Below, piece by piece: positions 1 through 64,000 of a DNA stretch of 64,000 nt. The stretch lies in the IMG/VR virus record IMGVR_UViG_3300030419_007903, positions 12,421 through 76,420 of that record, one strand, 5' to 3'. The stretch comes from a virus. The notes under the pieces are model-generated. The model was not told where the DNA came from. It made no database searches and saw only the letters and a program-made list of their open reading frames with translations. Within the stretch, counting starts at the first letter, position 1. Every line of letters begins with the position of its first letter. Both the position numbers and the translations under genes were made by a program.

Positions 1-722
1 TAGAATTGATCTTCGTCATCAAAAAATTGAAAAGCAGAAGATGAAGGTAGATACTCGTCAAATAATTCACAAACTCGACGAGCAGTAATATGGCCGCTAT
101 TTACTACGTTATAGATTCCAAAAGGAGCTTCCTTCTCTAATAAACTCAAACACGCCTTTACAAAGTCTGTTCGATGACTTAATGAATTTTCTTTGGAGAA
201 TAGCTTCTCGTAATTTCTAAGTTTAGATAAATAATTACGGTCACTGTCCTCTTCATCAAAGGGCATTCTTAAACGACAAATATAATGTTCGGGAGATCTT
301 TGGATAATTTTTTCCGCCATAGACTTAGTTCCCGCGTAAAAATTACATTGTGTATCCGAACTCCAATCTAAATTCGGAGCATCTTCCTCGGTAAATACTT
401 CTCCATTAACTGATTCATAAGAACACCCCGTAGAAATATGAATCAATTTAACAGATTTAATGATATTAATAAATTCTACTAAAATAGAGGGGATCACAAT
501 ATTTCCGTGAACTGCTTCCTCTTTATTTTTTTCTACTGCGTCTACTGAAGGTCTTCCTACATAACCCGCACAGTTAATAATAGTGTCGAACTGGGTCGAA
601 CAGAAACGATTTAACAAATTCTGCACACTGACATTTTCGTGACCCATGGTTTCACTATTCTCGATATTCTCGGCAAATTTTTTTCCGATATACCCGCTTG
701 ATCCTAAAATTAAAGTTGACAT
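1..722 (-). CDS. RmlD-like / NRS-ER-like dTDP-4-keto-sugar reductase (3' end outside window)
   Basis: Not in ORF track. My translation from ATG 722 gives MSTLILGSSGYIG (Rossmann GxxGxxG), INCAGYVGRPSVD, HISTGC and YAGTK (YxxxK); frame is open to the window edge; lies downstream of rmlA. Confidence 0.85.
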   Translation of the reverse strand, partial: MSTLILGSSGYIGKKFAENIENSETMGHENVSVQNLLNRFCSTQFDTIINCAGYVGRPSVDAVEKNKEEAVHGNIVIPSILVEFINIIKSVKLIHISTGCSYESVNGEVFTEEDAPNLDWSSDTQCNFYAGTKSMAEKIIQRSPEHYICRLRMPFDEEDSDRNYLSKLRNYEKLFSKENSLSHRTDFVKACLSLLEKEAPFGIYNVVNSGHITARRVCELFDEYLPSSSAFQFFDDEDQF

Positions 723-1576
723 TATATTAAATTAATTCTTTTTTTAAATTTGTTTATGTAGCTCTCGCTCTTTATAGATTGTAAGTATTCTGACACATAA
801 TTAAAGTGCATTTTTTTATTGTGCTGCAGTGCTAATTCTGCTACAAAATCCCCAAATAACACCCCTGTTCGACTTTCTACGCTTTTAATTAAGGCTGCGC
901 AATCTAAAATGTCATCAAAATTACCGCAATCAAACCAATTTAAACCGTATGAATTGGTTTTTAACACTCTCATCAGTTTATATTGCATATAATGATTTAT
1001 AACGTCAGCAATTTCATATTCCCCTCGCAGACTAGGTTTTAGCTTGCGTATTATGGAAAAAGATTCTTTTGGTAAATGATATAATCCTGTAACAGCTTGA
1101 TCACCACGAGGAGAGGTTGGCTTTTCTATGACGCGCCATAAAGTAGGATCTACCACTCCGTACTGATTTGGATTCGCCACTTGAGCTGTGAGAATCCACG
1201 GTTTTTTATAATTAATGGAGGCCTTCGAAATATCCCCAATAAAAACATTATCACCTAAAAGAGTATAGTAAAAATCTTCTTTCACATATTTTTCGCATAA
1301 ACTAATCGCATGAGCTATCCCTAAAGGTTCATCTTGAGGTATGAAAGTTATTGCAAGATGCGCTGCAGTAAAAGGCTTTATTAAAAATTTTTTATAATAA
1401 GGGATATCTTGCCGTCGAGCTACGATGCACACATGTTCTACCCCTAAGTTAATGAGAGTAGATAAACTATAGAAGAATAAAGGTTTATTATATAGAGGTA
1501 AAAGCTGCTTATTGATAATCTCCGTACAAGGGAAAAGTCTGGTGCCGTGCCCTCCTAGCAATAAAATACCTGTCAT
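722..1576 (-). CDS. rmlA: Glucose-1-phosphate thymidylyltransferase
   Basis: GILLGGHGTRLFP, KQLLPLYNKP, QDEPLGIAHA, EKP, TGLY, RGEYEI, WFDCG motifs. Confidence 0.93.
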   Translation of the reverse strand: MTGILLLGGHGTRLFPCTEIINKQLLPLYNKPLFFYSLSTLINLGVEHVCIVARRQDIPYYKKFLIKPFTAAHLAITFIPQDEPLGIAHAISLCEKYVKEDFYYTLLGDNVFIGDISKASINYKKPWILTAQVANPNQYGVVDPTLWRVIEKPTSPRGDQAVTGLYHLPKESFSIIRKLKPSLRGEYEIADVINHYMQYKLMRVLKTNSYGLNWFDCGNFDDILDCAALIKSVESRTGVLFGDFVAELALQHNKKMHFNYVSEYLQSIKSESYINKFKKRINLI

Positions 1577-1854
1577 GTTACAACATTAGGTTTTTTATGA
1601 GAAATAGGATTTACTTTAAAAACGCATCTACCCATGATGCCATTCTCATTCCCAATCACACCTTCTAAAATCATATCTTCCTTCCCAAAATCAAAATGTT
1701 TAACATCAAATTGAAAAATTTTATCATAAGTTTTAATTGTTAAAACTTGTCTTCCTTCAATCTCCGCCTCAAAATCAACACCTTTAGGTATCATCTTTCG
1801 CCCTTCCCCGTCCGCAGGGAAGTTGTTTGCCTCCATATTTAACTTTACTTTCAT
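1573..1854 (-). CDS. Hypothetical protein
   Basis: 93 aa ORF with 4-nt overlaps to both neighbours. Confidence 0.7.
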   Translation of the reverse strand: MKVKLNMEANNFPADGEGRKMIPKGVDFEAEIEGRQVLTIKTYDKIFQFDVKHFDFGKEDMILEGVIGNENGIMGRCVFKVNPISHKKPNVVT

Positions 1855-2267
1855 TTTCTAAATTCTTTTATATTATGTAACCCTATATTAAATTCTTTGC
1901 ACAGCTTCAACGCAAAATCGTCTATTTCGTATACATCTTCATAGAGAATATGCTCTATGCCGTGAGCTGCAATGGTTTGAACGCAAGCGCTACATGGCAA
2001 TAAAGTACAAGCCAAAGTATGCCCTTCGTCAGGCCTTACATATCTTAAAGCATTTATCTCGGCATGAATGACTCGTTTTCTGCGGTCATCTCTATTAGAC
2101 CAGTCAATTTCGATACCAGAAGGAGCGCCGTTATAACCCACACCGGCAACAGACCAATCATGACGTAAAACGACAGCCCCAACTTGAACATAGGGGTCTT
2201 CACTTCTCAACGATGCCGCCTTGGCCAAAGCTAAAGCATATTCTTCCCATGATAATCTAGTCGCCAC
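1851..2267 (-). CDS. dCMP deaminase (ComEB-like)
   Basis: SEDP..QVGA, GYNG, HAE and PCSAC zinc motifs. Confidence 0.93.
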   Translation of the reverse strand: MATRLSWEEYALALAKAASLRSEDPYVQVGAVVLRHDWSVAGVGYNGAPSGIEIDWSNRDDRRKRVIHAEINALRYVRPDEGHTLACTLLPCSACVQTIAAHGIEHILYEDVYEIDDFALKLCKEFNIGLHNIKEFRK

Positions 2268-2448
2268 TTAAAAAAATTTTTTTAAATCTTAACAAATCGT
2301 TTTTTATCTCTAATGCCATCTTTTTTCTAATAGCATCTTCGTCATCCATAACTTCCGTAGCGCACTCTTCGGAATATTTTTTTAATAATTTTTTTAAATA
2401 AGCGTAAGCCTCTCTCGGCTTAGCTCTTTCAAATTCGTTAATATTCAT
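2257..2448 (-). CDS. Hypothetical protein
   Basis: 63 aa helical ORF tiled between neighbours. Confidence 0.65.
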   Translation of the reverse strand: MNINEFERAKPREAYAYLKKLLKKYSEECATEVMDDEDAIRKKMALEIKNDLLRFKKIFLSGD

Positions 2449-2909
2449 TTTAAAGATTTGATATAATCGTCCTCTAAATGGTGAAATCCTCGTCTTTCAT
2501 AAAAGTCTCCAAGCTTTGCATAGGATGGCACCCCCTTAATCCGACTCATAATAATTTGATAATAATCATTTTTTATGGCAAACTCTTCTACTTGTTTATA
2601 AAGGCGAATGCATTCTAAAGAGCCGCGTTTTTCTTTAGGGCAGAACCACGCCATCTCTTTTAGTATCTTGTTTCCATTCCAAAGCGATGTAGTATTATTC
2701 ACTACAATTCCAGAGCTAGGTGGGGAGCCTGCCCCGTCAGAGGAAGCCCAACCAAGTAAAGTCTGGTTAGAGAATCCTTGGTCAAGCGACCTCTGAACGT
2801 GGGTAGGGTTATACTCACCAAATGTGAGGTGAGCATCGGACTCGTACCAAAACTCTTGCCCTAACTGGACAAAACGTAAAACGTCAGCTCTGGTAGCTTT
2901 GCGAATCAC
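2445..2909 (-). CDS. GNAT family N-acetyltransferase
   Basis: MIRKAT start, WFCPKEKRG (motif A-like), FYERRGF (motif B). Confidence 0.8.
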   Translation of the reverse strand: MIRKATRADVLRFVQLGQEFWYESDAHLTFGEYNPTHVQRSLDQGFSNQTLLGWASSDGAGSPPSSGIVVNNTTSLWNGNKILKEMAWFCPKEKRGSLECIRLYKQVEEFAIKNDYYQIIMSRIKGVPSYAKLGDFYERRGFHHLEDDYIKSLK

Positions 2910-3196
2910 ACCAACAAATCCGGCACCTCGTCAGCACTATCTTGAGTAGCTGCAGTGGTGTTTTGATTTTTAGGAGTATCCTCGTCCAAGCGCCGATTTT
3001 TATAAAGAATATAATCTGGCGCTCTGTCAGAAGTCTTGTTCTTGTTTTTGAAAACAACAAGCTCAACCTTCTCGTCATTAACGGAACAGTGGCCAGACAT
3101 AAAGTCCTGAGTTGTTCCTTGCTTCATCCACAGCGCACCGACTTCTCGTTCGCGCCACTCGTTTTTCTTAGTAGGGGTAGTAGTATTATTACTCAT
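2906..3196 (-). CDS. DUF736-like small protein (possible nucleic-acid binder)
   Basis: EVGALW...FMSG...VFKN..K...APDY pattern and acidic tail. Confidence 0.6.
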   Translation of the reverse strand: MSNNTTTPTKKNEWREREVGALWMKQGTTQDFMSGHCSVNDEKVELVVFKNKNKTSDRAPDYILYKNRRLDEDTPKNQNTTAATQDSADEVPDLLV

Positions 3197-3202
3197 ATAG
3201 GT

Positions 3203-3385
3203 TTATTTAAGGGTCTTTTCGTTTTCTTTTGACTTTAAGACCAAATCTTGTATTAAAATCTTAGTTGATTTATTCACTTTGTCAAGAAATAAAGGTGAAA
3301 TTCTGGAAATTTGTGGTCTTTTTTCTTTAACAATTTGTTCAGTGAATTTTTTACATGCAGCTCTGTTTATAACAGTAGTAATCAT
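3203..3385 (-). CDS. Small basic protein, candidate alpha3-truncated histone fold
   Basis: 60 aa from ATG 3385: INRAACKKF helix, SRIS loop, long helix, terminal KTLK. Confidence 0.6.
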   Translation of the reverse strand: MITTVINRAACKKFTEQIVKEKRPQISRISPLFLDKVNKSTKILIQDLVLKSKENEKTLK

Positions 3386-3465
3386 GTCCAAGGGTTTCCT
3401 TTTCCTTTGTAATGTAATACAACAGTCATATAAATTGACGCTATGATTAAAAAAGCTAAGTACAT
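3382..3465 (-). CDS. 27-aa hydrophobic micropeptide
   Basis: Own translation MYLAFLIIASIYMTVVLHYKGKGNPWT; fills the gap and its TGA overlaps the next ATG (ATGA). Confidence 0.5.
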   Translation of the reverse strand: MYLAFLIIASIYMTVVLHYKGKGNPWT

Positions 3466-3469
3466 AATA

Positions 3470-4012
3470 TTATCTATATTCTTCTTTTAAAAGTCTCCAC
3501 CTGTCTGGATCAAGTGCCCTTTTACCATAATCGATTTCCTTGATGGTGTCAACTACTTTTTCTATACTATCGAAAAAATAATGAGGGGGAAGCATTCCTG
3601 CAAGCCAAAGAGGTACTTTTTGTCTACCTCCTTCAATACTCACAAAGACAGGTTTTTTCATTCTATTAGCGCACATAATTTCTTCTGTCGAACCCCATGA
3701 TCCTACATGAGGTACAATATGAGCAATAATAAAATCAGATCTATCCACTAGATTCAAATCGCTGCGACGAATGGAACTCATATGATTATACACATAATCA
3801 AAACTGCCTTCTTCAAGTTTTTTATTTAAAAAATCTCGCGTATTGAAGTTTTCGTCAATGTCGCTAATAAAAGGTTTATCTAAAGGATCATAAAAAATAA
3901 TGTTAGCCTCTTTTAGCTCCTCTTTAACAAAATCTCTCCAATCTCCCGGTTCTGCATATTGCATATGCCCTACTAAATAACATCTAGTTTTATCTAAAAT
4001 ATGTTTTTTCAT
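3470..4012 (-). CDS. Nucleoside 2-deoxyribosyltransferase / NMP hydrolase-like protein
   Basis: YLVGHM, WR, YDP, DLNLVDRSD, SWGSTEE motifs; start set at MKKH (ATGA overlap). Confidence 0.75.
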   Translation of the reverse strand: MKKHILDKTRCYLVGHMQYAEPGDWRDFVKEELKEANIIFYDPLDKPFISDIDENFNTRDFLNKKLEEGSFDYVYNHMSSIRRSDLNLVDRSDFIIAHIVPHVGSWGSTEEIMCANRMKKPVFVSIEGGRQKVPLWLAGMLPPHYFFDSIEKVVDTIKEIDYGKRALDPDRWRLLKEEYR

Positions 4013-5232
4013 ACATCTGAAATTATACATGCATGTTTAGAGCATAGAGGGATATCTTTCCACGGGTAACTGCCTCCAACGCTTTCATCCCAAATATCAT
4101 CGGGCAATCCCAGCTCTAACAAGCGATTATGAATTCTACGATCATAATTATGTCGAATCATCTCTACAATTCTTTGTATCTCAGGCCGTCTACGATCAGT
4201 GGTATTAGATTGGTCACTGTTGCAATATTGAATATACCCTAATTTAGGAATATGGCAAATGCGAGATTTTAAAAAAGTTCTTACAATTAAATCGTAATCA
4301 TCTCCTACGTGCAACCGAGCATTGTGCCCTCCTACTTCATGATATAACGAAGAACGCCAACACCTTACATGATTAGCTACTCCAACAATATGTCGAATAG
4401 TCTTTTGATTAAGGCGCGGGTAATTCATAGTTAGATAGGTGCGCCCTTTGTAAAGCTCCTCCCTGTAACCCCCGTAACCAAATGCATACTCTCCGTAATC
4501 TACACATTTACCTGTGGCCTCAATAAATTCGGTGCAATCCGTATAACACATTCCAACTTGGGGGTATTTGTTAAAACTTTCTACTACCCATGCAAGACAC
4601 TCATCAGTAAGAACATCATCATGATCCAATTCACATAAAAACTCTCCTTTCCCAAGGGAAAAAGCATTTCTTTTTACTTCACCTATACGTCCACTCCGGC
4701 AATCACTCTTAAATACTTTTATTCGATGATCTGTTTTAGCTAGATCACACAAAAGGCTATAAGTCTCTCCGTCATCATCAGAATCATCATACAAAATCCA
4801 TTCCCAATTTTTATAAGTCTGATTTTGAAGGCTTTCTAGCGGCCTAAAGATTTTATCTTTGCATTTATAGGTAGGGGTAATGACAGAAACTAGAGGTTTT
4901 GAAACATTAGGCTCAAAACACTGCCGCCGATATAAATCGTAGACTTGCTCTCCTATCAACTCGATAGCATCTCCATCATTAAAATTAAGCCACTTCTTCC
5001 GAACTTCAAACGGAGCATAAGATAAAGCTTCATGTGTAGTCCAATCTCCAAAAGTAATATAGGCATTAGGACTAAGACTTTTTTCTATCGCGTCTAAATT
5101 AGCGTCAGTCTCATAGTTGAAAACAGTAATCCCCCTTTCCAACCATTCAGGAAATTCGCGATGACTATAAAGAGCCTCGATTTTTTTTCCAAAAACTACC
5201 GCGCAAATTCTGTCTGATGCATCAAACTCCAT
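4009..5232 (-). CDS. Glycosyltransferase family 2 with N-terminal extra domain
   Basis: LVSVITPTY, SLQNQTY, YDDSDD, ELDHDD, GDDYDL. Confidence 0.9.
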   Translation of the reverse strand: MEFDASDRICAVVFGKKIEALYSHREFPEWLERGITVFNYETDANLDAIEKSLSPNAYITFGDWTTHEALSYAPFEVRKKWLNFNDGDAIELIGEQVYDLYRRQCFEPNVSKPLVSVITPTYKCKDKIFRPLESLQNQTYKNWEWILYDDSDDDGETYSLLCDLAKTDHRIKVFKSDCRSGRIGEVKRNAFSLGKGEFLCELDHDDVLTDECLAWVVESFNKYPQVGMCYTDCTEFIEATGKCVDYGEYAFGYGGYREELYKGRTYLTMNYPRLNQKTIRHIVGVANHVRCWRSSLYHEVGGHNARLHVGDDYDLIVRTFLKSRICHIPKLGYIQYCNSDQSNTTDRRRPEIQRIVEMIRHNYDRRIHNRLLELGLPDDIWDESVGGSYPWKDIPLCSKHACIISDV

Positions 5233-5969
5233 TAAAGGATTTCTAACAGTTTCATTATTTCTTTTTTAGGAATATCTCTCCAAGATTCCCAGTCAGCAGC
5301 GTCTTCGTTTTTATACTGGCCGCTCTTCCACAGGCCCCGCAAAATATCTTTGAAAGTAGCAAAGTCTTCTTCTCCAAGTCCAATCTTTTGCATGAGTATA
5401 TTCAAAGGGGTAAACTTTTCTTTATTGTCTGCCTGAATCTTAGCTGGAGGCGTTCCGTTAGAGGTGTCAATTTCATCGGCTCCCACAATATGAACATTTA
5501 AAAAATTGCGCACACAGCGAACAAAAGCTCTATTTGCTGCGATTGTTTCTAAAAACTTTTGAGCGAAACTGCTGGTGTTATGAACTGTAGCATTAGCTAG
5601 ATCTTCAAACGATGTACTTGGTGGAAGAAAATCTGATTCTTCTTTCGGATTTTCAAAATTGGGAATCCAATTTATTTCACACTTTACTGAAACATGATCT
5701 ATTTCGCATTTAATAACTTCATAATGGACTCTATTAAAGCCACGCAGCTTTGCTAATTCTTTAATGCCAGATAGCTTAATTAAAAGTTGATTATCCGCAA
5801 GCCCCTCTATTGATTGAGGCATTGGTTGGTTCCTCATTTCAAACCAACCTTTATTTGGGTAAAGGTGCTCTGCGGCTATCATAGCGCGCCAGTTTACTGT
5901 ACCATCTTCGTTATATTCGTAATTTACCCCTTCGAGGAGCCCAAGTTCGTTTCGTTTGTATTGTGCCAT
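5232..5969 (-). CDS. Putative single-strand annealing protein (Rad52/Sak/ERF-like)
   Basis: IKLSGIKELA...TIAANRAFVRCVRNFL...GADEID resembles the core helix of phage annealases; followed by a linker and small C-terminal domain. Confidence 0.55.
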   Translation of the reverse strand: MAQYKRNELGLLEGVNYEYNEDGTVNWRAMIAAEHLYPNKGWFEMRNQPMPQSIEGLADNQLLIKLSGIKELAKLRGFNRVHYEVIKCEIDHVSVKCEINWIPNFENPKEESDFLPPSTSFEDLANATVHNTSSFAQKFLETIAANRAFVRCVRNFLNVHIVGADEIDTSNGTPPAKIQADNKEKFTPLNILMQKIGLGEEDFATFKDILRGLWKSGQYKNEDAADWESWRDIPKKEIMKLLEIL

Positions 5970-7168
5970 TCTATTTTTTGCCTTGCCGATCCATTAATTA
6001 ATCTATAATGATCTAACTCCTTCCAGAAGTCGTCAGTATCATAAATGAATTCAGGCGCACCTGTCAACTCTTTTTTTGCTTTTTGTGCCTCGCGACATGA
6101 ATATTTTTTTCCTTGGCTAAGCAATATTTTGCCTGACAAAAACATAGTATTATTAGAATCTAATATAAGAGGGCGGTCAGGAAAAATACGGTTATCGGTA
6201 TCTTTCTTAAGATCTTCTTTTGACTTAAAAATACTTTTATTGACCTCAAAATCAAAAAATTTGAAACGATAATCATTTATCTTGTCTAAGTCTTCGCAAA
6301 AAATTTGCACATTATTTCCTGTTGCTTTAGCTTGCCTCAAATAGTCCTCAGTAAAATGCTCATTAATATTAATTGTTAGTTGAGCTATGCTCTTCTTAAA
6401 ATATTTTAATAAATTTAAGTTGATAGGCTTATCCGTAAGAATGTTGATTTTACGATTTTGCAGCCAATGTATAGCCATTTGCTCATTAAATTCATAATCC
6501 ATTCTGAGATTAAGTGCGCGGCCTTCCATGAAGCCTTTCTGTGGCACAAAGTCAGGAATAACCTCTACTACTCTCGTTGGGTATAAATCTCCAATATGAA
6601 AGGTCTCATGCTCTACTCTATCTTCGAGCCCTAATTTTTTAAAGATCTCATTAGCAATTTTCTCTGGCTCAATAAAGTTAATAGTTTTAGGACTCTCTCC
6701 TACTCCGTAAGCGGGTAGATTACCGTCTCGATGGCTTTCTAGGCCTAAATGTGAACTGCTCCATAAGGGAGAAGTACATTGGGAAGGGTAAGGGGAATAT
6801 AATCCAATACTAGGGACATTCAAAGCTGATGCAAAATAATTAGACATATTATCACACCCAACAATTAACTTGCTATGCTTTATCAAATAGCTTTCTTGCT
6901 TTTTAAATAAATTAAGAAAAGGTTCTGCTCCTTCTATAACGCTTTGTGCGTCTTTGGCGAAGTTGTATATTATAATATTATGTTTATCAAGAACAGGCTC
7001 GATATAAGTCATTACATCTTCAAAAAGATTATAAATATTACTTTCATATTTGTTTCGGTCATCGATAATTATATAATCTTGTTCCGGTAACGGAAAATAA
7101 GAAGTACTTACAAATGGGTCTCGAATTTTAACCCCGCAATTTGATGCGTATTTTTCTAATATATTCAT
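5924..7168 (-). CDS. GT9/heptosyltransferase-like protein with C-terminal extension
   Basis: LIKHSKLIVGCDN...ASALNVPSIGLY motif typical of GT9. Confidence 0.6.
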   Translation of the reverse strand: MNILEKYASNCGVKIRDPFVSTSYFPLPEQDYIIIDDRNKYESNIYNLFEDVMTYIEPVLDKHNIIIYNFAKDAQSVIEGAEPFLNLFKKQESYLIKHSKLIVGCDNMSNYFASALNVPSIGLYSPYPSQCTSPLWSSSHLGLESHRDGNLPAYGVGESPKTINFIEPEKIANEIFKKLGLEDRVEHETFHIGDLYPTRVVEVIPDFVPQKGFMEGRALNLRMDYEFNEQMAIHWLQNRKINILTDKPINLNLLKYFKKSIAQLTININEHFTEDYLRQAKATGNNVQIFCEDLDKINDYRFKFFDFEVNKSIFKSKEDLKKDTDNRIFPDRPLILDSNNTMFLSGKILLSQGKKYSCREAQKAKKELTGAPEFIYDTDDFWKELDHYRLINGSARQKIEWHNTNETNLGSSKG

Positions 7169-9075
7169 GCTAATTCAAATTCTAGTTTATCTTTTCCATT
7201 GTGCGTATAATTAAGTACCCGTTTAGTCTCTAAGAAAGGGAGGAAAGCTATATCAAACAACCCTTCATTGTCAGCTCTGCCTTCAAAATAAAAACAATCA
7301 TCCATCTCCTCTTGAAATTCACATAATTTATGTATATGAGGGCATTGGTCAACCAAGTCAAAATATTGAGGTCGTGTGAAAAAATAAATATCGCAATTCT
7401 TATAGAGCTGTTTAAGCCCCGCTAAAACACTAGTACTCATAAAGACATCTTCAGCATGCTCAGGCATTGCGTAGGCAATTCGCATAGCGTCTCTATCGAA
7501 ATCAATTTGCTCTTTTAAAGGTTTTTTCAAAAGGTTTTGATTTTCTTTTTTTGCGGTCTGCTTGAAATAAGCCTCTACTTCTTTTCGTGTACGTCCTTTG
7601 GAATTTAACTCTCCCATCCAATATTTATGCCCTTGATCATTGGCGTCAACATCCATCTTTAATATATTTTTGTAAATATCTATTAGCCATTCTGAATTAG
7701 GAAGGCCTTCTTTACTTATATAATCTGGGTTTCTTTTTTCTACCTTGGTCAAATCTACATTATCCCAATCAATTAAAGGCATTTCATCAAAGCTTTTTTC
7801 AAAAAAGGAACCAATGGTTTCAGTTGAATAATTGTCAATTACAAACTGTCTTGCTTGAGACCCTAAGGCTCGGCGATCTTCGCCGCTCATATTATAAACT
7901 TTTGTTAATTGGTCGCAAATGGAAGAAGAAGAGGTGGAGGCTTTAATAAATTGGGTGCCGGGTTCACGGTACTCAGCCCACTCTAAAGGAAACCCTCCGC
8001 TTTCAGGGGTGCAGCTATCTTCTCCACAGCTATAATTAGTAACTAAGGTTATTAATTCAGTTAATTTAGCTTCTTGAATAGGTATTTCTTGGCCGCCGCT
8101 CGTAAATGGGTGACAGTATACATCTAATAAATTATAAATTTCATTGAGTTGAACTTCACTTACGCCATGTTTAATATTGGTTGTATGCGATACGTTCTTC
8201 ATACCGCAATTACCACAGTCTATGCCATTGCCTTCAAAAGGTTTAATTTCATATTGATTGCATGCGGGGCAAAAATAAGTAGTTAATACTAAATCATTAT
8301 CTATTTTCTTTTCTTCTAATAATCGTTTAATATCCCACCCTTCGCCCCAGTGGGTATGTAGCAGCAACTTGGCTTTAGATTCAGGATTTTTACTGATAAA
8401 AGTTTTAAAACCGTCTAATAAATTAGGAACGCTTTTACGGAGCTGATTCCTAAAAACAAACCCTATAATAAAATTATCTTCAACCTTGTATTTTTTTCTA
8501 AGATCTTCTCGCTGGGGGTGTTTAAAAAAATGAGTGCTTTCAACAATACCCCGGACTGTTTTAACGTGATCAAATCCCATTTTTTTCATTTCCTTTTCAG
8601 CAAAAGCGGCCCATACAAAATAATTTTTAATAGAAGGCGCTGCCTCTATAGACTCGGGCAATAAAGGAAGGCTATCTAAAGTAGTGTGAATAATACAATT
8701 AATTTTATTCCACCAGCTTCGTTTAGTGAAACCCGAAAATGCCCAAATATCCTCAATCCCTAAATAAATATCTGGCTTCTCTTCTTTAATAATATCATCT
8801 ATAAGTTCGTGCCCATAACCTGCAAGGCGCATTCGTCCTTGATCTTTTTGTATTTTTTTAAGGATTTGATGATCAGTTGGTAAGGTTCCAATGCATTTCC
8901 ATGGTAAATTCTCCAACTCCTCTGAAAACTTATTTTTAGCGTTAGCAAGTTCTACAATTTCATATTTTCCGGTTTTATAAAGGTATTTAAGCAAGTTCTT
9001 TTTATGCTTTCCAAATCCTGTGAAAGCCTTGCAAAAATTACTATGTACTAAGATCTTCTTTTTTCTTTCTGACAT
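7165..9075 (-). CDS. GT4-like glycosyltransferase with zinc-ribbon insert and C-terminal GT9-like domain
   Basis: TGFG, RNQLRK, YNLLDVYCHPFTSGGQEIPIQEAK; CPAC..CGNC insert; start set at MSERKKK. Confidence 0.8.
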   Translation of the reverse strand: MSERKKKILVHSNFCKAFTGFGKHKKNLLKYLYKTGKYEIVELANAKNKFSEELENLPWKCIGTLPTDHQILKKIQKDQGRMRLAGYGHELIDDIIKEEKPDIYLGIEDIWAFSGFTKRSWWNKINCIIHTTLDSLPLLPESIEAAPSIKNYFVWAAFAEKEMKKMGFDHVKTVRGIVESTHFFKHPQREDLRKKYKVEDNFIIGFVFRNQLRKSVPNLLDGFKTFISKNPESKAKLLLHTHWGEGWDIKRLLEEKKIDNDLVLTTYFCPACNQYEIKPFEGNGIDCGNCGMKNVSHTTNIKHGVSEVQLNEIYNLLDVYCHPFTSGGQEIPIQEAKLTELITLVTNYSCGEDSCTPESGGFPLEWAEYREPGTQFIKASTSSSSICDQLTKVYNMSGEDRRALGSQARQFVIDNYSTETIGSFFEKSFDEMPLIDWDNVDLTKVEKRNPDYISKEGLPNSEWLIDIYKNILKMDVDANDQGHKYWMGELNSKGRTRKEVEAYFKQTAKKENQNLLKKPLKEQIDFDRDAMRIAYAMPEHAEDVFMSTSVLAGLKQLYKNCDIYFFTRPQYFDLVDQCPHIHKLCEFQEEMDDCFYFEGRADNEGLFDIAFLPFLETKRVLNYTHNGKDKLEFELA

Positions 9076-9093
9076 ATAAAAGTTGAGGATAAT

Positions 9094-9129
9094 AAAAAAA
9101 CGCACCAACAATTCAAGTCGTTGGTGCGT
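9094..9129 (-). terminator. Intrinsic terminator after tubulin gene
   Basis: ACGCACCAAC-N10-GTTGGTGCGT hairpin followed by a T run on the minus strand. Confidence 0.75.
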
Positions 9130-9150
9130 ATAATTTGCTATTTGATGATT

Positions 9151-10356
9151 TTAAGCAAATAATTGATCGGGAGCTTCAATTCCACCTATAATAGTATAGA
9201 CAACTAATCCTTTTTTAGAAGTATGGTAGATGCCCCGATGAACGGTGGAACCCTCTCCCAACAGTCGCGTTAACTGTTCAAATCCATGCTCTAGGCTTTC
9301 TTGAGGAGTATTTTCTAAAGTGTCTTTATCTCCAATGACAACACATGCAGCAAATTTTCCAGTATTAACATCAATATTGGCTAAAATATTCTTCTTTAAA
9401 TTGTCCCGTACCGCATGGCTGATATCCGTTTCTTCAATGGTATCGCCGGAAGGCCTTACCGGAACAGCTCCGAAAGAAATAATTCCAGATGACATTACTG
9501 TATCTAAGTCAGCCTTATCAAAAGCAGTATATTCAGAATCTTGCGCCGCAATCTTATTAAATAAATGAAATAGGGAGCAAATACTAGTATTTGCTGTATT
9601 CCAAAATTTATTCACAGAAAGTTTCGGATAAAGATGTTTGATCCTCTCATTATCTAAAATAATTAAAGGTGATAAAGTGCCGTTAGTTGAATATTTAATT
9701 AAAGCGTCTGCTGTTTCCTTCGCGTTATTTTTAACGCGGGAACCTTCGGATTTAGTAGGTAAAGCTAGCACGGCCCCTACTTTTGCTTCATAATCAGACT
9801 GCTCTACGCCAAAAGTCTGACATAAATCGTGGCACACATCCACTACAATAGGGCCTCCGCCAGCCCCCGTACCTCCCCCAGCACCGATACATACTAGGAT
9901 GCGGTCAATGCTGCTGCTAAAAGCTTTCTTAAGAAAATCTAGAATATCTTCTTTGTGTTCCTCAAATATTTTTTGAGCTACTTTTCTATCTTTTCCTGCT
10001 CCAGCACCTCCGATGAGCAATTTATTTTTTTCGGGTAATGCTATAGGTTTTAAATCTTGAGCTGCCGTATTGATAACAGCTACTCTTCTGTAACCTAATT
10101 TCCAAAAAGTTTCCGCTAATCGGGAACCTCCTTGGCCCACTCCCACAACAGCAAATCTATAAGCACTATCAAATTCATCTTCAATAACAACTTCTTGCGT
10201 ATCTTCGGCAGAAGGAAGAGGAATGTCTGGTATATCTACCGCCAGTTCATCAACTTCCTCAATTAAATCGGCCTTGATCTCTTCTTTATTCTCAGAGGCC
10301 TCTACTTGATTGTTTTCTGGTTCTTCCATTTTATATTCAGCTAAGGTTGGCATCAT
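9151..10356 (-). CDS. Tubulin/FtsZ family GTPase (PhuZ/TubZ-like) with acidic N-terminal extension
   Basis: GVGQGG, INT, GAGKD, GGGTGAGG signature, LDN, FDKADL T7-like loop. Confidence 0.92.
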   Translation of the reverse strand: MMPTLAEYKMEEPENNQVEASENKEEIKADLIEEVDELAVDIPDIPLPSAEDTQEVVIEDEFDSAYRFAVVGVGQGGSRLAETFWKLGYRRVAVINTAAQDLKPIALPEKNKLLIGGAGAGKDRKVAQKIFEEHKEDILDFLKKAFSSSIDRILVCIGAGGGTGAGGGPIVVDVCHDLCQTFGVEQSDYEAKVGAVLALPTKSEGSRVKNNAKETADALIKYSTNGTLSPLIILDNERIKHLYPKLSVNKFWNTANTSICSLFHLFNKIAAQDSEYTAFDKADLDTVMSSGIISFGAVPVRPSGDTIEETDISHAVRDNLKKNILANIDVNTGKFAACVVIGDKDTLENTPQESLEHGFEQLTRLLGEGSTVHRGIYHTSKKGLVVYTIIGGIEAPDQLFA

Positions 10357-10361
10357 TTCTA

Positions 10362-10961
10362 TCAAAAAGGAGCGTCATCCTCTTCAATATTTACACGTGT
10401 TTCAGACTTTTTTTCTTTATTTTGAGTAGCTGGAGTAGACTTTGTTCCTCCATCGGCTCTATATTCCTCTTCTTGTTGAGCTTTTACGTCAAAAACTACC
10501 TGAAAATATCTCTCAATTAATTTTTTTAAAACCTCAGTTTCTCCCGGTTCTAAAGCAATTCTATAATTCTGATTGCCATTACGTGTCACTGCGAGTCCAA
10601 AAGCGGGAGATTTGTAAGTTTGATCGACTCCATCTTTCCCTTTGATTTTTCTTGGCTTGTCCCACGGTGCAAAACGAATAGTAGTAGTGTTATCATTATA
10701 ATTATGGTATGAATTCCATGGAATGCGAGAACTAATAGACGATAAAATTTCTCCTAGCTCAAAGTCGTTCAACTTAAAACTTACATTTTTGTCATCCGCA
10801 TCTTTATTTTTAATAAAACTGCCGGTCTTCTTTTTATCATCCCAGCTATGTTGTTGAATAGCATTGACATAAAAAACAGGCAGTTTGCCTTGCGTAGAAA
10901 CACGAAAACTGAAAGCACATCCAGTATTTTTAGAATTGGGCTTATAAATAGCTACGTTCAT
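10362..10961 (-). CDS. Putative ssDNA-binding protein (Whirly/PC4-like) with SSB-type acidic tail
   Basis: Two beta-sheet plus helix repeats (FKLNDFELGEIL; IALEPGETEVL); ends in EEDDAPF. Confidence 0.65.
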   Translation of the reverse strand: MNVAIYKPNSKNTGCAFSFRVSTQGKLPVFYVNAIQQHSWDDKKKTGSFIKNKDADDKNVSFKLNDFELGEILSSISSRIPWNSYHNYNDNTTTIRFAPWDKPRKIKGKDGVDQTYKSPAFGLAVTRNGNQNYRIALEPGETEVLKKLIERYFQVVFDVKAQQEEEYRADGGTKSTPATQNKEKKSETRVNIEEDDAPF

Positions 10962-10998
10962 TATGTCGGATAATAATGTTTTAAGGCAAAAAATCCAT

Positions 10999-11029
10999 AA
11001 AAAAATGCCCCCTTTAGAGGGGGCATTTT
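10999..11029. terminator. Intrinsic terminator (possibly bidirectional)
   Basis: AAAATGCCCCCT-TTAG-AGGGGGCATTTT perfect hairpin. Confidence 0.85.
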
Positions 11030-11056
11030 AATGAACTTAACAACTCAGCTGGAATG

Positions 11057-11377
11057 TCAAGCCTCGGGGCCAGCGTCAGTAACAGGAGTCACTTCTTCAG
11101 TACCTACAGAAGAACTAGTGGACGCAGCAGGCTCCTTGGCGTCATCGTTTTTCGGGGGATTTTCAAAAGTCTCAATATCCTTTAATATATTAGCCATAGC
11201 TGTTTCATCATCCTTAGCTTGTTCAAGGATTTCGTCTGCTCGCAACATACACGCATCTCTAATAACATTCAGGCATTCACTTAGCGCCACTCTATTGATT
11301 AAAAGATTCGCAAAGCGAGTCTTAAGCTCCTGATTGGGATCAGGCTTCTTAGCGTCCGATGTAATAGTATCTTCCAT
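11057..11377 (-). CDS. Hypothetical protein
   Basis: 106 aa; has its own sigma70-like promoter and a downstream terminator. Confidence 0.75.
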   Translation of the reverse strand: MEDTITSDAKKPDPNQELKTRFANLLINRVALSECLNVIRDACMLRADEILEQAKDDETAMANILKDIETFENPPKNDDAKEPAASTSSSVGTEEVTPVTDAGPEA

Positions 11378-11385
11378 AGATGCAG

Positions 11386-11413
11386 ATAATAAAGACTTAA
11401 GTTAAAATGTCAA
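11386..11413 (-). promoter_or_regulatory. Sigma70-type promoter
   Basis: TTGACA-16-TATTAT, 8 nt before ATG 11377. Confidence 0.7.
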
Positions 11414-11617
11414 CTAAAAAATTCCCAATATATCTCCTTGCCTAACATCATCCCAACTTGCAGTACCTTTGTGTTTTTTTTGTTGCTTAAATTGGCTATT
11501 GCAAACGGCTGCTCTTTGCTTGGGATCTGAAAATTCAGAGTTCATAATATCATCTCCCATGCAACGGCTCATGAATTCCTCTCTAGATTCGTCAGACTTT
11601 TTAGTGGGAAGAGGCAT
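11414..11617 (-). CDS. Small phage protein (MPLP..SRCM..QRAAVC type)
   Basis: Two-Cys motif that I recognise from phage hypothetical and head-associated proteins. Confidence 0.7.
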   Translation of the reverse strand: MPLPTKKSDESREEFMSRCMGDDIMNSEFSDPKQRAAVCNSQFKQQKKHKGTASWDDVRQGDILGIF

Positions 11618-11619
11618 GA

Positions 11620-13083
11620 TTAGCTGCTAGCTCCTTCCGCTGTAGAACTGTCGTCCCCCGAACTATACTGCCAATATTTCATAGGAGAAAATTTAGCTAA
11701 ATATGCAGATGCAAGTTGCTTGGCCGTAATAGGCTTTAAGAAAAAATTTATAGGAACACCACAGTCACCAGCGATTGCTTTTTGAACATAGTCATCAAAA
11801 GCTATCATAAGGCTATTTGTGTCGATTATTTTATTATTAGCATTATCAATTTTACCAAGATCAGAAACTACGCCAGAAACATAACTATTATTAAGCTCCA
11901 TGAAGCTTTGCCCTGTTCGCGCTTTAGATGCTTTAGAGGCAGTATTGTTTACGCCATCGTCAGTTGCTCCTTGTATTGCAGCTAGTTGCTTCATTACATC
12001 GGTGGCATGAGGTTGAAGAGTGGAAACTGTAGTTCTGATTTCTCCGGATTTAATAGTGGGAATAATGCCCATTGTGATTACAGACGCATGAGCTTGCACG
12101 TTAGAAGAAGATAAAAGCTCTTTAATCGAATTAGCAAATGAACCATCAACTCCAAATTTACCTTCCGAAGATGCAAGCCAACAATTTTCTTCAAAAGATG
12201 CTTCTAAATCAAAAGAAGATGAAGAGCTTGATTGATGGGACTGAGATTTTTCTGTTCTGACTAAATGCACCATTCCTACAAAAGAAGAGCCATGCGTCTG
12301 GCCTGAGAGTAAGAACATCTTAGCTTTTTCATCAGCTAAAGCTTTCGTAAGGCCTTCGTCAGTTGTGTCAATTTCTGATCCTTTATTATAAACATTCCAT
12401 GCCCGAATAGCTTTCTCTGGATCTATAATAAACGGAGCAAACATATCTGCCGCCTTATGAGTGCAATTTGCAGTAATTACTAAAGTGCCCTGAAGTTCAT
12501 GTGCTGATGATTGCGCTAATGCCGCGCTTTTAGCTGAAGCTCCTGCTTTAGATCCATACGTAGGCCCAAAGACAGATGATACTTGACCTGAGACATATGT
12601 CGCAATCGCATTGGAATGAGATTCTGTTCCATCGTTCTCTGATTCGTATCTAAAATATTGAGCATCCATCACCATAGAATCAGAGGATAAGTCCATCTTC
12701 TTAATGGCGGACTTGTTCCAATCAATGGGAGATTCAACTTCTTCGGAAATTATACTACTTGCAGCTTCTTTAGCTTTTTGAATGTTGACTTGAGATGAAG
12801 CGGTGATAGCAGCATATTCTACGGCAGCTTTAGCCATCTCTGATTTAGTCTTATCAACTTGCGCAGTTAATTTAGCCATATCTTTCGCGTCCACCTGCAT
12901 TTGAATCATTTCCTGTACCGTCATGTCAAGGCTTCGTTTGGAAAGAATCAACGAATTCAACTTCTCTTGTGCGATATTAACGGGTTTTTGAGCTGCGTCT
13001 ACGGCCTCAAGGGCTTGTATTTTCTTAGGATCGACAATATTCCCTAATACTAATGAGGGGTCGAAAGGTATTTGTGTTGGCAT
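11620..13083 (-). CDS. 487-aa protein with N-terminal coiled coil; candidate MACPF/CDC-like fold
   Basis: Start set at MPTQIPFDPSLVLGNIV; LSGQTHGSSFVG, Ser-rich amphipathic segment, GVPINFFLKPI. Confidence 0.55.
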   Translation of the reverse strand: MPTQIPFDPSLVLGNIVDPKKIQALEAVDAAQKPVNIAQEKLNSLILSKRSLDMTVQEMIQMQVDAKDMAKLTAQVDKTKSEMAKAAVEYAAITASSQVNIQKAKEAASSIISEEVESPIDWNKSAIKKMDLSSDSMVMDAQYFRYESENDGTESHSNAIATYVSGQVSSVFGPTYGSKAGASAKSAALAQSSAHELQGTLVITANCTHKAADMFAPFIIDPEKAIRAWNVYNKGSEIDTTDEGLTKALADEKAKMFLLSGQTHGSSFVGMVHLVRTEKSQSHQSSSSSSFDLEASFEENCWLASSEGKFGVDGSFANSIKELLSSSNVQAHASVITMGIIPTIKSGEIRTTVSTLQPHATDVMKQLAAIQGATDDGVNNTASKASKARTGQSFMELNNSYVSGVVSDLGKIDNANNKIIDTNSLMIAFDDYVQKAIAGDCGVPINFFLKPITAKQLASAYLAKFSPMKYWQYSSGDDSSTAEGASS

Positions 13084-13091
13084 AATATTAC

Positions 13092-13103
13092 TATATATTA
13101 CAC
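13092..13103 (-). promoter_or_regulatory. GTGTA-N3-TATA phage promoter motif
   Basis: GTGTAATATATA 8 nt before ATG 13083; recurs at four other gene starts. Confidence 0.65.
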
Positions 13104-13120
13104 ATAATACATTTAATTCC

Positions 13121-13149
13121 AAAAAAAAATGCACCAAATGGTGCATTTT
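13121..13149 (-). terminator. Intrinsic terminator
   Basis: AAAATGCACC-ATTT-GGTGCATTTT plus T run on the minus strand. Confidence 0.8.
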
Positions 13150-13171
13150 CATAAGATTTTAACCTGCTAGA

Positions 13172-13423
13172 TTAAGCTTCGTAATAAAAAATAGTCCCTA
13201 TTTGAGCGTTGGTTACGGCTCCGGTGACTAAAAGAGGATTATTATTAAAATTAGCGCCTCCACTGGCTACTACAACATCTACGCTGTTAGCTGTAAAATT
13301 AGCGGTAGCTGCGGTAATATAAATATTTTTATCCTCTCTAACGCCGAATCCGTCAGTGGTCTGCGTTGGATCGGCTATAGTTATAGCGTTGTTAATTTTA
13401 CATGGGCGATTGTCGTGTGCCAT
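13172..13423 (-). CDS. Hypothetical beta-rich protein (possibly virion-associated)
   Basis: 83 aa, Thr/Ala/Asn-rich. Confidence 0.65.
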   Translation of the reverse strand: MAHDNRPCKINNAITIADPTQTTDGFGVREDKNIYITAATANFTANSVDVVVASGGANFNNNPLLVTGAVTNAQIGTIFYYEA

Positions 13424-13436
13424 AATAATATAAAAT

Positions 13437-13613
13437 TTATTTTACGATTGTATCTCCCACTAATGAGTGATTCTCGCTAGGGTGGTCATAAACATTATCA
13501 CGGGCAGCGGGAGCTGGGGCCGGAGCTTCTGGAGCTGCTGCCTTGGGAGCTGCGGGTGGTACTGACGGAGTAGAGGCCGGGGCTGCAGGAGTTGGATTAT
13601 CCTCAAGTGCCAT
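13437..13613 (-). CDS. 58-aa Pro/Ala-rich disordered protein
   Basis: Own translation MALEDNPTPAAPASTPSVPPAAPKAAAPEAPAPAPAARD...; GGAGG upstream; fills the gap. Confidence 0.7.
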   Translation of the reverse strand: MALEDNPTPAAPASTPSVPPAAPKAAAPEAPAPAPAARDNVYDHPSENHSLVGDTIVK

Positions 13614-13616
13614 ACA

Positions 13617-13820
13617 TTAACCCTCCTTTTTGGTTTCGCCGTCGGCAGCCTTGGCTGCTTCAGATGTAACTCCTTGACGTAAAAATACTACCATAGCCGC
13701 AGCAAAAACTGCTTGAATAGTAGTAGATAAATCAACCTCTCCAGCAAAATATGCGCCGAGAGCCGTTAAAACCGCTGCACCAGCGGTGAAATAGGTCTTT
13801 TTACCTGAAAGTGCTTTCAT
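13617..13820 (-). CDS. Small two-TM membrane protein, holin-like
   Basis: LSGKKTY start, two hydrophobic segments, FLRQG, charged tail. Confidence 0.65.
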   Translation of the reverse strand: MKALSGKKTYFTAGAAVLTALGAYFAGEVDLSTTIQAVFAAAMVVFLRQGVTSEAAKAADGETKKEG

Positions 13821-13825
13821 ACTAG

Positions 13826-13837
13826 TATAATATACAC
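13826..13837 (-). promoter_or_regulatory. GTGTA-N3-TATA phage promoter motif
   Basis: GTGTATATTATA 5 nt before ATG 13820. Confidence 0.65.
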
Positions 13838-13843
13838 CTTAAA

Positions 13844-16285
13844 TTAAAAATCCACACAAACTTTATCAGATTTTTTGTCGTATTTTACAGAGAATTCTGT
13901 CTTCTGAGTATTAGCCACTATCTCTCGAGAAATAACATCTGACACCTCTCTTTGAATAATTCTTTTAATCGAGCGAGCACCAAATTCTTTATCGCTTACT
14001 TTTGTAAAAATAAAATTAGATAAGTTTCTGGAGAAACAAAGGGTAAGTCCATTATTACCCGCGCTTTCCTTCAGGTTTTTTAATTCATAATTAATTATAG
14101 ATCTTAAATTTGCATCAGATAATTTATTGAAAAATAAAACATCATCAAAACGATTGATTAATTCTAAAGGCAATAGTTTTTTAACTTCCTTAAAAGCGTC
14201 TTCTACATTTGACTCTTGCAAGTTTTCAGACCCAAATCCTAAAGATTGAGTTTTAGATAATTGAGCTGATCCTATATTTCCCGTAACTATAATAATTGAG
14301 TTATGAAAGCGACCTACGCGGCCATGCGAATCAGTCAGTCTACCTTCATCTAGAATCTGCAATAACATCTGATGAACTTTTGGGTGAGCTTTTTCTATTT
14401 CGTCAAACAAGATAACACAATGAGGATTTTTACACACCTTCTCTACTAGTAATCCTCCATTCTCGTGACCTATATAGCCCGGATTAGAGCCAGTTAACTT
14501 GGAAACACTAGATTCTTCAGAAAATTCAGACATGTCTAAGTGCATAAAGCTCTCTTTGCTCCCAAAAAAAGTACTGGCCAGCATTTTAGCTAAAAAAGTC
14601 TTGCCTACTCCAGTGGTGCCCAAAAATAAAAACGAACCAATAGGTCTATTTCCGTCTCGCAATCCACTTTTATGCCTCATTAAGCACTTAGAAATAGTTT
14701 CAACAGGCTTCTCTTGACCTACAATAACTTTTTTTAATTTTTTTTCTAAATATAGATACTTTTCTGTTTCTGATTTAAGAAACTCATCTAAAGGAATATT
14801 AGTTTTAGTAGAAAGTACTTCAAATAAATGATTACGAGTCAACTTATATTTGTTGGAGGTTATTTTATTCTGCCATGAAATTAACGCTTTTTTCAAAGCC
14901 TCAAAAGTCGTGGATTGATCGTCATTCATGTTTGTAAAAGAATTGCCAATTTTAGAGAAAGATTCCACTAATGAATTCTCAAGGTCTGCTATTTTTTTTG
15001 GTTTAACAATTTTTTTGACTTTGACGTGACTACATGCCAAGTCCATTAAATCAATTGCCTTGTCCGGAAATTGTGAATCAAGCATATAGCGATCTGAATA
15101 ATCGACTATGTCATTAAGTATTTCTTCAGAAATAGCAACTGAATGATATTCTTCATAAATAGTTTTTTTTCGTAAAAGAATCTCTAAAGTAGATTTTTTA
15201 CTAGGCTCATTAATAACCAAAGATTGGAATCTTCTTTGAAGAGCTTTATCTTTTGTGAATTTTTGCCGATATTCTTTGAATGTAGTAGCCCCTACAACTG
15301 TTATTTCTCCATTAGATAAGGCGGGCTTGAGTATATTAGCTGCATCTAAACCTCCCTCTGCGTCTCCAGCCCCGATTAAAGTATGAATTTCATCTATAAA
15401 TAATATAACAGAATCATGCTTTGCTTCTTCAATTACCTGTTTTATGCGGGCCTCAAACTCTCCACGGTATTTAGTACCGGCAAGCATAGAGCTTAAATTC
15501 AGTTCATAAAAAATTTTGTCGTTAAGAAAAAATGAAGATTTATTGCGGACAATGTTTTGAACTAATGCTTCTACCACAGCAGTCTTGCCCACTCCAGCTT
15601 CTCCGATAATAATAGCGTTATTCTTCTTTCTCCTGTTTAAAATATCCTCAAGCTTGCTAACTTCTTCTTCTCTGCCGTAAACGGGATCAAGTTTATTTTC
15701 TAAAGCTTTTTGAGTCATATTTGTTCCCAACTTATCTAGCAGCGCAAAATGCTGACGCTGACTAGAAGAGCTAATCATATCTTGAACAGTCCCTTCATTC
15801 ATAGAGCTCGAAATATCATTGCTATCTTCAGCATCACACAAATAATCTAAAACTTTTGTAGTGACAAAGTTCATATCAACACCAAGAAAGACTAATATCT
15901 CGTCCGGAATTAATGCTATATCTTTAAATATAGCCATAAAAATATGCTCAGCGCTCACCCATGAATGAGACAAATCTTGCGCCAACTGAGTCGCGTTTTT
16001 TAACACTTCTTTTAACTCGGCAGAAAGCTTGAATTCATCGGGTTTTAATTTCTCTGGCTGCTCCACCAAAACAGTTGCGTATAGGTGATGTCGGAAATTA
16101 TTGAGGTCCAGACCGGCCTCAACTAAAACTTCAATGCATCGACTTTTCTTCAATTCAAAGAATGCTGCAAATAAATGTGCCACACCTACATCTGTGTAGT
16201 TGAGTTCTTGCGCTATCTTCTTACAAAGCTGCAACAGCTTTTGCGAGCGAGGGGTAAAATTAATATCTTGGTTATCTAGCGTCAT
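13844..16285 (-). CDS. clpC: ClpA/ClpC-type AAA+ unfoldase
   Basis: Clp N-terminal repeats, GEAGVGKT/FIDEIH, GTTGVGKT/LFDEIEKAH, SLGF ClpP-docking loop. Confidence 0.92.
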   Translation of the reverse strand: MTLDNQDINFTPRSQKLLQLCKKIAQELNYTDVGVAHLFAAFFELKKSRCIEVLVEAGLDLNNFRHHLYATVLVEQPEKLKPDEFKLSAELKEVLKNATQLAQDLSHSWVSAEHIFMAIFKDIALIPDEILVFLGVDMNFVTTKVLDYLCDAEDSNDISSSMNEGTVQDMISSSSQRQHFALLDKLGTNMTQKALENKLDPVYGREEEVSKLEDILNRRKKNNAIIIGEAGVGKTAVVEALVQNIVRNKSSFFLNDKIFYELNLSSMLAGTKYRGEFEARIKQVIEEAKHDSVILFIDEIHTLIGAGDAEGGLDAANILKPALSNGEITVVGATTFKEYRQKFTKDKALQRRFQSLVINEPSKKSTLEILLRKKTIYEEYHSVAISEEILNDIVDYSDRYMLDSQFPDKAIDLMDLACSHVKVKKIVKPKKIADLENSLVESFSKIGNSFTNMNDDQSTTFEALKKALISWQNKITSNKYKLTRNHLFEVLSTKTNIPLDEFLKSETEKYLYLEKKLKKVIVGQEKPVETISKCLMRHKSGLRDGNRPIGSFLFLGTTGVGKTFLAKMLASTFFGSKESFMHLDMSEFSEESSVSKLTGSNPGYIGHENGGLLVEKVCKNPHCVILFDEIEKAHPKVHQMLLQILDEGRLTDSHGRVGRFHNSIIIVTGNIGSAQLSKTQSLGFGSENLQESNVEDAFKEVKKLLPLELINRFDDVLFFNKLSDANLRSIINYELKNLKESAGNNGLTLCFSRNLSNFIFTKVSDKEFGARSIKRIIQREVSDVISREIVANTQKTEFSVKYDKKSDKVCVDF

Positions 16286-18897
16286 TTTAAGTCAGAAAGT
16301 TTCATGTAAATTCTTTGATCTAAAACACTCATGTCGTTTACAAAAACAGTTCCATCTCCTTTACGGCCTGTGATTATAGCAATGGAGTCTTTTTCTGGCA
16401 AGCTTTTTCCTTTATTTAAATACGGCTGATATTCTCTCTCCATAAATATACACTTAGCCTCTGAAGTTTCATCTGACGCGACAATAAAATAATACTTTTT
16501 ATTAGTCTGTGAAGTTTTTTTAAGGCATGACTTGACCGTTCCTACAAATTTGACAAAAGCATTATCAGTAAGCTCGAATATTTCTTTGCAGGTTATCATA
16601 GAATCTTTGTCCCGGCCTCTAAATGTATCTTTAAGTTTCTTGGTATAACTATAACCTAATAATTGTTTTTCAAAATACCAATTAGCAAAATCTTCATTAT
16701 TGCCTTCATTATTTTTATCATAGATAGATTTATAGGGTTCATATTTAGCTTTGAAAGTCGCAAGGCGACTAGGCTTCATGAAAGGACGGTTATCGTCTCC
16801 CATTAGTGGAGGTTCCGTCTGCGTTGCCCTTTTAATAATTTTTAAAATGTCATAATTATATTCTTCCCCTAAAGCTTTGGCTATTCTTCTTTCTCTATCT
16901 GTTAAGATATTATAAGATTGAGCTTCTAATACTAGCCGAGCTCTAGAATTGCTCCCCGCAAAAGAGTTTAAAGTCCCTGCTTGAATCAATCCTGAAAAAA
17001 CGCCTATATTTATTCCTGCTTGCTTGGCTGCCTCAAAGACTTCAAATTTATTTAATTCCTCCGGACTACCTTTTCTGAAGGTCAGGATACTTTGAAGGCT
17101 TTTCAAGCTCACTCCTTTTATTGCGTCTAGACCATAACGAATATTTTTACCTTCAATCGAAAATTCTTCTTGAGATTTTGCTAAGTCAGGACGTAATAAC
17201 TTCATTTCATACATAGGTAATTCGGAAGCTACCTTGCTTATTTGGTCAAACGGCTCCGACTCATTTTTGGCCATCTTAAGGAGAGCTACAAAAAACTCTT
17301 GTGGATATTTAAATTTAACATAGGTTGTCCACGCTGAAAGCATAGCATAAGAAATCGAATGAGACTTATTAAAAGAATAGTTGGCACTATCTTCCGCCAC
17401 TTGCCACAATACATCTGCTATCTCCATTCCTCGATGCCCAGTCCATGCGTTAGTTAAGCGCTTTTCCTCTACTTTTTTGGCAATCTTTTCCCTCCATGCG
17501 GGCATCTGGTCAACTTTCTTCTTGCCTACAATTCGACGGAGCTGTTCCGCTTCATCTAAGGTAAATCCTACCTTAACCGCCATTTTCATTAACTGCTCTT
17601 GATAAAGCGGAATTCCTCCTGTATAATCTAATATTTCTGAAAACTCAGGATGCACTAATTCTGAGTCGCCGGTTCTAATATAAGAAGCATATTGGTCTTT
17701 AAAATTTAAAGCCCCGGGTCGCGCGATAGCTACCACCGCTGAAATCTCTTCTAAATTTCGAGGTTTTACTTTGCAGCATACATCAAAATTAGTATCTGCT
17801 TCAATCTGAAATAATCCCTGCCCTCCCCGAAAACGAAGGTCTTGTAAATTTTTATAAATAAAATCATCTTGCAAGTCAATCTTTTCAAAGTCAAGATCTA
17901 TCCCTTGCGTAGTTTTGAGCATATTTTTTGCATCATTAATCACCGTTAAAGTTTTTAACCCAAGTATATCAAATTTGACTGTAAGCTCAGCGATCCAATT
18001 CATATCATAGCAAGATATTAAATCTCCATCTTTAGTCTTTTGAATTGGACAAATATCAGTTAATTGATGATGCGAAATAGCAATCCCTGAAGCGTGAACA
18101 CCTGTGTTCTTGATTAACCCTTCGAGCTTTCGCGCTACATTAAATGCTTCAGGATGCTTCTCGGTCCAATCTGAAAACTTTTCACTCTCTTCTTTCGCTG
18201 TGTTGAGTTTGGCTACTTTGCCGAAAACCACGGGAATCTGGTCGCTAACATCATTCATTTCATCCTCACTTAAAAGGCCAACTAGTTTTCCAACTTCTTT
18301 AATGCAAAGCTTGCCGCTTAATGTAACTAAATTTAAAATTTTACATGTACGGCCTTTATATTTTCTTTTAATATATTCAATAACTTCTGATCGACGATCA
18401 TAAGCAATATCGTTATCGACATCAGCTAATAAACTTCCATCTAAATAAGTAACTCCATTTTTTTCAATTTTACGCGCTCTGGTACGGGAGACGAACCTTT
18501 CAAAAAATAAATCATATTTCAAAGGATCAACTTTAGTGACCCCTAAAAAATATAAAACTAAACTGCCTGCGGCCGAACCCCTTCCCGGCCCCGTGGGAAT
18601 ATTATTTTCATGGCAAAAATTTAAGACTTCCCAGTTTAATAATATGTAATCAACAAAACCTAATTCTTCAAAAATAGAAATTTCCATCTTCATTCGGTCG
18701 ATGTAATTTTTATCTTTTGTCGTAAAGCCTTTAGCTCGCATATTTTCACTACATAGCTTTTTAAGAAATTGCAGATTTGAACTATCTGAAGAAATGCCTA
18801 ATTCTCGATAATACTTTTCTTCAATATTGATCTTAGGAAGTAGCACTCCTGCAGGAGCGCATTCATCGTAAGTGGTAAAATTGCTATAAAAACTCAT
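16282..18897 (-). CDS. dnaE: DNA polymerase III alpha, catalytic part lacking the PHP domain
   Basis: GPGRGSAAGSLV, FERF, DVDND, HASG, KFDILGL, YQEQ, YSFNKSH, C-terminal OB fold. Confidence 0.95.
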   Translation of the reverse strand: MSFYSNFTTYDECAPAGVLLPKINIEEKYYRELGISSDSSNLQFLKKLCSENMRAKGFTTKDKNYIDRMKMEISIFEELGFVDYILLNWEVLNFCHENNIPTGPGRGSAAGSLVLYFLGVTKVDPLKYDLFFERFVSRTRARKIEKNGVTYLDGSLLADVDNDIAYDRRSEVIEYIKRKYKGRTCKILNLVTLSGKLCIKEVGKLVGLLSEDEMNDVSDQIPVVFGKVAKLNTAKEESEKFSDWTEKHPEAFNVARKLEGLIKNTGVHASGIAISHHQLTDICPIQKTKDGDLISCYDMNWIAELTVKFDILGLKTLTVINDAKNMLKTTQGIDLDFEKIDLQDDFIYKNLQDLRFRGGQGLFQIEADTNFDVCCKVKPRNLEEISAVVAIARPGALNFKDQYASYIRTGDSELVHPEFSEILDYTGGIPLYQEQLMKMAVKVGFTLDEAEQLRRIVGKKKVDQMPAWREKIAKKVEEKRLTNAWTGHRGMEIADVLWQVAEDSANYSFNKSHSISYAMLSAWTTYVKFKYPQEFFVALLKMAKNESEPFDQISKVASELPMYEMKLLRPDLAKSQEEFSIEGKNIRYGLDAIKGVSLKSLQSILTFRKGSPEELNKFEVFEAAKQAGINIGVFSGLIQAGTLNSFAGSNSRARLVLEAQSYNILTDRERRIAKALGEEYNYDILKIIKRATQTEPPLMGDDNRPFMKPSRLATFKAKYEPYKSIYDKNNEGNNEDFANWYFEKQLLGYSYTKKLKDTFRGRDKDSMITCKEIFELTDNAFVKFVGTVKSCLKKTSQTNKKYYFIVASDETSEAKCIFMEREYQPYLNKGKSLPEKDSIAIITGRKGDGTVFVNDMSVLDQRIYMKLSDLK

Positions 18898-19526
18898 ATC
18901 TCTACATTCCAAATAAGTTTATTAAAAATTTTGAGAGTCATCTCGACATCATAAATCGCATCGTGCAGCTTCTTTGGGTCAAATTCAATATCAAACTCTT
19001 GCAAAAGAGTTTGTTGTCTAGTTTTTAGGCCTCTCTGTATATAGTTGTTAAGCTTACATTGCCAAAAAGTTAAATTACCATCGGGCTGCTTTAGTCCTAA
19101 CTTATAGGCTTTAGCGATACAATTTGTGTCTATAATTCTATTCATATAACTATAATCAGTTTTTTTGCCGCACATCTTTCTTAATATGTTATGAATGTAA
19201 ACATCAAAACCAATTACATTGTGACCTATTAAAAGATAATCCTGATTATATAAATAATTATCAAAAAACTCTAGAACCTGCGCCGGCTTTTTCTTTTTTT
19301 TATCATGAGTTGACTGATTAAATCCAGTAATTTTTTTTGCCTCTGGGGAAATATCTAAGTCTGGTACATCAATATGAAGATCGTATCGATTAAGTATGTT
19401 ATTGCCTTCTGTGACAATAAAGCCTAATTGCCACGGTCGAGAGTATCTTAGGTTTAAACCCTCGGTTTCAAAATCGAATACAATATATTTCTGCTTCTTT
19501 CTAAAACGTAATAAACTATTGGTCAT
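18894..19526 (-). CDS. DEDDh 3'-5' exonuclease (DnaQ/epsilon-like)
   Basis: FDFETEGL, GHNVIGFD, LHDAIYDV. Confidence 0.9.
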   Translation of the reverse strand: MTNSLLRFRKKQKYIVFDFETEGLNLRYSRPWQLGFIVTEGNNILNRYDLHIDVPDLDISPEAKKITGFNQSTHDKKKKKPAQVLEFFDNYLYNQDYLLIGHNVIGFDVYIHNILRKMCGKKTDYSYMNRIIDTNCIAKAYKLGLKQPDGNLTFWQCKLNNYIQRGLKTRQQTLLQEFDIEFDPKKLHDAIYDVEMTLKIFNKLIWNVEI

Positions 19527-19966
19527 TTTTTCTCAATCTTACAGAAATCAAAATATTCCGAACCATAATCGATAGTTAACTCAGATTCGGCTTTAATATC
19601 CCTGTTCGCTATATAAGAACATAGGAAGCGATTCTTGTCAATAAAATAATCTATATTATTGTTATCCGCGTGATTGTATATCATGCCAAAGCCTAAAACC
19701 ACAACGGGGCGCGTAGCGTGCTGACTTAATATCCCGTCATGCTCATCACAAAACTCTTTCCAATCTTTACGAAGCTCTACCCAAGGTAAAGCGTAACGCT
19801 TTAATTCTGGATCGCAATCTTCCCATTTGTTATTTTTTAATAAAATTAAATGGGCTTCCTCTATAGTATCTCCCTTTTTAAGATTATGAGTGCAAAAAAC
19901 CCCGCGTCCTTCAATGGGTGATTGACGAATTTCTAAATGGGGAGATAAAGATAATTTATTATTCAT
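19523..19966 (-). CDS. SET-domain protein-lysine methyltransferase
   Basis: SPIEGRGVF, IYNHA, RDIKAESELTIDYG. Confidence 0.92.
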   Translation of the reverse strand: MNNKLSLSPHLEIRQSPIEGRGVFCTHNLKKGDTIEEAHLILLKNNKWEDCDPELKRYALPWVELRKDWKEFCDEHDGILSQHATRPVVVLGFGMIYNHADNNNIDYFIDKNRFLCSYIANRDIKAESELTIDYGSEYFDFCKIEKK

Positions 19967-19971
19967 ATAAA

Positions 19972-20059
19972 TGGTACCGATGGCCGGACTCGAACCGGCA
20001 CTCCTTCAACAGGAAACGGATTTTAAGTCCGTCGTGTCTACCAATTCCACCACATCGGC
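19972..20059 (-). tRNA. tRNA-Leu (anticodon UAA), CCA encoded
   Basis: GCCGATG acceptor, GGTAGAC D-loop, ACGGA-CTTAAAA-TCCGT anticodon arm, long variable arm, GGTTCGAGTCC, ACCA. Confidence 0.95.
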
Positions 20060-20485
20060 TTTAGTGAGCCAACTACTGCTTTGTATTTTTTCCCCAAGGC
20101 CATAAATAGTTCTAACTCCTATTTGTTTACAAATTTTATGCTCAGGGGTATTTTTACCGCTTGTGCGATCTCCTCCATTGCAAAACATCATGTCCTCGTA
20201 TTTACTTTTATAAAGAGCCCTCACCCATTCCAACGTATTACAAACCGTATCGTCGGTATCAGCAGATTCTATTACTATATCCACAGGTTTTAAAGATTCT
20301 ATGATTTTTATTCTTTCATTTAAAGGCATGAAAGGCTTTCCTTTCTTGCGCTCAAGAAAAGCATCGTCATTGACAATAACACATAAATCGTCTGCCATAC
20401 TTTTAGCTTTCTCAAAAAGCTCAATATGGCCTACGTGAACAGGGTCAAAACCACCGCTTACTATTGCTAATTTATTTTTACTCAT
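20006..20485 (-). CDS. Cytidylyltransferase-family nucleotidyltransferase (HxGH; RfaE-II/TagD-like)
   Basis: SGGFDPVHVGH, NGGDR, KIQSSSW; 3' end overlaps tRNA-Leu. Confidence 0.9.
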   Translation of the reverse strand: MSKNKLAIVSGGFDPVHVGHIELFEKAKSMADDLCVIVNDDAFLERKKGKPFMPLNERIKIIESLKPVDIVIESADTDDTVCNTLEWVRALYKSKYEDMMFCNGGDRTSGKNTPEHKICKQIGVRTIYGLGEKIQSSSWLTKADVVELVDTTDLKSVSC

Positions 20486-20546
20486 ATTTTACCATACCCA
20501 AACCATATAGTCGTAGTCTTCTACATCGGTAGGTAAAATGTCGTAA

Positions 20547-20774
20547 TTACTCTTCAATTGGTAAGACATCGTACATTTTGTGAATTGTTTCTTTAATGGC
20601 AGTATATTCTTCCTCCACTAAAATAGTTCCTCTTCTTAATTGAATATTAGTGTTACTGCTGCCTTTAGAATCTACGGGAGAAAAAGAAGAGATCTTTTCC
20701 ACGTTAAGAGAAATAGGTCTTTTATGTCCCGCCGTGATTCCACCTGTTATTATTTCAGTTAATTGTATAAACAT
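20547..20774 (-). CDS. FlbD-like small protein
   Basis: MFIQLT...ISLNVEKISSF...ILVEE pattern. Confidence 0.6.
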   Translation of the reverse strand: MFIQLTEIITGGITAGHKRPISLNVEKISSFSPVDSKGSSNTNIQLRRGTILVEEEYTAIKETIHKMYDVLPIEE

Positions 20775-20776
20775 AT

Positions 20777-20893
20777 TTATTTAATAAAAATTTTATAACA
20801 CTTTTTGCAAAGCAACGAAAGCTTGCCTTTTGTTTGTACCCATGTCAAGTCAATTTCATCAAAAGGTTTTTTACAATGGGTACAGTTGCACAT
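20777..20893 (-). CDS. 38-aa zinc-ribbon micro-protein
   Basis: Own translation MCNCTHCKKPFDEIDLTWVQTKGKLSLLCKKCYKIFIK (CxxC...CxxC). Confidence 0.65.
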   Translation of the reverse strand: MCNCTHCKKPFDEIDLTWVQTKGKLSLLCKKCYKIFIK

Positions 20894-20894
20894 T

Positions 20895-20927
20895 ATCTAT
20901 CGTCCACTTGCTTTTGTTTTTCTGTCG
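20895..20927 (-). promoter_or_regulatory. Bipartite motif CGACA-N14-AGTGGACGATAGAT (copy 1)
   Basis: Identical blocks and spacing at 40697-40729; both end 1 nt before an ATG. Confidence 0.65.
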
Positions 20928-20952
20928 AAAATTTTTTTGCCTTCTTAAAGGA

Positions 20953-21029
20953 TGGTACCTCGGGCGGGACTCGAACCCACAACATTCTGCTTAGAAGGCA
21001 GACGCTCTATCCAGTTGAGCTACCGAGGC
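20953..21029 (-). tRNA. tRNA-Arg (anticodon UCU), CCA encoded
   Basis: GCCTCGG acceptor, AGCTCAACTGGATAGAGC, TCTGC-CTTCTAA-GCAGA, GGTTCGAGTCC, ACCA. Confidence 0.95.
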
Positions 21030-21046
21030 AGGGCATTCAGCACCGT

Positions 21047-21277
21047 TTAATGTCCGTTCATCTTCTTGAGCTCTTTATGTATCTCGAAAACGACGAGCAT
21101 TAATTCTGCATAAATGCGAACCGCTATTGGTCCTAGCACTATCATGCTAATTCCTGTAATGGAATCTACGCTTAATGTCATTATACCCATGATAACAACA
21201 ACAAGCATCCCTATATAGCTGAGGATTTTTAAAACCCCCGGCGTAATCATGTATTCATAATTTAAGAATGTTTTCAT
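21047..21277 (-). CDS. DUF4282-like membrane protein
   Basis: MITP..LK, two TM segments, RIYAELM..F.IH..L. Confidence 0.75.
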   Translation of the reverse strand: MKTFLNYEYMITPGVLKILSYIGMLVVVIMGIMTLSVDSITGISMIVLGPIAVRIYAELMLVVFEIHKELKKMNGH

Positions 21278-21286
21278 GTCTTTATT

Positions 21287-21640
21287 TTATTTGATCACTC
21301 GATAACTATCGCTATCTTCGTGAAAAGTACTTATCTCTATAAATTTAACTTGCTGTCCGGTTGCGCAAAGGCGATGAGGGATGAGAGGGTTAATTTCAAA
21401 ACTATCCCCAGCCATTAAACAATGCAATGACTCTTCAGTCGTATCAGTATCAACTGTAACCAACTCTAACTCCCCTTCTATAACATAAAAAGTTTCATGT
21501 TTATTAGCGTGAAAATGCAATGACGTACTGCATCCGGGATTGATTGTTAAAATTTTTCCACAGTAATCATGCTCTTTATTATTAGCAAGCCACAGCTCGC
21601 TTCCCCATTCTTTTATTACGGTTTTTGTTGCTATTTGCAT
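21287..21640 (-). CDS. Cupin (sugar isomerase-like)
   Basis: KEWGSE, SLHFH..KHETF, PH, EIST. Confidence 0.85.
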   Translation of the reverse strand: MQIATKTVIKEWGSELWLANNKEHDYCGKILTINPGCSTSLHFHANKHETFYVIEGELELVTVDTDTTEESLHCLMAGDSFEINPLIPHRLCATGQQVKFIEISTFHEDSDSYRVIK

Positions 21641-22314
21641 GTCGTGATGCTCTCCTCTTGTTTAGTCCATATATCTTTAAAGGTTTCAGTTAAATATAAA
21701 AAATTATCTTCACTTAATATTTTTTTTGCATAACCCGGCTCACCGGAAAAAATATGATCTCCATGGATGCCGGAGTCTTGATCGGTTTCGTGAAAATCTT
21801 TAAGTTTGTTTTGTATATTTTTATTAAAATCAATACTTGTCTTTTTTTCTATTTCTTGACGTTTATTCTTTTCAATTTTTACACCAAAAAATTCTTCAAA
21901 TTTATCGAATATATAATTATGATTACAAAAAAGTTTTTCATATTCTAAAAAAAGCATATCTCCTTTGTAGTTAGTTTTTGCGTATTCCACGCACTCTAGC
22001 TCCCACTTATAATTATCTATCGTAAATTCTAATACTTCTGGAGCATTCTTTCTCAAATGAGTAACTTTTTCGTCAAAGCCGGTAAGAAAGTGGGGAATGC
22101 TATCAAATTGAGATACGCGGCACCACGATAAAAAAGAATCTACTTTATCCCTCTCGGTAATAATACAAGGGAAAGTGCTATTAGTGTATTCTTCTCCCAT
22201 CTCTTTAGCGTGTATCTTTAAAACATTTGTAAATAGTTCGCGGGCGCATTGCCATACAACAGTAGAACCTGTTCGCGAAGCACTAAAAATAAGTATAGTA
22301 TCTTTGGGTGTCAT
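21631..22314 (-). CDS. Sulfotransferase-like protein
   Basis: SASRTGST PAPS-binding-like loop, RD..DS..S, YE.L; start set at MTPKD. Confidence 0.6.
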   Translation of the reverse strand: MTPKDTILIFSASRTGSTVVWQCARELFTNVLKIHAKEMGEEYTNSTFPCIITERDKVDSFLSWCRVSQFDSIPHFLTGFDEKVTHLRKNAPEVLEFTIDNYKWELECVEYAKTNYKGDMLFLEYEKLFCNHNYIFDKFEEFFGVKIEKNKRQEIEKKTSIDFNKNIQNKLKDFHETDQDSGIHGDHIFSGEPGYAKKILSEDNFLYLTETFKDIWTKQEESITTCK

Positions 22315-23066
22315 TTTTCTAAAAAGCTCTCCATGCAAAATTCGTCGCTTCCACATCCGTCTAATTGAGGTGTTTTAATAGAAGCTCGTTTGCTAAAATT
22401 ACGATTAGTTATCATCTTGTAAGTTTGAAAAGCTGTAAAATCTTTTCGATTTCGATAATAAATAGACTTTACTTCTTGAGTCGGAAATTTATTTAACTCA
22501 GTAAAATCTAAAACAGCATCTCTTAAAAGGTTGTCATATGGGAGGCCGTTGTCTTCTAAAAAGAAAATAGGATTGTAGTAATCAAAGCTGTGCATAAAAT
22601 TAGCCCCATACTTTAAATTATTTTGATATATAAAGGAGTCATAAAAAGGTATCGCTAACATTAGGTCCTTCTTGGTCCACATTTTTTTAAGATCTGGCTC
22701 AGTGATCTTGCCGCCGTGATCACAGAATACTTTAGAATAAATCTTATATAATTTTTTTACGCCCCTATCTCCTTTTGCAAAAATTACTATTTTATGAGAA
22801 GGGACTTTATTTTTTTCCACCTCGTATTGCTGGCACAAGTTAATACGAATGCCAAAGATGAGCTTGAGTTTGTTCTCCTCGCATCGTTTCTTCGTTTCGA
22901 GAAAGCCGTGCATCGAATCCTCTATGATTACAACTTCTTTTAAACCAGCATCTAGAGCAATATCTATAACACTATCAGGTCCGTTTTTATCTACTTTTGA
23001 TGGACAGTTAAGGGTCAAGATTGATTTCCCAATACTGTAGTGAGTTTTGAACAATGGTATAACCAT
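22311..23066 (-). CDS. Stand-alone PHP domain of DNA polymerase III alpha
   Basis: FKTHYSIGKS, EDSMHGF, IFGIRI, IVIFAK..G.K.L.K match the DnaE N-terminus; start set at MVIPLF. Confidence 0.8.
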   Translation of the reverse strand: MVIPLFKTHYSIGKSILTLNCPSKVDKNGPDSVIDIALDAGLKEVVIIEDSMHGFLETKKRCEENKLKLIFGIRINLCQQYEVEKNKVPSHKIVIFAKGDRGVKKLYKIYSKVFCDHGGKITEPDLKKMWTKKDLMLAIPFYDSFIYQNNLKYGANFMHSFDYYNPIFFLEDNGLPYDNLLRDAVLDFTELNKFPTQEVKSIYYRNRKDFTAFQTYKMITNRNFSKRASIKTPQLDGCGSDEFCMESFLEK

Positions 23067-23072
23067 ATGAAA

Positions 23073-23101
23073 ATAATAAAACAAATAAGAAAAGCTGTCA
23101 A
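23073..23101 (-). promoter_or_regulatory. Sigma70-type promoter
   Basis: TTGACA-17-TATTAT, 6 nt before ATG 23066. Confidence 0.75.
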
Positions 23102-24129
23102 GTATAATTCCACCTAGGGCAACCTGCATAACGCATCTTTTTGATATATTGATCAGGGCCACGCTTATTTACAAGCAGATAATAATTTTCAGGAAACTCT
23201 GTTTTAATTAATTTTCCCTCTTTATCATATAACGCATAATATTCAAAAGGAAACTTATAGACACAGTGCCACATCGGGTTTCCGTCTTTTTTAAGTTGGC
23301 CGCGATATTTAGCAAACCCGCACACAATTTGCCCGCCAAAGCTTCCATCTTTTGGGCGAGGTTTGTCGGCTGCATAGTTTGCTTTAGCATGCCGTTCTGA
23401 AAACTTCTCTAGGTAAGCTTGAGATTTAGTAAGTTCAATTTCAAATTTATTTAACTTAGTTGCCGAAAGCTTTTTCATCTTCATAGTGCCTTTGCCATTA
23501 AGATCAAATTTTAAAAATAAAAATTCACTGCGTCTGTTTTTGTAATCAGGAAAAAGTTTGCGAACCGCTAGGCAATATATATAATCTTGAAGATTTTTAG
23601 TTTCATCTTCTCCTTTGAAAATCTGCTTACTGGTTTTGAAGTCTCTTATTACAGCAGCATGATTCTTTTTATATAAAAAAAGCTTATCAATAAAACCTTT
23701 AATACAATAATTTTTTTCATCTTCTTTAATGTGAAGATCAAATTCGTATTCTGTATGGGATTCAGTGGGTTTAATTTTTGCTCCTCCAAAAAAATCATAA
23801 TTTAACCCAGTTAAAGTCATTTGTTTTATCAGCTCTATGTTTTCATCATCATCTACATCAAGCTTTTTGGCTTGAATGTATACTAAACGCTTGATTGAGT
23901 CAACTGCAAATATGTCTTGGGCTTTAATTATTTTAGTGAATTTTTTCTTATGCCTTTGATGGCCCAAACATTCAAAGATTAAATGGCAAATGCTGCCTCT
24001 AGCTGCGCCGTCGTTTGTTTTATCTGGTAATTTTAAATGATATTTAGCCCAATAAAGCCAGCTACAAGTTTTGGCGGTTTTAAGCCTACTTGCGGAAAGT
24101 TTAACTATAGGTTTAGAATCGCTCATCAT
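23098..24129 (-). CDS. PD-(D/E)xK exonuclease (RecB/Cas4-like)
   Basis: LSASRL...C, GSICH, GFIDKL, RDFKTSK, Q..IY, C-terminal cysteines. Confidence 0.85.
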   Translation of the reverse strand: MMSDSKPIVKLSASRLKTAKTCSWLYWAKYHLKLPDKTNDGAARGSICHLIFECLGHQRHKKKFTKIIKAQDIFAVDSIKRLVYIQAKKLDVDDDENIELIKQMTLTGLNYDFFGGAKIKPTESHTEYEFDLHIKEDEKNYCIKGFIDKLFLYKKNHAAVIRDFKTSKQIFKGEDETKNLQDYIYCLAVRKLFPDYKNRRSEFLFLKFDLNGKGTMKMKKLSATKLNKFEIELTKSQAYLEKFSERHAKANYAADKPRPKDGSFGGQIVCGFAKYRGQLKKDGNPMWHCVYKFPFEYYALYDKEGKLIKTEFPENYYLLVNKRGPDQYIKKMRYAGCPRWNYT

Positions 24130-25226
24130 CCTTCTAGGTACTTTTGCAAAAAATTAATTTTCGATTGCAATTTTTTCTTATTAGAAATAATACGTGAACC
24201 TTGGCGCGATTCCAGCGTTTTGAGTATAAAATTTAATTGTTTATCAGCATTTACTTTCTTGTCGAGCCAAGTTTTAAAGCAATCATTTATATGAAGATCT
24301 GAAAGATCATTAGCTTGAGGTAGCTTGATAGATAATTTTGACACGTCAAAAAAGTCCATTAACCTAATGAAGTTTTTTATAGCGGCTTCAAGTCCCACAT
24401 TGATCTCTTTATGATTGTCATTATTAGCCGCAATTATAATTTGCGCGGGATCTAAAGAAACTAATTGGCAAATCTGTTTGGAGCTCAAAGTTAAACCAAA
24501 AGTAACTATATGGTTAAACATTTTATTTTCACTTAAAGCTAAACTGTCCCCTACGCTCTCAACAATTATAACTTCCTTTTTTTTCTGAGTGTCTTCTAAG
24601 AAAGGGTATGCGCCATCAATGGGCAGGTAAAGAGGGTATATCCAATTTTTCCGTTGACCAATGTGTTTCCATTTAGGGAAAGTAGATACTTCGGATTGAT
24701 ACCTTAACGAGCGGCCAGTATATCCAATGATATTCTCAGGCACCTTCTCTTGGAAAATTGGAAAAGTATACCGACCATTCATTTTTCCAACAGTAGCGTA
24801 ACCGCCTTGGTACATCTTTAAAGTATCTAATGATATCTTCTTATCTAAATAAAATTTATGATGAGGAAGTAATCTTTTCAGGTCTTCTGTACTGTAAACT
24901 TGATCCATACGAATTTTAACTCTATTATCTTTTTGTTCAACAAAATCTAAATGCGCACCATCTACTTTAACATATTTTTCAATCTGTTTTTTATCACTAG
25001 TTCCAAGAGCCTTACCGACTAATCTAAAAAAGGGCTGGTGCTTTCCTTCCTCTACAAAGTCTCGCCAAACACCTGAGTTCTTATAAATTTGTATAGCTGT
25101 AGGGTTGTCGCCATTCCTCCATATAGCCGATGTCTGCCAGTAAGTCCCCCTGTCGCTTAACTTAAACCCCAATTGGCTTAAAGCCTCATGGATCTCAGTT
25201 GGCTCCAAAGTGGGGTACTGGGTCAT
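24126..25226 (-). CDS. DnaG-like TOPRIM primase
   Basis: GYTGR, PKWKH, IIVESVGD, NND; adjacent to dnaB. Confidence 0.8.
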   Translation of the reverse strand: MTQYPTLEPTEIHEALSQLGFKLSDRGTYWQTSAIWRNGDNPTAIQIYKNSGVWRDFVEEGKHQPFFRLVGKALGTSDKKQIEKYVKVDGAHLDFVEQKDNRVKIRMDQVYSTEDLKRLLPHHKFYLDKKISLDTLKMYQGGYATVGKMNGRYTFPIFQEKVPENIIGYTGRSLRYQSEVSTFPKWKHIGQRKNWIYPLYLPIDGAYPFLEDTQKKKEVIIVESVGDSLALSENKMFNHIVTFGLTLSSKQICQLVSLDPAQIIIAANNDNHKEINVGLEAAIKNFIRLMDFFDVSKLSIKLPQANDLSDLHINDCFKTWLDKKVNADKQLNFILKTLESRQGSRIISNKKKLQSKINFLQKYLEG

Positions 25227-26724
25227 CTCCTCCTCCGTTTTGTTCGATTTCTCCATCGGCTTGTAATGCTCCTGCTAGGTCTTGTTGATCGCCAATTTCT
25301 TCTGCATTAAAGGCGTTCATATTCAAATGAATTAAATTAGATTTAAGTGAATCGTCAGGCATTCTAACTGGTTCTGTAGCGCGTCGATAACTACGGCCCA
25401 AGTGCCGAGCTTTAACATTGATAAGTTTATGCGTACCAAAATTAGGCTCTTCGTCGATTTCATCTAAAGTTTTTTTGCGTAGAATGAACATATGTGAACA
25501 AAATTGAGTAATACGGTCCGAAAGAGAAACTATGCTCTCGTCGTCTACAACATTGTCTGCCCTTCTATTATTGACCACTCCTGAGCGGTTACTCTGAACA
25601 GAGGTAATCATAGGAATAATCGGCTCTCCATCTTTGAGAATCTCTTTTTGAATGGTACGTTTAAATTTATCTACCATTTCTCCTACTATTTGCCATTCAG
25701 ATTTATTGTGGCCTTGGGAGTCGGCCGCGGTCTTAATATAATCAAATGAAAATATCATAGGATTTCCTCTGCCCACCGTAGAATAATAGAAACGACGCAA
25801 AGCGGCAATCATCTTATCTACGGTATAGCCCCCTACATTAAAATAGTAAAGTTTTATTTTTTTATCTCGGATGTCTGTAAAAGTTTTTCTCACTTTATCC
25901 ACCGTCTCTTCTCCCATTTGCCTCCATTGCCCCGTTTCTAGGTAATGATGAGGCACTCCTGTATGCGCTGACGCTTGGCGAGTAATGATCTCTTCTTTGC
26001 TCATTTCTCCATTGTCAAAATGAAGAATAGGTATATCATGCATCGCAGAAACCTTAGAGCAGAAATCGAGACAGAAACGTGTCTTCCCGACGCCAGAACG
26101 GGCCACCACGACCGTTATATTACCGGGCCGCAGTAGAGACCCATAAAGTTCTTGAAGCCTTGGGTGAGGCCCAGAGAGCCCAAATTCCTCCACTGGATTA
26201 TTGCCACGCTCTTCAATGAATTCCTCAAGTTCATCGTAAATATTTACGGGCTTTTCGGGGCCGTTATCAAATAGGTTCATTTGGTTATTGAACGTCTCGT
26301 CCGCTAACTGAATAATTTCAGAAAACTCTGCTGAGGAAGGGATTTTTTTAACTTTGCGGGCAACATCTTGCGCGGCTTCGTATATTGAGCGCCGAATAGA
26401 AAATTTCTTAAGCTCTTTGGCTACTTGAAGAACTTGGCTTGCTGAAATAGCTCTAAGGGAAAGCGAATAAATATAATCGGTGATATTTATATCTTGAGGA
26501 AAACTGATGTTAAAAGATTGGATTCTCTGAGCTAAAACAACATGATCTACATTGTCACCTTGATCTAAACATTGTTTAAGTGCACAAAATATGGTTCTAT
26601 TAGTTTGATTATCGTCAGCATAGAAATCGCTTTCGTCAATGAAACTTTGTATTTCAGCATATTTTTCAGGATATTTAATCAATGCCCCTAATAGGTGCAT
26701 CTCTAAGTCAAGAGAATGAATCAT
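25195..26724 (-). CDS. dnaB: Replicative DNA helicase
   Basis: DnaB N-domain, ARSGVGKT, EM, DYIK, Q.NR, KARH. Confidence 0.92.
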   Translation of the reverse strand: MIHSLDLEMHLLGALIKYPEKYAEIQSFIDESDFYADDNQTNRTIFCALKQCLDQGDNVDHVVLAQRIQSFNISFPQDINITDYIYSLSLRAISASQVLQVAKELKKFSIRRSIYEAAQDVARKVKKIPSSAEFSEIIQLADETFNNQMNLFDNGPEKPVNIYDELEEFIEERGNNPVEEFGLSGPHPRLQELYGSLLRPGNITVVVARSGVGKTRFCLDFCSKVSAMHDIPILHFDNGEMSKEEIITRQASAHTGVPHHYLETGQWRQMGEETVDKVRKTFTDIRDKKIKLYYFNVGGYTVDKMIAALRRFYYSTVGRGNPMIFSFDYIKTAADSQGHNKSEWQIVGEMVDKFKRTIQKEILKDGEPIIPMITSVQSNRSGVVNNRRADNVVDDESIVSLSDRITQFCSHMFILRKKTLDEIDEEPNFGTHKLINVKARHLGRSYRRATEPVRMPDDSLKSNLIHLNMNAFNAEEIGDQQDLAGALQADGEIEQNGGGDDPVPHFGAN

Positions 26725-26733
26725 ACAGAAGAG

Positions 26734-26762
26734 AAACTAAAAGGTGAACAAAATTTTGTCAA
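26734..26762 (-). promoter_or_regulatory. Sigma70-type promoter
   Basis: TTGACA-17-TAGTTT, 9 nt before the dnaB ATG. Confidence 0.6.
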
Positions 26763-27028
26763 GCTAAATCGCTAGGATCAGGGTCACAACCCTCATCCAT
26801 CGCTGTCTTTTCCCCCAACTCCATATCTTGCAGGAACCTCTCAAGGGCTTTACGAAGCCCCATCTCAATAATTTGAGAACTGATTTTGCAATTAATCATA
26901 GGTTTGCCGTCACTATTAACGTAAGCTAAAATGAAGCCCCCATCATCACCATTGCCTGTAAATTCAAACATTTTCTCTAAAAAACTTTCTGGAATTGTAA
27001 AGGCTTTAAAATCTCCCTCTTCTGACAT
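26759..27028 (-). CDS. Hypothetical acidic protein
   Basis: 89 aa ORF preceded by the GTGTA motif. Confidence 0.75.
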   Translation of the reverse strand: MSEEGDFKAFTIPESFLEKMFEFTGNGDDGGFILAYVNSDGKPMINCKISSQIIEMGLRKALERFLQDMELGEKTAMDEGCDPDPSDLA

Positions 27029-27038
27029 CTCTATTGTA

Positions 27039-27050
27039 TATATTTTACAC
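27039..27050 (-). promoter_or_regulatory. GTGTA-N3-TATA phage promoter motif
   Basis: GTGTAAAATATA 10 nt before ATG 27028. Confidence 0.6.
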
Positions 27051-27058
27051 TTAAAACT

Positions 27059-27463
27059 TTAAAAATCTAACATTTTATCCAAGTCCTGCAAAGTATTCTC
27101 TCCATCAAAATATTCAAGCAAGACTATTTCATTTAGGTTGCAAAATTTTATTTTATCTTCATCTCTTTTTAACTGCTTTAAATAGTTTATCTTGCTGTTA
27201 GCATGCATAAAGGGAACAAATTTTGTATGCTGCCTTCCTTGGACTTCTATAACAATACCTTTAGTCGCATTATAAAAATCAAAAGTCATTCGGCTGCCCG
27301 CCAAAGGAAACTCTTCAAAAACTATATCGTGTGACCAATATTTTTTTAAATATTTTTTTACAGAGTTTTGAACCTTGCTTTTGCTACTTGATTCCCAATC
27401 AACAAGATATTTTCGTGCTGATTTAACTTTTCGGGTTGAGCCGAATAAAGTTTTAAACACCAT
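27059..27463 (-). CDS. Vsr/DUF559-like endonuclease
   Basis: FDFY...IEVQGRQH...RD..K..FC..N.I.L. Confidence 0.8.
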   Translation of the reverse strand: MVFKTLFGSTRKVKSARKYLVDWESSSKSKVQNSVKKYLKKYWSHDIVFEEFPLAGSRMTFDFYNATKGIVIEVQGRQHTKFVPFMHANSKINYLKQLKRDEDKIKFCNLNEIVLLEYFDGENTLQDLDKMLDF

Positions 27464-28598
27464 AACTAGATGTTAGCATTTTCTTAAAATAATTTAATAG
27501 AAAATCTTTAGTTTTTTCATTCTCATCTAAAAATTTAGAGAGTTGATTTTCCCCTTGAATCTTTTCAGGAAATTCTATCTCCTCTTCATGTAGCATAGCT
27601 AGAAAATCTTCATCGAATTCAATCCAACCAGCGCCCTTTTTAGTAGCTAAATCCCATAAAAACATCATGTCTAAAATTTCTTTTTCCACCCAAATGCTGC
27701 GACCTCCACTGCGCCCATAAATAATTGGATATTGAATAATGCAATTAGTTTTTTCATTCGGACTTTTCTTTACTGTAATTTTAGCATAACGGCCAATAAT
27801 CTTATTCTTTTCTTGGTCGTATTTTTCGTTGGGCTTTTGGAGTATTTGATCAGTCTTAAACACCGGTTCAAACTCTAAAATAAAATTAGCAAAATGCAAT
27901 AGAGCGTTACCGCCTGTGGCAGAGGTTTGACGGACAGGAGCTTTGCTGTAAGGATCTAGTTTTATGTCGGCCCTAACCTGACTGATAAAAATAGCCATAT
28001 GCCCTCTCTTGGCTAAAGCAATACTTACACGCTTCATAAAGTCCGAAGCGATTACAGCTCCTCCTGCAACTTTTTTAGAGTCAATAAAAGGCTTGTCCAT
28101 ATCTCCTTTAGCAATAAGTCCGTCTACTGAATCCAAAATAAAACAATACTTAGTGTCTCCTTCATTTTTTCCTACCAGCATTCTTAATGCTTCCACAACA
28201 GTTTCGTAAATGTTGCACTCGAACACAAAACAATTTCCATCTTCCCATTGTTCAGAGTCAAAAACAAAATCCACTCCAGAACGGCTCCGCATTTCTTTAC
28301 TTAAACGCCCTTCTGCCTTAATGTAAAACCCTCTTCCATTGGGAACATTTTTTAAAAAATTCTTCATGACCTCGAGAGCTTCCGATGTTTTACCTCCTTC
28401 ATTTATTCCGGTGAACCTATGGAGTCCCGGACCAAACCCTCCTCCTAATTCGTAGTCAACTACAAGGCTTCCGCTTGAAACCTTATAGTCGTGCTCGTCT
28501 TCATAGTTATAGTGGTCTTTTTCGTTATTCTTAAGAAAAGAACCTATTAACTCATTGGGAGTTAATTCCTTACTTGTCGTCTTCTTTGTTCTAGCCAT
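27453..28598 (-). CDS. recA: RecA/UvsX-like recombinase
   Basis: SSGSL..D..LGGG, GINEGGKT, ILDSV, FISQVR, TGGNAL.H. Confidence 0.9.
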   Translation of the reverse strand: MARTKKTTSKELTPNELIGSFLKNNEKDHYNYEDEHDYKVSSGSLVVDYELGGGFGPGLHRFTGINEGGKTSEALEVMKNFLKNVPNGRGFYIKAEGRLSKEMRSRSGVDFVFDSEQWEDGNCFVFECNIYETVVEALRMLVGKNEGDTKYCFILDSVDGLIAKGDMDKPFIDSKKVAGGAVIASDFMKRVSIALAKRGHMAIFISQVRADIKLDPYSKAPVRQTSATGGNALLHFANFILEFEPVFKTDQILQKPNEKYDQEKNKIIGRYAKITVKKSPNEKTNCIIQYPIIYGRSGGRSIWVEKEILDMMFLWDLATKKGAGWIEFDEDFLAMLHEEEIEFPEKIQGENQLSKFLDENEKTKDFLLNYFKKMLTSSYGV

Positions 28599-29079
28599 TT
28601 AAAAAATCTTTAATACTTCTTGGTTTGCGCTTGATTATAACGTCTTCGCCCGACTTTTCTTGTGAAAGTTCAACTTTATTGTCTTCTTTAACTTTATAAT
28701 TTGACTGTTGGTATTTTTTTATAAGCTCATCCTTAAAAGGGTAATTAAAAAATTGAGCAAAACTAAATAGTTTCTGCTCCTTCATGAATGAAGATGAGGC
28801 TCCAGTTTTTACCTTGATGAAAATAGATTTAAAATTTACTTTCAACCAAAAATCTTCGTCGGGATATTCATCAATAAGTCTTTTTAGTAAGAAGCTTTCT
28901 TTTTGCCAAAAGCGCCGTAGATTAGTTTTAGGAATATGCAAATGCTTGCGTACAATTTCACGGCGAAGAGCTAAAATAGACTTTGGTTTCTCCGTATAAG
29001 CAAATAAAGTTCCTAATTTAGATAAAAAAGCTCGGCGATACGTTTTTCTCTTATCAAAAGTTAAGCTATCTAATTTCAC
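28591..29079 (-). CDS. Hypothetical basic protein
   Basis: The track's TTG start at 29115 is a TTGACA box, so GTG 29079 is the likelier start. Confidence 0.65.
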   Translation of the reverse strand: MKLDSLTFDKRKTYRRAFLSKLGTLFAYTEKPKSILALRREIVRKHLHIPKTNLRRFWQKESFLLKRLIDEYPDEDFWLKVNFKSIFIKVKTGASSSFMKEQKLFSFAQFFNYPFKDELIKKYQQSNYKVKEDNKVELSQEKSGEDVIIKRKPRSIKDFLNG

Positions 29080-29116
29080 AAGCACCAGCTTGTGCTTTGA
29101 AACAGTGAATGTCAAG

Positions 29117-29144
29117 AAAAAAAGAGGACCTTAGGCCCTCTTTT
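29117..29144 (-). terminator. Intrinsic terminator
   Basis: AAAAGAGGGCC-TAA-GGTCCTCTTTTTTT on the minus strand. Confidence 0.8.
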
Positions 29145-29167
29145 AGTCGTTTTTTTTTAGGTAGTTT

Positions 29168-30232
29168 TTAACGCAAACCTTCTGCGCGTTGTTCGGCTGA
29201 TCTCAGTTGCGGATTTTTTAATCTGTCTTTCTTCATTTGCTCCTGTATCTTGTCATCGATCTCGTAACCTTCGTAATTGATAGGTCGAGTATCTTGGAAG
29301 ACTGTACCCACATCTTTGCGATCAACGTACTTGTCGGGGAAAACAGCAATCTGAGTGGCATCAGCTAGGTCAAACTCCTTTTTAATCGTATTGGGCAATG
29401 CCGCGACAAATTTTGCCCCTTTCTTTTTCACGAAGGTAACTAGCTTTCTTTTAAACTCATCATAGGACATGTTCCCGGACATCCTACCAAAATTAGAAAC
29501 TGCATCTGGAACATCTGCAGGGGTGACAATCGGGAAACTACGGTTTCCCGGGAAAAGAAAATCACTATCTTTTAAATTAGATCTTTTCTTACCTCCAAAA
29601 AACTTCTGTGCCGCCTCCTCAATGTCAACTTCTAAAACATTATCATCCTTAACTTGCATTGTGACGCTCTCTCTGGCAGCATTGGCCAACCGAGATTTGT
29701 CAAATGTTTCATCATACTTCAAATCTTTAATCATAATACCTTTCTTTTCAGATGGCTTGCCTTTTTGAAGCTTTTTGATTTTAGATTGGTCGTCTTTAAT
29801 AGCGTCTTTTTCGTGCTCTTTTTGTTGTTTCGGGGTATCGCGCTTAAGCTCTTTTGTGTCTATTTTCTCCCACTCTTTTTTAGTCTTGGCCGCCTTAGAC
29901 TCCTCTTTTTTTTCTGATTTAGTATCGGAATCTTTCTTATCCCCGTCTTTTTTCTTACGAATCATTTCTAAGAATTTTTCTCTAGCAGCTTTTTGCTTGC
30001 CGCTAGCAGCATCAGATTCACTTTTAACATCTTTGACATCTTCTTTTTCATCCTTCTTAAGGCTTTCAATCTCTTTTTTGAGGTTCTTCACTGCATCCTC
30101 GTGATGCTTTAGGCGCTCTTTAAGCGTTTCGCTATCCAGCTCTCCCTTATCTTGGCGATATTCTTCTCTTTCTAAGCGCTCTTGCTTAGTTTTATCACTT
30201 GCTTCAGATTTATTTAATTTTTGCAGACTCAT
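29168..30232 (-). CDS. Highly charged Lys/Glu/Asp-rich protein with DUF6582-like domain
   Basis: Low-complexity N-half; RSNLKDSDF..P..RSFPI...DV.DA...FGR domain. Confidence 0.75.
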   Translation of the reverse strand: MSLQKLNKSEASDKTKQERLEREEYRQDKGELDSETLKERLKHHEDAVKNLKKEIESLKKDEKEDVKDVKSESDAASGKQKAAREKFLEMIRKKKDGDKKDSDTKSEKKEESKAAKTKKEWEKIDTKELKRDTPKQQKEHEKDAIKDDQSKIKKLQKGKPSEKKGIMIKDLKYDETFDKSRLANAARESVTMQVKDDNVLEVDIEEAAQKFFGGKKRSNLKDSDFLFPGNRSFPIVTPADVPDAVSNFGRMSGNMSYDEFKRKLVTFVKKKGAKFVAALPNTIKKEFDLADATQIAVFPDKYVDRKDVGTVFQDTRPINYEGYEIDDKIQEQMKKDRLKNPQLRSAEQRAEGLR

Positions 30233-30323
30233 TTGTTTTTTCTTTTAAAGGTTTGACTTTAGGTTTGCATTCGTCTTTCTTCTTAATTATATAATAAATT
30301 TTAGATTTAGGACAAAATTTCAT
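30210..30323 (-). CDS. 37-aa Lys-rich micropeptide
   Basis: Own translation MKFCPKSKIYYIIKKKDECKPKVKPLKEKTNESAKIK; directly follows a GTGTA motif. Confidence 0.45.
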   Translation of the reverse strand: MKFCPKSKIYYIIKKKDECKPKVKPLKEKTNESAKIK

Positions 30324-30329
30324 ACTCAA

Positions 30330-30341
30330 TATACTTTACAC
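30330..30341 (-). promoter_or_regulatory. GTGTA-N3-TATA phage promoter motif
   Basis: GTGTAAAGTATA, identical to the copy upstream of nrdA. Confidence 0.65.
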
Positions 30342-30371
30342 CAACTTAAGCGCGCGTAGAAATTAAAAAAA

Positions 30372-31565
30372 TTAATAAAATCTAATAGTTCCTGAGGTCT
30401 TAGGGGCGATAGAGTAGTCATAAAATATAGGCCTTTTGGGCTTTTCTTTTGTAGGGGATGCTTCAGCTCCTAAAAGCTCACTTAATTCAGCTTTCAACTC
30501 CTTGTTATGGCTTGGATAAGCAGGTAAATGAACTTCAAAATTATCCAAAGTTAAGTCAAGCTCAATAGGAAGAAGCAGTCTTCCCCACTCTTTCATTTTT
30601 TCCACATTATTATGGTCTTTGTAAAGCAAATAAAGATCCCATAAAGGTTCTGCACGGTGTGGGGCAATTAAATGAGCAGATGTGAGGTCTTCGATTCGCC
30701 TTTCTTCATCGTCAACTCTATTTTGTAGAAAGGAACGATAATAGAAATGAGACCACTCAGGGCCGAAATGTTTTATTAATTGATCATAGTAGTAAATACC
30801 TCTTCTAATAAAATGATCGACCGTTTCTTTTCCGTAAGGAAAGTACTGAAAACACCAGCTTTCATGAACTCCGTAACCTGTGAAGACAAAAGATTTGCAA
30901 AGATAAACTAAATGATAAAATTCATCTTGAATCGTAGAGCCTTGGGCTAATCTTTCATGTAATTGAACTTCTAGCTTATAAACATCTTTTAAAAATTTCA
31001 AGGGATCTTCATAGCTGTTTCCTTTTTTTTCTAGAGAAAATTGATGAAAAGAAAACGGAAGGCATTTTTGGGAAAGGGGAGTTCCATCTTGACAGTGAAT
31101 TGTCTCATGTGCTTCGTCGTCTTGCCAATAAAATTCTTTATTAAAATTCCAAAGCCATGTCCGAGGAGTAAGGTAGTCACCGCTTCTATAAATTACATTA
31201 TGGGAAACAGCATCGTTAATTAAAGCCCAATCAAAATCTTCGTCTACTATAAGGGCTTCATCTGCGTCTTGTCTTAATATATAGTCACAGCCATGATCGG
31301 TGTCACATAAAAAATTCCAAGAGTGTTGCCGGTTAATTCCATGCCCTTTCCATCCTATTTCACTTTGATATAATTTGCCCGGAATACCTTCTCTTTGAAA
31401 AAAATCTTCAATTATCTTTTGGGTTCCATCTGTGGAGCCATTATCTACTAGCACCCAATAATCAATATAATCTACAACAGAGCTTAACATCTCTTCTATA
31501 ATTGGAGCCTCGTTTTGAACGTGAGTCCAGAGACATATTTTCACTTGATTCTGTTTTCTAGCCAT
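30372..31565 (-). CDS. GT2 glycosyltransferase with C-terminal TPR-like region
   Basis: VQNEA, VDNGSTDGT, DADE, HET, P.RAEP. Confidence 0.85.
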   Translation of the reverse strand: MARKQNQVKICLWTHVQNEAPIIEEMLSSVVDYIDYWVLVDNGSTDGTQKIIEDFFQREGIPGKLYQSEIGWKGHGINRQHSWNFLCDTDHGCDYILRQDADEALIVDEDFDWALINDAVSHNVIYRSGDYLTPRTWLWNFNKEFYWQDDEAHETIHCQDGTPLSQKCLPFSFHQFSLEKKGNSYEDPLKFLKDVYKLEVQLHERLAQGSTIQDEFYHLVYLCKSFVFTGYGVHESWCFQYFPYGKETVDHFIRRGIYYYDQLIKHFGPEWSHFYYRSFLQNRVDDEERRIEDLTSAHLIAPHRAEPLWDLYLLYKDHNNVEKMKEWGRLLLPIELDLTLDNFEVHLPAYPSHNKELKAELSELLGAEASPTKEKPKRPIFYDYSIAPKTSGTIRFY

Positions 31566-32547
31566 TTATTTTTCCTACTTTAGATAGAACTTGCCCTATA
31601 GCCGCATCCATGTCAAGATATTTATAAGTAGCTAACCTTCCTAAAAATAAAACTCTTGATTGGTGTTTAGCGAGCTGGGCGTATTGTTTATATGCGTGAC
31701 GATCTGCTTCAAAGTTTTTGGGATAAAAAGGTATATTTTCCTCGGTATGTTCGCAAGGAAGCTCTGTGGTCAGTATTGTTTCTCCGTTACCTAGCACGAC
31801 ATTGTTTATATAAGAATAATCAACTGTCCGAGTATGTTCAACTTTTTTATTGCACTCATTAATTTGAAAGCATCCTTGGCGAGGACCTCTTTTAAAGTCT
31901 ATTTTAAGCGAACGATAACCTAAGGAACCTCTAAAATATTGAAAATAAGCATCTAATTTTCCAGTATAAACTAATAAATCAGTATTATATTTTCTCCAGC
32001 TATCCTTATCTGCATTTAAATGAACCGGAATGCCTTCTAGCATAGAGTTAATAATTTCAGTATAGCCATGAGTAGGCATGCCGGTATATGTGTCGTTGTG
32101 GTAGCAGGGGTTAGTGGAATTTCTTATTTTAGGGACTCGATTTTTAATAGTGTTCGGAAGCTCGTCCCAAGGTAAGCCCCACATTTTTTCACTATAATCC
32201 TTGAAGACTAAATCAATAATCTCCTCTTCGCTTTTGGAGCCTACAATATTTGCTGACTCTATATTAAAGGGCAAAGGAATGAGGCCTTCGTTTGTGTTAG
32301 CCTTGACGACATGACAATATGGAATAAACTCTCCAAATTGATTGATAAAATCCCATATTTTTTTATTATTTGTATGAAAAGAGTGAGGTCCATATTTATG
32401 AACTGTCATTTTCTCTTCCGTGTAATCAAAACAATTTCCCGCAATATGATCTCTAGATTCAAAAACCTCTACATCAAAGCCTTTATTTTTTAAGAGGAAT
32501 GCTGCCGTGGCTCCCGATAAACCTGCCCCTACAATTAGGGCTTTCAT
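31558..32547 (-). CDS. glf: UDP-galactopyranose mutase
   Basis: VGAGLSG, HIAGNC, HKYGPH.FHT, PFYP, GRLATYKYLDMD. Confidence 0.93.
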   Translation of the reverse strand: MKALIVGAGLSGATAAFLLKNKGFDVEVFESRDHIAGNCFDYTEEKMTVHKYGPHSFHTNNKKIWDFINQFGEFIPYCHVVKANTNEGLIPLPFNIESANIVGSKSEEEIIDLVFKDYSEKMWGLPWDELPNTIKNRVPKIRNSTNPCYHNDTYTGMPTHGYTEIINSMLEGIPVHLNADKDSWRKYNTDLLVYTGKLDAYFQYFRGSLGYRSLKIDFKRGPRQGCFQINECNKKVEHTRTVDYSYINNVVLGNGETILTTELPCEHTEENIPFYPKNFEADRHAYKQYAQLAKHQSRVLFLGRLATYKYLDMDAAIGQVLSKVGKING

Positions 32548-33176
32548 GGTACATCTAAAAAATTATAGTAAGCAAATTTATTTTTTAAAAACAAAAAATT
32601 AGGATGTTTATTATAAAGCTCTTCAGCGAACATCCCATCAGCCTCGTAGTAGCTTTCCTGAAAGCGTTGTTTTTTTATAAAAGATATGTTATATATTAAT
32701 TGAGCTGTATCGACATGATAAGTTTTCATATTAAACGCCTCTGCCAATAATGGGATAGAGCCGTTAAAGCGCAAAGATCCATTTGAGGTTTTCTGGCTTA
32801 GGCAAGCCGCAGCATATTTTTCGTCCAACAAATTTTCTATGCCGCAAAAATCAGATGAAATAATATTATCATCATCATTAAAATATATCCATTGAGCTTC
32901 AGGTAAAATATTATCTAGCATATAATTCCTATGGCCATGCCCCACGGCTCCATCCGATTGATTTCGGTGGAAATATATACCTCGAGAAAATAAAGATTTT
33001 ATTTTTATTTTAAGATAGTCAATAAAAAAAATATTAGAAGATTTTTGAAATAATTTTTCATCAAAAATAATATGCCATCTACAATTCTCATTAAAATTTT
33101 TCTCTATTGAGGCCGCTATTTTAAAAAGATTATATGGTCGCGAGCACGGAGTTACAATGTCTATTGTATTTTTCAT
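32544..33176 (-). CDS. GT2-like glycosyltransferase
   Basis: IVTPCSR, RN, YFNDDDN, DTAQ, ADG. Confidence 0.75.
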   Translation of the reverse strand: MKNTIDIVTPCSRPYNLFKIAASIEKNFNENCRWHIIFDEKLFQKSSNIFFIDYLKIKIKSLFSRGIYFHRNQSDGAVGHGHRNYMLDNILPEAQWIYFNDDDNIISSDFCGIENLLDEKYAAACLSQKTSNGSLRFNGSIPLLAEAFNMKTYHVDTAQLIYNISFIKKQRFQESYYEADGMFAEELYNKHPNFLFLKNKFAYYNFLDVP

Positions 33177-33790
33177 TTCCACGGAGGACCACTAATCCAT
33201 GAAACTATCGAATAGCGATTCCCGGACTCTAAAGGAGTTACCTCATGTTGCAAAATAGATGGGAAAAAAATGACAGTTCCTTGGGTTTTATCGGGATATA
33301 AAAGTTCTCCTCCCGGATTTATAACTAAATCTCCTCCTGTATAATCTTTAGGGTTACTTAATTGCAATACGACGCTTAATTTTCTGTGGTAATTCCAAGG
33401 GCCAATATCCACATGATAACCATATTTAGCCCCTTTTCCTTCGTATTCGGTGAACTGTAAGTGCTCAGTAAATCCGCAGATGTCTAACTTGTAAGTCTCG
33501 TTAGCTTCAATCGATAAATCTCTTATCCTTTCATAAATCCAACTAGTGCTTTCATTAGGGGGAATCCAACGTATAGTGCTTTTACGGTACTCATTACCAT
33601 CTCCTGCAAAAGTAGTTCCTCCTTGTTTCTCGTACTCTTGAGCTAAGCTTATAATATTTTTGCATTCATCAGAAGAAAATGCCTCTTGAAACCAATAATA
33701 ATTTAAAAGCTGAGGCCCTCCATCTTTAGTACGGGTTCCGAAAAACGGCAAGTCTCCTGACGCATGAGCTACTCTATCGGCGGATATCAT
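33173..33790 (-). CDS. 2OG-Fe(II) oxygenase (prolyl-hydroxylase/PKHD type)
   Basis: HVD, RKLS, YTGGDL, FPS..QH.V, R.SIVSW. Confidence 0.9.
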   Translation of the reverse strand: MISADRVAHASGDLPFFGTRTKDGGPQLLNYYWFQEAFSSDECKNIISLAQEYEKQGGTTFAGDGNEYRKSTIRWIPPNESTSWIYERIRDLSIEANETYKLDICGFTEHLQFTEYEGKGAKYGYHVDIGPWNYHRKLSVVLQLSNPKDYTGGDLVINPGGELLYPDKTQGTVIFFPSILQHEVTPLESGNRYSIVSWISGPPWK

Positions 33791-33798
33791 GTTTTATA

Positions 33799-34800
33799 TT
33801 AAAAATCATCATCTAACATTCCAGCATTTTGATAATTCTTTTCTCGGCGCTCAAAAAATGCAGCTATACCGGTTGCGTCTTGGGCTTCTCCCAGCCATGG
33901 GAAAGGGTTTTGCGCGCCCTCGTACATTTCAGGAAGACCTATGGAGGATACCCGAGTATTGGCTAAATATTTTATATAATCCATCAGCATATCAGCGGTA
34001 ACGCCCAATATACCATTCGGCAAGATTTCTTTAGCATACTCTATCTCTATTTTAACTCCTTCTTTAATAATATCAAGGAGTTCTTCTTGGAGCGATTTGG
34101 TCCACAAGGAAGGGTAATCATCTTTAATTTTATTAATAACATTAATGCCGAATTCTACATGGATTGATTCATCTCTTATGGTATAATTGATTTGATCGTA
34201 CAATCCGGTTAATTTATTTTGCCGTCCTAGTGACATAATAAGTGCAAAATTACTGAAAAACCATGTACCCTCCATTATCAAATAAAAAGTCACCATATTC
34301 TTAAGAAAAGATTGTTTGCCTTCTTTTGTTTCTATATCAAAATCTTTATCGAATTTTTGAAGACGCTTGGCAACAAATTGATTTTTATTCTTGATAGTTT
34401 TAATGTTTTTATAAGCTTCAGCTACTTCGTCTACATTCAGATTGTAAGCCTCGCAACAAACCGCTACCGTCCAATTATGTAAACTTTCTTCAAAATTTTT
34501 GCGTAACAAATACTGGCGGCATGCACCATCTGTAATATACCTATATTCTACTGTATCAATAGAATTAGAAACCATAGATTCTCCCATGGCAAAGAGCCCG
34601 AGAGTTCTTTTCACAAGAAGCTTCTCGTCATCTGTGATAAAGCCATTGTTTTTCCATTGTTTTATATCGTTGGACATATCAACTTCTTGAGGCATCCAAT
34701 GATTAGCACAGCCTTTCCTCCATAAATCAATCGCCCATGTATTAGGGGACTGTATTAGCTGGCTGACTCCAGCCTTGTTTGCGTCTAAAATTTTACTCAT
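33799..34800 (-). CDS. nrdB: Ribonucleotide reductase beta subunit with class Ic (R2c)-type residues
   Basis: W.P.E, GESMV, EESLH, EGTWF, RDESIH, FFERR..Y. Confidence 0.93.
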   Translation of the reverse strand: MSKILDANKAGVSQLIQSPNTWAIDLWRKGCANHWMPQEVDMSNDIKQWKNNGFITDDEKLLVKRTLGLFAMGESMVSNSIDTVEYRYITDGACRQYLLRKNFEESLHNWTVAVCCEAYNLNVDEVAEAYKNIKTIKNKNQFVAKRLQKFDKDFDIETKEGKQSFLKNMVTFYLIMEGTWFFSNFALIMSLGRQNKLTGLYDQINYTIRDESIHVEFGINVINKIKDDYPSLWTKSLQEELLDIIKEGVKIEIEYAKEILPNGILGVTADMLMDYIKYLANTRVSSIGLPEMYEGAQNPFPWLGEAQDATGIAAFFERREKNYQNAGMLDDDF

Positions 34801-34803
34801 AAA

Positions 34804-37239
34804 TCAGCCCTCGCACATTTCGCAGCTCTCTCCTGCTGCAGCAGCAGCCTTAGCGGCTTCAATTTTTTCCTGAAACTCTTCCAAGCTTTGCGTGGAGGGT
34901 TGTTCGGAGGTTACTTTTTGTATTTTAGACGCAGCTTTATTTCTCAAGTAGTAAGTAGATTTAAGTCCAGAGTTTGAACTGTGCAAGTAGATGTCATTTA
35001 AAAATTTTAGACTAGTTTTACCATTGTATAAATTAAATGATATTCCTTGGTCTATCCATTTTTGCCTAGCCGCAGTAGCCTCGATAAGTTTTTGCTGATC
35101 TCTATCAAAAGCTGTTTTATATATAGCTTTTAAGTCTTCTGGAATGTTAAGGAGTGACACGTCACCGTCAGCTTGCTTAAGTGCTTCAGCTATCTCGCTA
35201 TTCCACAGTCCTCTGCTTTTCATATCATCCACAAAATTAAAATTAACAATATAATAATTTCCACTTTTATTTTCATACCTAAATAAAACGGAAAAGAACG
35301 GCTCAATAGACTGTTCGCAGCCCACTTGGTAAGCAATAGATGCGTTAGGAGCAATAGCCATAGTGTTAGAGTTTCTAATGCCATGTTTTTTTATACTATC
35401 TCTAACGGGCGTCCAGTCTAGTTTTGTTTTGGATGTCTTTGATCCTTTCCATTTCATCAGAACATTCCATGTGTCGATAGGTAGCTGGTTCTGGCTCCAA
35501 GTAGACCCTTCATAGGAGGCGTATTTTCCTCTTTCACGAGCTAACTTAGACGAAGTAAGAATAGCATGATAAGAAATATACTCCATTAATTCGTCGGCAA
35601 ACTCAACTCCATCAACTGAATCTTGCTGAATTCCAAGCTTGGCGTAAGCATCAGCCCATCCCATAGTGCCCATACCAATTGGTCGGTGCCTCATATTTGC
35701 ATTGTAAGCCTCTTTTGTGGGATAAAAGTTTATATCGATCACATTGTCTAAAGCACGAATTACTTTAGAAACTGTATCGGCTAAAAGTTTTTTATCTAAT
35801 TTGCCTTTCTTTACGTGGTTAGATAAATTAAGCGAACTTAAATTACACACAGCCGTTTCCCCTACTGACGTTTTTTCTCCATCAGAATATTGTGAGTGCT
35901 TAGTGTGAAGATAAATTTCTGTGCACAAATTTGATCCATGTAGAGTTCCTTCATGAATATTTGAATACCTAAAATTAGCATTATCTTTAAAAGTTATCCA
36001 AGGATGGCTAGTTTCAAATAAAGATTTTAATATCTTTTTCCATAAATCTTTAGCTTGCATAACCTCGAAGTTTTTAATTTCGCCACTTTCGACAAGAGAT
36101 TCATAATATTTATACCTTCTTTCAAATTCCTCACCAAAAAGTTCGGTTAAGTCAGAAACGTCAGAGGGGCAAAATAAAGTCCATGGTTCATTGTTTTGAA
36201 CCCGTTTAAAAAATAGATCGCAGCACCACAAGGCTGTGTTTAAATCATGGCAACGCCGACGCTCTTCTCCTCCTACTTTACGCAAGTCAATAAAGTCTAC
36301 AACGTCTAAATGCCAAGGTTCCAAATAGGCACAGCCACTTCCCCTCCGCTTTCCGGCTTGGTCGCACGCTACTAACATGTCATTATATATTTTTAGCCAA
36401 GGTATTAAACCGGAGCTTGTCCCATTGGTTCCTTTTATATAAGAACCTGTAGCTCTGATTTTAGAAACATGAAAGCCTAGGCCTCCTGCGTATTTAGACT
36501 TACGAGCTTCTTGCCATAAACCGTCAAAGATTCCGTCTACGCTATCGTGAATTTCAGATAAGTAACACGAAGACAATTGATTATGAGTAGTGCCTGAATT
36601 AAAAAGCGTAGGAGTAGAAGGTGACGCAAGATGCTGGCTGTAAATATCATAAAGCTCTTTTGCTCTGCGTTGCGGGTCATCTTCATTGAAACATAAGCCC
36701 ATCGCCACTCTCATATAGAATGCTTGAGGGGTTTCGATCACCTTATCTTCATCGCGAAACAAGTAGCGATCATAAATATTCTTTATCCCTACATATTTAA
36801 AAATTAAATCTCTATCTGGTTTTAAATATTCAGATAAATCCTTAAGATCATATTGAGTCAATCGTGCATCAAGCGCCTCATCTTTTATTGCTTTTTTGAT
36901 GTTTTTAACAAAGACAGAACGATAGTCTGCATCAAAGGTATCTGCATCTACACTCTCGCGCAAAACTTCCTTGTAGAGAGTACTTAAAACAACGCGAGCC
37001 GCAACAAAAGAATAATTAGGCTCTTTATAAATCTTTTGTCGAGCTGTAAGCTCTATGCTTTTATCAATTTCAGAAGTCGGTATTTTATCATAAAAAGTGG
37101 TTTCCATATCTAAAACCACCTCACTCGCTGATACTCCGGAAAGATCTTCACATGATCTTTCTACAAATCTGTTAATTTTATTTACCTCGAAGTTCTCTAA
37201 GCGACCATTCCTTTTTTTGACCCGAATTTGTTTACTCAT
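34804..37239 (-). CDS. nrdA: Ribonucleotide reductase alpha subunit with ATP cone
   Basis: VKKRNG ATP cone, TPTLFNSG, SSCYL, SNLCTEI, IAPNAS, YYLR, terminal CEMC; start set at MSKQ. Confidence 0.96.
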   Translation of the reverse strand: MSKQIRVKKRNGRLENFEVNKINRFVERSCEDLSGVSASEVVLDMETTFYDKIPTSEIDKSIELTARQKIYKEPNYSFVAARVVLSTLYKEVLRESVDADTFDADYRSVFVKNIKKAIKDEALDARLTQYDLKDLSEYLKPDRDLIFKYVGIKNIYDRYLFRDEDKVIETPQAFYMRVAMGLCFNEDDPQRRAKELYDIYSQHLASPSTPTLFNSGTTHNQLSSCYLSEIHDSVDGIFDGLWQEARKSKYAGGLGFHVSKIRATGSYIKGTNGTSSGLIPWLKIYNDMLVACDQAGKRRGSGCAYLEPWHLDVVDFIDLRKVGGEERRRCHDLNTALWCCDLFFKRVQNNEPWTLFCPSDVSDLTELFGEEFERRYKYYESLVESGEIKNFEVMQAKDLWKKILKSLFETSHPWITFKDNANFRYSNIHEGTLHGSNLCTEIYLHTKHSQYSDGEKTSVGETAVCNLSSLNLSNHVKKGKLDKKLLADTVSKVIRALDNVIDINFYPTKEAYNANMRHRPIGMGTMGWADAYAKLGIQQDSVDGVEFADELMEYISYHAILTSSKLARERGKYASYEGSTWSQNQLPIDTWNVLMKWKGSKTSKTKLDWTPVRDSIKKHGIRNSNTMAIAPNASIAYQVGCEQSIEPFFSVLFRYENKSGNYYIVNFNFVDDMKSRGLWNSEIAEALKQADGDVSLLNIPEDLKAIYKTAFDRDQQKLIEATAARQKWIDQGISFNLYNGKTSLKFLNDIYLHSSNSGLKSTYYLRNKAASKIQKVTSEQPSTQSLEEFQEKIEAAKAAAAAGESCEMCEG

Positions 37240-37249
37240 TTTGACCTTA

Positions 37250-37261
37250 TATACTTTACAC
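37250..37261 (-). promoter_or_regulatory. GTGTA-N3-TATA phage promoter motif
   Basis: GTGTAAAGTATA 10 nt before the nrdA ATG. Confidence 0.65.
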
Positions 37262-37275
37262 TCCAACTTAGGAGC

Positions 37276-38352
37276 TCAACTGCCAAAAGTTTTAACTAAT
37301 TCTACATCTTTGTCAATCATTCTTTTTACCAAATCATCAAAAGACACATTTCTCTTCCATTTTAAGTCTTTTTCTATGGCGGCAGGGCTCCCTAGGAGTA
37401 ACTTTACCTCTGCTGGACGAAAGTATTTAGAGTTAATACACACAATAGGGTCACCTGTCTCGGGATTAAAGTATTCTACCTTTTGTCCGTCTATTTCAGT
37501 TGCATTTAATTGAAAAGGGATATTCGCATGTAAAAGCGCCTTTTCTAAAAACTCTCGAATTGTATGGGTTTCCCCGCTGGCTATTACATAATCCTTAGGA
37601 GAATCAAAGTTAGGATTATATTCTTCTTGGTTTACCATTCTCCAAATGCCCTCAACATAATCTTGAGCATGACCCCAGTCGCGTTTCGCCTCAAGATTGC
37701 CTAACTGTAACGGTAAAGGTTTTTTTCCTTTATCGATAAAACGTTTTAGTAGGGCTACTCCTTTGGTGATTTTTCTAGTAACAAATTCTTCTCCTCGGCG
37801 TTCTCCTTCATGATTGAACAGCCAGCCTTGAACTGCATATAAATTATAGCTTTCTCTATAAACTTTAACCAAGTGACGAGCTCCAGCTTTTGCTGCTCCG
37901 TAAGGAGAGCGCGGACGTAAAGGGTGAACTTCATCTTGAGGGCTGTATAAAACATCACCAAATTCCTCGCTCGTTCCCGCATTGTAAAAACGAGTTTTAG
38001 GTGAAAATTTCCTAATTGCTTCTAAAATATGCAATACCCCTGTGGCGTTAACATTCCAAGTAGCTACAGGTATATCCCAACTTGCACCAACATAACTTTG
38101 TGCTGCCACATTTATAAAATAGTCGGGACTGTATTTTTGAATTACATTTTGAATTGATTCGTTATCAGTCAAATCGAAATACACTTTTTCAAACCTAGGG
38201 TTATCAAAATGATGCTCAATATTAACATAGTTGGGTGACGAAAGTCTGCGAAAGCATCCTACGATGTGGCAATCTGTATTTTCTAGCAGATAGTCTACTA
38301 AATGGCTACCGTCTTGACCTGTTACTCCTGTTACTACTACTTTAGTTTTCAT
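37276..38352 (-). CDS. gmd: GDP-mannose 4,6-dehydratase
   Basis: TGVTGQDG, AAQSYV, PRSPYGAAK, LFNHE, FVTRKI, RDWG, RPAEV. Confidence 0.95.
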   Translation of the reverse strand: MKTKVVVTGVTGQDGSHLVDYLLENTDCHIVGCFRRLSSPNYVNIEHHFDNPRFEKVYFDLTDNESIQNVIQKYSPDYFINVAAQSYVGASWDIPVATWNVNATGVLHILEAIRKFSPKTRFYNAGTSEEFGDVLYSPQDEVHPLRPRSPYGAAKAGARHLVKVYRESYNLYAVQGWLFNHEGERRGEEFVTRKITKGVALLKRFIDKGKKPLPLQLGNLEAKRDWGHAQDYVEGIWRMVNQEEYNPNFDSPKDYVIASGETHTIREFLEKALLHANIPFQLNATEIDGQKVEYFNPETGDPIVCINSKYFRPAEVKLLLGSPAAIEKDLKWKRNVSFDDLVKRMIDKDVELVKTFGS

Positions 38353-39323
38353 TGATTAATTTTGTTTTGTTGTGCTATATACCAATTATATGTCTTCTTA
38401 AGGCCTTCTTCAAGAGAAGTTTTAGCCTCGAATCCAAATTTTTCTTTTGCCTTGCTGGTATCAAGGCATCGTCGTGGTTGTCCATTAGGGCGCGCAGCGT
38501 CCCATACAATTTCTCCTTCATAGCCTACTAGCTTCTTTATTGTTTCCGCTAATTCTTTTATCGACGTTTCTTTCGCTGCTCCTATATTAATGGGCTCGGG
38601 GCTGTCATAGTTACAAAATGCTTTCCAAATAGCATCAGCGCAGTCACCCGCATACAAAAACTCGCGAGATGCGGAGCCGTCTCCCCAAAGGCAAACAGCG
38701 GGCTCATTTTTTTCTTTTGCTTCGTGAAATTTTCGTAGCATTGCAGGAATAACGTGAGAATTCTCAAGATCAAAGTGATCATGCTCACCATACATATTTA
38801 CAGGAATCAAATGGATTATATTCTCATGGTATTGCTGATGAAACGCTTGAGCGCCTACTAATAAATTTTTCTTAGCTAAGCCATAAGGAGCATTCGTTTC
38901 TTCTGGATATCCATTCCATAAGTCTTCCTCCTTAAAAGGAACTGGCGTATGCTTAGGATAGGAACATACGGTGCCTAAGGTTACTGTCTTTCTGATTTCC
39001 GGAAGCTCATTAGTAACCCGAAGCACATTAAGGCTCATCTGTGCATTGTTTAAAAAGAAATCGGCAGGCTTCCGTTGATTAATACCAATTCCCCCGCATT
39101 GAGCAGCCAAATGTATAATAGATGTAATCTCATTATAATAGCAATAATAGTAAAGCTCTTGATAATCAAGACAGTTCATCTGCGCACTTGAAGGGGTAAA
39201 AAGCTGATAAAGGTCAGTGCCTTTGTAATTAATCTCAGAATTAATTAAATTAATTTCATGGGCCATTTTGGTGGTTAAATGGTTACCTAAAAATCCGCTA
39301 GCTCCAGTTAATAAGATATTCAT
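38349..39323 (-). CDS. fcl: GDP-L-fucose synthase
   Basis: LAAQCGGI, CSYPK, YGLAK, SHVIPA, WGDG..SREF, PNGQPRR. Confidence 0.95.
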   Translation of the reverse strand: MNILLTGASGFLGNHLTTKMAHEINLINSEINYKGTDLYQLFTPSSAQMNCLDYQELYYYCYYNEITSIIHLAAQCGGIGINQRKPADFFLNNAQMSLNVLRVTNELPEIRKTVTLGTVCSYPKHTPVPFKEEDLWNGYPEETNAPYGLAKKNLLVGAQAFHQQYHENIIHLIPVNMYGEHDHFDLENSHVIPAMLRKFHEAKEKNEPAVCLWGDGSASREFLYAGDCADAIWKAFCNYDSPEPINIGAAKETSIKELAETIKKLVGYEGEIVWDAARPNGQPRRCLDTSKAKEKFGFEAKTSLEEGLKKTYNWYIAQQNKINQ

Positions 39324-39326
39324 AAA

Positions 39327-39497
39327 TTATTTCCACTTTCCATAAGAGGGGTCTGCCGCTCTTTTTCGCCTCATGTATTCTCTCTTTTGAAGTCGACGTT
39401 TTTCAATATTTTCTTCGTCGTATTTTTTTTGAGCCTTAGCTATAGCCTTCTTGCCTTTCTTGCTTTTAGAATACTTTTCTTGGTTTTTATTCTTCAT
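39327..39497 (-). CDS. 56-aa basic helical protein
   Basis: Own translation MKNKNQEKYSKSKKGKKAIAKAQKKYDEENIEKRRLQKREYMRRKRAADPSYGKWK; fills the gap. Confidence 0.65.
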   Translation of the reverse strand: MKNKNQEKYSKSKKGKKAIAKAQKKYDEENIEKRRLQKREYMRRKRAADPSYGKWK

Positions 39498-40695
39498 ATA
39501 CTTTATTAGACTTTTTGAGATTTTGTTTGCCCCACATCGGCTGCAGGTTGGTGTAATGGTTCGGGTAATTCCCTTTAAACTTAGAGATAGGAATTATATG
39601 ATCAATATGCCAACATCCTTCATGGTCGTTGTTTTCTCCTGACCCGTAATTGTCCCAATTCATTCCTTGTTCAAATTGAGAGCTAAGATGTTCAACAAGT
39701 TCTTTCCGCGTACATCCTACTTGTTTAGAAAAATGATGGTCTTTCGCTTTCTTAAGAAACTTTTTTAAGCGATTTCTCACGTTATTATAAGCCCTAGCTT
39801 CTGGCTTTGATCGATATTTTTTCTCGTAAGACCTGCGTTTTTCTCTATTGTTTTTATTGTACTCTCTAATTGAATTTAAAAGGCCTTCTTTTTCTTCTAT
39901 CGTCATGTTATCATATGCGGCTTTAGCTTTGCTAGCTTCGCAATCGAGGCAGCGATAGTTTGATTGACCATTGCCATAATTTAGATTCCTAAAATCTTCA
40001 AAAGATTTTATTTCGCCGCAATATCTGCACGGCTTCATTTTGTTCTCTTCATCTGTATAGTAATAAAAGAACGGCTTATTGTTTTTTTCGCCCATAGAAG
40101 CCCACCCTTCTTCTTCTAACTTTTTAAATTTTTCTAAGCTAATAGTTTGTTTTGACGTTCCTTTAAAATGGCCTTTTAGCATTTGGTCAACTAAATTAAA
40201 AAAAGCTTTCTTTTCTACAAGGTATTTAAAAAAAGTCTCACCCAAATTAGAGGGAACATCGTAAATCTGTATAAGATTAGATTTTTCTTTTGTAAAAAGC
40301 AAATCTTTTGCTCGTTTAATCTTGTCTCCCTCGATTACTGATTTTTTACGCTTGCTGTTTTTCCCGTAAGAATCACTTAACAATTTATGCGCCACAAGTA
40401 CATCATGACATTCTTTCATTGTCATACATTCTTCTGGAGTAAGTTCGTAGTTTAGTCGAAGATAATTTTCTATCCTTTTATCAATATACTTTTGTAAGTT
40501 CTTTATAGTGTAATTGAAAAAATTTCCCAAACTTGGGACAAAGATATCGCTTTCGCTTAAGCAGTCTTTACATATCTCTTCAATGATCGCCGATCGTATA
40601 ATCTTGTCTTGCGACAATTTAAGATCTATTGTATAAAAATTATCAACACTCACCTCTTTAAGGCAGCAGCTACATTCTATCGTATAGTCATCCAT
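39487..40695 (-). CDS. HNH (endonuclease VII-like) endonuclease, likely homing type
   Basis: GM.W.NYG, WHIDHIIP, NHYTNLQPMW..NL.K; upstream CxxC pairs. Confidence 0.85.
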   Translation of the reverse strand: MDDYTIECSCCLKEVSVDNFYTIDLKLSQDKIIRSAIIEEICKDCLSESDIFVPSLGNFFNYTIKNLQKYIDKRIENYLRLNYELTPEECMTMKECHDVLVAHKLLSDSYGKNSKRKKSVIEGDKIKRAKDLLFTKEKSNLIQIYDVPSNLGETFFKYLVEKKAFFNLVDQMLKGHFKGTSKQTISLEKFKKLEEEGWASMGEKNNKPFFYYYTDEENKMKPCRYCGEIKSFEDFRNLNYGNGQSNYRCLDCEASKAKAAYDNMTIEEKEGLLNSIREYNKNNREKRRSYEKKYRSKPEARAYNNVRNRLKKFLKKAKDHHFSKQVGCTRKELVEHLSSQFEQGMNWDNYGSGENNDHEGCWHIDHIIPISKFKGNYPNHYTNLQPMWGKQNLKKSNKVYEE

Positions 40696-40696
40696 A

Positions 40697-40729
40697 ATCT
40701 ATCGTCCACTATCTTTCGGTTTTTTGTCG
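40697..40729 (-). promoter_or_regulatory. Bipartite motif CGACA-N14-AGTGGACGATAGAT (copy 2)
   Basis: Matches 20895-20927. Confidence 0.65.
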
Positions 40730-40740
40730 GAAAATTTTTT

Positions 40741-41775
40741 TTACTTGCTAATTATTTTACTGATTCCGGGGCTGAGGCCGATCCTGATCCAGTTTTTACG
40801 GCTGTCATATGGCAATGAGAGGCCTCTCTTGTAACTGATGTTATGCTGCGGGAGCAATTTGTCTAGATAAAAATTATCATGGCTGTCGTTTATGTGAATC
40901 CAGCTTACATTACCGTATTTTATGTCATAGTAAGCAAGTTTTTTCTCTTGTAGCAGTTGCTTTTCATTTAAGACAATATTAATATGTTCTTTTTTGATAT
41001 GAGGGTGGGAAATCAAAAAATTTATATATTTAAGGCTAGCGCCCGCAACAGGGAACGAAGGGCGAATTTTTTCAAGGTGCCAAATGTTAAAAGGAGAACT
41101 TATTACATAACCGCACCGTGATCCGGCAGCTCCCCATGCTTTAGAAAAAGTTTTGCATACAAATAAATTATCATAAACTTGAGTTAAATGTGAGGCGCTT
41201 TCTCCGCCAAAATCAATATAAGCCTCGTCTAATAAAAGAGGCACATCTTTGTTTTCTAGCTCTTTACATAAAAAGTGAATGTCATCGAGAGACTTGAGCT
41301 TTCCAAAAGGAGAATTAGGGTTAGCCATAATAACTAACGAAGTGTTATCTCTAACTTCGCTGAGAAAAGACTCTAGATTAAAATCTAAGTCTCTATTATA
41401 CTTAACCTTAACGCAATGAAGATTGTTAGTGTTTGCATAAACTTCGTACATTGGAAAACATGGGTCATTAATTATCACTTCTCCATAGGGAGTTGAAAAT
41501 AAATCAAAAATACTTTTAATAATTTGGTCCGACCCAAAGCCTAGGCTTATATGGGAAAGGGGCAGTTCCTCTAAAGCAGCAATTGAATCTTTAAGGTAGG
41601 TATAATCATGTTCTGAGGGGTAGCATATAAAATCCTCTTGGGTTAAAGTTTTTAAAAATTTTTTAAAATCTGCTTCAGAAAAATTTATAGGCCTCTCTCC
41701 CATGTCAAGCCTTAAGCCTGAAACATTATTTGTCCGGTCTGCAAATCTTCGAGTTACATTATTTAAATAATTCAT
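40741..41775 (-). CDS. PLP-dependent class I/II aminotransferase or decarboxylase (HisC/CobD-like)
   Basis: GSD, NPNSP.G, DEAY, TFSKAWG.AG.R.G. Confidence 0.9.
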   Translation of the reverse strand: MNYLNNVTRRFADRTNNVSGLRLDMGERPINFSEADFKKFLKTLTQEDFICYPSEHDYTYLKDSIAALEELPLSHISLGFGSDQIIKSIFDLFSTPYGEVIINDPCFPMYEVYANTNNLHCVKVKYNRDLDFNLESFLSEVRDNTSLVIMANPNSPFGKLKSLDDIHFLCKELENKDVPLLLDEAYIDFGGESASHLTQVYDNLFVCKTFSKAWGAAGSRCGYVISSPFNIWHLEKIRPSFPVAGASLKYINFLISHPHIKKEHINIVLNEKQLLQEKKLAYYDIKYGNVSWIHINDSHDNFYLDKLLPQHNISYKRGLSLPYDSRKNWIRIGLSPGISKIISK

Positions 41776-41776
41776 T

Positions 41777-42712
41777 TTAATTATTGACCTCCAACTCCTC
41801 TAGCAAAGGAGAAAGCTCTTTATAGGAGCAGTTCTTACAATGAGAAGTTGGTGCGTTTGATTTGCAGCTATTAGCAATATGTGTAAGTTGGGGGGAAGAT
41901 CTAATGTGTTCTATATCTTCTCTAAAAATATTACCTATGCTTTGTGCTCCCGTATTAAGGCAGCAGATTTTTACGTCGCCCTCTACTGTGACATAAAGGC
42001 CTTTGCGCGGCCAAAAGCAATCCGACCAAGTCCATGGTGATTTGCCTTTAATATAATCTTTATATCCTTTAAGGTAGCTTAATTGATGCTCAGAATAGCC
42101 CCATGTATTAGAGTTATTAGTTATAGAGTTGTCTTCGGACCAATCTTGTGCTATGTTTAATCTGAAATCATCCAAATTGTACTCCAATTGAAACGCATTA
42201 ATTTTTGGTATGTCAAAAATATTTTGTTTATTTACAACGTAATTAATTACAACTTTGCATCCTGATCTATTTAGGAGTTGAAAGTCCTCTAGAAACTTTA
42301 TAAGTTTTTCCCATTTAGCTGGAGAGCGGTCCCTTTCGTAGTTTTCCTTGTATCCGTCAATAGAAAAATAAAGCATATCAATGTTCTTCATGGTTTGCTC
42401 TAATCTAGAACGCATCTTTGAACCTTTTGATATGTTATATTGACAATTCGTAGCCACTATGACTTTTGACTTAGGAAAATACCTTTTAAATTCTTCCGTT
42501 ATGCGATCGAACTGTGGATGGAGCATGGGCTCTCCCATTCCCATTAATTTGCATTCCCTTATGGGGTGGTGCTTGATTCTCTCCAACATATTTGTCCATT
42601 TAGAAAGGGGCATGTGGATAAGTTTCGAAACGACTTCGTTTCGGTTACAAAACGAACAGTTCAAATTACAATAATTGGTTGTCTCTAGATACGCGTATGT
42701 AATTTTATCCAT
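41777..42712 (-). CDS. Radical SAM protein with SPASM domain
   Basis: CNLNCSFC, GEP, C...G.V..CC, C..C. Confidence 0.92.
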   Translation of the reverse strand: MDKITYAYLETTNYCNLNCSFCNRNEVVSKLIHMPLSKWTNMLERIKHHPIRECKLMGMGEPMLHPQFDRITEEFKRYFPKSKVIVATNCQYNISKGSKMRSRLEQTMKNIDMLYFSIDGYKENYERDRSPAKWEKLIKFLEDFQLLNRSGCKVVINYVVNKQNIFDIPKINAFQLEYNLDDFRLNIAQDWSEDNSITNNSNTWGYSEHQLSYLKGYKDYIKGKSPWTWSDCFWPRKGLYVTVEGDVKICCLNTGAQSIGNIFREDIEHIRSSPQLTHIANSCKSNAPTSHCKNCSYKELSPLLEELEVNN

Positions 42713-43409
42713 CTTTATTTTTCTCCCAGTCTTCTAATGTTCCCCAATCTAAAAAACTTGTAGCTTCAATATATGAAAAGACAGCGGCCCCGGTTAATAT
42801 CATGTGGGAAAAAATATGGCTAACATAAATTTCTTGATTATGCAAACAAACAGAACTACTAGTGACATCTTTATAGGAAGTGCAATATTGATCAGCATCA
42901 CAAGAATAAACTCCTACGCAAATATCATTTGATACCATTTTTTTCTCTATGATATCTTCAATTATGTTGTGGTTATTTTTTTTGATAAAGCTTTTAGCCT
43001 CAAGCCTGCTTACTCCGCTATCTATTTTTACTTTTAGTCCTACGATATAGTTTTCCGAGCTTGTGACCCCGTAGTTAACAGCGCAATCACAATCTTTTAT
43101 AACGATAGGTCCGCTCACGGAGCAATCTTCAATGGTTTTGTATACGGTCTCAGACGCTGATCTAGTGGGAGAGTCAAGAATAAGCACATCTACTCCCCAT
43201 TTTAAACGAGAATTTAAAAAATCAAAAGCCCCCCACTTGTCTTGCTGCTCTTGTGTGATAGTTACTATAGTTTGCTCAAATTCTTGAGGGATGGCATCTA
43301 TAACCATTTCAATCATGGACTCTTTATGGTTATTCTCAAGCATCCATTTTGGTGGTAAGTTTGGGAATCGACTAGATTTGCCCGCGCAGGGAAGTATTAA
43401 AGTGCTCAT
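42705..43409 (-). CDS. Sugar nucleotidyltransferase-like protein
   Basis: LPCAGKSSRF..PKW, DCD, EK, DWGT. Confidence 0.85.
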   Translation of the reverse strand: MSTLILPCAGKSSRFPNLPPKWMLENNHKESMIEMVIDAIPQEFEQTIVTITQEQQDKWGAFDFLNSRLKWGVDVLILDSPTRSASETVYKTIEDCSVSGPIVIKDCDCAVNYGVTSSENYIVGLKVKIDSGVSRLEAKSFIKKNNHNIIEDIIEKKMVSNDICVGVYSCDADQYCTSYKDVTSSSVCLHNQEIYVSHIFSHMILTGAAVFSYIEATSFLDWGTLEDWEKNKDG

Positions 43410-44200
43410 AAATGTTTTAAAAGCTGGCGGAAATTTGGCAACAAAAAGTCTTTAATTACAGGGGTGGTGCTGTACGGTAAAATCCGTAACAACTGAAAAG
43501 GTATTAGCCTTTTATATATTTCTTTATCTTGGTGGCTCCAAGAGTCTTGAAATTGTTTAAGTATGATTATGTTCTTAATTAAAGGTACATTGTTATTTTT
43601 TCTCCATGACCATCCCGTCATAAGGTCTAAGAAAAGTTTTGATTTATCTATAAAGCTGCTACTTAAAAACGAATCTAAAAAATCAATCAAATATATTTTA
43701 TTATTTTTTATTATAATATTCTCAAAGCTTAAATCCCCGTGACAATAAGAAGAGGGAAGTATAGACCAATCAAAATCAGCGCAGTAATCTAAAAAACTAT
43801 GCATATCGTCGTGGAGTCTGCTTTTTAGTTTTTTTATTTTTGATTGCATTAAGGTATTAGATTGGATTGGCTCATTGCCTTCGTGAATGCGAAAAACACT
43901 CTTAAGTATTTTAATCGAATCTTCCGGGTGATTGGTTGTAATAAAATCTTGCAACGAGCGTCCTTCTATGTACTCCATATCAAAATAAAACAAGTCTCCC
44001 GCAAATCCAGAAGAATAAACTTTGGGTGTGTTTATTTTGGGATGATTAAATTCTTTTTGCTTATGGAATTGTTGCTCTAAACGAAAATTATAATTTTTGT
44101 CTCTGGAGATTTTTCTTACCAGAAGCAAGCCTTCGGTGTCACTTTTTGCTAAAGATATGTGGCAGCCAGAATGGCCTTGCAGCTCTTTAACTAGTTCCAT
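43406..44200 (-). CDS. APH/choline-kinase-like phosphotransferase
   Basis: GHSG, MEYI, CHGDLSFENI, LIDF; start set at MELVK. Confidence 0.85.
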   Translation of the reverse strand: MELVKELQGHSGCHISLAKSDTEGLLLVRKISRDKNYNFRLEQQFHKQKEFNHPKINTPKVYSSGFAGDLFYFDMEYIEGRSLQDFITTNHPEDSIKILKSVFRIHEGNEPIQSNTLMQSKIKKLKSRLHDDMHSFLDYCADFDWSILPSSYCHGDLSFENIIIKNNKIYLIDFLDSFLSSSFIDKSKLFLDLMTGWSWRKNNNVPLIKNIIILKQFQDSWSHQDKEIYKRLIPFQLLRILPYSTTPVIKDFLLPNFRQLLKHL

Positions 44201-45095
44201 GTTGGCGTATCCACTCATGAACTTGCATTTTAGGTTTGTATCCAAGTTTAGCGGTCGCTTTTGATATGTCGGCTAAGGTAGTTTGAGCTTCGCCTTGTCG
44301 AGGGGGAATAAAGGTATAATTGGGACTAATGGATGCAGCTATATCAAGAATAGAGGTATTAGTTCCTGAGCCCACATTAAAAATTTCCCCATAACAAGAT
44401 TCGTCAGAAGTTTCCATTGCTTTCATGTTCGCTTGGAGGGCGTCAGAAACATGGGTAAAATCTCGTTTTTGAGAACCATCTCCTACAATGGTCAGCTCTT
44501 CACCTGCATCGCGTTGGCGCAAGAATATTCCTATCACAGGGGCATATTGTCCTTTTAGCGGCTGCCTCTCTCCATAGATATTAAAATATCTAAGTATGAC
44601 AGTTGGGAGGCCCCATAAGGTATAGTACATCTTGCATAAGTCCTCTGCTCCGACTTTGCTAACAGAATATGGATTAAGGCAATCACGAGTCATCTCCTCA
44701 TTGAGTGGGGGAGAATTTTTCAGGCCGTACCCTGCTGATGTTGAGGAGTAAATAACCTTACCTACCCCGTGCTCTTTTGCTGCTTGAAGTACGTTACATG
44801 TCCCGACAAAGTTTACCTTACAGGCATCTTGAGGCCTTTCAAGCGTAGGCTGAATTCTGGATTCGGCGGCTAAATGAAATACAGTAGAAGCTCCCTTAAA
44901 GGCTCCTTCTATCGCTCCGTAATTAAGAATGGATTCTTCTAAATATGTTGCGTTAGGATTTTTAAAAAATTCCTCATTGCACTCTGCTGATAGGTCATCG
45001 ATGACAATTACTTCATGGCCTCTTTTTATTAGCTCGTCCACAATGTGAGAACCGATAAAGCCACATCCGCCGGTTACTATTGAAATGTTACTCAT
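44187..45095 (-). CDS. NAD-dependent NDP-sugar epimerase
   Basis: TGGCGFIGSH, YSVSK, RYFN.YG, RDFTHV.D. Confidence 0.92.
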   Translation of the reverse strand: MSNISIVTGGCGFIGSHIVDELIKRGHEVIVIDDLSAECNEEFFKNPNATYLEESILNYGAIEGAFKGASTVFHLAAESRIQPTLERPQDACKVNFVGTCNVLQAAKEHGVGKVIYSSTSAGYGLKNSPPLNEEMTRDCLNPYSVSKVGAEDLCKMYYTLWGLPTVILRYFNIYGERQPLKGQYAPVIGIFLRQRDAGEELTIVGDGSQKRDFTHVSDALQANMKAMETSDESCYGEIFNVGSGTNTSILDIAASISPNYTFIPPRQGEAQTTLADISKATAKLGYKPKMQVHEWIRQHGTS

Positions 45096-46042
45096 AAGTT
45101 TTGACTCATTACTCCCGTAGGGTCTGTATTGATTTTAATGTAAGGGTGGCGATTGTCAAGTTTTATTTTTTTATTTTTTTCAGTAATTGCTAAAAAGTAG
45201 CCTCCTCCTCCGGCACCACAAAGCTTATGGGCTTTTACTAGTTTATTTTTATTTAAAGACGAGTCTAAATTACGTAATGGTTCGCTCCCGATAATCTCTG
45301 GGCTTGTTTCTTTTTTTATTGCCCAGCTTCGGTTGATGCAAGTAAAGACTTCGTTATAGTTATTAGTTAGTAAAGCCTCCTGCATACGGTTTACTTCCTT
45401 TAAAAGAGGTTTGGCGGCGGATAGATCCAGAGACTGTAATATTTTTGTAGATTCTCGCTGGATATTTGTATATATTAAATAAAAATCAAAATACCTAAAA
45501 ATAGAAATGGGCAACTTGGTAACTTGAAAGTTGTTATGATTGTCAAAATGCATCATTTTGAACCCTCCTATCCCGCATCCAAAAGGATCTTGATACCCGG
45601 TAAGTGGATTAATTTTAGATTCTAACTTATGGGCTATTTGGCATATATTTTCCTGCGTCATTTTAAAACCATATAAAGAATTTATGCCGGAAACAAGGTT
45701 GAGAATATAAGATGAAGAAGATGCTAGCCCCGATCCAAAAGAAAAGACATCCGCATGTAAAGAAACTTTCAAGGGTTTAACATTAAAAAAATCTAATACA
45801 ATTCTCACTACATCGTTCTTTATTTGGTTTATATTGTCACAGCTTTCAAAAGCCGTATAAGAAATAAGATATTTTTTTGTATGATTGTTAAACCCATTTA
45901 CATCCTCGTGTAATGTAGAATATGTATATAAATCGGGAGTGAAGCTGATTACCTTCCCTTCTCCATACTTATCAATGAAAGCAGGAGAATCTGTTGATCC
46001 TCCTGATAAAGAAACACGGAATGGACATTTACTAATTACCAC
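45092..46042 (-). CDS. GHMP kinase (HddA heptose-7-phosphate kinase-like)
   Basis: PFRVSLSGGSTD, GSGLASSS, GYQD, KLCGAGGGGY. Confidence 0.9.
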   Translation of the reverse strand: MVISKCPFRVSLSGGSTDSPAFIDKYGEGKVISFTPDLYTYSTLHEDVNGFNNHTKKYLISYTAFESCDNINQIKNDVVRIVLDFFNVKPLKVSLHADVFSFGSGLASSSSYILNLVSGINSLYGFKMTQENICQIAHKLESKINPLTGYQDPFGCGIGGFKMMHFDNHNNFQVTKLPISIFRYFDFYLIYTNIQRESTKILQSLDLSAAKPLLKEVNRMQEALLTNNYNEVFTCINRSWAIKKETSPEIIGSEPLRNLDSSLNKNKLVKAHKLCGAGGGGYFLAITEKNKKIKLDNRHPYIKINTDPTGVMSQNL

Positions 46043-46757
46043 TTAAGCGTTTTCTTAGTTCTGATGAGGACCAATCGTGGTTGCGCTCATGATAAATAAC
46101 ACCGCTAGAAAACTCTTGCCCAGTGGCTTTTTTACCTCTGTAGTCAGAACCTAGAATTCTAATGTCAGGATTAAGCCTCTTTAAGATATTAAATAACTGT
46201 TTCTCTGTCTCATAAATAATAATTTCATTGACATAGGAAGTAGCCTCTAGTTGAATTTTTCTTTCCTCTAAAGATTGGACTGGGGAATTTTTACGTTGAC
46301 GTAAGGTTCTTTTAGTAGGGGCTTCAGCGGAAGGGTCTATCTGAAGACCTGCATAAAGATAATCGCATACAGTCTTAGCTTCTTTTAAAAAAAGACAATG
46401 TCCTGCATGAAGCAAATCGAAGGCTCCGGCTACAAAGCCGGTAACGGTAACACTATTTTCTTTTCTCCAGTCATAGGCGTTCTGGGCCTTATCGTCTACT
46501 AGTAAGTCATAATGAGGCTTGCCTTTGTCGATTAGTTCGTCATACTTAACTTCCCATTTCTTAAGTTGAGAAACTGTTGTTTTATGCCAATTGATGCCGG
46601 AACCAGATCCACGAGCCGTAAAAATTTTTATAGAATGGCCTGCGTCAAACAGGCCGTTAACGTATTTGATAACACTTGTATAGGGAACTGCTTCTTCATA
46701 TTTCTTTGAAGAAGGGCTGGCGCATAGAGTGTTGTCTAAGTCGAAGCAATAAGTCAT
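46032..46757 (-). CDS. HAD phosphatase fused to TagD-like cytidylyltransferase
   Basis: FDLDNTL/TAR/KP/DDK, then GAFDLLHAGH, GSDY, SSS.LR. Confidence 0.9.
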   Translation of the reverse strand: MTYCFDLDNTLCASPSSKKYEEAVPYTSVIKYVNGLFDAGHSIKIFTARGSGSGINWHKTTVSQLKKWEVKYDELIDKGKPHYDLLVDDKAQNAYDWRKENSVTVTGFVAGAFDLLHAGHCLFLKEAKTVCDYLYAGLQIDPSAEAPTKRTLRQRKNSPVQSLEERKIQLEATSYVNEIIIYETEKQLFNILKRLNPDIRILGSDYRGKKATGQEFSSGVIYHERNHDWSSSELRKRLSGN

Positions 46758-47851
46758 TTTTCTTTATATATGTCTGCGTAACGCTCGACACATTTTTCTA
46801 GCTTGTATACTTCTTCCCATTTTGTCAAGCTTTGAGTTGACAAAAAGTTATAATATTCTTTGTTTTGTTTTAGTTCTTTAAGCGCCTCTGCGTAAATTTC
46901 TATAGAATTGCATATTATTCCACACCCTGCTAGCTGCTCTAGGTGGCCATTGTTCAGCGCGGGATGGGACACGCAAGGCTTCCCATGGTAAAGAGCTTCA
47001 ATTATAGCTGCAGAGCATACTTCCCCGTCTAAACGTCCATGAGCGAAAACGTCCAAGCCTTCCACGAAATCATTGATATCCTCCACGTTAGCATTAAAAT
47101 CTAAAAAATAACAGTTCTTTAGGTTTAGCTCTTTGGCTTGCTCTTTGTACTTGTTAGCCCCTCCTAGCATAACAAAGCAAGTCTCGTCATTCTCTATTTT
47201 AGAATATGCCTCTAATGGAACCCTAGAGAAAATATCCTCCCGATTGCCTTGATGCATTCCGTAAATAAAAACATCTTCACTTACTCCAATTACAGAGCGC
47301 AGGCTTGACGGTTTCCTAGGTGGAACTTCTACTAAAGTAGGGATAACTTCTACTTTTTTTGCATTTCCTCCATTTTTGATCCAATTGTCAGCTTGAGAGC
47401 GTGAAATCAAAACTGTTTTTAAAATATTATCTCTCAACTCAACACCTTCGTTGCCTTGAGAGTGAATACTATCAATAAAAAAACTGTTATTCATTTGATT
47501 ATAAGGGAACTCTTCGTAGCCCCCTCTGCCTGTTTGGACTAAATCGTATTTAGAAGAATCAAATATGTCAAAAAAGTCAGTGTCAACCCATCGCGAATGC
47601 TGTCCGGGTCGATCATCTCGGGCGGAGCACTCTACTTTAATTAAATTAATGTCATTTTTTTTACAATATTCAACCCTCTCGATGCTAGTTGCTGGATGTA
47701 CAAAAGAATTTCCTATTAGTGGAGTGTCGTCAGTATAGTAAAAATCAATATTAAAAATATCTTTGGGGAGATGAGCTGCTAAAGTTTGTAAATATTTTTC
47801 TACTCCTCCCGCAGCCATTCCTGCGTATTTTATAAAAGCTAATCTTATCAT
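46754..47851 (-). CDS. GT4-like glycosyltransferase
   Basis: GGVEK, LDVFAHGR.DGE...AIIEA. Confidence 0.85.
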   Translation of the reverse strand: MIRLAFIKYAGMAAGGVEKYLQTLAAHLPKDIFNIDFYYTDDTPLIGNSFVHPATSIERVEYCKKNDINLIKVECSARDDRPGQHSRWVDTDFFDIFDSSKYDLVQTGRGGYEEFPYNQMNNSFFIDSIHSQGNEGVELRDNILKTVLISRSQADNWIKNGGNAKKVEVIPTLVEVPPRKPSSLRSVIGVSEDVFIYGMHQGNREDIFSRVPLEAYSKIENDETCFVMLGGANKYKEQAKELNLKNCYFLDFNANVEDINDFVEGLDVFAHGRLDGEVCSAAIIEALYHGKPCVSHPALNNGHLEQLAGCGIICNSIEIYAEALKELKQNKEYYNFLSTQSLTKWEEVYKLEKCVERYADIYKEK

Positions 47852-48552
47852 CTTTGACCTAAATCTAACGTCGATTTAAACATGCCGTTCTTGGAGCCTT
47901 GCTCGATTAAAGAAGGGTGCCACCAATACACTCGGGCATTAGCGGCATAAAGTTGATAAGCAAGCTCCCAGTCGCTAATTAAGTGAAAGGGCTTTGCCCC
48001 ATTGTAGATAGTTCGTGCTATGTCTTTTTTAATTAAATATCCTTCGGCACAATTAGTAGCAGGGTGACCCATCAGGAAGCAGCGAGGGTTATTCTCCACA
48101 TGCTGAAGTCCTTTTAATTTAATCTCTTGAAACCATTCTCCGCATCCTGTTCCAATAAAAATGGCATCCCAATCTGCCGGTGTACTTTCTAATTCTTGTT
48201 CAAGTCTTGCAGAGAAATTGTCTACAAGTACAATGTCATCCTCCAAAATTAGAGAATAATCAGCGGAAGACTCGGATGCTCGTCGTATTGCCTCAAAATG
48301 TTTAATAGTGCAGGAAATTTCAGGCATGTTTAGTTCTCGATATTTAAACTCTTCAGTATCCCAAAGAGGGGCTATCTTAGATTCATATTTTGTAACATCC
48401 TTCTCGTAAAAAGAATCAATAATTTGGGGATCAAGGACTTCCTGATCATATTCTGAGATCACCTCTGCTTTTATCCCGAACTTAGAGAACTGAAAATCAA
48501 CAAATTCTTTTCTGTCTTTAAGCTTTGTATAGTGGACTAGATAAGTGTTCAT
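47848..48552 (-). CDS. GT25-like glycosyltransferase
   Basis: EISCTIKH, LILEDD, GYLI. Confidence 0.85.
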   Translation of the reverse strand: MNTYLVHYTKLKDRKEFVDFQFSKFGIKAEVISEYDQEVLDPQIIDSFYEKDVTKYESKIAPLWDTEEFKYRELNMPEISCTIKHFEAIRRASESSADYSLILEDDIVLVDNFSARLEQELESTPADWDAIFIGTGCGEWFQEIKLKGLQHVENNPRCFLMGHPATNCAEGYLIKKDIARTIYNGAKPFHLISDWELAYQLYAANARVYWWHPSLIEQGSKNGMFKSTLDLGQR

Positions 48553-49667
48553 TTGCGGACCATTTCCTCTATGATATTATTTAAAGAGCGTTCTATTTTC
48601 CATTCAGGATAATGGCTTTTAAATTTACTAAGATCTGAAATATACCACACATGATCTCCGATCCGGTTTTCTTTTTGAAGTGTGTAATTATCGTATTTTA
48701 ATCCTGCAATTTCATTAACCTTAGCTATGGCCTCTATAACTGAAATGGAGTTATACCTTCCTCCTCCGGCATTGTAAACTTCTCCTTTTCGAGGTTTTTG
48801 ATGGTAGTGCCAGAACATTTTAACTAAATCCGTGGCGTCAATATTATCTCGCACTTGCTTACCTTTGTATCCAAAAATTTTATAAGGCTTGTTTTTAGTT
48901 ACGCACTTTATTAGATAGGATAGAAAACCATGGAGCTCTACTCCCGAATGATTAAACCCAGTTAAACAACCTCCACGAAAAATGCCAATATTCATTCCAA
49001 AATATCGACCATATTCTTGACACATAATATCTGCTGCGACTTTAGACGCTCCAAAAATAGAATGCTTATTTTGGTCTATAGGCATAGATTCGTCAATCTG
49101 CGCGGAAGGAAAAACAATACTTGTTGTTTTGGCTATAGATGCCATTTCCGGACTGATAAAAAATCCTTCATAACGGGTTTCCTGTTCTTTTATTATTAAA
49201 TGATTATACCCTCCATCACTTTTTCCTGTTTCAAAAGAAAAATTTGGGCGATCGCCATAGACTTTATTGGTTGAAGTGAATATAAAAGTGGCTTCTTTGC
49301 TGTGAAGGCGTGTTAGTTCTAGTAAATTAATAGTTCCAACAGCGTTAATATCAAAATCAGTAAGGGGCTCCTTGCAGGCCCAATCGTGGGACGGTTGAGC
49401 GGCGGTATGTATAATTATATCAAACTTATTTTGTTTAAATATATCTTCTAACTTGTCGCGATCTCTAATATCAACGCTATGGTGGGTGTAAGAAGCTCCC
49501 AATTCCAAACATAAAGAATTTAAATTATCTTTATTGGAGCCAGCATCTCCGAAGAAGTAAGACCGCATATCATTATCTATTCCGACTATGTCGTACCCTT
49601 GCTTGTAAAAAAAGTGAGCTGCGTGGCTCCCTACTAATCCTGCTGATCCTGTGATTAATGCTTTCAA
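48549..49667 (-). CDS. NAD-dependent epimerase (CDP-paratose 2-epimerase-like)
   Basis: TGSAGLVG, AAQPSHD, STNKVYG, GASK, GKQVRD. Confidence 0.88.
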   Translation of the reverse strand: MKALITGSAGLVGSHAAHFFYKQGYDIVGIDNDMRSYFFGDAGSNKDNLNSLCLELGASYTHHSVDIRDRDKLEDIFKQNKFDIIIHTAAQPSHDWACKEPLTDFDINAVGTINLLELTRLHSKEATFIFTSTNKVYGDRPNFSFETGKSDGGYNHLIIKEQETRYEGFFISPEMASIAKTTSIVFPSAQIDESMPIDQNKHSIFGASKVAADIMCQEYGRYFGMNIGIFRGGCLTGFNHSGVELHGFLSYLIKCVTKNKPYKIFGYKGKQVRDNIDATDLVKMFWHYHQKPRKGEVYNAGGGRYNSISVIEAIAKVNEIAGLKYDNYTLQKENRIGDHVWYISDLSKFKSHYPEWKIERSLNNIIEEMVRK

Positions 49668-50602
49668 ATACTTGGAATAATTGTTTTTATAAAAAAGTCA
49701 AGCACCGCTTGGGGCTTAAATTCTTCTTTAATTTTATTTTCTTTAAATAAAGGTTCTTTTGCGTACTTTTCGTAAAGCTCTTTGTTATTATCAACTTCTT
49801 TTACATAACTAACCAACTCATAGATATTTTTAAAATTATTTAAATTAATAAAGCTCTTAGGGTTAAAGTCATTACTAACTCTTTCGTCTGCGTTGTATAT
49901 AGGCACCGTTCCTGATGTCTTAGCGTGAAAGCATTTCTCGGTATAATAACCGGGATGTATATTATTCTCAAAGCAAATAGAAAATTTATAATCTTTCAAA
50001 ATCTCATATTTTTTACTTTCTCCATAAAACCAATTTCCAAAAGGAGTGCCGTATCCATCTACTGGCTTGTAGCGATTCGCAAATTCGTTATAAACTTCGG
50101 TCCTCTGTGGTACAGGATTATTAAAAATAAAAGCACAAAATTTTGTTTTAGGGTTTTTCGTATATGGATTATCATTAATGCAATCAGGTGGGAGTAGATA
50201 CTCTGGATTGCCATACCCCTTTTTATTAAACCAGTCTATTTGCAGCGCCCATAATGGCAATCTAAATTGACGCGGGTCATCGGAAAAGTCAAAAGTAAAG
50301 GCGTAATCACATTGGCCAATACTGTAATTTGCAGCATGATTAGATATCTCTAATGATTTTGGGCTATCAAAATTAGCACTAACGCTCTCGCCTGTGTAAA
50401 ATATTTTTTTGCAACGGTGGCTAGCGTATAAATTTCTTTCTCGTTGCCGGGCGTAATCTACAGAAAAGAACAAAAGGTCTGGATCCGACTCGTCTATCTC
50501 AACATCAAAAGAAGTAGATAAAAGGTGATAAAAATAATTATTATCTTTTTGGAAGTCGGGCCAAAAGTCACAAAAATTTATTTTTAAAATAGGGTTGCTC
50601 AT
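49664..50602 (-). CDS. GT10 alpha-1,3-fucosyltransferase-like protein
   Basis: FYTGE, YKFSICFEN...GYYTEK, VPIY. Confidence 0.88.
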   Translation of the reverse strand: MSNPILKINFCDFWPDFQKDNNYFYHLLSTSFDVEIDESDPDLLFFSVDYARQRERNLYASHRCKKIFYTGESVSANFDSPKSLEISNHAANYSIGQCDYAFTFDFSDDPRQFRLPLWALQIDWFNKKGYGNPEYLLPPDCINDNPYTKNPKTKFCAFIFNNPVPQRTEVYNEFANRYKPVDGYGTPFGNWFYGESKKYEILKDYKFSICFENNIHPGYYTEKCFHAKTSGTVPIYNADERVSNDFNPKSFINLNNFKNIYELVSYVKEVDNNKELYEKYAKEPLFKENKIKEEFKPQAVLDFFIKTIIPSI

Positions 50603-51333
50603 TTATAAACACTTGAAGGGTTCCATTCAGTTCCGTCATCTTTGTTTATGTCATTGGCCTCAAAGGGCTTGCCAATGAAATCTATCGGGTTATTGTCGTG
50701 TTGCCCTTTCCAGAATTTAACTTCAGGCCACCGAGAGGTTCCAAGCCTTTCTACTGGGAAAGGGTGTTGGTTTTTACACCTCTCTGGAAAAAATTCATCA
50801 TGTTCAAAGCAATTGTCTTTGATAATAGGATAAATAGTGTTCTCTAAAAAACGTTGGTCTACCTGCCAAAAGTCACCTTTTTTGCACGCATCTATTAGGT
50901 CTTTTATGTGCGATAGAATACCATTCCTACATCCCCACATTCCTCCCATTATAGCACATTGATGGCCTCCGTGGTCTCTCATCATATGAAAATCCTTATC
51001 GGACTGAAGCCACTCATCTACTGCTGCTTTTTCTCGGTAACTTAAGCGACAGTCTGTGTCACGGGAAAGCATAACAGATACGGTAGGATCGCCTGCTGCG
51101 TAGAAGCGCCAAAACATCCCCTCCCAGTTGCCTTCCTCTTCCATTCTGATAACTTCTGTATTGTCAAGTTGCTCTAAGACAGAAGTTATTTCCGGGGGCG
51201 TAGATCTGCCTACATAAAAACGGCAAATCCACCCTTCATATATTTGCTTTGCTAGAAAAGCATTTTTTAATGCTCCAATAGTATATTTAGGGTTGTCTCC
51301 CCATAGGCAAAAGCTAATAATTTTTTTTCCCAT
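50599..51333 (-). CDS. Putative glycosyltransferase (ISF.LWG...WRF...SRD.D family)
   Basis: IISFCLWGDNPKY, GMFWRF, SRDTD.R, MRDH, MGGMWG, DQ.FL. Confidence 0.7.
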   Translation of the reverse strand: MGKKIISFCLWGDNPKYTIGALKNAFLAKQIYEGWICRFYVGRSTPPEITSVLEQLDNTEVIRMEEEGNWEGMFWRFYAAGDPTVSVMLSRDTDCRLSYREKAAVDEWLQSDKDFHMMRDHGGHQCAIMGGMWGCRNGILSHIKDLIDACKKGDFWQVDQRFLENTIYPIIKDNCFEHDEFFPERCKNQHPFPVERLGTSRWPEVKFWKGQHDNNPIDFIGKPFEANDINKDDGTEWNPSSVYK

Positions 51334-51335
51334 TA

Positions 51336-52019
51336 TTAAGTGAACGCTGCTTCATCGTGCCATGCGTTGTAGTTTGTGTTAGGCCAATTTAATCTATCAT
51401 CGTCTATGTTCATTAGCTTGCGTACTTCTAAATGTTTTACATTGGAGCAGACTAAAGGCTTCCATTTCTCTTCACTAACGTAATCGGGGTGAATATACCA
51501 ATCTTCTTGGGGTCCGGAATTATTGCCAACATCAGCGCATACTAACTGATATCCATTATCTCCAAATATTCGCCTGCATTCACTTCGGTAAAGCTCTGCG
51601 TCAGAACCGGGCTCGTCTACTTTATAATAATCGTGTTCTACTGTGATGACTTTAAAAGTAAATAAATTATGATCAATGTCATTAACTACTTTTAAGGTAG
51701 CCTCGTCAATATCTAAATCTATATAATCTATAACCGAAGGGCAATTATTTTGCTGAAGCAAGGTTGTGAAGTTATTGCCCATTAGGTTAACTAATGCATA
51801 TTTATTTTCAGAAGATCTTAATTGTTGAGCGAGCTCAATCCAACGGGGCTGCAGGTCTATTAATAAGCCTCTCCAGCCTCTTTCTTCTAGCATATAGGTA
51901 TTGTTTATAAATTTAGGCTCGTAACACCCGACGTCCACAAAGAACCCAGTATCAGAATCTAATATATGATTGACGAAGAGGTCTTGAGACATTTGAGAAT
52001 AATGTTTTATGTCTTTCAT
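51336..52019 (-). CDS. FkbM-family methyltransferase
   Basis: SQ..QD, FVDVG, NNT..LE..GW.G, IDY..LDID, ITVEH. Confidence 0.85.
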   Translation of the reverse strand: MKDIKHYSQMSQDLFVNHILDSDTGFFVDVGCYEPKFINNTYMLEERGWRGLLIDLQPRWIELAQQLRSSENKYALVNLMGNNFTTLLQQNNCPSVIDYIDLDIDEATLKVVNDIDHNLFTFKVITVEHDYYKVDEPGSDAELYRSECRRIFGDNGYQLVCADVGNNSGPQEDWYIHPDYVSEEKWKPLVCSNVKHLEVRKLMNIDDDRLNWPNTNYNAWHDEAAFT

Positions 52020-52687
52020 TGTAAATTGTTAAAAATTTCGTATTCGGTTAAGTCTTTATATGTATGAGAGCCTCCTGAGTGGCCTAATGTTTCACCTTTG
52101 ATTACTTTTTCAAAGAGCCAAATACCTCTGGCGGCTTGCTCTGGAGGCATATACATATTCCATCCCATCATTGTAGGGGCTGGCATTTCTGCGTGAGGCA
52201 CTCGTCTATCTCGCCCTTCGTATTCCGCAAGCTTAAACCACTCCACTGCTTTTTTGTCGTTAGTCAATATCATTCCTCCTTTTGCTATAGCTAAAATCTT
52301 ACGGTAATGAAAAGAAAGACACTGGTATGAATCATCGACATACATTCCTTCATGAAAACAAGTGGCGCTATCAATAACTGGGTAAGGGTCTAAGGGGTAC
52401 ATTCCTAACCAATCTTTGTTTACAAATTCAACTCCACAACCCGCATGAACAATCGCTTGGGGAACCGAAATATAAGTATTTTTAGGAATGCGTATTTTTC
52501 CGGTCGCGTTAAGATATTTTAAACATAAAAATAAAGCATTAGTGCAACTATCTGTGGCTACTGCGTATTTGCTCCCGGCAAAGCGGGCCACTTTGTCTTC
52601 GAAAGCGGACACTACATCCCACGGATCATTGATCTCGTACCCTTGGTTTTTTAATAAAACTATTGCTTTTTCTAAAGGTTCGTACAT
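52016..52687 (-). CDS. Short DegT/DnrJ-family PLP enzyme
   Basis: FE..VA...G.KYAVA..SCT.AL, DSA, SFH..K, GGMILT. Confidence 0.85.
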   Translation of the reverse strand: MYEPLEKAIVLLKNQGYEINDPWDVVSAFEDKVARFAGSKYAVATDSCTNALFLCLKYLNATGKIRIPKNTYISVPQAIVHAGCGVEFVNKDWLGMYPLDPYPVIDSATCFHEGMYVDDSYQCLSFHYRKILAIAKGGMILTNDKKAVEWFKLAEYEGRDRRVPHAEMPAPTMMGWNMYMPPEQAARGIWLFEKVIKGETLGHSGGSHTYKDLTEYEIFNNLQ

Positions 52688-52688
52688 T

Positions 52689-53078
52689 TTACTTTTTATA
52701 ACAGCTTTTATGACTCTTGTGCTCTACAAGAGCGGAATCTGTTTTTGAATTAATTCGCAATTTAACCGCGAATCGATAGTCGTTAAGCGAGTAGACTTGG
52801 CGCGCTGCCTCTATAAACTCAGTGTCAAAATTGGAAGTCATTTCTTTTTCTCTTAACGTCTCCTCTACATCCCATAGTTTTTCATTAATGCGCTTAAGCT
52901 CTTGGTAGTCTTTATTGGAACTTGGGTCGCTATGCAATATGTCAGTAGTTGCTTGAAGCAACGAGTTGTATTCATCACGAATAAAAGGTATCTTATCCTT
53001 TTCTTTTACTCTTTCAAGTTTTATAGAAAGGATTGAGAGTTTGTCAATAATTTCACCATTAGATACTTCTATTTTCAT
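52689..53078 (-). CDS. DUF6165-like protein
   Basis: S.GE..DK..IL.IK, N..LW.VE, AR.VY..ND.R. Confidence 0.8.
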   Translation of the reverse strand: MKIEVSNGEIIDKLSILSIKLERVKEKDKIPFIRDEYNSLLQATTDILHSDPSSNKDYQELKRINEKLWDVEETLREKEMTSNFDTEFIEAARQVYSLNDYRFAVKLRINSKTDSALVEHKSHKSCYKK

Positions 53079-53976
53079 GCTGTATTTTTTTAATCAGATC
53101 TAGATGATGACCAACTTTAAGAAAATCATCTGCTGGCCGAAAATTATAATTAAAATTGAGATAATTTCCAAAACTATCCTCATTTAAATCTTCCCAAGAA
53201 TTAAGGAATAGTCCCGGTAAATTATGAAATAAGAATAAATTTTCCATAATAGTCTTTATATTAATAGGGATGCAATGAAGTGAGAGCGCTTCGTAGTTTC
53301 GATGTATGTCAGGTCCTATTCCTTGAAGGCATGCGGCGAACTTGTATTGATCTAAAAGTCTCATGTAGTCTTTCCAAGGCAATTTTTCGGTTTGAACTTC
53401 AACAAAACGACAGCTTTTTAAATAATTGATGGCTTGTGTGCGCGCTTCCCCTGCTATTCTTCCTTGAGTGGAGTCCACGGGGTGAATCAAATGATAAGGA
53501 AGTAAAATTTTATCTATTTTATCCTCGAAAGGAGTTTTTAAGTCGTAGGCTAATTTGATCGCTTCTTGGTCTCCTCCCGCTCTTTCTTTTTCTTGAAAGC
53601 CAATAGGTAACGGGATAATTTTCTCATGGATAGGGGCGTTGGTGCAAAACCATTTAATAATTAAATCACTATCAAGCAATGATGAAATAGAATATCCATC
53701 GGAAACTTGATAAGAAGATGTGCCGGTAATCAAAACAAATGGCTCAGATATGCGAGGAAGGTACTCTCTCTGAAAAGTTCCATCATAAACATAATCAGTC
53801 TTTACAAAAACAATATCTCCTTGTTTTATTTTAGCGGGGTCTAGATGCTTGCTATGAAGCTTAGAAGTGCTAGCGCTTGAATAAAATTCATCAGATCTGT
53901 CTAAGCAATGGTCCGCGACTGCCCCAAACCAATTGTAGAATATAAAAAAATCTAAATATACTTGATTATTTTCCAT
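53059..53976 (-). CDS. Exostosin/GT47-like protein
   Basis: PLPIG, KFAAC..G.G.D.HR.YEAL...CIPI. Confidence 0.7.
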   Translation of the reverse strand: MENNQVYLDFFIFYNWFGAVADHCLDRSDEFYSSASTSKLHSKHLDPAKIKQGDIVFVKTDYVYDGTFQREYLPRISEPFVLITGTSSYQVSDGYSISSLLDSDLIIKWFCTNAPIHEKIIPLPIGFQEKERAGGDQEAIKLAYDLKTPFEDKIDKILLPYHLIHPVDSTQGRIAGEARTQAINYLKSCRFVEVQTEKLPWKDYMRLLDQYKFAACLQGIGPDIHRNYEALSLHCIPINIKTIMENLFLFHNLPGLFLNSWEDLNEDSFGNYLNFNYNFRPADDFLKVGHHLDLIKKIQHENRSI

Positions 53977-54812
53977 GGTAGAGTAGATTTACCTAAGGGA
54001 ACTGTGCGGATGTCATGGAAATAAAGTTTTTCTGATCTGCCTGCCCACGCGTCAATAAGGCATTTAAAAGAGCTTTCCATGCAATGAACCTCTTCAGCTT
54101 CCTCTATAATTTTCAAATAATGAAATAAATTAAAAGAAGAATTATTTTTTATAATTTTAATCCCATCAGGAAGATCTATTTTTTCTAAATCTATAACATG
54201 CCCTCGACTCATGTCGTCATGAATAAAAACAAAAGGTTCACCATTCGGGTTGAGCTTTTTTAATAGCTCTTCTTCTTGTGTGGTATCTCTTTCTAGGTGA
54301 AACATATTATGACGAACATCTAAGGGAATGCCCATTAACTCATAAAAAATCTCCCAGCAGTTCTTTTTTAATTTAACTGACTCAGGAACATCCACAAAAT
54401 ACTGATGTCCTACTATTTTATAATTATCACAGTTGTAATTATTAAGAAAGGTCGCGACTTCAATAAACTCTCTGTTCTTATTAATTTTTATAACTTGTAT
54501 ACGAGGGTCGTCACGGTACATATGTTGTACTAATGGAAAATAGTTATCCTTAGCAAAAACTCCTACCTTCTTGGATTCGCTTTGATCTAGAAAATATCTT
54601 ACCATTCCGTTGCAAACTATATGGTCCCCAAGGCCAAGGTGGTGGTGTATGTAAAGCCTGTCGGGTTCCCAAGAGGGAGTCCCCTCGGGCAAACTTTTAT
54701 CTACCTTGAATCCTTCTATTTCACCGTTCCTAAAAGCTTGCTTAAGTATGGCGCTACCTTCATCCAGAGCTCTCAGAACTTGATCGTTAAATTCTTTTTG
54801 TTTGTCTGCCAT
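53952..54812 (-). CDS. GT9-like glycosyltransferase
   Basis: HLGLGDHI..NG, IIEEA.E.H...SSF. Confidence 0.65.
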   Translation of the reverse strand: MADKQKEFNDQVLRALDEGSAILKQAFRNGEIEGFKVDKSLPEGTPSWEPDRLYIHHHLGLGDHIVCNGMVRYFLDQSESKKVGVFAKDNYFPLVQHMYRDDPRIQVIKINKNREFIEVATFLNNYNCDNYKIVGHQYFVDVPESVKLKKNCWEIFYELMGIPLDVRHNMFHLERDTTQEEELLKKLNPNGEPFVFIHDDMSRGHVIDLEKIDLPDGIKIIKNNSSFNLFHYLKIIEEAEEVHCMESSFKCLIDAWAGRSEKLYFHDIRTVPLGKSTLPWKIIKYI

Positions 54813-55609
54813 TATAGATTATCTATTATTTTAAGTGTTGTCTCAAAAGACCCTCTGCGTGAGCAGTTAGAATCATACCAATCCTTAATATTATTTGACA
54901 TATCTTCCCACTGAGAAAGTGAGCACTTTTTAACTACTTTTGTAAATTCTTCTGCGCCACTTACTCTAAAATAGTGTTTACCCTCCTCTAAAGAATTATA
55001 ATAGGTCATGTCTACCTCTGGCGCGATAACTGGCACGACACCCAGTCCAAAATATTCTATTTCCCTGTTACATTTTGGTCCATATCCGGCTAAACATAGT
55101 CCAAATTTAGCACTAGAAACTAGCTCTAAATATTCCGTGTGAGAATAAGGCCAATTTAAACTGTCCCCGATCTTAACAGGTAGGCTAAATTTTTCTACAG
55201 CTCCAAACCAGTTATCATTCGTACGGTTTGAATGCTGTACGGAGTTCTCTACTTTACCGAGAAAGATAGATTCAATTTGCCTATCATCATAAGACTTAAT
55301 CCCTTTATTTATCTGCTCTTCTAGCAGCCTTGGGCGTCGTGCCCAGTATATCCACGGAACAGCCCTAGGGTCTTTGCATTGCATGCCCCCAAATAATCCA
55401 TGGTTCCACTTATCTGGAACCCCCGGGTACACGTCAAATCTGTCATACTCATACAATAAAATATCATTAGGCTCATTTGCCCAAATGAAAACATCATCTA
55501 CCTCATCTCTGATAAAATCGCAATAACCAGATTCTTCCCACATATCCATAAGCTCACGAGAAGTGTCTCTTTTATGCTCAGGGGTTTGACGGCCTACATA
55601 AATCTTCAT
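54812..55609 (-). CDS. Exostosin/GT47-like protein
   Basis: YLE...AKFGLCL.GYG.KC.REIE...G.VP. Confidence 0.7.
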   Translation of the reverse strand: MKIYVGRQTPEHKRDTSRELMDMWEESGYCDFIRDEVDDVFIWANEPNDILLYEYDRFDVYPGVPDKWNHGLFGGMQCKDPRAVPWIYWARRPRLLEEQINKGIKSYDDRQIESIFLGKVENSVQHSNRTNDNWFGAVEKFSLPVKIGDSLNWPYSHTEYLELVSSAKFGLCLAGYGPKCNREIEYFGLGVVPVIAPEVDMTYYNSLEEGKHYFRVSGAEEFTKVVKKCSLSQWEDMSNNIKDWYDSNCSRRGSFETTLKIIDNL

Positions 55610-56520
55610 GCTAAATAAAAATCTTGTAAAGTTGCATCACTTTCTAAAATTTCAAGAACAGTAGAATCCGAAGCTATCCTTGTCAAGCTTTTTAAAAAAT
55701 CACTGCGAGCGTCACACGGTTGACCTGCCCAATCGGCCAGTCCAAATTTAACCACTAAAGAAAAAAGGTCTTTTTGTGTTTCGCTTATCCTTATTCCTGA
55801 TAAATCTTCCGGCGTTATAGAGCGACAAAAAAAGTCTGGATAATGTGTCTGGTCATCAATACGCGTGTCGAGAAACTTCTGGCTAGTAAAAAATTCATCC
55901 GTAGTAAAAGCATTTATTACGGTAAGTTGATCCGCATTCCAATTAACTGTAGGATTGCTTAAAAGCTCTGCGGGTGGAAAATGCGTTTGTTTAAATTTTT
56001 CAAAGCTACCGGTAAGTATTGATGAAGGTATTGAGGTAGGCTTGAACCCTGAAAGGCCTATTAGCATTCTGCACGGATAATTATAATGATTAGGGTGAGA
56101 TCTTATTGTGTGAACAGCATAGTTGCTTCTTTCAAATGCAACCGTTGACTGATACTCATGAACATTAGGGACAGAATCTATATCGCGACTTAAAACAATA
56201 TGAGCGTCTTGCTCCCAAAGGAGTTTCATTCTCCATAACGCAGGCTCGTGCCCAGAATAGTCGTCAGTAATAACAGAAAAAGAATACTTGTCAGACTTTA
56301 AACAAAGCTCTTTGTAAAACTTGAAAAGTGGATGCGAAGCGGCGTCCGGGCAAACACTTAATCGCATTTCGTAATTAGGATAAAGAATAGAATTGATAAT
56401 AGTTAATGCAGGTAAGTTATACCAGTAACGCCTAGCTTCCTCTTTATCCGGATCGTATGTTCGATGCGCGTAGAGCTTCTTTGGTTTAAACAAACTATAG
56501 GAAATAAAATTACGACTCAT
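55606..56520 (-). CDS. Putative glycosyltransferase, distant paralogue of 50599-51333
   Basis: ISYSLF, LWRM, LSRDID, IRSH..H, DQ; start set at MSRNF. Confidence 0.65.
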   Translation of the reverse strand: MSRNFISYSLFKPKKLYAHRTYDPDKEEARRYWYNLPALTIINSILYPNYEMRLSVCPDAASHPLFKFYKELCLKSDKYSFSVITDDYSGHEPALWRMKLLWEQDAHIVLSRDIDSVPNVHEYQSTVAFERSNYAVHTIRSHPNHYNYPCRMLIGLSGFKPTSIPSSILTGSFEKFKQTHFPPAELLSNPTVNWNADQLTVINAFTTDEFFTSQKFLDTRIDDQTHYPDFFCRSITPEDLSGIRISETQKDLFSLVVKFGLADWAGQPCDARSDFLKSLTRIASDSTVLEILESDATLQDFYLA

Positions 56521-57307
56521 TGTTTTGTTTTTCGTACTCGAGAAGGGCTTGAGGAAGAGGAGGGTCAATATAATCAGGGTAGTGGCTGCGCCTCATGCTA
56601 TTAACTTCATCCAGCATCTTTCGTAAGTTTTTTAAATCTGTAGAGACGCCATCTGGGTTCTTGTAATAAATACCCACAGTCTCATCCACAAAAAAAAGTT
56701 TTGCATCTTGCTTCGCGGCTCTAATCCACATGTCCGAGTCGGCTGCTGTTAAATATTTTTCATCGAAAAAGCCATAACGGTCATGTAAATCTCTTTTCCA
56801 TAAAGGCATGCAATGGGGGTGGTTGTTCCCCAGAAGATCTCTCCAGTTCGTTGTGGGAGCGGCTGGAAAATAAAGATAAGGATTTATATCATCCCAGTTC
56901 TCGTTTTCAACGAAACTTACAACAGTTTTTCCGTAAGCTACATCAATATTTGAATTTTGCATAAAAGCTGACCTAAGTACCTCTAAGGACCAAGGAGTCT
57001 TCCTGTCGTCTACATTCCAATTGCCAACCAAATCTGTATCAGCTTTTTTAACACACATATTCCATGCAGCATATAAGCCGGGATCATGGTCTAATTTTTC
57101 ATATATTATATTTTCGTACCCTAAGTACCTTTGTACAGTATCCTCTTCGTTCTCTGGTGAGTTACAATCCAATATATAAAAGACAACATCTTCAAAAATT
57201 GTTTGATTGATGATATCCTCCATGTAACCTTCGATAAATTTACCACCTTTAAATAAAGAACAAAAAATAGTTAAAGAAGGTGTAATATTGCTTGACAATT
57301 TCTTCAT
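56510..57307 (-). CDS. GT2 glycosyltransferase
   Basis: GLYAAWN, NVDD, GFFDE....AD..MW; start set at MKKLS. Confidence 0.85.
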   Translation of the reverse strand: MKKLSSNITPSLTIFCSLFKGGKFIEGYMEDIINQTIFEDVVFYILDCNSPENEEDTVQRYLGYENIIYEKLDHDPGLYAAWNMCVKKADTDLVGNWNVDDRKTPWSLEVLRSAFMQNSNIDVAYGKTVVSFVENENWDDINPYLYFPAAPTTNWRDLLGNNHPHCMPLWKRDLHDRYGFFDEKYLTAADSDMWIRAAKQDAKLFFVDETVGIYYKNPDGVSTDLKNLRKMLDEVNSMRRSHYPDYIDPPLPQALLEYEKQNNES

Positions 57308-57349
57308 TGCACTTACAATAATCATATGATTCGTGCGACTGAAAATCAA
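57292..57349. promoter_or_regulatory. Overlapping divergent sigma70-type promoters
   Basis: Plus strand TTGACA(57292)-16-TACAAT; minus strand TTGATT(57349)-17-TATGAT; palindrome AATCATATGATT at 57320-57331. Confidence 0.65.
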
Positions 57350-57658
57350 GAAAAAAAATTCTATATCGTATCAAGTAGTGATTGGGAAGCAGTTGTCTTA
57401 GCTAAAGATGCTGTAGATGCTTCAGCACTAGGCTTAGAAAAAGCATTTGAGAAATACGGCTCAGGATTAATGCTTAGTAATTGTATTACCGTAACTAACG
57501 GTTCGGATATCAAGAATCAAGAACCTGAGGAAATGGACATAGATATTTTTTATGTCCCCTCGGTTCTTTCAGATATAGGTAAGAATGAATTGGCAACCCA
57601 GCTGGACGAAATCTTAAGAGCAAACGAAAAAAAGCTTGACAAGCAAAAAACCGCGTAA
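57326..57658 (+). CDS. Hypothetical protein
   Basis: 110 aa, first gene of the plus-strand unit. Confidence 0.75.
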   Translation: MIRATENQEKKFYIVSSSDWEAVVLAKDAVDASALGLEKAFEKYGSGLMLSNCITVTNGSDIKNQEPEEMDIDIFYVPSVLSDIGKNELATQLDEILRANEKKLDKQKTA

Positions 57659-57664
57659 TAAATT
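57636..57664 (+). promoter_or_regulatory. Sigma70-type promoter
   Basis: TTGACA-17-TAAATT, 7 nt before ATG 57672. Confidence 0.65.
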
Positions 57665-57671
57665 ATTAACC

Positions 57672-58193
57672 ATGAGAGCATACATCAAAACTAACCCTGA
57701 TAATCCGACGATTAAAAGACCTTATTATACTGGAGACGTCGGGTATGACTTAATAGCTTCATCTGAGCCTAATGTAGTTGGAGAACGAAAAAATAGTGAT
57801 TCCCCTTTATGGAAGACCATTGACTACATCGAATATGAAACGAATGTCGCCGTAGCCCCTGAGGATGAAAGTGTTTTTTACTCTTTGATTTATCCTCGTA
57901 GTAGTATATCTAAGTATAATTTAATTTTAGCTAATTCAGTAGGGGTGATAGATTCCGGATACAGGGAAACCATAAAATTGAGATTCAAATACATTTGTCA
58001 ACCTCAAGATTTTACCGTGTCTCACGATGACATGAGGTTTTATACAGGCATTAATAAAGAAAAAATATATAAAAAGGGGGATAAGATAGGCCAACTAGCT
58101 TGGATGTCCCACAATAAACCTTTTGTAGAGTTCATAGAAAATTTACCTCCGTCTGAGCGTGGACCCGGAGGCTTTGGCAGTACAGGTCAGTAA
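57672..58193 (+). CDS. dut: Trimeric dUTPase
   Basis: GYDL, PRSS, GVIDSGYR, IGQ, RG.GGFGSTG. Confidence 0.95.
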   Translation: MRAYIKTNPDNPTIKRPYYTGDVGYDLIASSEPNVVGERKNSDSPLWKTIDYIEYETNVAVAPEDESVFYSLIYPRSSISKYNLILANSVGVIDSGYRETIKLRFKYICQPQDFTVSHDDMRFYTGINKEKIYKKGDKIGQLAWMSHNKPFVEFIENLPPSERGPGGFGSTGQ

Positions 58194-58762
58194 TGACGCA
58201 TCTAATAGGACTTTGCGGTTTTGCCCGTTCGGGCAAGAACAGCTTTGCTGACTTCTTAAGAGGAAACTCAGATGCTTGCAAAAATATTTCTTTTGCTTAT
58301 GCTCTGAGAAAAGAGCTTGACTCCTTTCTTTTAAAAAGGTTAAATATCTCTGCCTTTACCGAAGACCCTAAGGAAAAAGAGATCGTAAGGCCTCTTTTAG
58401 TATGCTGGGGGACTGAAATTATGAGGCAAAAGATAGACCCTGACTACTGGGTAAAATCTATTAAAAAAACTGTAGAAATTAATAGAAAAAATAATATATG
58501 CTCTATTATCACTGACGTTCGTTTTAGCAATGAGCTAAAATGGATAAAAGAAGAAGGAGGAGTATCAATTTTTGTAGAAAGAGAAGGGTTTGGGCCTTGT
58601 AATAAGGATGAACTAGAATTTACAAAGCCCCTAAAAAAAGACTGCAACTTAATATTTAAATGGAAAAATTTACAAAATTTCAAAGAAGAAGGGAAGGCTT
58701 TAGTGCGCAACTTCGCTAGCGCCAACAACTTATGTCCGATCAATCCACTGACAAAGAATTAA
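58193..58762 (+). CDS. Deoxynucleoside monophosphate kinase
   Basis: GFARSGK, FA..L, R.LL..WGTE..R, ITDVRF.NE. Confidence 0.9.
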   Translation: MTHLIGLCGFARSGKNSFADFLRGNSDACKNISFAYALRKELDSFLLKRLNISAFTEDPKEKEIVRPLLVCWGTEIMRQKIDPDYWVKSIKKTVEINRKNNICSIITDVRFSNELKWIKEEGGVSIFVEREGFGPCNKDELEFTKPLKKDCNLIFKWKNLQNFKEEGKALVRNFASANNLCPINPLTKN

Positions 58763-59334
58763 CTGATAATCTAAAACTAGATGTAAATACGGAGGAATCG
58801 CTTCGGGAGTTGGTAAATCGCCATTCTGGCATTTTTCTGGACATTGTCACTAGCTATGTCCCAAAAAATTCAGCTAGCGGCTCGAGAGACGATCTCATAA
58901 ACGATCTAGAGTATTACGTATATAACGCAGGTCTTAAATATGACCATACTAAAAACACTAAATTTAGCACCTTTCTAGGTAATGAGGCAAAATGGGCGTG
59001 TTTAAATCAATATAATAAAAATAAAAAATACTTAATCACTGACACCGATGAAAGCCGTTTTACTTACGAAAATAACCTTATGGAGCAAGAAAAACCTTTT
59101 GTCAATGAATGGACTTTAGATAAAATTTTCAATATTATTGACCATCACCCAGATGAAAGAGTACAACAAATATTTCACTTGAGATACATCGACCCTCAAT
59201 ATAATAAGCTAACCCCTTGGAAAAAAGTTAGCAAAGAACTTAATATGAGTATTCAAGGATGTATAAACATACATAACTCAGCAATAAAAGTTATAAGAAA
59301 AGAATTAAAAAACAATTATGAATTTGATATTTAA
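58732..59334 (+). CDS. Phage sigma70-family factor (regions 2 and 4)
   Basis: LV.RH...DDL...KYD.TK.TKFSTFL; IF.LRY...W..VSKELNMS HTH. Confidence 0.85.
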   Translation: MSDQSTDKELTDNLKLDVNTEESLRELVNRHSGIFLDIVTSYVPKNSASGSRDDLINDLEYYVYNAGLKYDHTKNTKFSTFLGNEAKWACLNQYNKNKKYLITDTDESRFTYENNLMEQEKPFVNEWTLDKIFNIIDHHPDERVQQIFHLRYIDPQYNKLTPWKKVSKELNMSIQGCINIHNSAIKVIRKELKNNYEFDI

Positions 59335-60403
59335 CGCGCCTATCAATAACCTTTCCTTCGGAAACGTCTCCGTCAATCTCTTGCGCGAACTATACAAGAG
59401 AAAAGCAAAATTATCTCTTTTTACAACTGGAGAGATGTCACTAGAAGCATACAACGACCTAGATGAAGACTTTAAAAATTGGCTAAACAACTCAATTAAT
59501 TACAGATATCACAATCTCTCAAAAGAAACGCCTTCATTAAGATTATGGCATTTAAATGGAGGCGAAACAAGAATTTCACCTAAACAGTATTTGCTTACAT
59601 TCTACGAGCTTGATCAGCCTACTTTTGTAGAAAAGAAAATTGTTGATATGCAAGAGAAGGTTTTCCTAAGCAACCCCGAAGCTGTAGACGCATTTACCAA
59701 ATTAGGCTGTGAGAATGTAAAATTCGTACCTATGGGATTTGACCCTAGTTTTAAAATAGTCGAAGCTGCATCTAAAATAGTAGAAGGAAAAATTCATTTT
59801 GTGTTAATGGGTAAATTCGAAAAACGAAAGCACACTAAAGAAATAATTCAAGCATGGATCAAGAAGTACGGGAATAATGACAAATATTTGCTTAGCTGCT
59901 GCGTAGTAAATCCTTTCATAAAGCATGAGCAAATGAATGCACTGCTTTCAGATGTTTTAGATGGAAAACATTATAGCAATGTCAATTTTTTACCACACCT
60001 TAAAACAAATGCTGAAGTCAACCATCTCCTGAATTCTGCCGACATAGACCTAACAGGCTTAAGTGGTGCAGAGGGCTGGAACCTACCATCCTTTAACGCT
60101 ACAGCTTTAGGAAAGTGGTCACTAGTTTATAATCATAGCGCCCACAAAGCTTGGGCAACAGAAGAGAATTCCATACTTCTAGAGCCAGAAGAAAAAGAAC
60201 CGGCAGCAGATGGGTTATTCTTTGCTGAAACAGGTAACTTCAACATAGGAAGTATTCGCGGTTTCAACGAAGAAAAAGCAATATCAGCTATGGAGAAAGC
60301 CGAAGAAAAGGTAGGGTCGGTCAACACAGAAGGAGTTAAGCTGCAAGAAAAATTCTCATATAAAAATACATTAGATGCAATACTAGAACATATCAATTTA
60401 TAA
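59318..60403 (+). CDS. GT4-like glycosyltransferase
   Basis: GKFEKRK, SGAEGWNLP. Confidence 0.85.
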   Translation: MNLIFNAPINNLSFGNVSVNLLRELYKRKAKLSLFTTGEMSLEAYNDLDEDFKNWLNNSINYRYHNLSKETPSLRLWHLNGGETRISPKQYLLTFYELDQPTFVEKKIVDMQEKVFLSNPEAVDAFTKLGCENVKFVPMGFDPSFKIVEAASKIVEGKIHFVLMGKFEKRKHTKEIIQAWIKKYGNNDKYLLSCCVVNPFIKHEQMNALLSDVLDGKHYSNVNFLPHLKTNAEVNHLLNSADIDLTGLSGAEGWNLPSFNATALGKWSLVYNHSAHKAWATEENSILLEPEEKEPAADGLFFAETGNFNIGSIRGFNEEKAISAMEKAEEKVGSVNTEGVKLQEKFSYKNTLDAILEHINL

Positions 60404-60404
60404 A

Positions 60405-60623
60405 ATGGCCAGAGTTAAACAAGGAAAAATTATACAAGTAGAGAATGCAAATCGTAAATTTGGTGCTAATGAAAATTATTATGCGATTTGGACAGAAAAC
60501 AGCGCAAAAGAAGAAATCTGTCTTTTGTTTACTGAGAACCAACTTAAAACTGCAAAAACACGAGCAGATAAAAACCCCGAAGATATACCAAAGAAAGGAT
60601 TCTTCGCAGATCTTTTTGACTAA
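60405..60623 (+). CDS. Hypothetical protein
   Basis: 72 aa ORF tiled in the operon. Confidence 0.7.
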   Translation: MARVKQGKIIQVENANRKFGANENYYAIWTENSAKEEICLLFTENQLKTAKTRADKNPEDIPKKGFFADLFD

Positions 60624-61006
60624 TGTACCAATATAAAGCCGAACTAATAAGAGTGATCGACGGTGACACTGTTGATGCAATGATTGATTGCGGTTTTAGC
60701 ACTTTTAAAAAAGAACGAATACGCTTATATGGAATTAACACACCTGAAACCCGCACTAGAGACCTAAAGGAAAAAGAAAAAGGCTTGGCTGCTAAAGCAA
60801 GATTAATACAACTTTTAGAAGAAGGAAATAACCAATTTATCGTAGAGACCTCTATTGATAAAAAAGGAAAGTATGGCCGTCTTTTAGGTAAAATATTTAG
60901 AATTAAAGACTCCGAGCACCAAGCTCTCGCCTCAAGCAATAAAAGCTATAATGAAATTTTATTAGACGAAGGTCACGCTACTGAGTACTTCGGGGGAAAA
61001 AAATAA
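60623..61006 (+). CDS. Thermonuclease (SNase-like)
   Basis: RVIDGDT, RLYGINTPE, GKYGRLL. Confidence 0.93.
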   Translation: MYQYKAELIRVIDGDTVDAMIDCGFSTFKKERIRLYGINTPETRTRDLKEKEKGLAAKARLIQLLEEGNNQFIVETSIDKKGKYGRLLGKIFRIKDSEHQALASSNKSYNEILLDEGHATEYFGGKK

Positions 61007-61008
61007 TC

Positions 61009-61140
61009 ATGTTTTTAAAATTTAAAAAATGGTTTGATTATGTAACGTGGAAAAAGACAACTGAAAAATACTGCAAGAGTCTTAAAAATGCTAAGTTGGG
61101 CATTGGCACACTGAGACAAGATGACCCGAAATCTAAATGA
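61009..61140 (+). CDS. 43-aa hypothetical micro-protein
   Basis: Own translation MFLKFKKWFDYVTWKK...DPKSK; starts 2 nt after the SNase stop. Confidence 0.5.
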   Translation: MFLKFKKWFDYVTWKKTTEKYCKSLKNAKLGIGTLRQDDPKSK

Positions 61141-61209
61141 GCCTTTTGGAAATGTCGCGTCTTTTTGTCCCACATAGTTAAAAACGTTAGAAAAAACACT
61201 TATTTTTAT

Positions 61210-61226
61210 TTGGCATAATTTTAGCT
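61210..61226 (+). promoter_or_regulatory. Sigma54-type (-24/-12) promoter
   Basis: TTGGCATAATTTTAGCT has the GG-N10-GC spacing, upstream of hsp20. Confidence 0.6.
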
Positions 61227-61240
61227 ATATGTATTATACA

Positions 61241-61627
61241 ATGTATAAAAATACTAATCCTACATACGGAATAATTAATACAGTCGCTGATCTTTTCAAC
61301 GACTTCGCAGAAGACAGCCCTTCTTTTTACAACTGGACGTCTAACCGACACCTTTCTTCTAAAATAGAAAAAACAGAAGACGGGCATAAGGCGCAAGTAG
61401 AAACGCCGGGATACAACAAAGATACTTTGAGCATCCAAGTCGAAAATAAAGACCTTCTTGTAGTAAGATCTAAGAAAGAAGATGAAAACAAAAAAGTTCT
61501 TTACAGACTCCAGCTTGACCGCAACGTTGACCAAAAGAAAATTACAGCCAAAACTAAAGATGGCATTTTATTTCTAACGCTGCCTGACTCCACCGAGAGT
61601 AAAAATAAGTGTATAAAGATAGAGTAA
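61241..61627 (+). CDS. Small heat-shock protein (Hsp20)
   Basis: ETPGY.K..L.I, I.AK..DGIL.LTLP, I.IE terminal motif. Confidence 0.88.
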   Translation: MYKNTNPTYGIINTVADLFNDFAEDSPSFYNWTSNRHLSSKIEKTEDGHKAQVETPGYNKDTLSIQVENKDLLVVRSKKEDENKKVLYRLQLDRNVDQKKITAKTKDGILFLTLPDSTESKNKCIKIE

Positions 61628-62028
61628 TGCTATATAAGTTTCGCCATAAACTCACTAAAGAGTCGCACGAAGTGGAGATGCCCATGAAAGATTATCAGGC
61701 TTATAAAGGCCCCCAAGGAGATGATGAAGATTGGGAAAGAGTATATGAAGCGCCTCAAATTAATATGGGCGTCTCCACGGGTAAAGCGATAGACCCGTGG
61801 GACAGTAAGGGATTTACGGAAAGAACCGGCAAAATGAAAGGAAGTCTTGGTGACCTCCACGATCACGCTGCCGAACTTAGCGCAAAGAGAGCAAAAGAAT
61901 CCTTAACTGGAGAAGATCCTGTTAAAAGAAAGTATCTTGATAATTACTCAGCCCAAAGAGGCGGAAAAAAACATGTTGCAGACCTGAAAAAAACTGTAGA
62001 AAATAAGCATGTAAAAGTTGACCTTTAA
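61627..62028 (+). CDS. FmdB-like phage protein lacking Zn cysteines
   Basis: MLYKF.H....E..EV...M N-terminus, W.RVY..P; start set at ATG 61627. Confidence 0.6.
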   Translation: MLYKFRHKLTKESHEVEMPMKDYQAYKGPQGDDEDWERVYEAPQINMGVSTGKAIDPWDSKGFTERTGKMKGSLGDLHDHAAELSAKRAKESLTGEDPVKRKYLDNYSAQRGGKKHVADLKKTVENKHVKVDL

Positions 62029-63359
62029 GTCGCACTCACGGTATTAGTTGTTGCGGAACCTAAATCATTAGTAATAACTGCGTAATAATCTCCCGCCGTA
62101 GAAGGTTGGAAAGTGGACGAAGTTGCCCCAGTTAATTCAACATTATTCTTATACCACTGATACCCTAAATCACTTAAACCAGTAGCAACTACCCCTAACT
62201 TAAATCCCCCGCCAACGGCACCTCCTACCGGTTGGGATAAAATCAATGGTGGTGTAGAGAACTTTAAGCCGCTTGTATCAGACATAGAAAAACTAAACTG
62301 AGCTTCCATTGCTCCAAAGTCACCAATTGATTGAGTCAAACCCTCGCCATCCGCCTTTGCCCCTTGGACCTCTATTTTTAACCCAGTTGCTCCACTTGGA
62401 GCAATCATGTCTATTGTAAAATCATAAGCCCTCTCCTCATTGTTATCCAATATGACTAAGTCGTTTAATGCTCCGCTTTGAAATTCAGAGGCAGTCGCTG
62501 AAAATTTTAAATTTCCAAGAACAGGTAAAATTGCACGCCTGCCGTAAGGATAAATAGAACCAAACCCATATAAAGGGTTCCGATCAACTTCAAAGCTTAG
62601 CTCAAAAGAATCTATAAAAGCAGCTCCCGGATCTCCAGTAAACTGAAGTCCCGGCACATTAACATTAGAAGGAAGCGATAGTTTGATTCCCGAAGGAGCA
62701 AAAGCGCTATCAATTAATCCATCTTGATTTGTAGTATTTTTAAAAAAAGATTTTTTTAATTTATACCTATGAGAAGTTGCAGGCTTCATGGTGGCGGGGT
62801 TGATAGCAGGTATGAGCTCCCCCTGCGTGCTATTATCATAAGGCTCTGCCTCCAAATTATCAGCCTGAATGCTAGTACTAACACCCACTAATGACCCCAC
62901 TGAACCCTGTATGGAATAAGCATTTAAAAAACAATTCCCTAATCCCATCACCATAAAGTTATCTTTGAAGTCGGAGTCTGAAGCTACATTTAAAACTTCA
63001 TCTTTAATACCGCTGCCAAATAAAATATAAAAATTGTTGTCTTTAGACGGTGCTCTTAATCCATTTAGAACAGCTCTTTTAGAGCCGTCAACATCTAACC
63101 CTAACATTATTTCATTAGTGCCATTACTATACAAATAATTCATCTCCAAAGTTATGTTAGGATTTGTCATATTTATATCCCCTACATAATCAGGACTTCC
63201 TATTTCCTTAAACCTTTGTCGATTAAAAGAGAAATTAACAGCAGCTGACTGTACTCTTTTTAGTCCGGTTAAATTAGTAGTATTGTCTTGGTGAGCAGGA
63301 GTTGGACTAGCCAAAACTAAGCATTGACCATATGTTATTCTAGTAGTTCTAGTTGACAT
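62025..63359 (-). CDS. Putative tail tube protein with C-terminal Ig-like domain
   Basis: Beta-rich duplicated RVQSA..F...R / IDSF.LS...R..LY.FG tube-like pattern; YQWYKN...G.Y..V.TN Ig domain. Confidence 0.65.
   Translation of the reverse strand: MSTRTTRITYGQCLVLASPTPAHQDNTTNLTGLKRVQSAAVNFSFNRQRFKEIGSPDYVGDINMTNPNITLEMNYLYSNGTNEIMLGLDVDGSKRAVLNGLRAPSKDNNFYILFGSGIKDEVLNVASDSDFKDNFMVMGLGNCFLNAYSIQGSVGSLVGVSTSIQADNLEAEPYDNSTQGELIPAINPATMKPATSHRYKLKKSFFKNTTNQDGLIDSAFAPSGIKLSLPSNVNVPGLQFTGDPGAAFIDSFELSFEVDRNPLYGFGSIYPYGRRAILPVLGNLKFSATASEFQSGALNDLVILDNNEERAYDFTIDMIAPSGATGLKIEVQGAKADGEGLTQSIGDFGAMEAQFSFSMSDTSGLKFSTPPLILSQPVGGAVGGGFKLGVVATGLSDLGYQWYKNNVELTGATSSTFQPSTAGDYYAVITNDLGSATTNTVSAT

Positions 63360-64000: not shown

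What the first reader, a model, noticed from the sequence alone, without database searches (positions are those of the whole stretch)
2445..19966. Possible phage chromatin system: histone + GNAT acetyltransferase + SET methyltransferase + tubulin
Seen: the candidate histone lies in one tightly tiled gene run with a DUF736-like protein and a GNAT two genes downstream. A SET-domain gene is translationally coupled to the dnaQ-like/dnaE pair, and a tubulin gene lies between. Known: GNAT and SET enzymes write lysine acetyl and methyl marks. Inference: the phage may package its DNA on its own histone and modify it. This is the strongest candidate for an undescribed system here, but phage GNAT and SET genes also occur without histones, so the link is unproven.
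Basis: inference. Interest (0 to 1): 0.8.

Follow-up and report, generated by a model that had tools for sequence, protein, structure and literature searches.

The report
Phage mini-histone, not a chromatin-writer system
An uncultured marine phage really does encode a tiny histone-fold DNA-binding protein, but the acetyltransferase, SET methyltransferase and tubulin genes nearby each occur in related phages without it, so nothing supports a dedicated histone-modifying system.

Summary
The 60-aa ORF (3385..3203, minus strand) is a genuine histone-fold protein. Its family profile hits the archaeal alpha3 histone HTkC (PDB 9F2C, E 5.9e-5). The AlphaFold model (pLDDT 91) matches almost only histone folds (HTkC Z 5.5, HLp 5.2, HBb 4.8). 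A handshake homodimer is predicted (ipSAE 0.83, best control 0.00). It is a minimal variant with no alpha3 helix and no RxTxxxxD motif.

- SET: 31 of 32 SET-bearing viral records lack the histone, including all 8 near-complete genomes. SET's conserved context is a split Pol III operon (PHP-SET-DnaQ-DnaE-ClpB).
- GNAT: present only in the window's closest sub-lineage. Relatives that keep the histone have a 52-54-aa ORF in its slot.
- Tubulin: this type occurs in 95 viral contigs. None of 9 whole tubulin-bearing records outside the lineage has the histone.
- G002: a syntenic relative that keeps SET but lacks histone, tubulin and GNAT.

The only neighbour that is always adjacent to the histone is the DUF736-like protein with an acidic tail, and it too occurs alone. 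Phage alpha3 histone-fold proteins are already described (Schwab 2024; Liu 2024). Earlier scan notes report minimal phage SET genes in varied contexts on other genomes.

The parts
3203..3385 (-). 60-aa histone-fold protein of the minimal alpha3-less type: alpha1 8-22, L1 23-30 (R-I-S), alpha2 31-51, C-terminal loop ending K-T-L-K; pI 10.1, net charge about +8
   Evidence: Profile hit to HTkC 9F2C at E 5.9e-5. AF2 pLDDT 91. VIA-align top hits are nearly all histone folds. Homodimer ipSAE 0.83 against control 0.00. Charge.
3392..3469 (-). AT-rich intergenic gap upstream of the histone, with an AAGGAAA ribosome-binding site and a GTCA-N7-TGAC palindrome (3425-3439); possible promoter or operator
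   Evidence: Sequence. The palindrome is conserved in L001. A noncoding gap precedes the histone in all lineage members. No function tested.
2906..3196 (-). DUF736-like protein: basic N-terminal domain (pI 9.5) plus acidic tail (pI 4.05) ending DEVPDLLV; the only neighbour adjacent to the histone in every histone-bearing contig
   Evidence: 8 of 8 family members hit PF05284. Adjacency shown. Also occurs without the histone.
2445..2909 (-). GNAT-like acetyltransferase (154 aa), an accessory gene specific to the window's sub-lineage
   Evidence: PHROG 1249 at E 7.1e-9. Atlas viral GNAT clusters score 0.97-0.99. Absent from G003 and G033-G036.
2257..2448 (-). 63-aa conserved small ORF of unknown function
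   Evidence: Homologs in L001, L002, G033 and G036.
1851..2267 (-). dCMP deaminase
   Evidence: PF00383 at E 6.4e-17.
3470..4030 (-). Nucleoside 2-deoxyribosyltransferase-like protein (186 aa); present only in the window's sub-lineage at this site; its homolog lies near SET in class B phages
   Evidence: Weak PF05014 and PF15891 hits. Presence matrix. Class B context.
9151..10365 (-). Tubulin/FtsZ-family GTPase with a TubZ-like C-terminal domain, coupled to the upstream SSB-like gene
   Evidence: PF00091 at E 1.5e-14 and PF22453. 95 related viral contigs.
10362..10961 (-). 199-aa protein ending in an SSB-like acidic tip (EEDDAPF); part of the conserved backbone
   Evidence: Sequence. Conserved in L001, G003, G033, G036 and G002.
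19523..19966 (-). Minimal SET-domain methyltransferase (147 aa) with GxG, NH and ELTIDY motifs
   Evidence: PF00856 at E 8.6e-12. Best PDB match is vSET 1N3J at E 5.7e-8. 31 homolog clusters.
18894..19526 (-). DnaQ-like 3'-5' exonuclease
   Evidence: PF00929 at E 6.9e-18.
16282..18912 (-). DnaE-type Pol III alpha lacking its own PHP domain
   Evidence: PF07733, PF17657 and PF14579 hits with no PHP hit.
13844..16285 (-). ClpB/ClpA-like double AAA+ ATPase
   Evidence: PF07724, PF00004, PF10431 and PF02861.
22311..23162 (-). Stand-alone PHP-domain protein; directly precedes SET in 16 related loci, but here is separated from it by a 2.3-kb insertion
   Evidence: PF02811 at E 1.1e-7. Context.
19972..20059 (-). 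tRNA-Leu(TAA), 6 nt upstream of SET
   Evidence: ARAGORN.

Best explanation
The region 2445-19966 is the replication and nucleotide-metabolism arm of an uncultured marine tailed-phage-like genome (76-kb contig, about 53% complete by CheckV). It holds several independent modules and not one system.

(1) The histone. A 60-aa, strongly basic protein that most likely forms a handshake homodimer. It probably binds DNA non-specifically through the conserved L1 R-[IV]-S and L2 K-T-L elements and an N-terminal N-R, bending or coating DNA as the bacterial alpha3 histones HBb and HLp do. It is probably transcribed from its own upstream intergenic region together with a DUF736-like protein. DNA binding and the role in infection are inferred, not shown.

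(2) The GNAT-like gene. A recently inserted accessory gene of a widespread ~153-aa phage GNAT type. Its substrate is unknown.

(3) SET. A fixed component of a conserved split Pol III operon (PHP-SET-DnaQ-DnaE-ClpB). Its target is therefore more likely a replication-associated or host protein than this histone.

(4) The tubulin. It belongs with the SSB-like gene upstream of it and is a widespread marine-phage tubulin.
For: Histone fold:
- Family profile against PDB: HTkC 9F2C at E 5.9e-5, aligning RVSP and KTL. 9F2C is identified as an FtF alpha3 histone in PMC11390915.
- AF2 model: pLDDT 91, alpha1-L1-alpha2-loop.
- VIA-align against 48,161 chains: TAF4 Z 6.2, HTkC Z 5.5 (rmsd 1.9 A, 53 aa), HLp Z 5.2, HBb Z 4.8, and nearly all of the top 40 are histone folds.
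- Homodimer: ipSAE 0.83 against a best control of 0.00. This mark was reached by 20 of 30 proteins solved as pairs and 1 of 23 solved as single chains. The runs agree in 100% of contacts and pLDDT is 90. The pass may reflect likeness to solved histone dimers.
- pI 10.1.

Independence of the other genes:
- SET: 38 IMG/VR loci. The histone is in 1 of 32 records searched and 0 of 8 records at least 90% complete. PHP-SET-DnaQ-DnaE-ClpB occurs in 16 loci, NDT-like plus tandem SET in 9, and SET-RNR in 6.
- GNAT: absent from G003 and G033-G036, both in the module and in the whole records. Its relatives occur in T7-like Aeromonas phages between ligase and portal. There are many viral GNAT clusters.
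- Tubulin: 95 viral contigs, and 0 of 9 whole records outside the lineage have the histone.
- G002 has the same backbone but lacks histone, tubulin, GNAT and dCMP deaminase.
- Histone and DUF736-like are adjacent in all nine histone contigs with DNA in hand.
Against: - No experiment shows DNA binding. The protein lacks alpha3 and the RxTxxxxD 'RD clamp' of characterised alpha3 histones, so its DNA-binding mode could differ or be absent.
- Foldseek E-values against PDB were all above 0.7, and VIA Z of 5-6 is modest for a helical protein.
- All histone-bearing contigs long enough to reach the site also carry SET and tubulin. An opportunistic interaction within this lineage is therefore not excluded.
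- Most viral records are fragments, so some absences (the GNAT ones especially, in records 25-52% complete) could reflect missing sequence.
- The histone profile could miss very divergent histone folds in the 'histone-less' phages.
Confidence: 0.72

Rival explanations
1. One reading: a dedicated phage chromatin system. The phage coats its DNA with the mini-histone, the GNAT acetylates it, the SET enzyme methylates its lysines, and the tubulin organises the resulting nucleoprotein.
For: All four genes are real. The histone has 11 lysines. The GNAT is in the same tiled run, two genes downstream. Every histone-bearing record that reaches the site also has SET and tubulin. The best solved relative of the SET protein is a histone H3K27 methyltransferase, vSET.
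Against: The co-occurrences all come from one syntenic lineage, so they amount to a single evolutionary observation. SET occurs without the histone in 31 of 32 records, including 8 of 8 near-complete genomes, and its conserved partners are polymerase genes 16 kb from the histone. GNAT is absent from five histone-bearing relatives. Tubulin occurs without the histone in 9 of 9 whole records. G002 keeps SET but lacks the other three. A published survey found no histone to chromatin-enzyme association in Caudoviricetes.
Confidence: 0.07
2. A two-gene histone plus DUF736-like module. The DUF736-like protein works with the histone through its basic domain and acidic, hydrophobic-tipped tail. It could act as a chaperone or antagonist that controls loading onto DNA, or as an adaptor that recruits the histone to the replisome.
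For: The two genes are adjacent (0-6 nt apart) in all nine histone-bearing contigs, across divergence down to 40-43% (histone) and 34-46% (DUF736-like) identity. The charges are complementary: histone pI 10.1 and tail pI 4.05. The C-terminal tip is conserved ([ED][EV][IV]P[AD]LL).
Against: The DUF736-like gene is part of the older backbone and exists without the histone in G002 and in L058-L061. The histone may simply have been inserted in front of it. DUF736 has no known function.
Confidence: 0.25
3. The 60-aa protein uses its histone fold for protein-protein contacts and is not a DNA-packaging protein. It could work like TAF or NF-Y-type histone-fold subunits, for example as a small regulator of host or phage transcription or of a defence system.
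For: The best structural match is TAF4 (Z 6.2), a two-helix histone-fold fragment. The protein lacks alpha3 and the RD clamp. The family is tiny, with 10 representatives among 1.84 billion proteins, which fits an accessory regulator.
Against: The closest sequence relative is a DNA-binding alpha3 histone. The L1 R-[IV]-S and L2 K-T elements, which contact DNA in archaeal histones (my own knowledge of HMfB), are the most conserved positions. The strong net positive charge is typical of DNA binders. A homodimer is confidently predicted.
Confidence: 0.12
4. The GNAT, and possibly SET, act on small molecules or on DNA and not on proteins. Examples would be N-acetylation of an amino-sugar in the phage's large glycan pathway, or tailoring of a hypermodified base.
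For: RmlA-like thymidylyltransferase (TIGR01207 at E 4.4e-51) and sugar epimerase/reductase genes lie just downstream of the GNAT. dCMP deaminase and a deoxyribosyltransferase-like gene flank the module. Class B SET genes sit among nucleotide-metabolism genes. An earlier scan note (e1-6088932, unchecked) reports GNAT plus SET in a thymidine-hypermodification operon in another phage.
Against: No thymidylate-synthase-like hydroxymethylase, 5-hmdU kinase or amino acid:DNA transferase was seen in the annotated replication region. The GNAT has no hit to a sugar N-acetyltransferase family. SET domains are known only as protein methyltransferases (my own knowledge).
Confidence: 0.15

Closest known systems
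Alpha3-truncated prokaryotic histones: HTkC of Thermococcus kodakarensis (PDB 9F2C), HLp of Leptospira perolatii (9QT0), HBb/Bd0055 of Bdellovibrio bacteriovorus (8CMP)
   Same: About 60 aa consisting of the histone fold only. Same alpha1-L1-alpha2-L2 layout. RVSP in L1 and KTL in L2 align with HTkC. Structural superposition rmsd is 1.8-2.0 A over 51-53 residues. A homodimer is predicted.
   Different: The protein ends two residues after the L2 threonine, so there is no alpha3 at all. The RxTxxxxD motif is missing: Arg is replaced by E, Q, S or G, and there is no Asp. It is phage-encoded. DNA binding is untested.
Predicted phage histone-fold proteins: the 'phage histones' of Schwab et al. 2024 (PMC11390915) and the VHHH, BBVH, VTTH and VFFH clusters of Liu et al. 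2024 (bioRxiv 10.1101/2024.12.06.627149)
   Same: Caudoviricetes-encoded alpha3-type histone folds found in metagenomes. Schwab's phage histones also lack RxTxxxD. The VHHH and BBVH types are likewise short singlets without a long C-terminal helix.
   Different: There is no C-terminal tetramerisation helix, unlike Schwab's phage histones and VTTH. I could not obtain those papers' sequences, so identity with VHHH or BBVH is untested. Pfam, PHROGs and a tblastn search of GenBank phages do not detect this family.
vSET (A612L) of Paramecium bursaria chlorella virus 1, PDB 1N3J/3KMA
   Same: A minimal stand-alone viral SET domain. It is the best PDB sequence match (E 5.7e-8), and the GxG, NH and ExxxxY motif regions align.
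   Different: vSET methylates host histone H3K27 in a eukaryote. Here the gene sits inside a phage Pol III operon, the host is a bacterium, and the substrate is unknown.
TubZ/PhuZ phage and plasmid tubulins
   Same: Tubulin/FtsZ GTPase domain plus a TubZ-like C-terminal domain, with a weak PHROG PhuZ hit.
   Different: No TubR-like adaptor was recognised. The gene is coupled to an SSB-like gene. The protein has a long acidic N-terminal extension. Any role in DNA positioning is inferred only.

Membership tests
Alpha3-truncated histone family (Schwab et al. 2024) | Histone fold (alpha1-L1-alpha2-L2) that forms a handshake dimer | tested here: met
   AF2 pLDDT 91 with alpha1 8-22 and alpha2 31-51. 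Histone folds dominate the structural hits. Homodimer ipSAE 0.83 against control 0.00, with alpha2-alpha2 crossing at residue 41 and L1-L2 contacts.
Alpha3-truncated histone family (Schwab et al. 2024) | Detectable sequence homology to family members | tested here: met
   The profile of 13 sequences hits HTkC 9F2C at E 5.9e-5. The single sequence gives only E 0.45.
Alpha3-truncated histone family (Schwab et al. 2024) | Alpha3 helix shortened to 3-4 residues | tested here: inconclusive
   The protein and all 13 aligned relatives end at K-T-L-[KR], two residues after the L2 Thr. One relative has an unrelated tail. Alpha3 is therefore absent, a more extreme truncation than the definition describes.
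Alpha3-truncated histone family (Schwab et al. 2024) | RxTxxxxD motif (RD clamp) | tested here: not met
   Only the Thr is conserved. The Arg position holds E, Q, S or G, and the chain ends before the Asp position. Schwab's phage-histone category also lacks this motif.
'Phage histone' category of Schwab et al. 2024 | C-terminal alpha-helical tetramerisation domain after the histone fold | tested here: not met
   The chain ends at residue 60, directly after L2.
GNAT acetyltransferases (Pfam PF00583 clan) | Match to a curated GNAT model | tested here: not met
   No Pfam hit at E <= 0.1. PF00583 finds nothing in the whole contig at E <= 1. No NCBIfam or PDB sequence hit.
GNAT acetyltransferases (Pfam PF00583 clan) | Indirect family evidence and acetyl-CoA motifs | tested here: inconclusive
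   PHROG 1249 'acetyltransferase' at E 7.1e-9 over residues 1-149. The nearest Atlas clusters are viral ~153-aa proteins scoring 0.97-0.99, with PF00583 on 30-96% of members. A motif B-like FYE[KR]xGF is conserved, but motif A is degenerate (KRGxL in place of Q/RxxGxG/A).
SET-domain lysine methyltransferases (PF00856) | Match above the curated cut-off, with catalytic motifs | tested here: met
   45.8 bits against a cut-off of 22.4. IEGRGVF, YNHADNNN and ELTIDYGSEY align with vSET and S. pombe Set7.
Tubulin/FtsZ family (PF00091) | GTPase domain above the curated cut-off | tested here: met
   55.1 bits against a cut-off of 33. The TubZ-like C-terminal domain scores 22.7 bits, below its cut-off of 26.
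DUF736 (PF05284) | Match to the Pfam model | tested here: inconclusive
   The window's copy scores 16.6 bits, below the cut-off of 22.1. All 8 aligned family members hit DUF736 at E <= 0.1, best 3.3e-6.
Writer-substrate chromatin system (histone plus dedicated modifying enzymes) | Enzyme genes gained, lost or linked together with the histone across independent lineages | tested here: not met
   SET, GNAT and tubulin each occur without the histone, and the histone occurs without the GNAT.
Writer-substrate chromatin system (histone plus dedicated modifying enzymes) | The histone is actually acetylated or methylated by these enzymes | not testable with these tools
   This needs in vitro assays or infection proteomics.

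The most novel reading that the evidence does not exclude
This marine phage lineage has evolved the smallest known histone: two helices, no alpha3 and no RD clamp. It works as an obligate pair with the acidic-tailed DUF736-like protein to remodel phage or host DNA during replication. The lineage gained this histone and a tubulin on the same branch, so the two might cooperate in organising or positioning replicating phage DNA. The SET enzyme of the polymerase operon could then use the lysine-rich histone as one of its substrates.
Probability: 0.12. Interest if true: 0.7.

Novelty: new member of a known kind. Interest (0 to 1): 0.4.

Why it matters
Histones in bacteria and their viruses were recognised only in the last few years, and no phage histone-fold protein has been studied experimentally as far as the papers I read show. 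This one is real, very small, and recurs in seawater metagenomes from about 16 studies. That makes it a convenient test case for what a two-helix histone can do to DNA and why a phage would carry one.

The negative result also matters. Gene adjacency in a tightly tiled phage genome plus eukaryote-style domain names (SET, GNAT, histone, tubulin) is not evidence of a chromatin system. Comparative genomics shows these genes move independently here.

Two by-products may be worth following up. One is a SET methyltransferase embedded in a split Pol III operon in at least 16 phage contigs. The other is the invariant pairing of the histone with the DUF736-like gene.

Tried and rejected
The long contigs carrying the distant histone clusters (179.7 kb, 84 kb, 63.9 kb) could not be fetched. 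Histone-GNAT co-occurrence at about 58% identity rests only on matching longest-contig lengths (63,934 and 8,078 bp).
I re-sent it in the documented N{63,63} form.
- The first strict pattern found nothing in viral contigs, because some copies have Trp in place of Phe. It gave one chance match in genome contigs (L003: no ORF, stops upstream). One relaxed version had too few specified bases. The corrected version found 5 viral contigs.
- Alignment A2 was too diverse for the search for related loci. Searches of viral contigs with A1 and with the single GNAT and SET proteins found nothing.
- The AF2 monomer from only 5 sequences was poor (pLDDT 64) and was not used.
- Foldseek against PDB gave no hit at E <= 0.001, although its top rows are histone folds.
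- Pfam and PHROGs do not detect the histone. tblastn against 50,697 GenBank phages found no histone match.
- The Atlas gave only a weak PF00808 lead for the histone (rank 27, score 0.86).
- No RNA holder was listed among the public runs, so nothing can be said about expression.
- I considered a thymidine-hypermodification role for GNAT and SET, but found no supporting pathway genes.
- The sigma-70 promoter scan was at chance level: 10 sites found against 9.1 expected.
- The DUF736-like profile had no meaningful PDB hit (best E 0.035, to a retron HNH protein).
- The 735-kb megaphage LR756501 has a distant SET (29% identity) with no polymerase neighbours and no significant histone match.
Full report
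**What the window is.** The window is the last 64 kb of a single 76.4-kb contig. IMG/VR-style metadata class it as a linear virus record, about 53% complete. Almost all genes up to about 57 kb lie on the minus strand and are tiled with short overlaps. The DnaE has only distant phage relatives, at most 33% identity. The 1800-4100 stretch recurs in seawater metagenomes from about 16 studies, and the homologs come from Tara and other marine data.

**Observation.**
- Histone candidate: 3385..3203.
- DUF736-like: 3196..2906, 6 nt downstream of the histone.
- GNAT-like: 2909..2445, with a GTGA overlap.
- Tubulin: 10365..9151.
- SET: 19966..19523, with an ATGA overlap onto the DnaQ-like exonuclease 19526..18894.
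- DnaE: 18912..16282, overlapping the exonuclease gene.
Adjacency means little here, because the whole strand is tiled.

**Is the 60-aa protein a histone?**
- Pfam, PHROGs and the single-sequence PDB search were negative or weak.
- An exhaustive HMMER search of 1.84 billion representatives found only 10 clusters. They are all about 60 aa in their core and all end in K-T-L-[KR].
- A 13-sequence profile hits PDB 9F2C at E 5.9e-5, aligning RVSP (L1) and KTL (L2). 9F2C is HTkC, the face-to-face alpha3 histone of Thermococcus kodakarensis (PMC11390915).
- With the 13-sequence alignment, AlphaFold2 gives pLDDT 91: alpha1 8-22, L1 23-30, alpha2 31-51 and a C-terminal loop.
- An all-against-representatives structural search returns almost only histone folds: TAF4 Z 6.2, HTkC Z 5.5 (rmsd 1.9 A over 53 residues), HLp Z 5.2, HBb Z 4.8, plus nucleosomal and giant-virus histones. 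Foldseek ranks the same families, but with E above 0.7.
- A homodimer is predicted with ipSAE 0.83 against 0.00 for the best of three controls. That mark was reached by 20 of 30 proteins solved as pairs and 1 of 23 solved as single chains. The runs agree in 100% of contacts, and pLDDT is 90. The contacts are alpha2-alpha2 crossing at residue 41, alpha1 on the partner's alpha2, and L1 against L2, which is the handshake geometry. This pass may partly reflect the model's memory of solved histone dimers.
- The protein is very basic (pI 10.1, 14 K+R against 6 D+E).
I conclude with about 85% confidence that it is a histone-fold protein related to the alpha3-truncated family. It is a more extreme form, with no alpha3 and no RxTxxxxD clamp.

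**Is the GNAT linked to the histone?**
- The GNAT assignment itself is soft. There is no Pfam, NCBIfam or PDB hit. Support comes from PHROG 1249 (E 7.1e-9), many ~153-aa viral GNAT clusters as nearest Atlas neighbours, and a conserved FYE[KR]xGF motif.
- Close relatives share the order histone, DUF736-like, GNAT: L001, L002 and L070, at 73-95% identity. A group at about 58% identity probably does too, judging from matching contig lengths.
- In the next relatives out (G003, the near-identical G033-G035, and G036; histone 40-43% identical) the block is p245, histone, DUF736-like, a 52-54-aa ORF, small ORFs, then dCMP deaminase. There is no GNAT in the module or anywhere in the records. Those records are only 25-52% complete.
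- The only GenBank phage relatives of this GNAT are in T7-like Aeromonas phages, between ligase and portal.
The GNAT is therefore a lineage-specific accessory insertion.

**Is SET linked to the histone?**
- SET is solid: PF00856, with vSET as the best solved relative and the motifs intact.
- An alignment-based scan found 38 SET loci in IMG/VR.
- Searching the 32 full records that are held with the histone profile gave one hit. That is G003, of the same lineage, at E 2.7e-32, which also serves as a positive control. None of the 8 records at least 90% complete (126-229 kb) has a hit.
- SET's neighbours fall into three classes. Class A is PHP-SET-DnaQ-DnaE-ClpB (16 loci, including a 93%-complete histone-less genome). 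Class B is a deoxyribosyltransferase-like gene followed by two tandem SET paralogs and a GuaC/IMPDH-like gene (9 loci, including six records at least 95% complete). Class C is SET-RNR2-RNR1 (6 loci).
- In the window, SET sits in a full replication module: RecA-like, DnaB, PD-(D/E)XK nuclease, PHP, [2.3-kb insertion], SET, DnaQ, DnaE, ClpB-like.
SET's conserved association is with replication and nucleotide-metabolism genes, not with the histone.

**Is the tubulin linked to the histone?**
- Within the small sample of SET phages, tubulin and histone looked correlated. Both are present in the lineage, both are absent from G002, and tubulin is absent from 13 histone-less SET phages.
- From the tubulin side the correlation dissolves. 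The same tubulin type (56-85% identity) occurs in 95 viral contigs. Only the six contigs of the window's own lineage have the histone nearby. None of 9 whole tubulin-bearing records outside it, including a 144-kb record that is 90% complete, has the histone family.

**The decisive comparison.** G002 (61 kb) has the same backbone order: RecA-like ... DnaB ... PHP-SET-DnaQ-DnaE-ClpB ... SSB-like, GT648, p414, p245, DUF736-like. It differs in four ways.
- Only a 75-nt gap separates the p245 homolog from the DUF736-like gene, so there is no histone.
- The SSB-like gene is followed directly by the GT gene, so there is no tubulin.
- There is no GNAT.
- There is no dCMP deaminase.
Histone, tubulin and GNAT are individually dispensable accessory genes on a shared backbone, whereas SET belongs to the backbone.

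**What stays with the histone.** Only the DUF736-like gene is adjacent in all nine histone-bearing contigs. It has a basic N-terminal domain and an acidic tail with a conserved hydrophobic tip. It also exists without the histone, in G002 and L058-L061. The simplest reading is that the histone was inserted in front of an older gene. A functional pairing remains possible (about 25%).

**Comparison with what is known.** Alpha3 histones of bacteria and archaea are characterised (HBb, HLp, HTkC). Phage-encoded alpha3 histone folds have been predicted in two surveys. One of them tested histone to chromatin-enzyme association and found none significant in Caudoviricetes. This protein is therefore a new, unusually minimal member of a known kind, and the "chromatin-writer system" is not supported. 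Earlier notes of this scan (unchecked) report minimal phage SET genes in several unrelated contexts on other genomes, which fits SET being used for different purposes in different phages.

**Verdict.**
- Observation: confirmed.
- Interpretation: partly supported. The histone holds and the system does not.
- Most likely mechanism: a small dimeric DNA-binding or DNA-bending histone-fold protein. Binding is inferred, not shown.
- GNAT, SET and tubulin belong to separate modules.
- Interest: moderate (0.4).

Noticed in passing
window 16282-23162; loci L007-L012, L015, L020, L021, L024-L027, L031, L033, L036: A minimal SET methyltransferase sits between a stand-alone PHP-domain gene and the DnaQ/DnaE genes of a split Pol III operon in 16 viral contigs (SET identity 30-51%). 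In the window a 2.3-kb insertion separates PHP from SET. It carries two tRNAs, a cupin, a cytidylyltransferase and small ORFs.
   Followed up: partly
L013 9478-10405; also L016, L017, L018, L022, L023: Complete phage genomes of 131-229 kb carry two tandem SET paralogs. They are flanked by a macro-domain-like gene, a deoxyribosyltransferase-like gene and a GuaC/IMPDH-like gene. The homolog of that deoxyribosyltransferase-like gene is the gene directly upstream of the histone in the window (3470-4030).
   Followed up: partly
   Followed up: partly
window 3425-3439 (minus strand): A GTCA-N7-TGAC palindrome lies in the intergenic region about 40 nt upstream of the histone start and is conserved in L001. 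It may be an operator. The more distant relatives have a different but mutually conserved upstream region.
   Followed up: no
window 20006-20485 and 19972-20059: The cytidylyltransferase-like ORF overlaps tRNA-Leu(TAA) by 54 nt at its 3' end, so the true end of the protein, or the tRNA call, needs checking.
   Followed up: no
G000:C1:2225-3223 (upstream of the window): A 332-aa protein has a type IV pilin-like N-terminal signal (GFSLIELLVVIAIIAILAALLLPAL). By my recollection this resembles the DUF1559/H-X9-DG proteins typical of Planctomycetota and Verrucomicrobiota, which may be a hint to the host. No family search was run on it.
   Followed up: no
window 10362-10961 and 9151-10365: A 199-aa protein with an SSB-like C-terminal tip (EEDDAPF) overlaps the start of the tubulin gene. 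The SSB-like gene is part of the conserved backbone, and the tubulin is absent after it in G002. In the roughly 60%-identical tubulin phages the gene order is rearranged, with DnaE and the SSB-like gene downstream of the tubulin.
   Followed up: partly
L009 2564-4792: In G002 the RecA-like gene is 742 aa. It matches the window's 381-aa RecA-like protein in two separate pieces, which suggests an insertion (perhaps an intein) or a fusion.
   Followed up: no

Follow-up and report, generated by a model that had tools for sequence, protein, structure and literature searches.

The open reading frame P0001, at positions 3203–3385 on the minus strand of the window (the whole stretch of 64,000 nucleotides analysed here), encodes a protein of 60 amino acids which, judged by profile comparison, is distantly homologous to the alpha3-truncated histones known from archaea and bacteria. 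We refer to it as the mini-histone. The reading that we favour, and to which we give a probability of roughly 0.6, is that of a minimal two-helix histone which forms a handshake dimer, binds double-stranded DNA (dsDNA) non-specifically and acts on replicating phage DNA. On this reading it probably dimerises and associates with DNA while the phage replicates.

Results

The mini-histone gene and its flanking sequence

The source record is a 76.4-kb IMG/VR virus with a CheckV completeness estimate of 53% and a GC content of about 36%, and nearly all of its genes lie on the minus strand. The genome size of the phage is roughly 144 kb. The mini-histone gene runs from an ATG at 3385 to a TAA stop codon at 3203–3205 and comprises 60 codons. 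Its product contains 14 lysines or arginines versus 6 aspartates or glutamates, giving a net charge of +8 and a pI of 10.1, in agreement with the earlier note on this DNA, which had described a basic protein of 60 residues. The annotation of the coding sequence as a two-helix histone-fold protein is based on the reading frame and its translation, the family of relatives, a profile match in the PDB and structural models, each of which is described below.

Upstream of the gene is an AT-rich spacer of 84 nt (3386–3469, minus strand), in which direct reading of the sequence shows a purine-rich, Shine–Dalgarno-like AAAGGAAAAGGAAA 10–24 nt before the ATG. Such a spacer is unusual here, as neighbouring genes are otherwise tightly packed, and it is possible that it holds a promoter specific to the mini-histone gene. 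A promoter and terminator scan gave no more than shuffled sequence did (7 promoter sites versus 5.9 expected), and aligning the upstream regions with those of relatives was uninformative. Downstream, the ATG of the next gene, which encodes a DUF736-like protein of 96 residues (2906–3196, minus strand), lies 6 nt past the mini-histone stop codon, so that the short C-terminus cannot be put down to misassembly or a frame error.

The stretch carrying the mini-histone gene recurs in seawater metagenomes from 16 studies. Contigs from four seawater runs, one of which may be the source, carry the gene with 0 differences and no indels. The possibility that the reading frame is spurious was also considered, and was ruled out by conservation and synteny.

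A family of small proteins in uncultured phages

A word-indexed search and a full HMMER scan initially gave only a few relatives, of 59–64 residues. Re-searching with alignments widened the family to about 125 clusters at 90% identity, with constant length. A first scan of IMG/VR viral contigs with a narrow family alignment gave no match; later, broader alignments did give loci there, and 45 IMG/VR loci carrying the family were gathered.

The family divides into three subfamilies by length and C-terminus. Subfamily (i) is the marine group of the window, ending in KT[LI][KR]; subfamily (ii), a sister or 'stub' group, has 64–69 residues and ends in ...GKTIxDLF; and subfamily (iii) has 57–60 residues and ends in ...PSVGKTIK. 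Comparison of (i) with (ii) by hhalign gave a probability of 99.7% (E 1.5e-26), and the median net charge is +6 to +7, with a pI of about 10, in all three. Longer family members of 108–206 residues were seen at five loci (L019, L029, L030, L033 and L036, with the match at about position 5001 in each); these contain an insertion of about 45–60 residues in the middle of alpha2 and are always encoded just upstream of a PolA gene.

The location of the gene is also conserved. In five related IMG/VR contigs (L002–L006), which are fragments that are 25–52% complete, the mini-histone gene occupies the same place, in the order homolog of window 5232–5969, mini-histone and then, directly, homolog of 2906–3196.

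Existing resources scarcely cover the family. With Pfam and PHROGs, no family could be assigned to the mini-histone or to diverse relatives; none of the Pfam histone models matched the mini-histone itself, PF00808 being hit (E 0.11) on one relative only; and a search of the phage record for DUF1931 (PF09123) found no match. Neither megablast of window positions 1–9000 nor tblastn of two family members found a match among 50,697 GenBank phage records. The neighbours of the mini-histone in the ESM Atlas are Uroviricota clusters without a name, the sole named one having PF00808 on 14% of its members at a score of 0.86; we take this cluster as a lead only towards a histone identity.

A pattern scan of genome contigs gave no relative of the window's own subfamily. 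The stub subfamily was seen on 16 short Planctomycetota MAG contigs (L047–L062), from bins assigned to Sedimentisphaerales, Phycisphaerae and Pirellulales, and on one Acidithiobacillales MAG contig. The planctomycete contigs are probably phages or prophages of planctomycetes, and the MAG contigs give a hint of the host for the stub subfamily only. Planctomycetes also have cellular 'bacterial dimer' histones.

Sequence homology to an alpha3-truncated histone

Profiles of the mini-histone family were searched against 177,635 PDB sequences. The first match in every search was HTkC (PDB 9F2C, 59 residues), a face-to-face (FtF) alpha3-truncated histone of Thermococcus kodakarensis (Schwab et al. 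2024, PMC11390915). Its E-value was 0.64 with a profile of 5 sequences, 0.0017 with 11, 6.4e-4 with 62 and 2.2e-6 with 38 diverse sequences. In this last and broadest search the match to 9f2c_A scored 30.9 bits with a bias of 0, and the second match had an E-value of 0.2. A match to a histone profile had been named beforehand as a check on the assignment, and HTkC supplies it. HTkC was the sole solved histone to be matched; HBb (Bd0055) of Bdellovibrio bacteriovorus and HLp of Leptospira perolatii were not matched by the family profile at E-values up to 10.

The alignment of the mini-histone with HTkC is colinear over nearly the full length, and alpha2 is gapless from RVSP to KTL. The phage residues R28-I-S30-P31 pair with RVSP of HTkC, F33 and D35 with its F and D, and K57-T58-L59 with KTL, while P24 is shared. 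A broad family alignment (A6) shows an invariant T58 and at least 90% conservation of R28 and S30, with N7 also among the top positions; in the subfamily alignment (A3) the invariant residues are I6, N7, R8, P24, P31, D35, I45, K57, T58 and L59. By alignment, the most conserved residues are at the canonical histone DNA-contact positions, and these loop and alpha1-cap residues, together with the charge, suggest that the protein may bind DNA.

The RxTxxxxD motif of alpha3-truncated histones is incomplete: T58 stays, but E stands in the place of the R in this protein (Q or G in relatives) and the position of the D lies beyond the C-terminus, which leaves L2 short of part of its canonical architecture. 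The earlier note had recognised two histone motifs, R-[IV]-S in loop L1 and R/K-K-T-[VIL] in loop L2. The residues R28/S30 and K57/T58 are indeed conserved and align with HTkC, but the first residue of the second motif is E in this protein.

Predicted fold and the missing alpha3

An AlphaFold2 model, built on an 11-sequence alignment, had a pLDDT of 90.4 and the layout of a histone fold, with a short helix, a loop, a long central helix and a second loop. The segments are as follows (all on the minus strand). Helix alpha1, defined by DSSP on the model, comprises residues 8–22 (3320–3364). Loop L1, residues 23–30 (RPQISRIS; 3296–3319), contains the conserved P24, R28 and S30 and aligns with the RVS of HTkC. 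The long helix alpha2, residues 31–51 (3233–3295), is colinear with alpha2 of HTkC. L2 and the C-terminal tail, residues 52–60 (3206–3232), are non-helical in the model and end in K57-T58-L59-K60, the first three of which are invariant in A3. No alpha3 follows, as the chain ends two residues past the invariant T58. The sequence of helix, loop, long helix and terminal KTLK proposed earlier is therefore retained, with the corrections that alpha1 extends to K22 and that L1 spans eight residues rather than just RIS.

The lack of alpha3 had been claimed for this protein as well, and it is a conserved property: in 69 of the 125 family proteins the chain ends one residue past KT[ILV], and another 50 keep a four-residue alpha3 stub. 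Alpha3-truncated histones have been defined as having an alpha3 of 3–4 residues and an alpha2 that is 4–5 residues shorter than that of nucleosomal histones (PMC11390915). The mini-histone has the shortened alpha2, which aligns gaplessly with that of HTkC. An alpha3 of 3–4 residues is present in the stub subfamily (ii) and not in the window's protein; the window's subfamily is one step beyond the definition, with alpha3 absent altogether. The joint loss of the R and the D of RxTxxxxD would make sense in this light if the role of the pair is to fix alpha3 in position.

Structure searches, among them the Foldseek comparison that the earlier note had proposed as a check, returned almost exclusively histone folds. 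The best 50 Foldseek rows listed were all histone-fold chains, with HBb (9f0e_A) as the top match (TM 0.67/0.68, rmsd 2.0 over 58 columns), although the E-value was only 1.2. In an exhaustive aligner independent of Foldseek (VIA), the best 20 rows were likewise all histone folds, including TAF4 (Z 6.3), HTkC (Z 5.6, rmsd 1.8 over 53 residues, 24% identity), HLp (Z 5.2) and HBb (Z 4.8). Taken singly, these scores are weak, with Foldseek E-values of at least 1.2 and Z-scores of at most 6.3, a range that is common for small helical models. The Z-scores are unconvincing alone because the model is small and helical; they become convincing together with the sequence result. A model of the stub subfamily (ii), with a pLDDT of 78.5, again matched TAF4, HTkC, HBb and HLp. 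Profile and models combined make the assignment of a histone fold to the mini-histone solid.

A predicted handshake dimer and its DNA-binding sites

The homodimer was modelled next to three controls. The ipSAE was 0.83 in each of three runs, compared with 0.00 for the best control; at least 98% of the contacts agreed between runs, and the partner pLDDT was 90. Of solved structures, 20 of 30 one-chain pairs and 1 of 23 single chains reached the ipSAE mark, counts that are rough, with a custom alignment used. The contacts with the lowest error were 41:41, 37:45 and 37:48, then 45:15 and 49:18, and then 6:6 and 7:7. In the dimer model the two alpha2 helices run antiparallel and cross each other at residue 41, alpha1 packs on alpha2 of the partner, and the alpha1 N-termini meet across the dimer axis (6:6 and 7:7). 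These are the contacts of the histone handshake, whose appearance in models had been set as a further check. The pass may in part reflect likeness to, or recall of, solved histone dimers, and to that extent it would not be independent evidence.

The model predicts that mini-histone chains interlock as a symmetric handshake homodimer. Such a dimer would offer two L1/L2 sites, in each of which R28 and S30 from one chain adjoin K57 and T58 from its partner, as well as a central site formed by the paired alpha1 N-termini (N7, R8, K12 and K13). In crystals of HLp with DNA, the DNA is held by the paired alpha1 ends and by the L1/L2 beta-bridge, including the L2 threonines (PMC12701072); by analogy, the alpha1 cap I6-N7-R8 plus K12/K13 is a candidate for the 'paired ends of helices' DNA site. 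The L1/L2 and central sites would together grip the phosphate backbone of dsDNA without sequence specificity.

How such dimers would assemble further can be considered from the FtF tetramer interface, which consists of the C-terminal part of alpha2, L2 and alpha3 (PMC12701072). Without alpha3, the mini-histone would lose part of this face-to-face interface as well as the RxTxxxxD pair. For these reasons a bending dimer, like HBb, seems likelier than a wrapping tetramer, like HLp.

Genomic context and alternative explanations

In the window, the mini-histone gene is part of a long minus-strand run that also encodes DnaE, a DnaQ-like exonuclease, a SET-domain protein, DnaB, RecA, RNR and dCMP deaminase, together with a PD-(D/E)XK nuclease, a ClpB-like ATPase, a TubZ-like tubulin and many sugar-metabolism genes. 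For other lineages, context was taken from ten annotated neighbour proteins, from the 45 IMG/VR loci. Relatives are found directly after PolB (L009–L012, L017 and L018), directly before PolA with a DUF2800/PD-(D/E)XK nuclease upstream (L019, L029, L033 and L036), and between an Mre11-like phosphoesterase and a Rad50/SbcC-like ATPase (L007). A role in DNA transactions is supported because placement in replication and recombination modules recurs in unrelated lineages. No structural or packaging genes were found beside mini-histone family genes among the annotated neighbours, and a role in virion packaging has no contextual support. Judging from this context, the mini-histone would be made with replication, recombination and nucleotide-metabolism genes and would organise or shield intracellular replicating phage DNA.

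The same neighbours could also indicate a narrower function, that of an accessory subunit of the replisome or recombination machinery. Histone-fold adaptors of this sort are Dpb3–Dpb4, which serve Pol epsilon, and MHF1–MHF2, which serve FANCM. The mini-histone would then be a dsDNA-gripping adaptor docking on a phage polymerase or nuclease, and not a general coat. This would account for the gene adjoining PolB, PolA and Mre11/Rad50-like genes in lineages that share little else, and the structure matches do include Dpb4–Dpb3 and MHF chains, at Z 4.1–4.4. However, in the window's lineage the gene is about 13 kb from DnaE and adjoins the DUF736-like gene and glycosyltransferase genes, and the partner families differ between lineages (Pol III alpha, PolB, PolA and SbcCD), which argues against one specific partner. 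We consider an accessory subunit unlikely.

The DUF736-like gene is the constant downstream neighbour in the window's lineage only (L002–L006). Its 96-residue product matches PF05284 weakly (E 0.0077) and falls short of the curated cut-off, the nearest ESM Atlas clusters carry DUF736 on 13–34% of their members, and a comparison with PDB sequences gave no match. It ends in an acidic tail (...DSADEVPDLLV), which is reminiscent of SSB tails.

A basic protein that is rich in conserved DNA-contact positions might instead be directed at the host, as a dimer that binds or compacts the host nucleoid, or displaces its proteins, early in infection. HLp expressed heterologously reorganises the E. coli nucleoid (PMC12701072). 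Against such a takeover factor, no takeover genes were recognised next to the mini-histone, the neighbours being replication and metabolism genes, and nothing separates host from phage DNA as the target. We therefore regard this explanation as distinctly unlikely.

The fold could also serve purely as a scaffold, without DNA binding, in a protein–protein dimerisation module or small regulator comparable to DUF1931 pseudodimers and several TAFs. The best structural match, TAF4, also shows only alpha1-L1-alpha2, the mini-histone has lost both the R of RxT and the aspartate of alpha3, and DUF1931 proteins are histone folds that lack DNA-binding residues (PMC12701072). A scaffold of this type is nevertheless very unlikely, given that all three subfamilies have kept a net charge of +6 to +8 and that conservation is strongest at R-x-S of L1, K-T of L2 and the alpha1 cap, not only in the hydrophobic core.

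The window's SET-domain gene (19523–19966, minus strand) encodes 147 residues matching PF00856 (E 8.6e-12). Its 3′ end overlaps the gene for the DnaQ-like exonuclease (18894–19526) by 4 nt, and the latter overlaps DnaE (16282–18912). SET is kept in all five same-lineage relatives and is absent from five other phages that have the mini-histone family, three of which are complete. The mini-histone and SET were considered as a general pair, which proved unsupported outside the window's lineage. A pair with a GNAT acetyltransferase (2445–2909) was rejected too, as this gene is without counterpart in the contigs of the five relatives (fragments, 25–52% complete). Since SET was absent from those five phages and the acetyltransferase has no counterpart in the relatives, there is no conserved pairing of writer and histone beyond shared ancestry. 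It is highly improbable that the SET-domain lysine methyltransferase of the phage uses the mini-histone as its substrate, marking replicating phage DNA; if true, the two would form a writer-plus-histone pair, a rudimentary phage 'chromatin' in a tailed marine phage. In a less exotic form of the idea, the dimer would be a dedicated dsDNA clamp for phage polymerases or nucleases, by analogy with Dpb3–Dpb4 for Pol epsilon.

Least probable of all is a chance resemblance, in which a generic basic helical hairpin has no kinship to histones: small helix-loop-helix models gather many middling structural matches and a TRAP DctP segment matched one family profile at E 0.028, but with the broader profile the HTkC E-value gains five orders of magnitude while DctP fades to 0.48, the alignment is colinear over almost the entire protein, and the dimer geometry is histone-like.

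Other genes in the window

Several other features of the window deserve mention. A TubZ/PhuZ-like tubulin (9151–10365, minus strand) matches PF00091 (E 1.5e-14), has a TubZ-like C-terminal domain and is about 70% identical in L002–L006. A ClpB/Hsp104-like two-ring AAA+ protein of 813 residues with a Clp_N domain (13844–16285, minus strand) is conserved in relatives. The DnaE reading frame (16282–18912, minus strand) begins at the NTPase domain and lacks a PHP domain, and a PHP-domain reading frame of 283 residues (22311–23162, minus strand) lies about 3.4 kb upstream of it; the two may represent a split Pol III alpha.

Sugar genes are unusually many, at window positions 1–9111 and about 30000–60400. 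They include GT2, GT1-like and GT9-like glycosyltransferases, a nucleotidyltransferase, RmlD/epimerase-like enzymes and a cytidylyltransferase, and among them are a weak nucleoside 2-deoxyribosyltransferase-like gene (3470–4030) and the dCMP deaminase. This gene set could serve glycan synthesis or DNA hypermodification. A predicted tRNA-Leu(TAA) (19972–20059, minus strand) overlaps the last 54 nt of the cytidylyltransferase-like reading frame (20006–20485) and ends 6 nt before the ATG of the SET gene. Either the end of that reading frame or the tRNA call is doubtful, and the overlap needs checking.

Discussion

To our knowledge, histones of bacteria and their viruses were recognised only in 2023–2025, and we know of no phage-encoded one that has been tested at the bench. 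The mini-histone may mark the minimum of the histone fold, as it has no alpha3 and yet shows a confidently modelled handshake dimer and the loop residues of DNA contact. Its family is common in uncultured phages, is missing from Pfam, PHROGs and GenBank phage annotation, and sits next to three different polymerase families as well as Mre11/Rad50-like genes. This raises the question of whether a histone dimer serves phages to organise or assist their DNA as it replicates. A profile for the family would also put a name to a 'hypothetical protein' that recurs in viromes from the sea and from sediments.

Of the solved histones, HTkC is the closest in sequence. The two proteins are of near-equal length (59 versus 60 residues) and share P, R-V/I-S-P, F-x-D and K-T-L. 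HTkC, unlike the phage protein, has a short alpha3 and the full RxTxxxxD, and it also forms a torus-shaped tetramer; the phage protein ends two residues past the threonine, carries E, Q or G where HTkC has the arginine, and is longer by about five residues ahead of alpha1.

HBb (8CMP, 8FVX, 9F0E and 9EZZ), an alpha3 histone of the 'bacterial dimer' type, is the best Foldseek match, with TM 0.67–0.69 and rmsd 2.0–2.5. HBb is small, basic and strictly dimeric, and bends DNA (PMC12701072); DNA-bending behaviour of the HBb type may be inferred for the phage mini-histone by analogy. In contrast to the mini-histone, HBb keeps a short alpha3, and the family profile did not reach it at E-values up to 10. 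HLp (PDB 9QT0) belongs to the FtF alpha3 histones and wraps about 60 bp of DNA (PMC12701072). It superposes on the mini-histone model with an rmsd of 1.8 over 51 residues (Z 5.2), and its DNA contacts (the alpha1 N-terminus, L1 and the L2 threonines) correspond to the positions most conserved in the phage family. The tetramer interface of HLp, however, includes alpha3, which the mini-histone lacks.

The closest match by Z-score is the histone-fold domain of TAF4 (1H3O chain C), with Z 6.3 and an rmsd of 1.4 over 49 residues. The matched chain has only 49 residues and aligns over model residues 4–54, that is, alpha1-L1-alpha2, which shows that a two-helix histone fold can pair. TAF4 differs in being a eukaryotic heterodimer partner, of TAF12 in TFIID, and no sequence kinship to the mini-histone was detected.

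Phage-encoded histone folds have been catalogued before. Schwab et al. (2024) described 'phage histones' with a C-terminal tetramerisation helix, catalogued computationally (PMC11390915), and Liu et al. (2025) described the VTTHFP, VHHHFP, VFFHFP and BBVHFP groups of Caudoviricetes from an HMM screen of IMG/VR4 at E < 0.001 (PMC13681535). The mini-histone resembles these in being a phage-encoded protein of the alpha3 type from metagenomes, known as a prediction. The Schwab phage histones and the VTTHFPs have a long C-terminal helix, no RxT threonine motif and conserved K10, G17, R30 and K49. The tetramerisation helix that characterises them is absent from the mini-histone, which ends at L2 after 60 residues, and the family as a whole has neither a C-terminal helix nor alpha3 and keeps K-T in L2. 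VHHHFPs are like the mini-histone in lacking the tetramerisation helix, but unlike it they keep an alpha3 stub and a 7-residue loop. Because its similarity to FtF profiles is so weak, the mini-histone family probably fell below the E < 0.001 cut-off of Liu et al. and was missed by those screens, and the published descriptions set it apart. The family represents a divergent form of the small phage histones that computational surveys have already listed.

Follow-up and report, generated by a model that had tools for sequence, protein, structure and literature searches.

A Whirly-family protein with a bacterial SSB-type tip in marine phages: a candidate hub on single-stranded DNA

What does a Whirly-like protein that ends in the acidic tip of a bacterial single-stranded DNA-binding protein (SSB) do in a marine phage, directly beside a tubulin gene? 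The question is posed by a gene in IMG/VR record IMGVR_UViG_3300030419_007903 (76,420 bp, CheckV completeness about 53%), of which we analysed bases 12421–76420; this stretch of 64,000 nucleotides is called the window, and its numbering is used throughout. The contig has a G+C content of about 36%, nearly all of its genes lie on the minus strand, and near-identical DNA is present in metagenomes of marine, seawater and estuary origin that were sampled in many studies. When the DnaE encoded in the window was compared with cultured phages, only relatives of less than 33% identity were found, and thus no cultured relative of this virus. A preliminary description of the DNA had proposed a phage SSB without an OB fold, which might link DNA to the tubulin filament as TubR does for TubZ; our search of the literature found no description of a phage SSB of Whirly type with an SSB tip.

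The gene occupies positions 10362..10961 (minus strand) and encodes 199 amino acids followed by a stop codon, as judged from the open reading frame, the homologues, an AlphaFold2 model and a family profile. The reading frame is as first described, and the motifs listed for it are all present and in the same order: IYKP (residues 5–8), WD (40–41), FKLNDFELGEI (62–72), YH (85–86), IRFAP (95–99), FGLAV (121–125), IALEPGETEVL (134–144) and the terminal DDAPF (195–199). The start Met is common to 36 homologues. More than 240 homologues were found, all unnamed and all in marine metagenomes, with the closest being 72–89% identical, and an exhaustive profile search yields 682 representative clusters (50% identity, E up to 1e-3). 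Because of these homologues and clusters, and of a conserved D/E-x-P-F end, the reading frame and its motifs can be taken to be beyond chance.

Directly downstream lies a gene for a GTPase of the tubulin/FtsZ family (9151..10356, minus strand; PF00091, E 1.5e-14). The TGA stop codon of the Whirly gene is at 10362–10364 and the tubulin ATG at 10356, about 6 nt further on. At this junction (10353–10365, minus strand) the ORF program begins the tubulin at a TTG overlapping the Whirly stop codon; the likelier start is an ATG ATG pair (MMPTLAEYK...) 6–9 nt beyond that codon. The two terminators that were said to bracket the pair are both there, as minus-strand hairpins followed by T-runs, and make the pair a two-gene unit in this genome. 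The upstream one (10995..11029), which closes the preceding unit, has a perfect 12-bp stem with arms at 11002–11013 and 11018–11029, and the one 3' of the tubulin gene (9090..9129) has a 12-pair stem at 9100–9129 with six G-C pairs. Just past the upstream terminator is a weak sigma-70-like promoter match, TTGCCT-18-CATAAT (10960..10989, minus strand), which is a match to consensus only. From this arrangement, the Whirly and tubulin genes probably share a promoter and a terminator in the window's clade.

A 42-nt repeat, D1, occurs at 10969–11010 and 11385–11426, before the Whirly gene and before the upstream gene for a 106-aa protein, the two copies being 74% identical. Both copies overlap matches to a sigma-70-like promoter, TTGCCT-18-CATAAT in the first and TTGACA-16-TATTAT in the second, and D1 may represent a shared class of promoter.

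Searched on its own, the window protein finds only chance-level matches in Pfam and no match to the Whirly family PF08536 even at E up to 10; it does not reach that family's curated cut-off of 23 bits. PHROGs returns only a weak Lsr2-like match (E 0.065), a sequence search of the PDB only a designed repeat protein, and a profile of 37 sequences no PDB match. With a family profile of 75 sequences, the top six PDB matches are the six plant Whirly chains (E values of 1.1e-5 for StWhy2, 2.9e-5 for AtWHY2, 3.2e-5 for p24, 1.1e-3 for WHY3 and 1.4e-3 for WHY1), and the next match is at 0.9. PF08536 is itself matched by 13 of the 75 wider family members (best E 5.9e-6), among which no other Pfam family recurs, and by 2 of 37 close relatives; the ESM Atlas offers a further lead, with PF08536 in 13% of the members of one neighbouring cluster. 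In the 75-sequence profile, the most conserved residues of the family, E68, H86 and E141, align on the Whirly motifs TE(I/V)G, FFH and AEF. Because the family profile finds the plant Whirlies and members of the family match PF08536, we conclude that these proteins are true but distant kin of plant Whirly, beyond a likeness of shape. Since the window protein itself lies below PF08536, it belongs to a sister family, tied to the Whirlies of the PDB via intermediates and the profile match. The label has already reached databases in one form: UniProt automatically names at least one uncultured-phage protein, the top structural match in BFVD, "Whirly transcription factor".

The plant motifs that the preliminary description had cited hold up for the greater part when set against PDB sequences. 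SLSxTEIG, FFH, FNLSV and IPVTKAEFAVL align as it proposed, and LKVEP falls in the IRFAP stretch, but YDW lies near residues 54–56 and not at W40-D41; the proposed pair of YKG and IYKP is in a part that the alignment does not reach. One Whirly hallmark is absent, the KGKAAL motif, which in higher plants binds ssDNA and also serves assembly of the 24-mer (PMC9070903). Residues 5–17 of the window protein read IYKPNSKNTGCAF, and the family consensus is YKPNSKNTG; Whirly-like proteins of algae are likewise without KGKAAL (PMC9070903).

The fold agrees with the kinship. An AlphaFold2 model built from 37 homologues (pLDDT 87.4, pTM 0.79) has a beta-rich body, a helix at residues 66–78, a long helix at 139–169 and an unstructured end at 178–195 with pLDDT below 50. 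All 11 top-ranked Foldseek matches in the PDB are Whirly or MRP proteins (E 1e-4 to 6e-4, probability 1.0), as the preliminary description had anticipated, and no OB fold is predicted. VIA-align gives Z 15.1 for MRP1/2 (rmsd 3.1, 131 residues), 14.8 for PBF-2 p24 (137 residues) and 14.6 for StWhy2 (rmsd 2.6, 132 residues), the rmsd values of the three spanning 2.6–3.2, with a drop thereafter to SsgA (Z 8.0) and Pur-alpha (Z 6.9). Whirly, MRP and Pur-alpha have been grouped as PC4-like proteins (PMC7549692), and the model shows the features of type I of that fold (Whirly/MRP/PUR), namely tandem beta-beta-beta-beta-alpha repeats forming two sheets and two helices.

Four copies of residues 1–176 are predicted to form a ring. 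The ipSAE is 0.92, whereas the best of three controls reaches 0.29; partner pLDDT does not fall below 86, and 93% or more of the contacts recur between runs. At the predicted interface, helix 66–83 packs against helix 138–168, so that each copy touches two neighbours via different faces, and the invariant residues E68, G70, G140 and E141 all lie there. The protein is thus predicted to be a ring-shaped (whirligig) homotetramer. Because tetramers of both Whirly and MRP have been solved, the success of this prediction may partly reflect likeness to known assemblies.

In its overall layout the protein resembles a bacterial SSB. The Whirly core, residues 1–170 (10452..10961, minus strand), comprises the beta-rich body and both helices and is the part predicted to tetramerise and to bind nucleic acid. 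Residues 1–137 have a pI of 9.7 and include 17 aromatic residues, and K7, K11, W40, F49, K58, R79, H86, W100, K102 and F121 are conserved candidates for contact with nucleic acid. The core is followed by a predicted disordered linker of about 20 residues (171–190; 10392..10451, minus strand), of low pLDDT and varying among homologues in both length and sequence, and then by the acidic tip NIEEDDAPF (residues 191–199; 10365..10391, minus strand), which is of the bacterial SSB C-terminal type. The tail that had been likened to that of bacterial SSB is therefore present, with its disordered linker and its acidic Pro-Phe end, and the family as a whole conserves it. Of 37 aligned close homologues, 34 retain the D/E-x-P-F end, and of 80 loci (the best 80 of 241 IMG/VR loci), 75 retain a terminal Phe. 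Among 75 diverse members, 43 have acidic residues and then a final Phe or Trp, and several of these carry the exact DDDIPF of E. coli SSB. The core is of another kind altogether, having no match to PF00436 and a predicted fold that is Whirly and not OB. A few Whirly proteins (loci L012, L052 and L068/L069) are without the acidic aromatic tail; these lie about 2 kb from a canonical SSB that ends in EFEF, not IPF.

Does such a protein replace the canonical SSB or work beside it? In most relatives it stands beside one. All five complete relatives encode an OB-fold SSB (PF00436, E 1e-10 to 1e-24), the relatives' SSBs ending in EVPF, DIPF or EFEF, and the slot for this gene, between a sigma-like and a glycosyltransferase-like gene, is filled in 77 of the 79 related loci in which both flanking genes are present. 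In the window the slot is empty (58732..60403, plus strand): the sigma-like gene (58732–59334) and the gene for a 361-aa glycosyltransferase-like protein (59318–60403) abut, leaving no room between them (tblastn, whole record). It is likewise empty in the closest relative that covers it (G006), and a search with PF00436 gave no match in the 76-kb record, which is about 53% complete, or in four fragments of the clade. In a genome of another lineage (G010, L123/L081; 108,942 bp, 79% complete) the slot is empty as well, PF00436 finds no match and tubulin is absent, and the Whirly protein has a very acidic tail, ...DEDDDEEVPF. The last ten residues of the Whirly protein include 4, 7 and 7 acidic residues in the three empty-slot genomes against 1–4 (mean 2.3) in 22 SSB-bearing genomes, which, with three genomes from two independent lineages, is a hint only.

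These observations qualify the first description of the protein as a non-OB-fold phage SSB. The non-OB, Whirly fold stands, and the name may hold for the clade with the empty SSB slot, but it is too simple for the family, most of whose relatives also carry an OB-fold SSB. Since they do, the family-wide Whirly protein would be a second hub with the same type of tip, and with the slot vacant in this genome, the main SSB here may be the Whirly protein. That it is the sole SSB of the window's clade we put forward tentatively, judging the chances to be somewhat less than even; about half of the genome is unseen and the missing part could hold a canonical SSB, so a take-over is not proven.

We propose, with moderate confidence and on the basis of the models and sequence comparisons above, that the phage Whirly-family protein serves replication and recombination as a recruiting hub that binds ssDNA. 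The ring homotetramer would coat ssDNA on its basic, aromatic-rich beta surfaces, and the floppy linker would present the acidic ...EEDDAPF tip. Through this tip, phage or host enzymes for replication, recombination and repair would be brought in, much as bacterial SSB does with its ...DDDIPF tip. Across the family the protein would act alongside the OB-fold SSB, while in the window's clade it may have taken over the main SSB role.

Gene order speaks on both sides of this proposal. The Whirly gene lies downstream of, and on the same strand as, genes for ClpB-like, DnaE, DEDDh exonuclease, PHP, PD-(D/E)XK nuclease, DnaB and RecA-like proteins. The genes that follow it are for glycosyltransferase and sugar-nucleotide functions and not for replication, which counts against a replication hub. 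In the interval from the replication block to the Whirly gene, the window also encodes a 510-aa protein (11620–13152, minus strand) with no Pfam or PHROG match, which is absent from the related loci examined, the closest included. The ClpB-like gene (13844–16285, minus strand) encodes a full-length double-AAA+ protein of ClpB/ClpA type (813 aa) and sits directly downstream of, and overlapping, the DnaE gene; several relatives (L002, L003, L040 and L064) preserve this pairing of DnaE with Clp. Genes for a GT1-like protein, two GT2 proteins, an NTP-transferase and a UDP-galactopyranose mutase occupy 1–9111 and 29168–32547 (minus strand), and the relatives' canonical SSB gene is itself flanked by a glycosyltransferase-like gene.

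Other features also weigh against an ssDNA hub: KGKAAL is missing, the window protein has no PF08536 match, and its best structural match is a tie with the RNA binders MRP1/2. It could be an RNA-binding protein of Whirly fold that acts on the stability, translation or localisation of phage transcripts, as MRP1/2 or ChmC might suggest. MRP1/2 is nominally the top structural match (Z 15.1), and Chimalliviridae phages that carry ChmC also encode tubulin. ChmC of PhiPA3, the one studied phage protein of Whirly fold, is a homotetramer that prefers RNA, with a higher affinity for ssRNA than for ssDNA, and its disordered C-terminal region ends acidic (PMC11077065). At the level of sequence, however, the matches of the family are the ssDNA-binding Whirlies of plants and not MRP. 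A tblastn search of 50,697 phage records (E up to 1e-3) returned no match to the Whirly protein, which is therefore not a detectable relative of ChmC. The short ...D-x-P-F tail is shared with the OB-fold SSBs of relatives, unlike the long N/G-rich region of ChmC, and tubulin is missing from most carriers of the gene. We therefore consider an RNA-binding role improbable.

An alternative that keeps DNA as the ligand is a nucleoid-organising or transcription-related protein, in which the acidic tail would be autoinhibitory, or a decoy peptide that soaks up SSB-interacting enzymes of the host. Among plant proteins, WHIRLY1 is described as an architect of nucleoids and PBF-2 as a transcription factor (PMC9070903), and bacterial Whirly-related proteins mainly compact the nucleoid (PMC11077065). 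The presence of an OB-fold SSB in most relatives fits as well, as the Whirly protein is then not needed as the only SSB. Against this, a recruiting hub is the simpler explanation of the core-linker-tip layout and of a tip held in common with the resident SSB, and the most acidic tails are those of the empty-slot genomes, albeit only three genomes of two lineages. We thus give this alternative little credence and continue to prefer the ssDNA-binding recruiting hub.

The tubulin neighbour had suggested a third function, that of a TubR-like adaptor which would bind phage DNA and tether it to the filament of the adjacent tubulin. The two genes do lie close together, 6–12 nt apart between two terminators in the clade, and four distinct contigs besides the window keep the pairing. 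A search that started from the tubulin found six loci, all from the window's small clade, with a gap to the Whirly gene of about 12 nt wherever a contig has both. The wider synteny is at odds with a conserved partnership. A scan of IMG/VR gave 241 related loci, and in 75 of the best 80 kept from these the Whirly gene abuts a gene for a 648-aa glycosyltransferase-like protein with no tubulin at the junction; beyond that gene, those 75 loci have the same genes for 414-aa and 245-aa proteins as follow tubulin in the window. Tubulin lies between the Whirly and glycosyltransferase genes in only four of the best 80 of the 241, the four loci closest to the window, and is nowhere in the genome in five complete relatives that have the Whirly gene (184–211 kb, CheckV 100%).

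Because it is restricted to the window's clade and missing from the five complete relatives, the tubulin gene is, on these comparisons of gene order, best seen as a recent clade-specific insertion at an existing Whirly-glycosyltransferase junction, and not as a conserved partner. The ancestral job of the Whirly protein therefore predates tubulin and is independent of it. Between members of the clade, tubulin is conserved at 69–85% and the Whirly protein at 54–56%. TubR is a small winged-helix protein that binds dsDNA and reads centromere repeats, and so differs from the phage protein in both fold and substrate; the phage protein resembles TubR of the TubZRC system only in the adjacency of its gene to that of a tubulin, having instead a Whirly fold, no repeats nearby and a pairing confined to one small clade. 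With no iteron or centromere-like (TubC-like) array found near the pair, and with the tail already explained by the SSB-type tips in tubulin-free genomes, a TubR-like adaptor is very unlikely. The idea can largely be set aside, which spares effort on a less likely course, although a clade-specific interaction between the Whirly protein and tubulin may exist.

Whirly proteins have been described in review as plant-specific (PMC9070903). With 682 clusters at 50% identity in a viral sister family, Whirly is not confined to plants, and the phage family may bear on the origin of the organellar Whirlies. The core-linker-acidic-tip design of bacterial SSB, when set on an unrelated fold, is a natural experiment that asks whether the tip alone is enough for the SSB partner network. 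A genome with an empty SSB slot, in which the Whirly protein may work alone, is a possible test case. The parts can be joined into a single account, in which the Whirly protein of one marine-phage clade would have fully replaced the OB-fold SSB as the hub of the replisome while keeping the tip, the plant Whirlies would be a eukaryotic offshoot of the phage family, and the clade's tubulin might be wired to the Whirly protein. As a whole we regard this as unlikely. Were full replacement true, the SSB tip and its partner network could move between unrelated DNA-binding folds. Organelles use other phage-derived replication proteins, and in plant organelles Whirly sits beside SSB; if its origin did lie in phages, plant Whirly would have been acquired in the same manner as those proteins.

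Of the known systems with which the phage protein can be compared, trypanosome MRP1/MRP2 (PDB 2gia, 2gje) is the best structural match and has a tetrameric assembly of Whirly type. It differs as a heterotetramer that binds guide RNA, with no SSB-type tail and no sequence-level signal to the phage protein. The nearest published case is ChmC (PhiPA3 gp61, Chimalliviridae), a tetrameric RNA binder with a Whirly fold from jumbo phages that form a nucleus (PMC11077065). Here the likeness lies in a phage-encoded Whirly fold, a homotetramer, a disordered C-terminal region and the presence of tubulin in the same phages, and the differences in the beta-beta-beta-alpha repeats, the long N/G-rich, condensate-forming tail and the RNA preference of ChmC (PMC11077065). 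In the phage protein described here the tip is instead short and of SSB type, and its relatives are mostly in phages without tubulin.

Bacterial SSB (PF00436) has the same layout of core, disordered linker and acidic P-F tip, and a likely tetramer in common with the phage protein. The core fold differs, being OB in SSB and Whirly in the phage protein, for which we infer the function of the tip. The plant organellar Whirlies (StWhy1, which is PBF-2 p24, StWhy2 and AtWHY1/2/3; PF08536; PDB 1l3a, 3n1h, 4koo/4kop/4koq) differ in that the phage protein has neither KGKAAL nor a transit peptide, gives no PF08536 match alone, and continues from one long C-terminal helix into a disordered linker and the ...DDAPF tip. 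They have the same fold (Z 14.6–14.8) and share with the phage family the motifs TE(I/V)G, FFH, F-x-LSV and (K/T)AEF-x-V(L/M), and their tetramer is matched by the homotetramer predicted for the phage protein. Both the plant Whirlies and the phage family stand beside an OB-fold SSB and a RecA-type recombinase within one genetic system.
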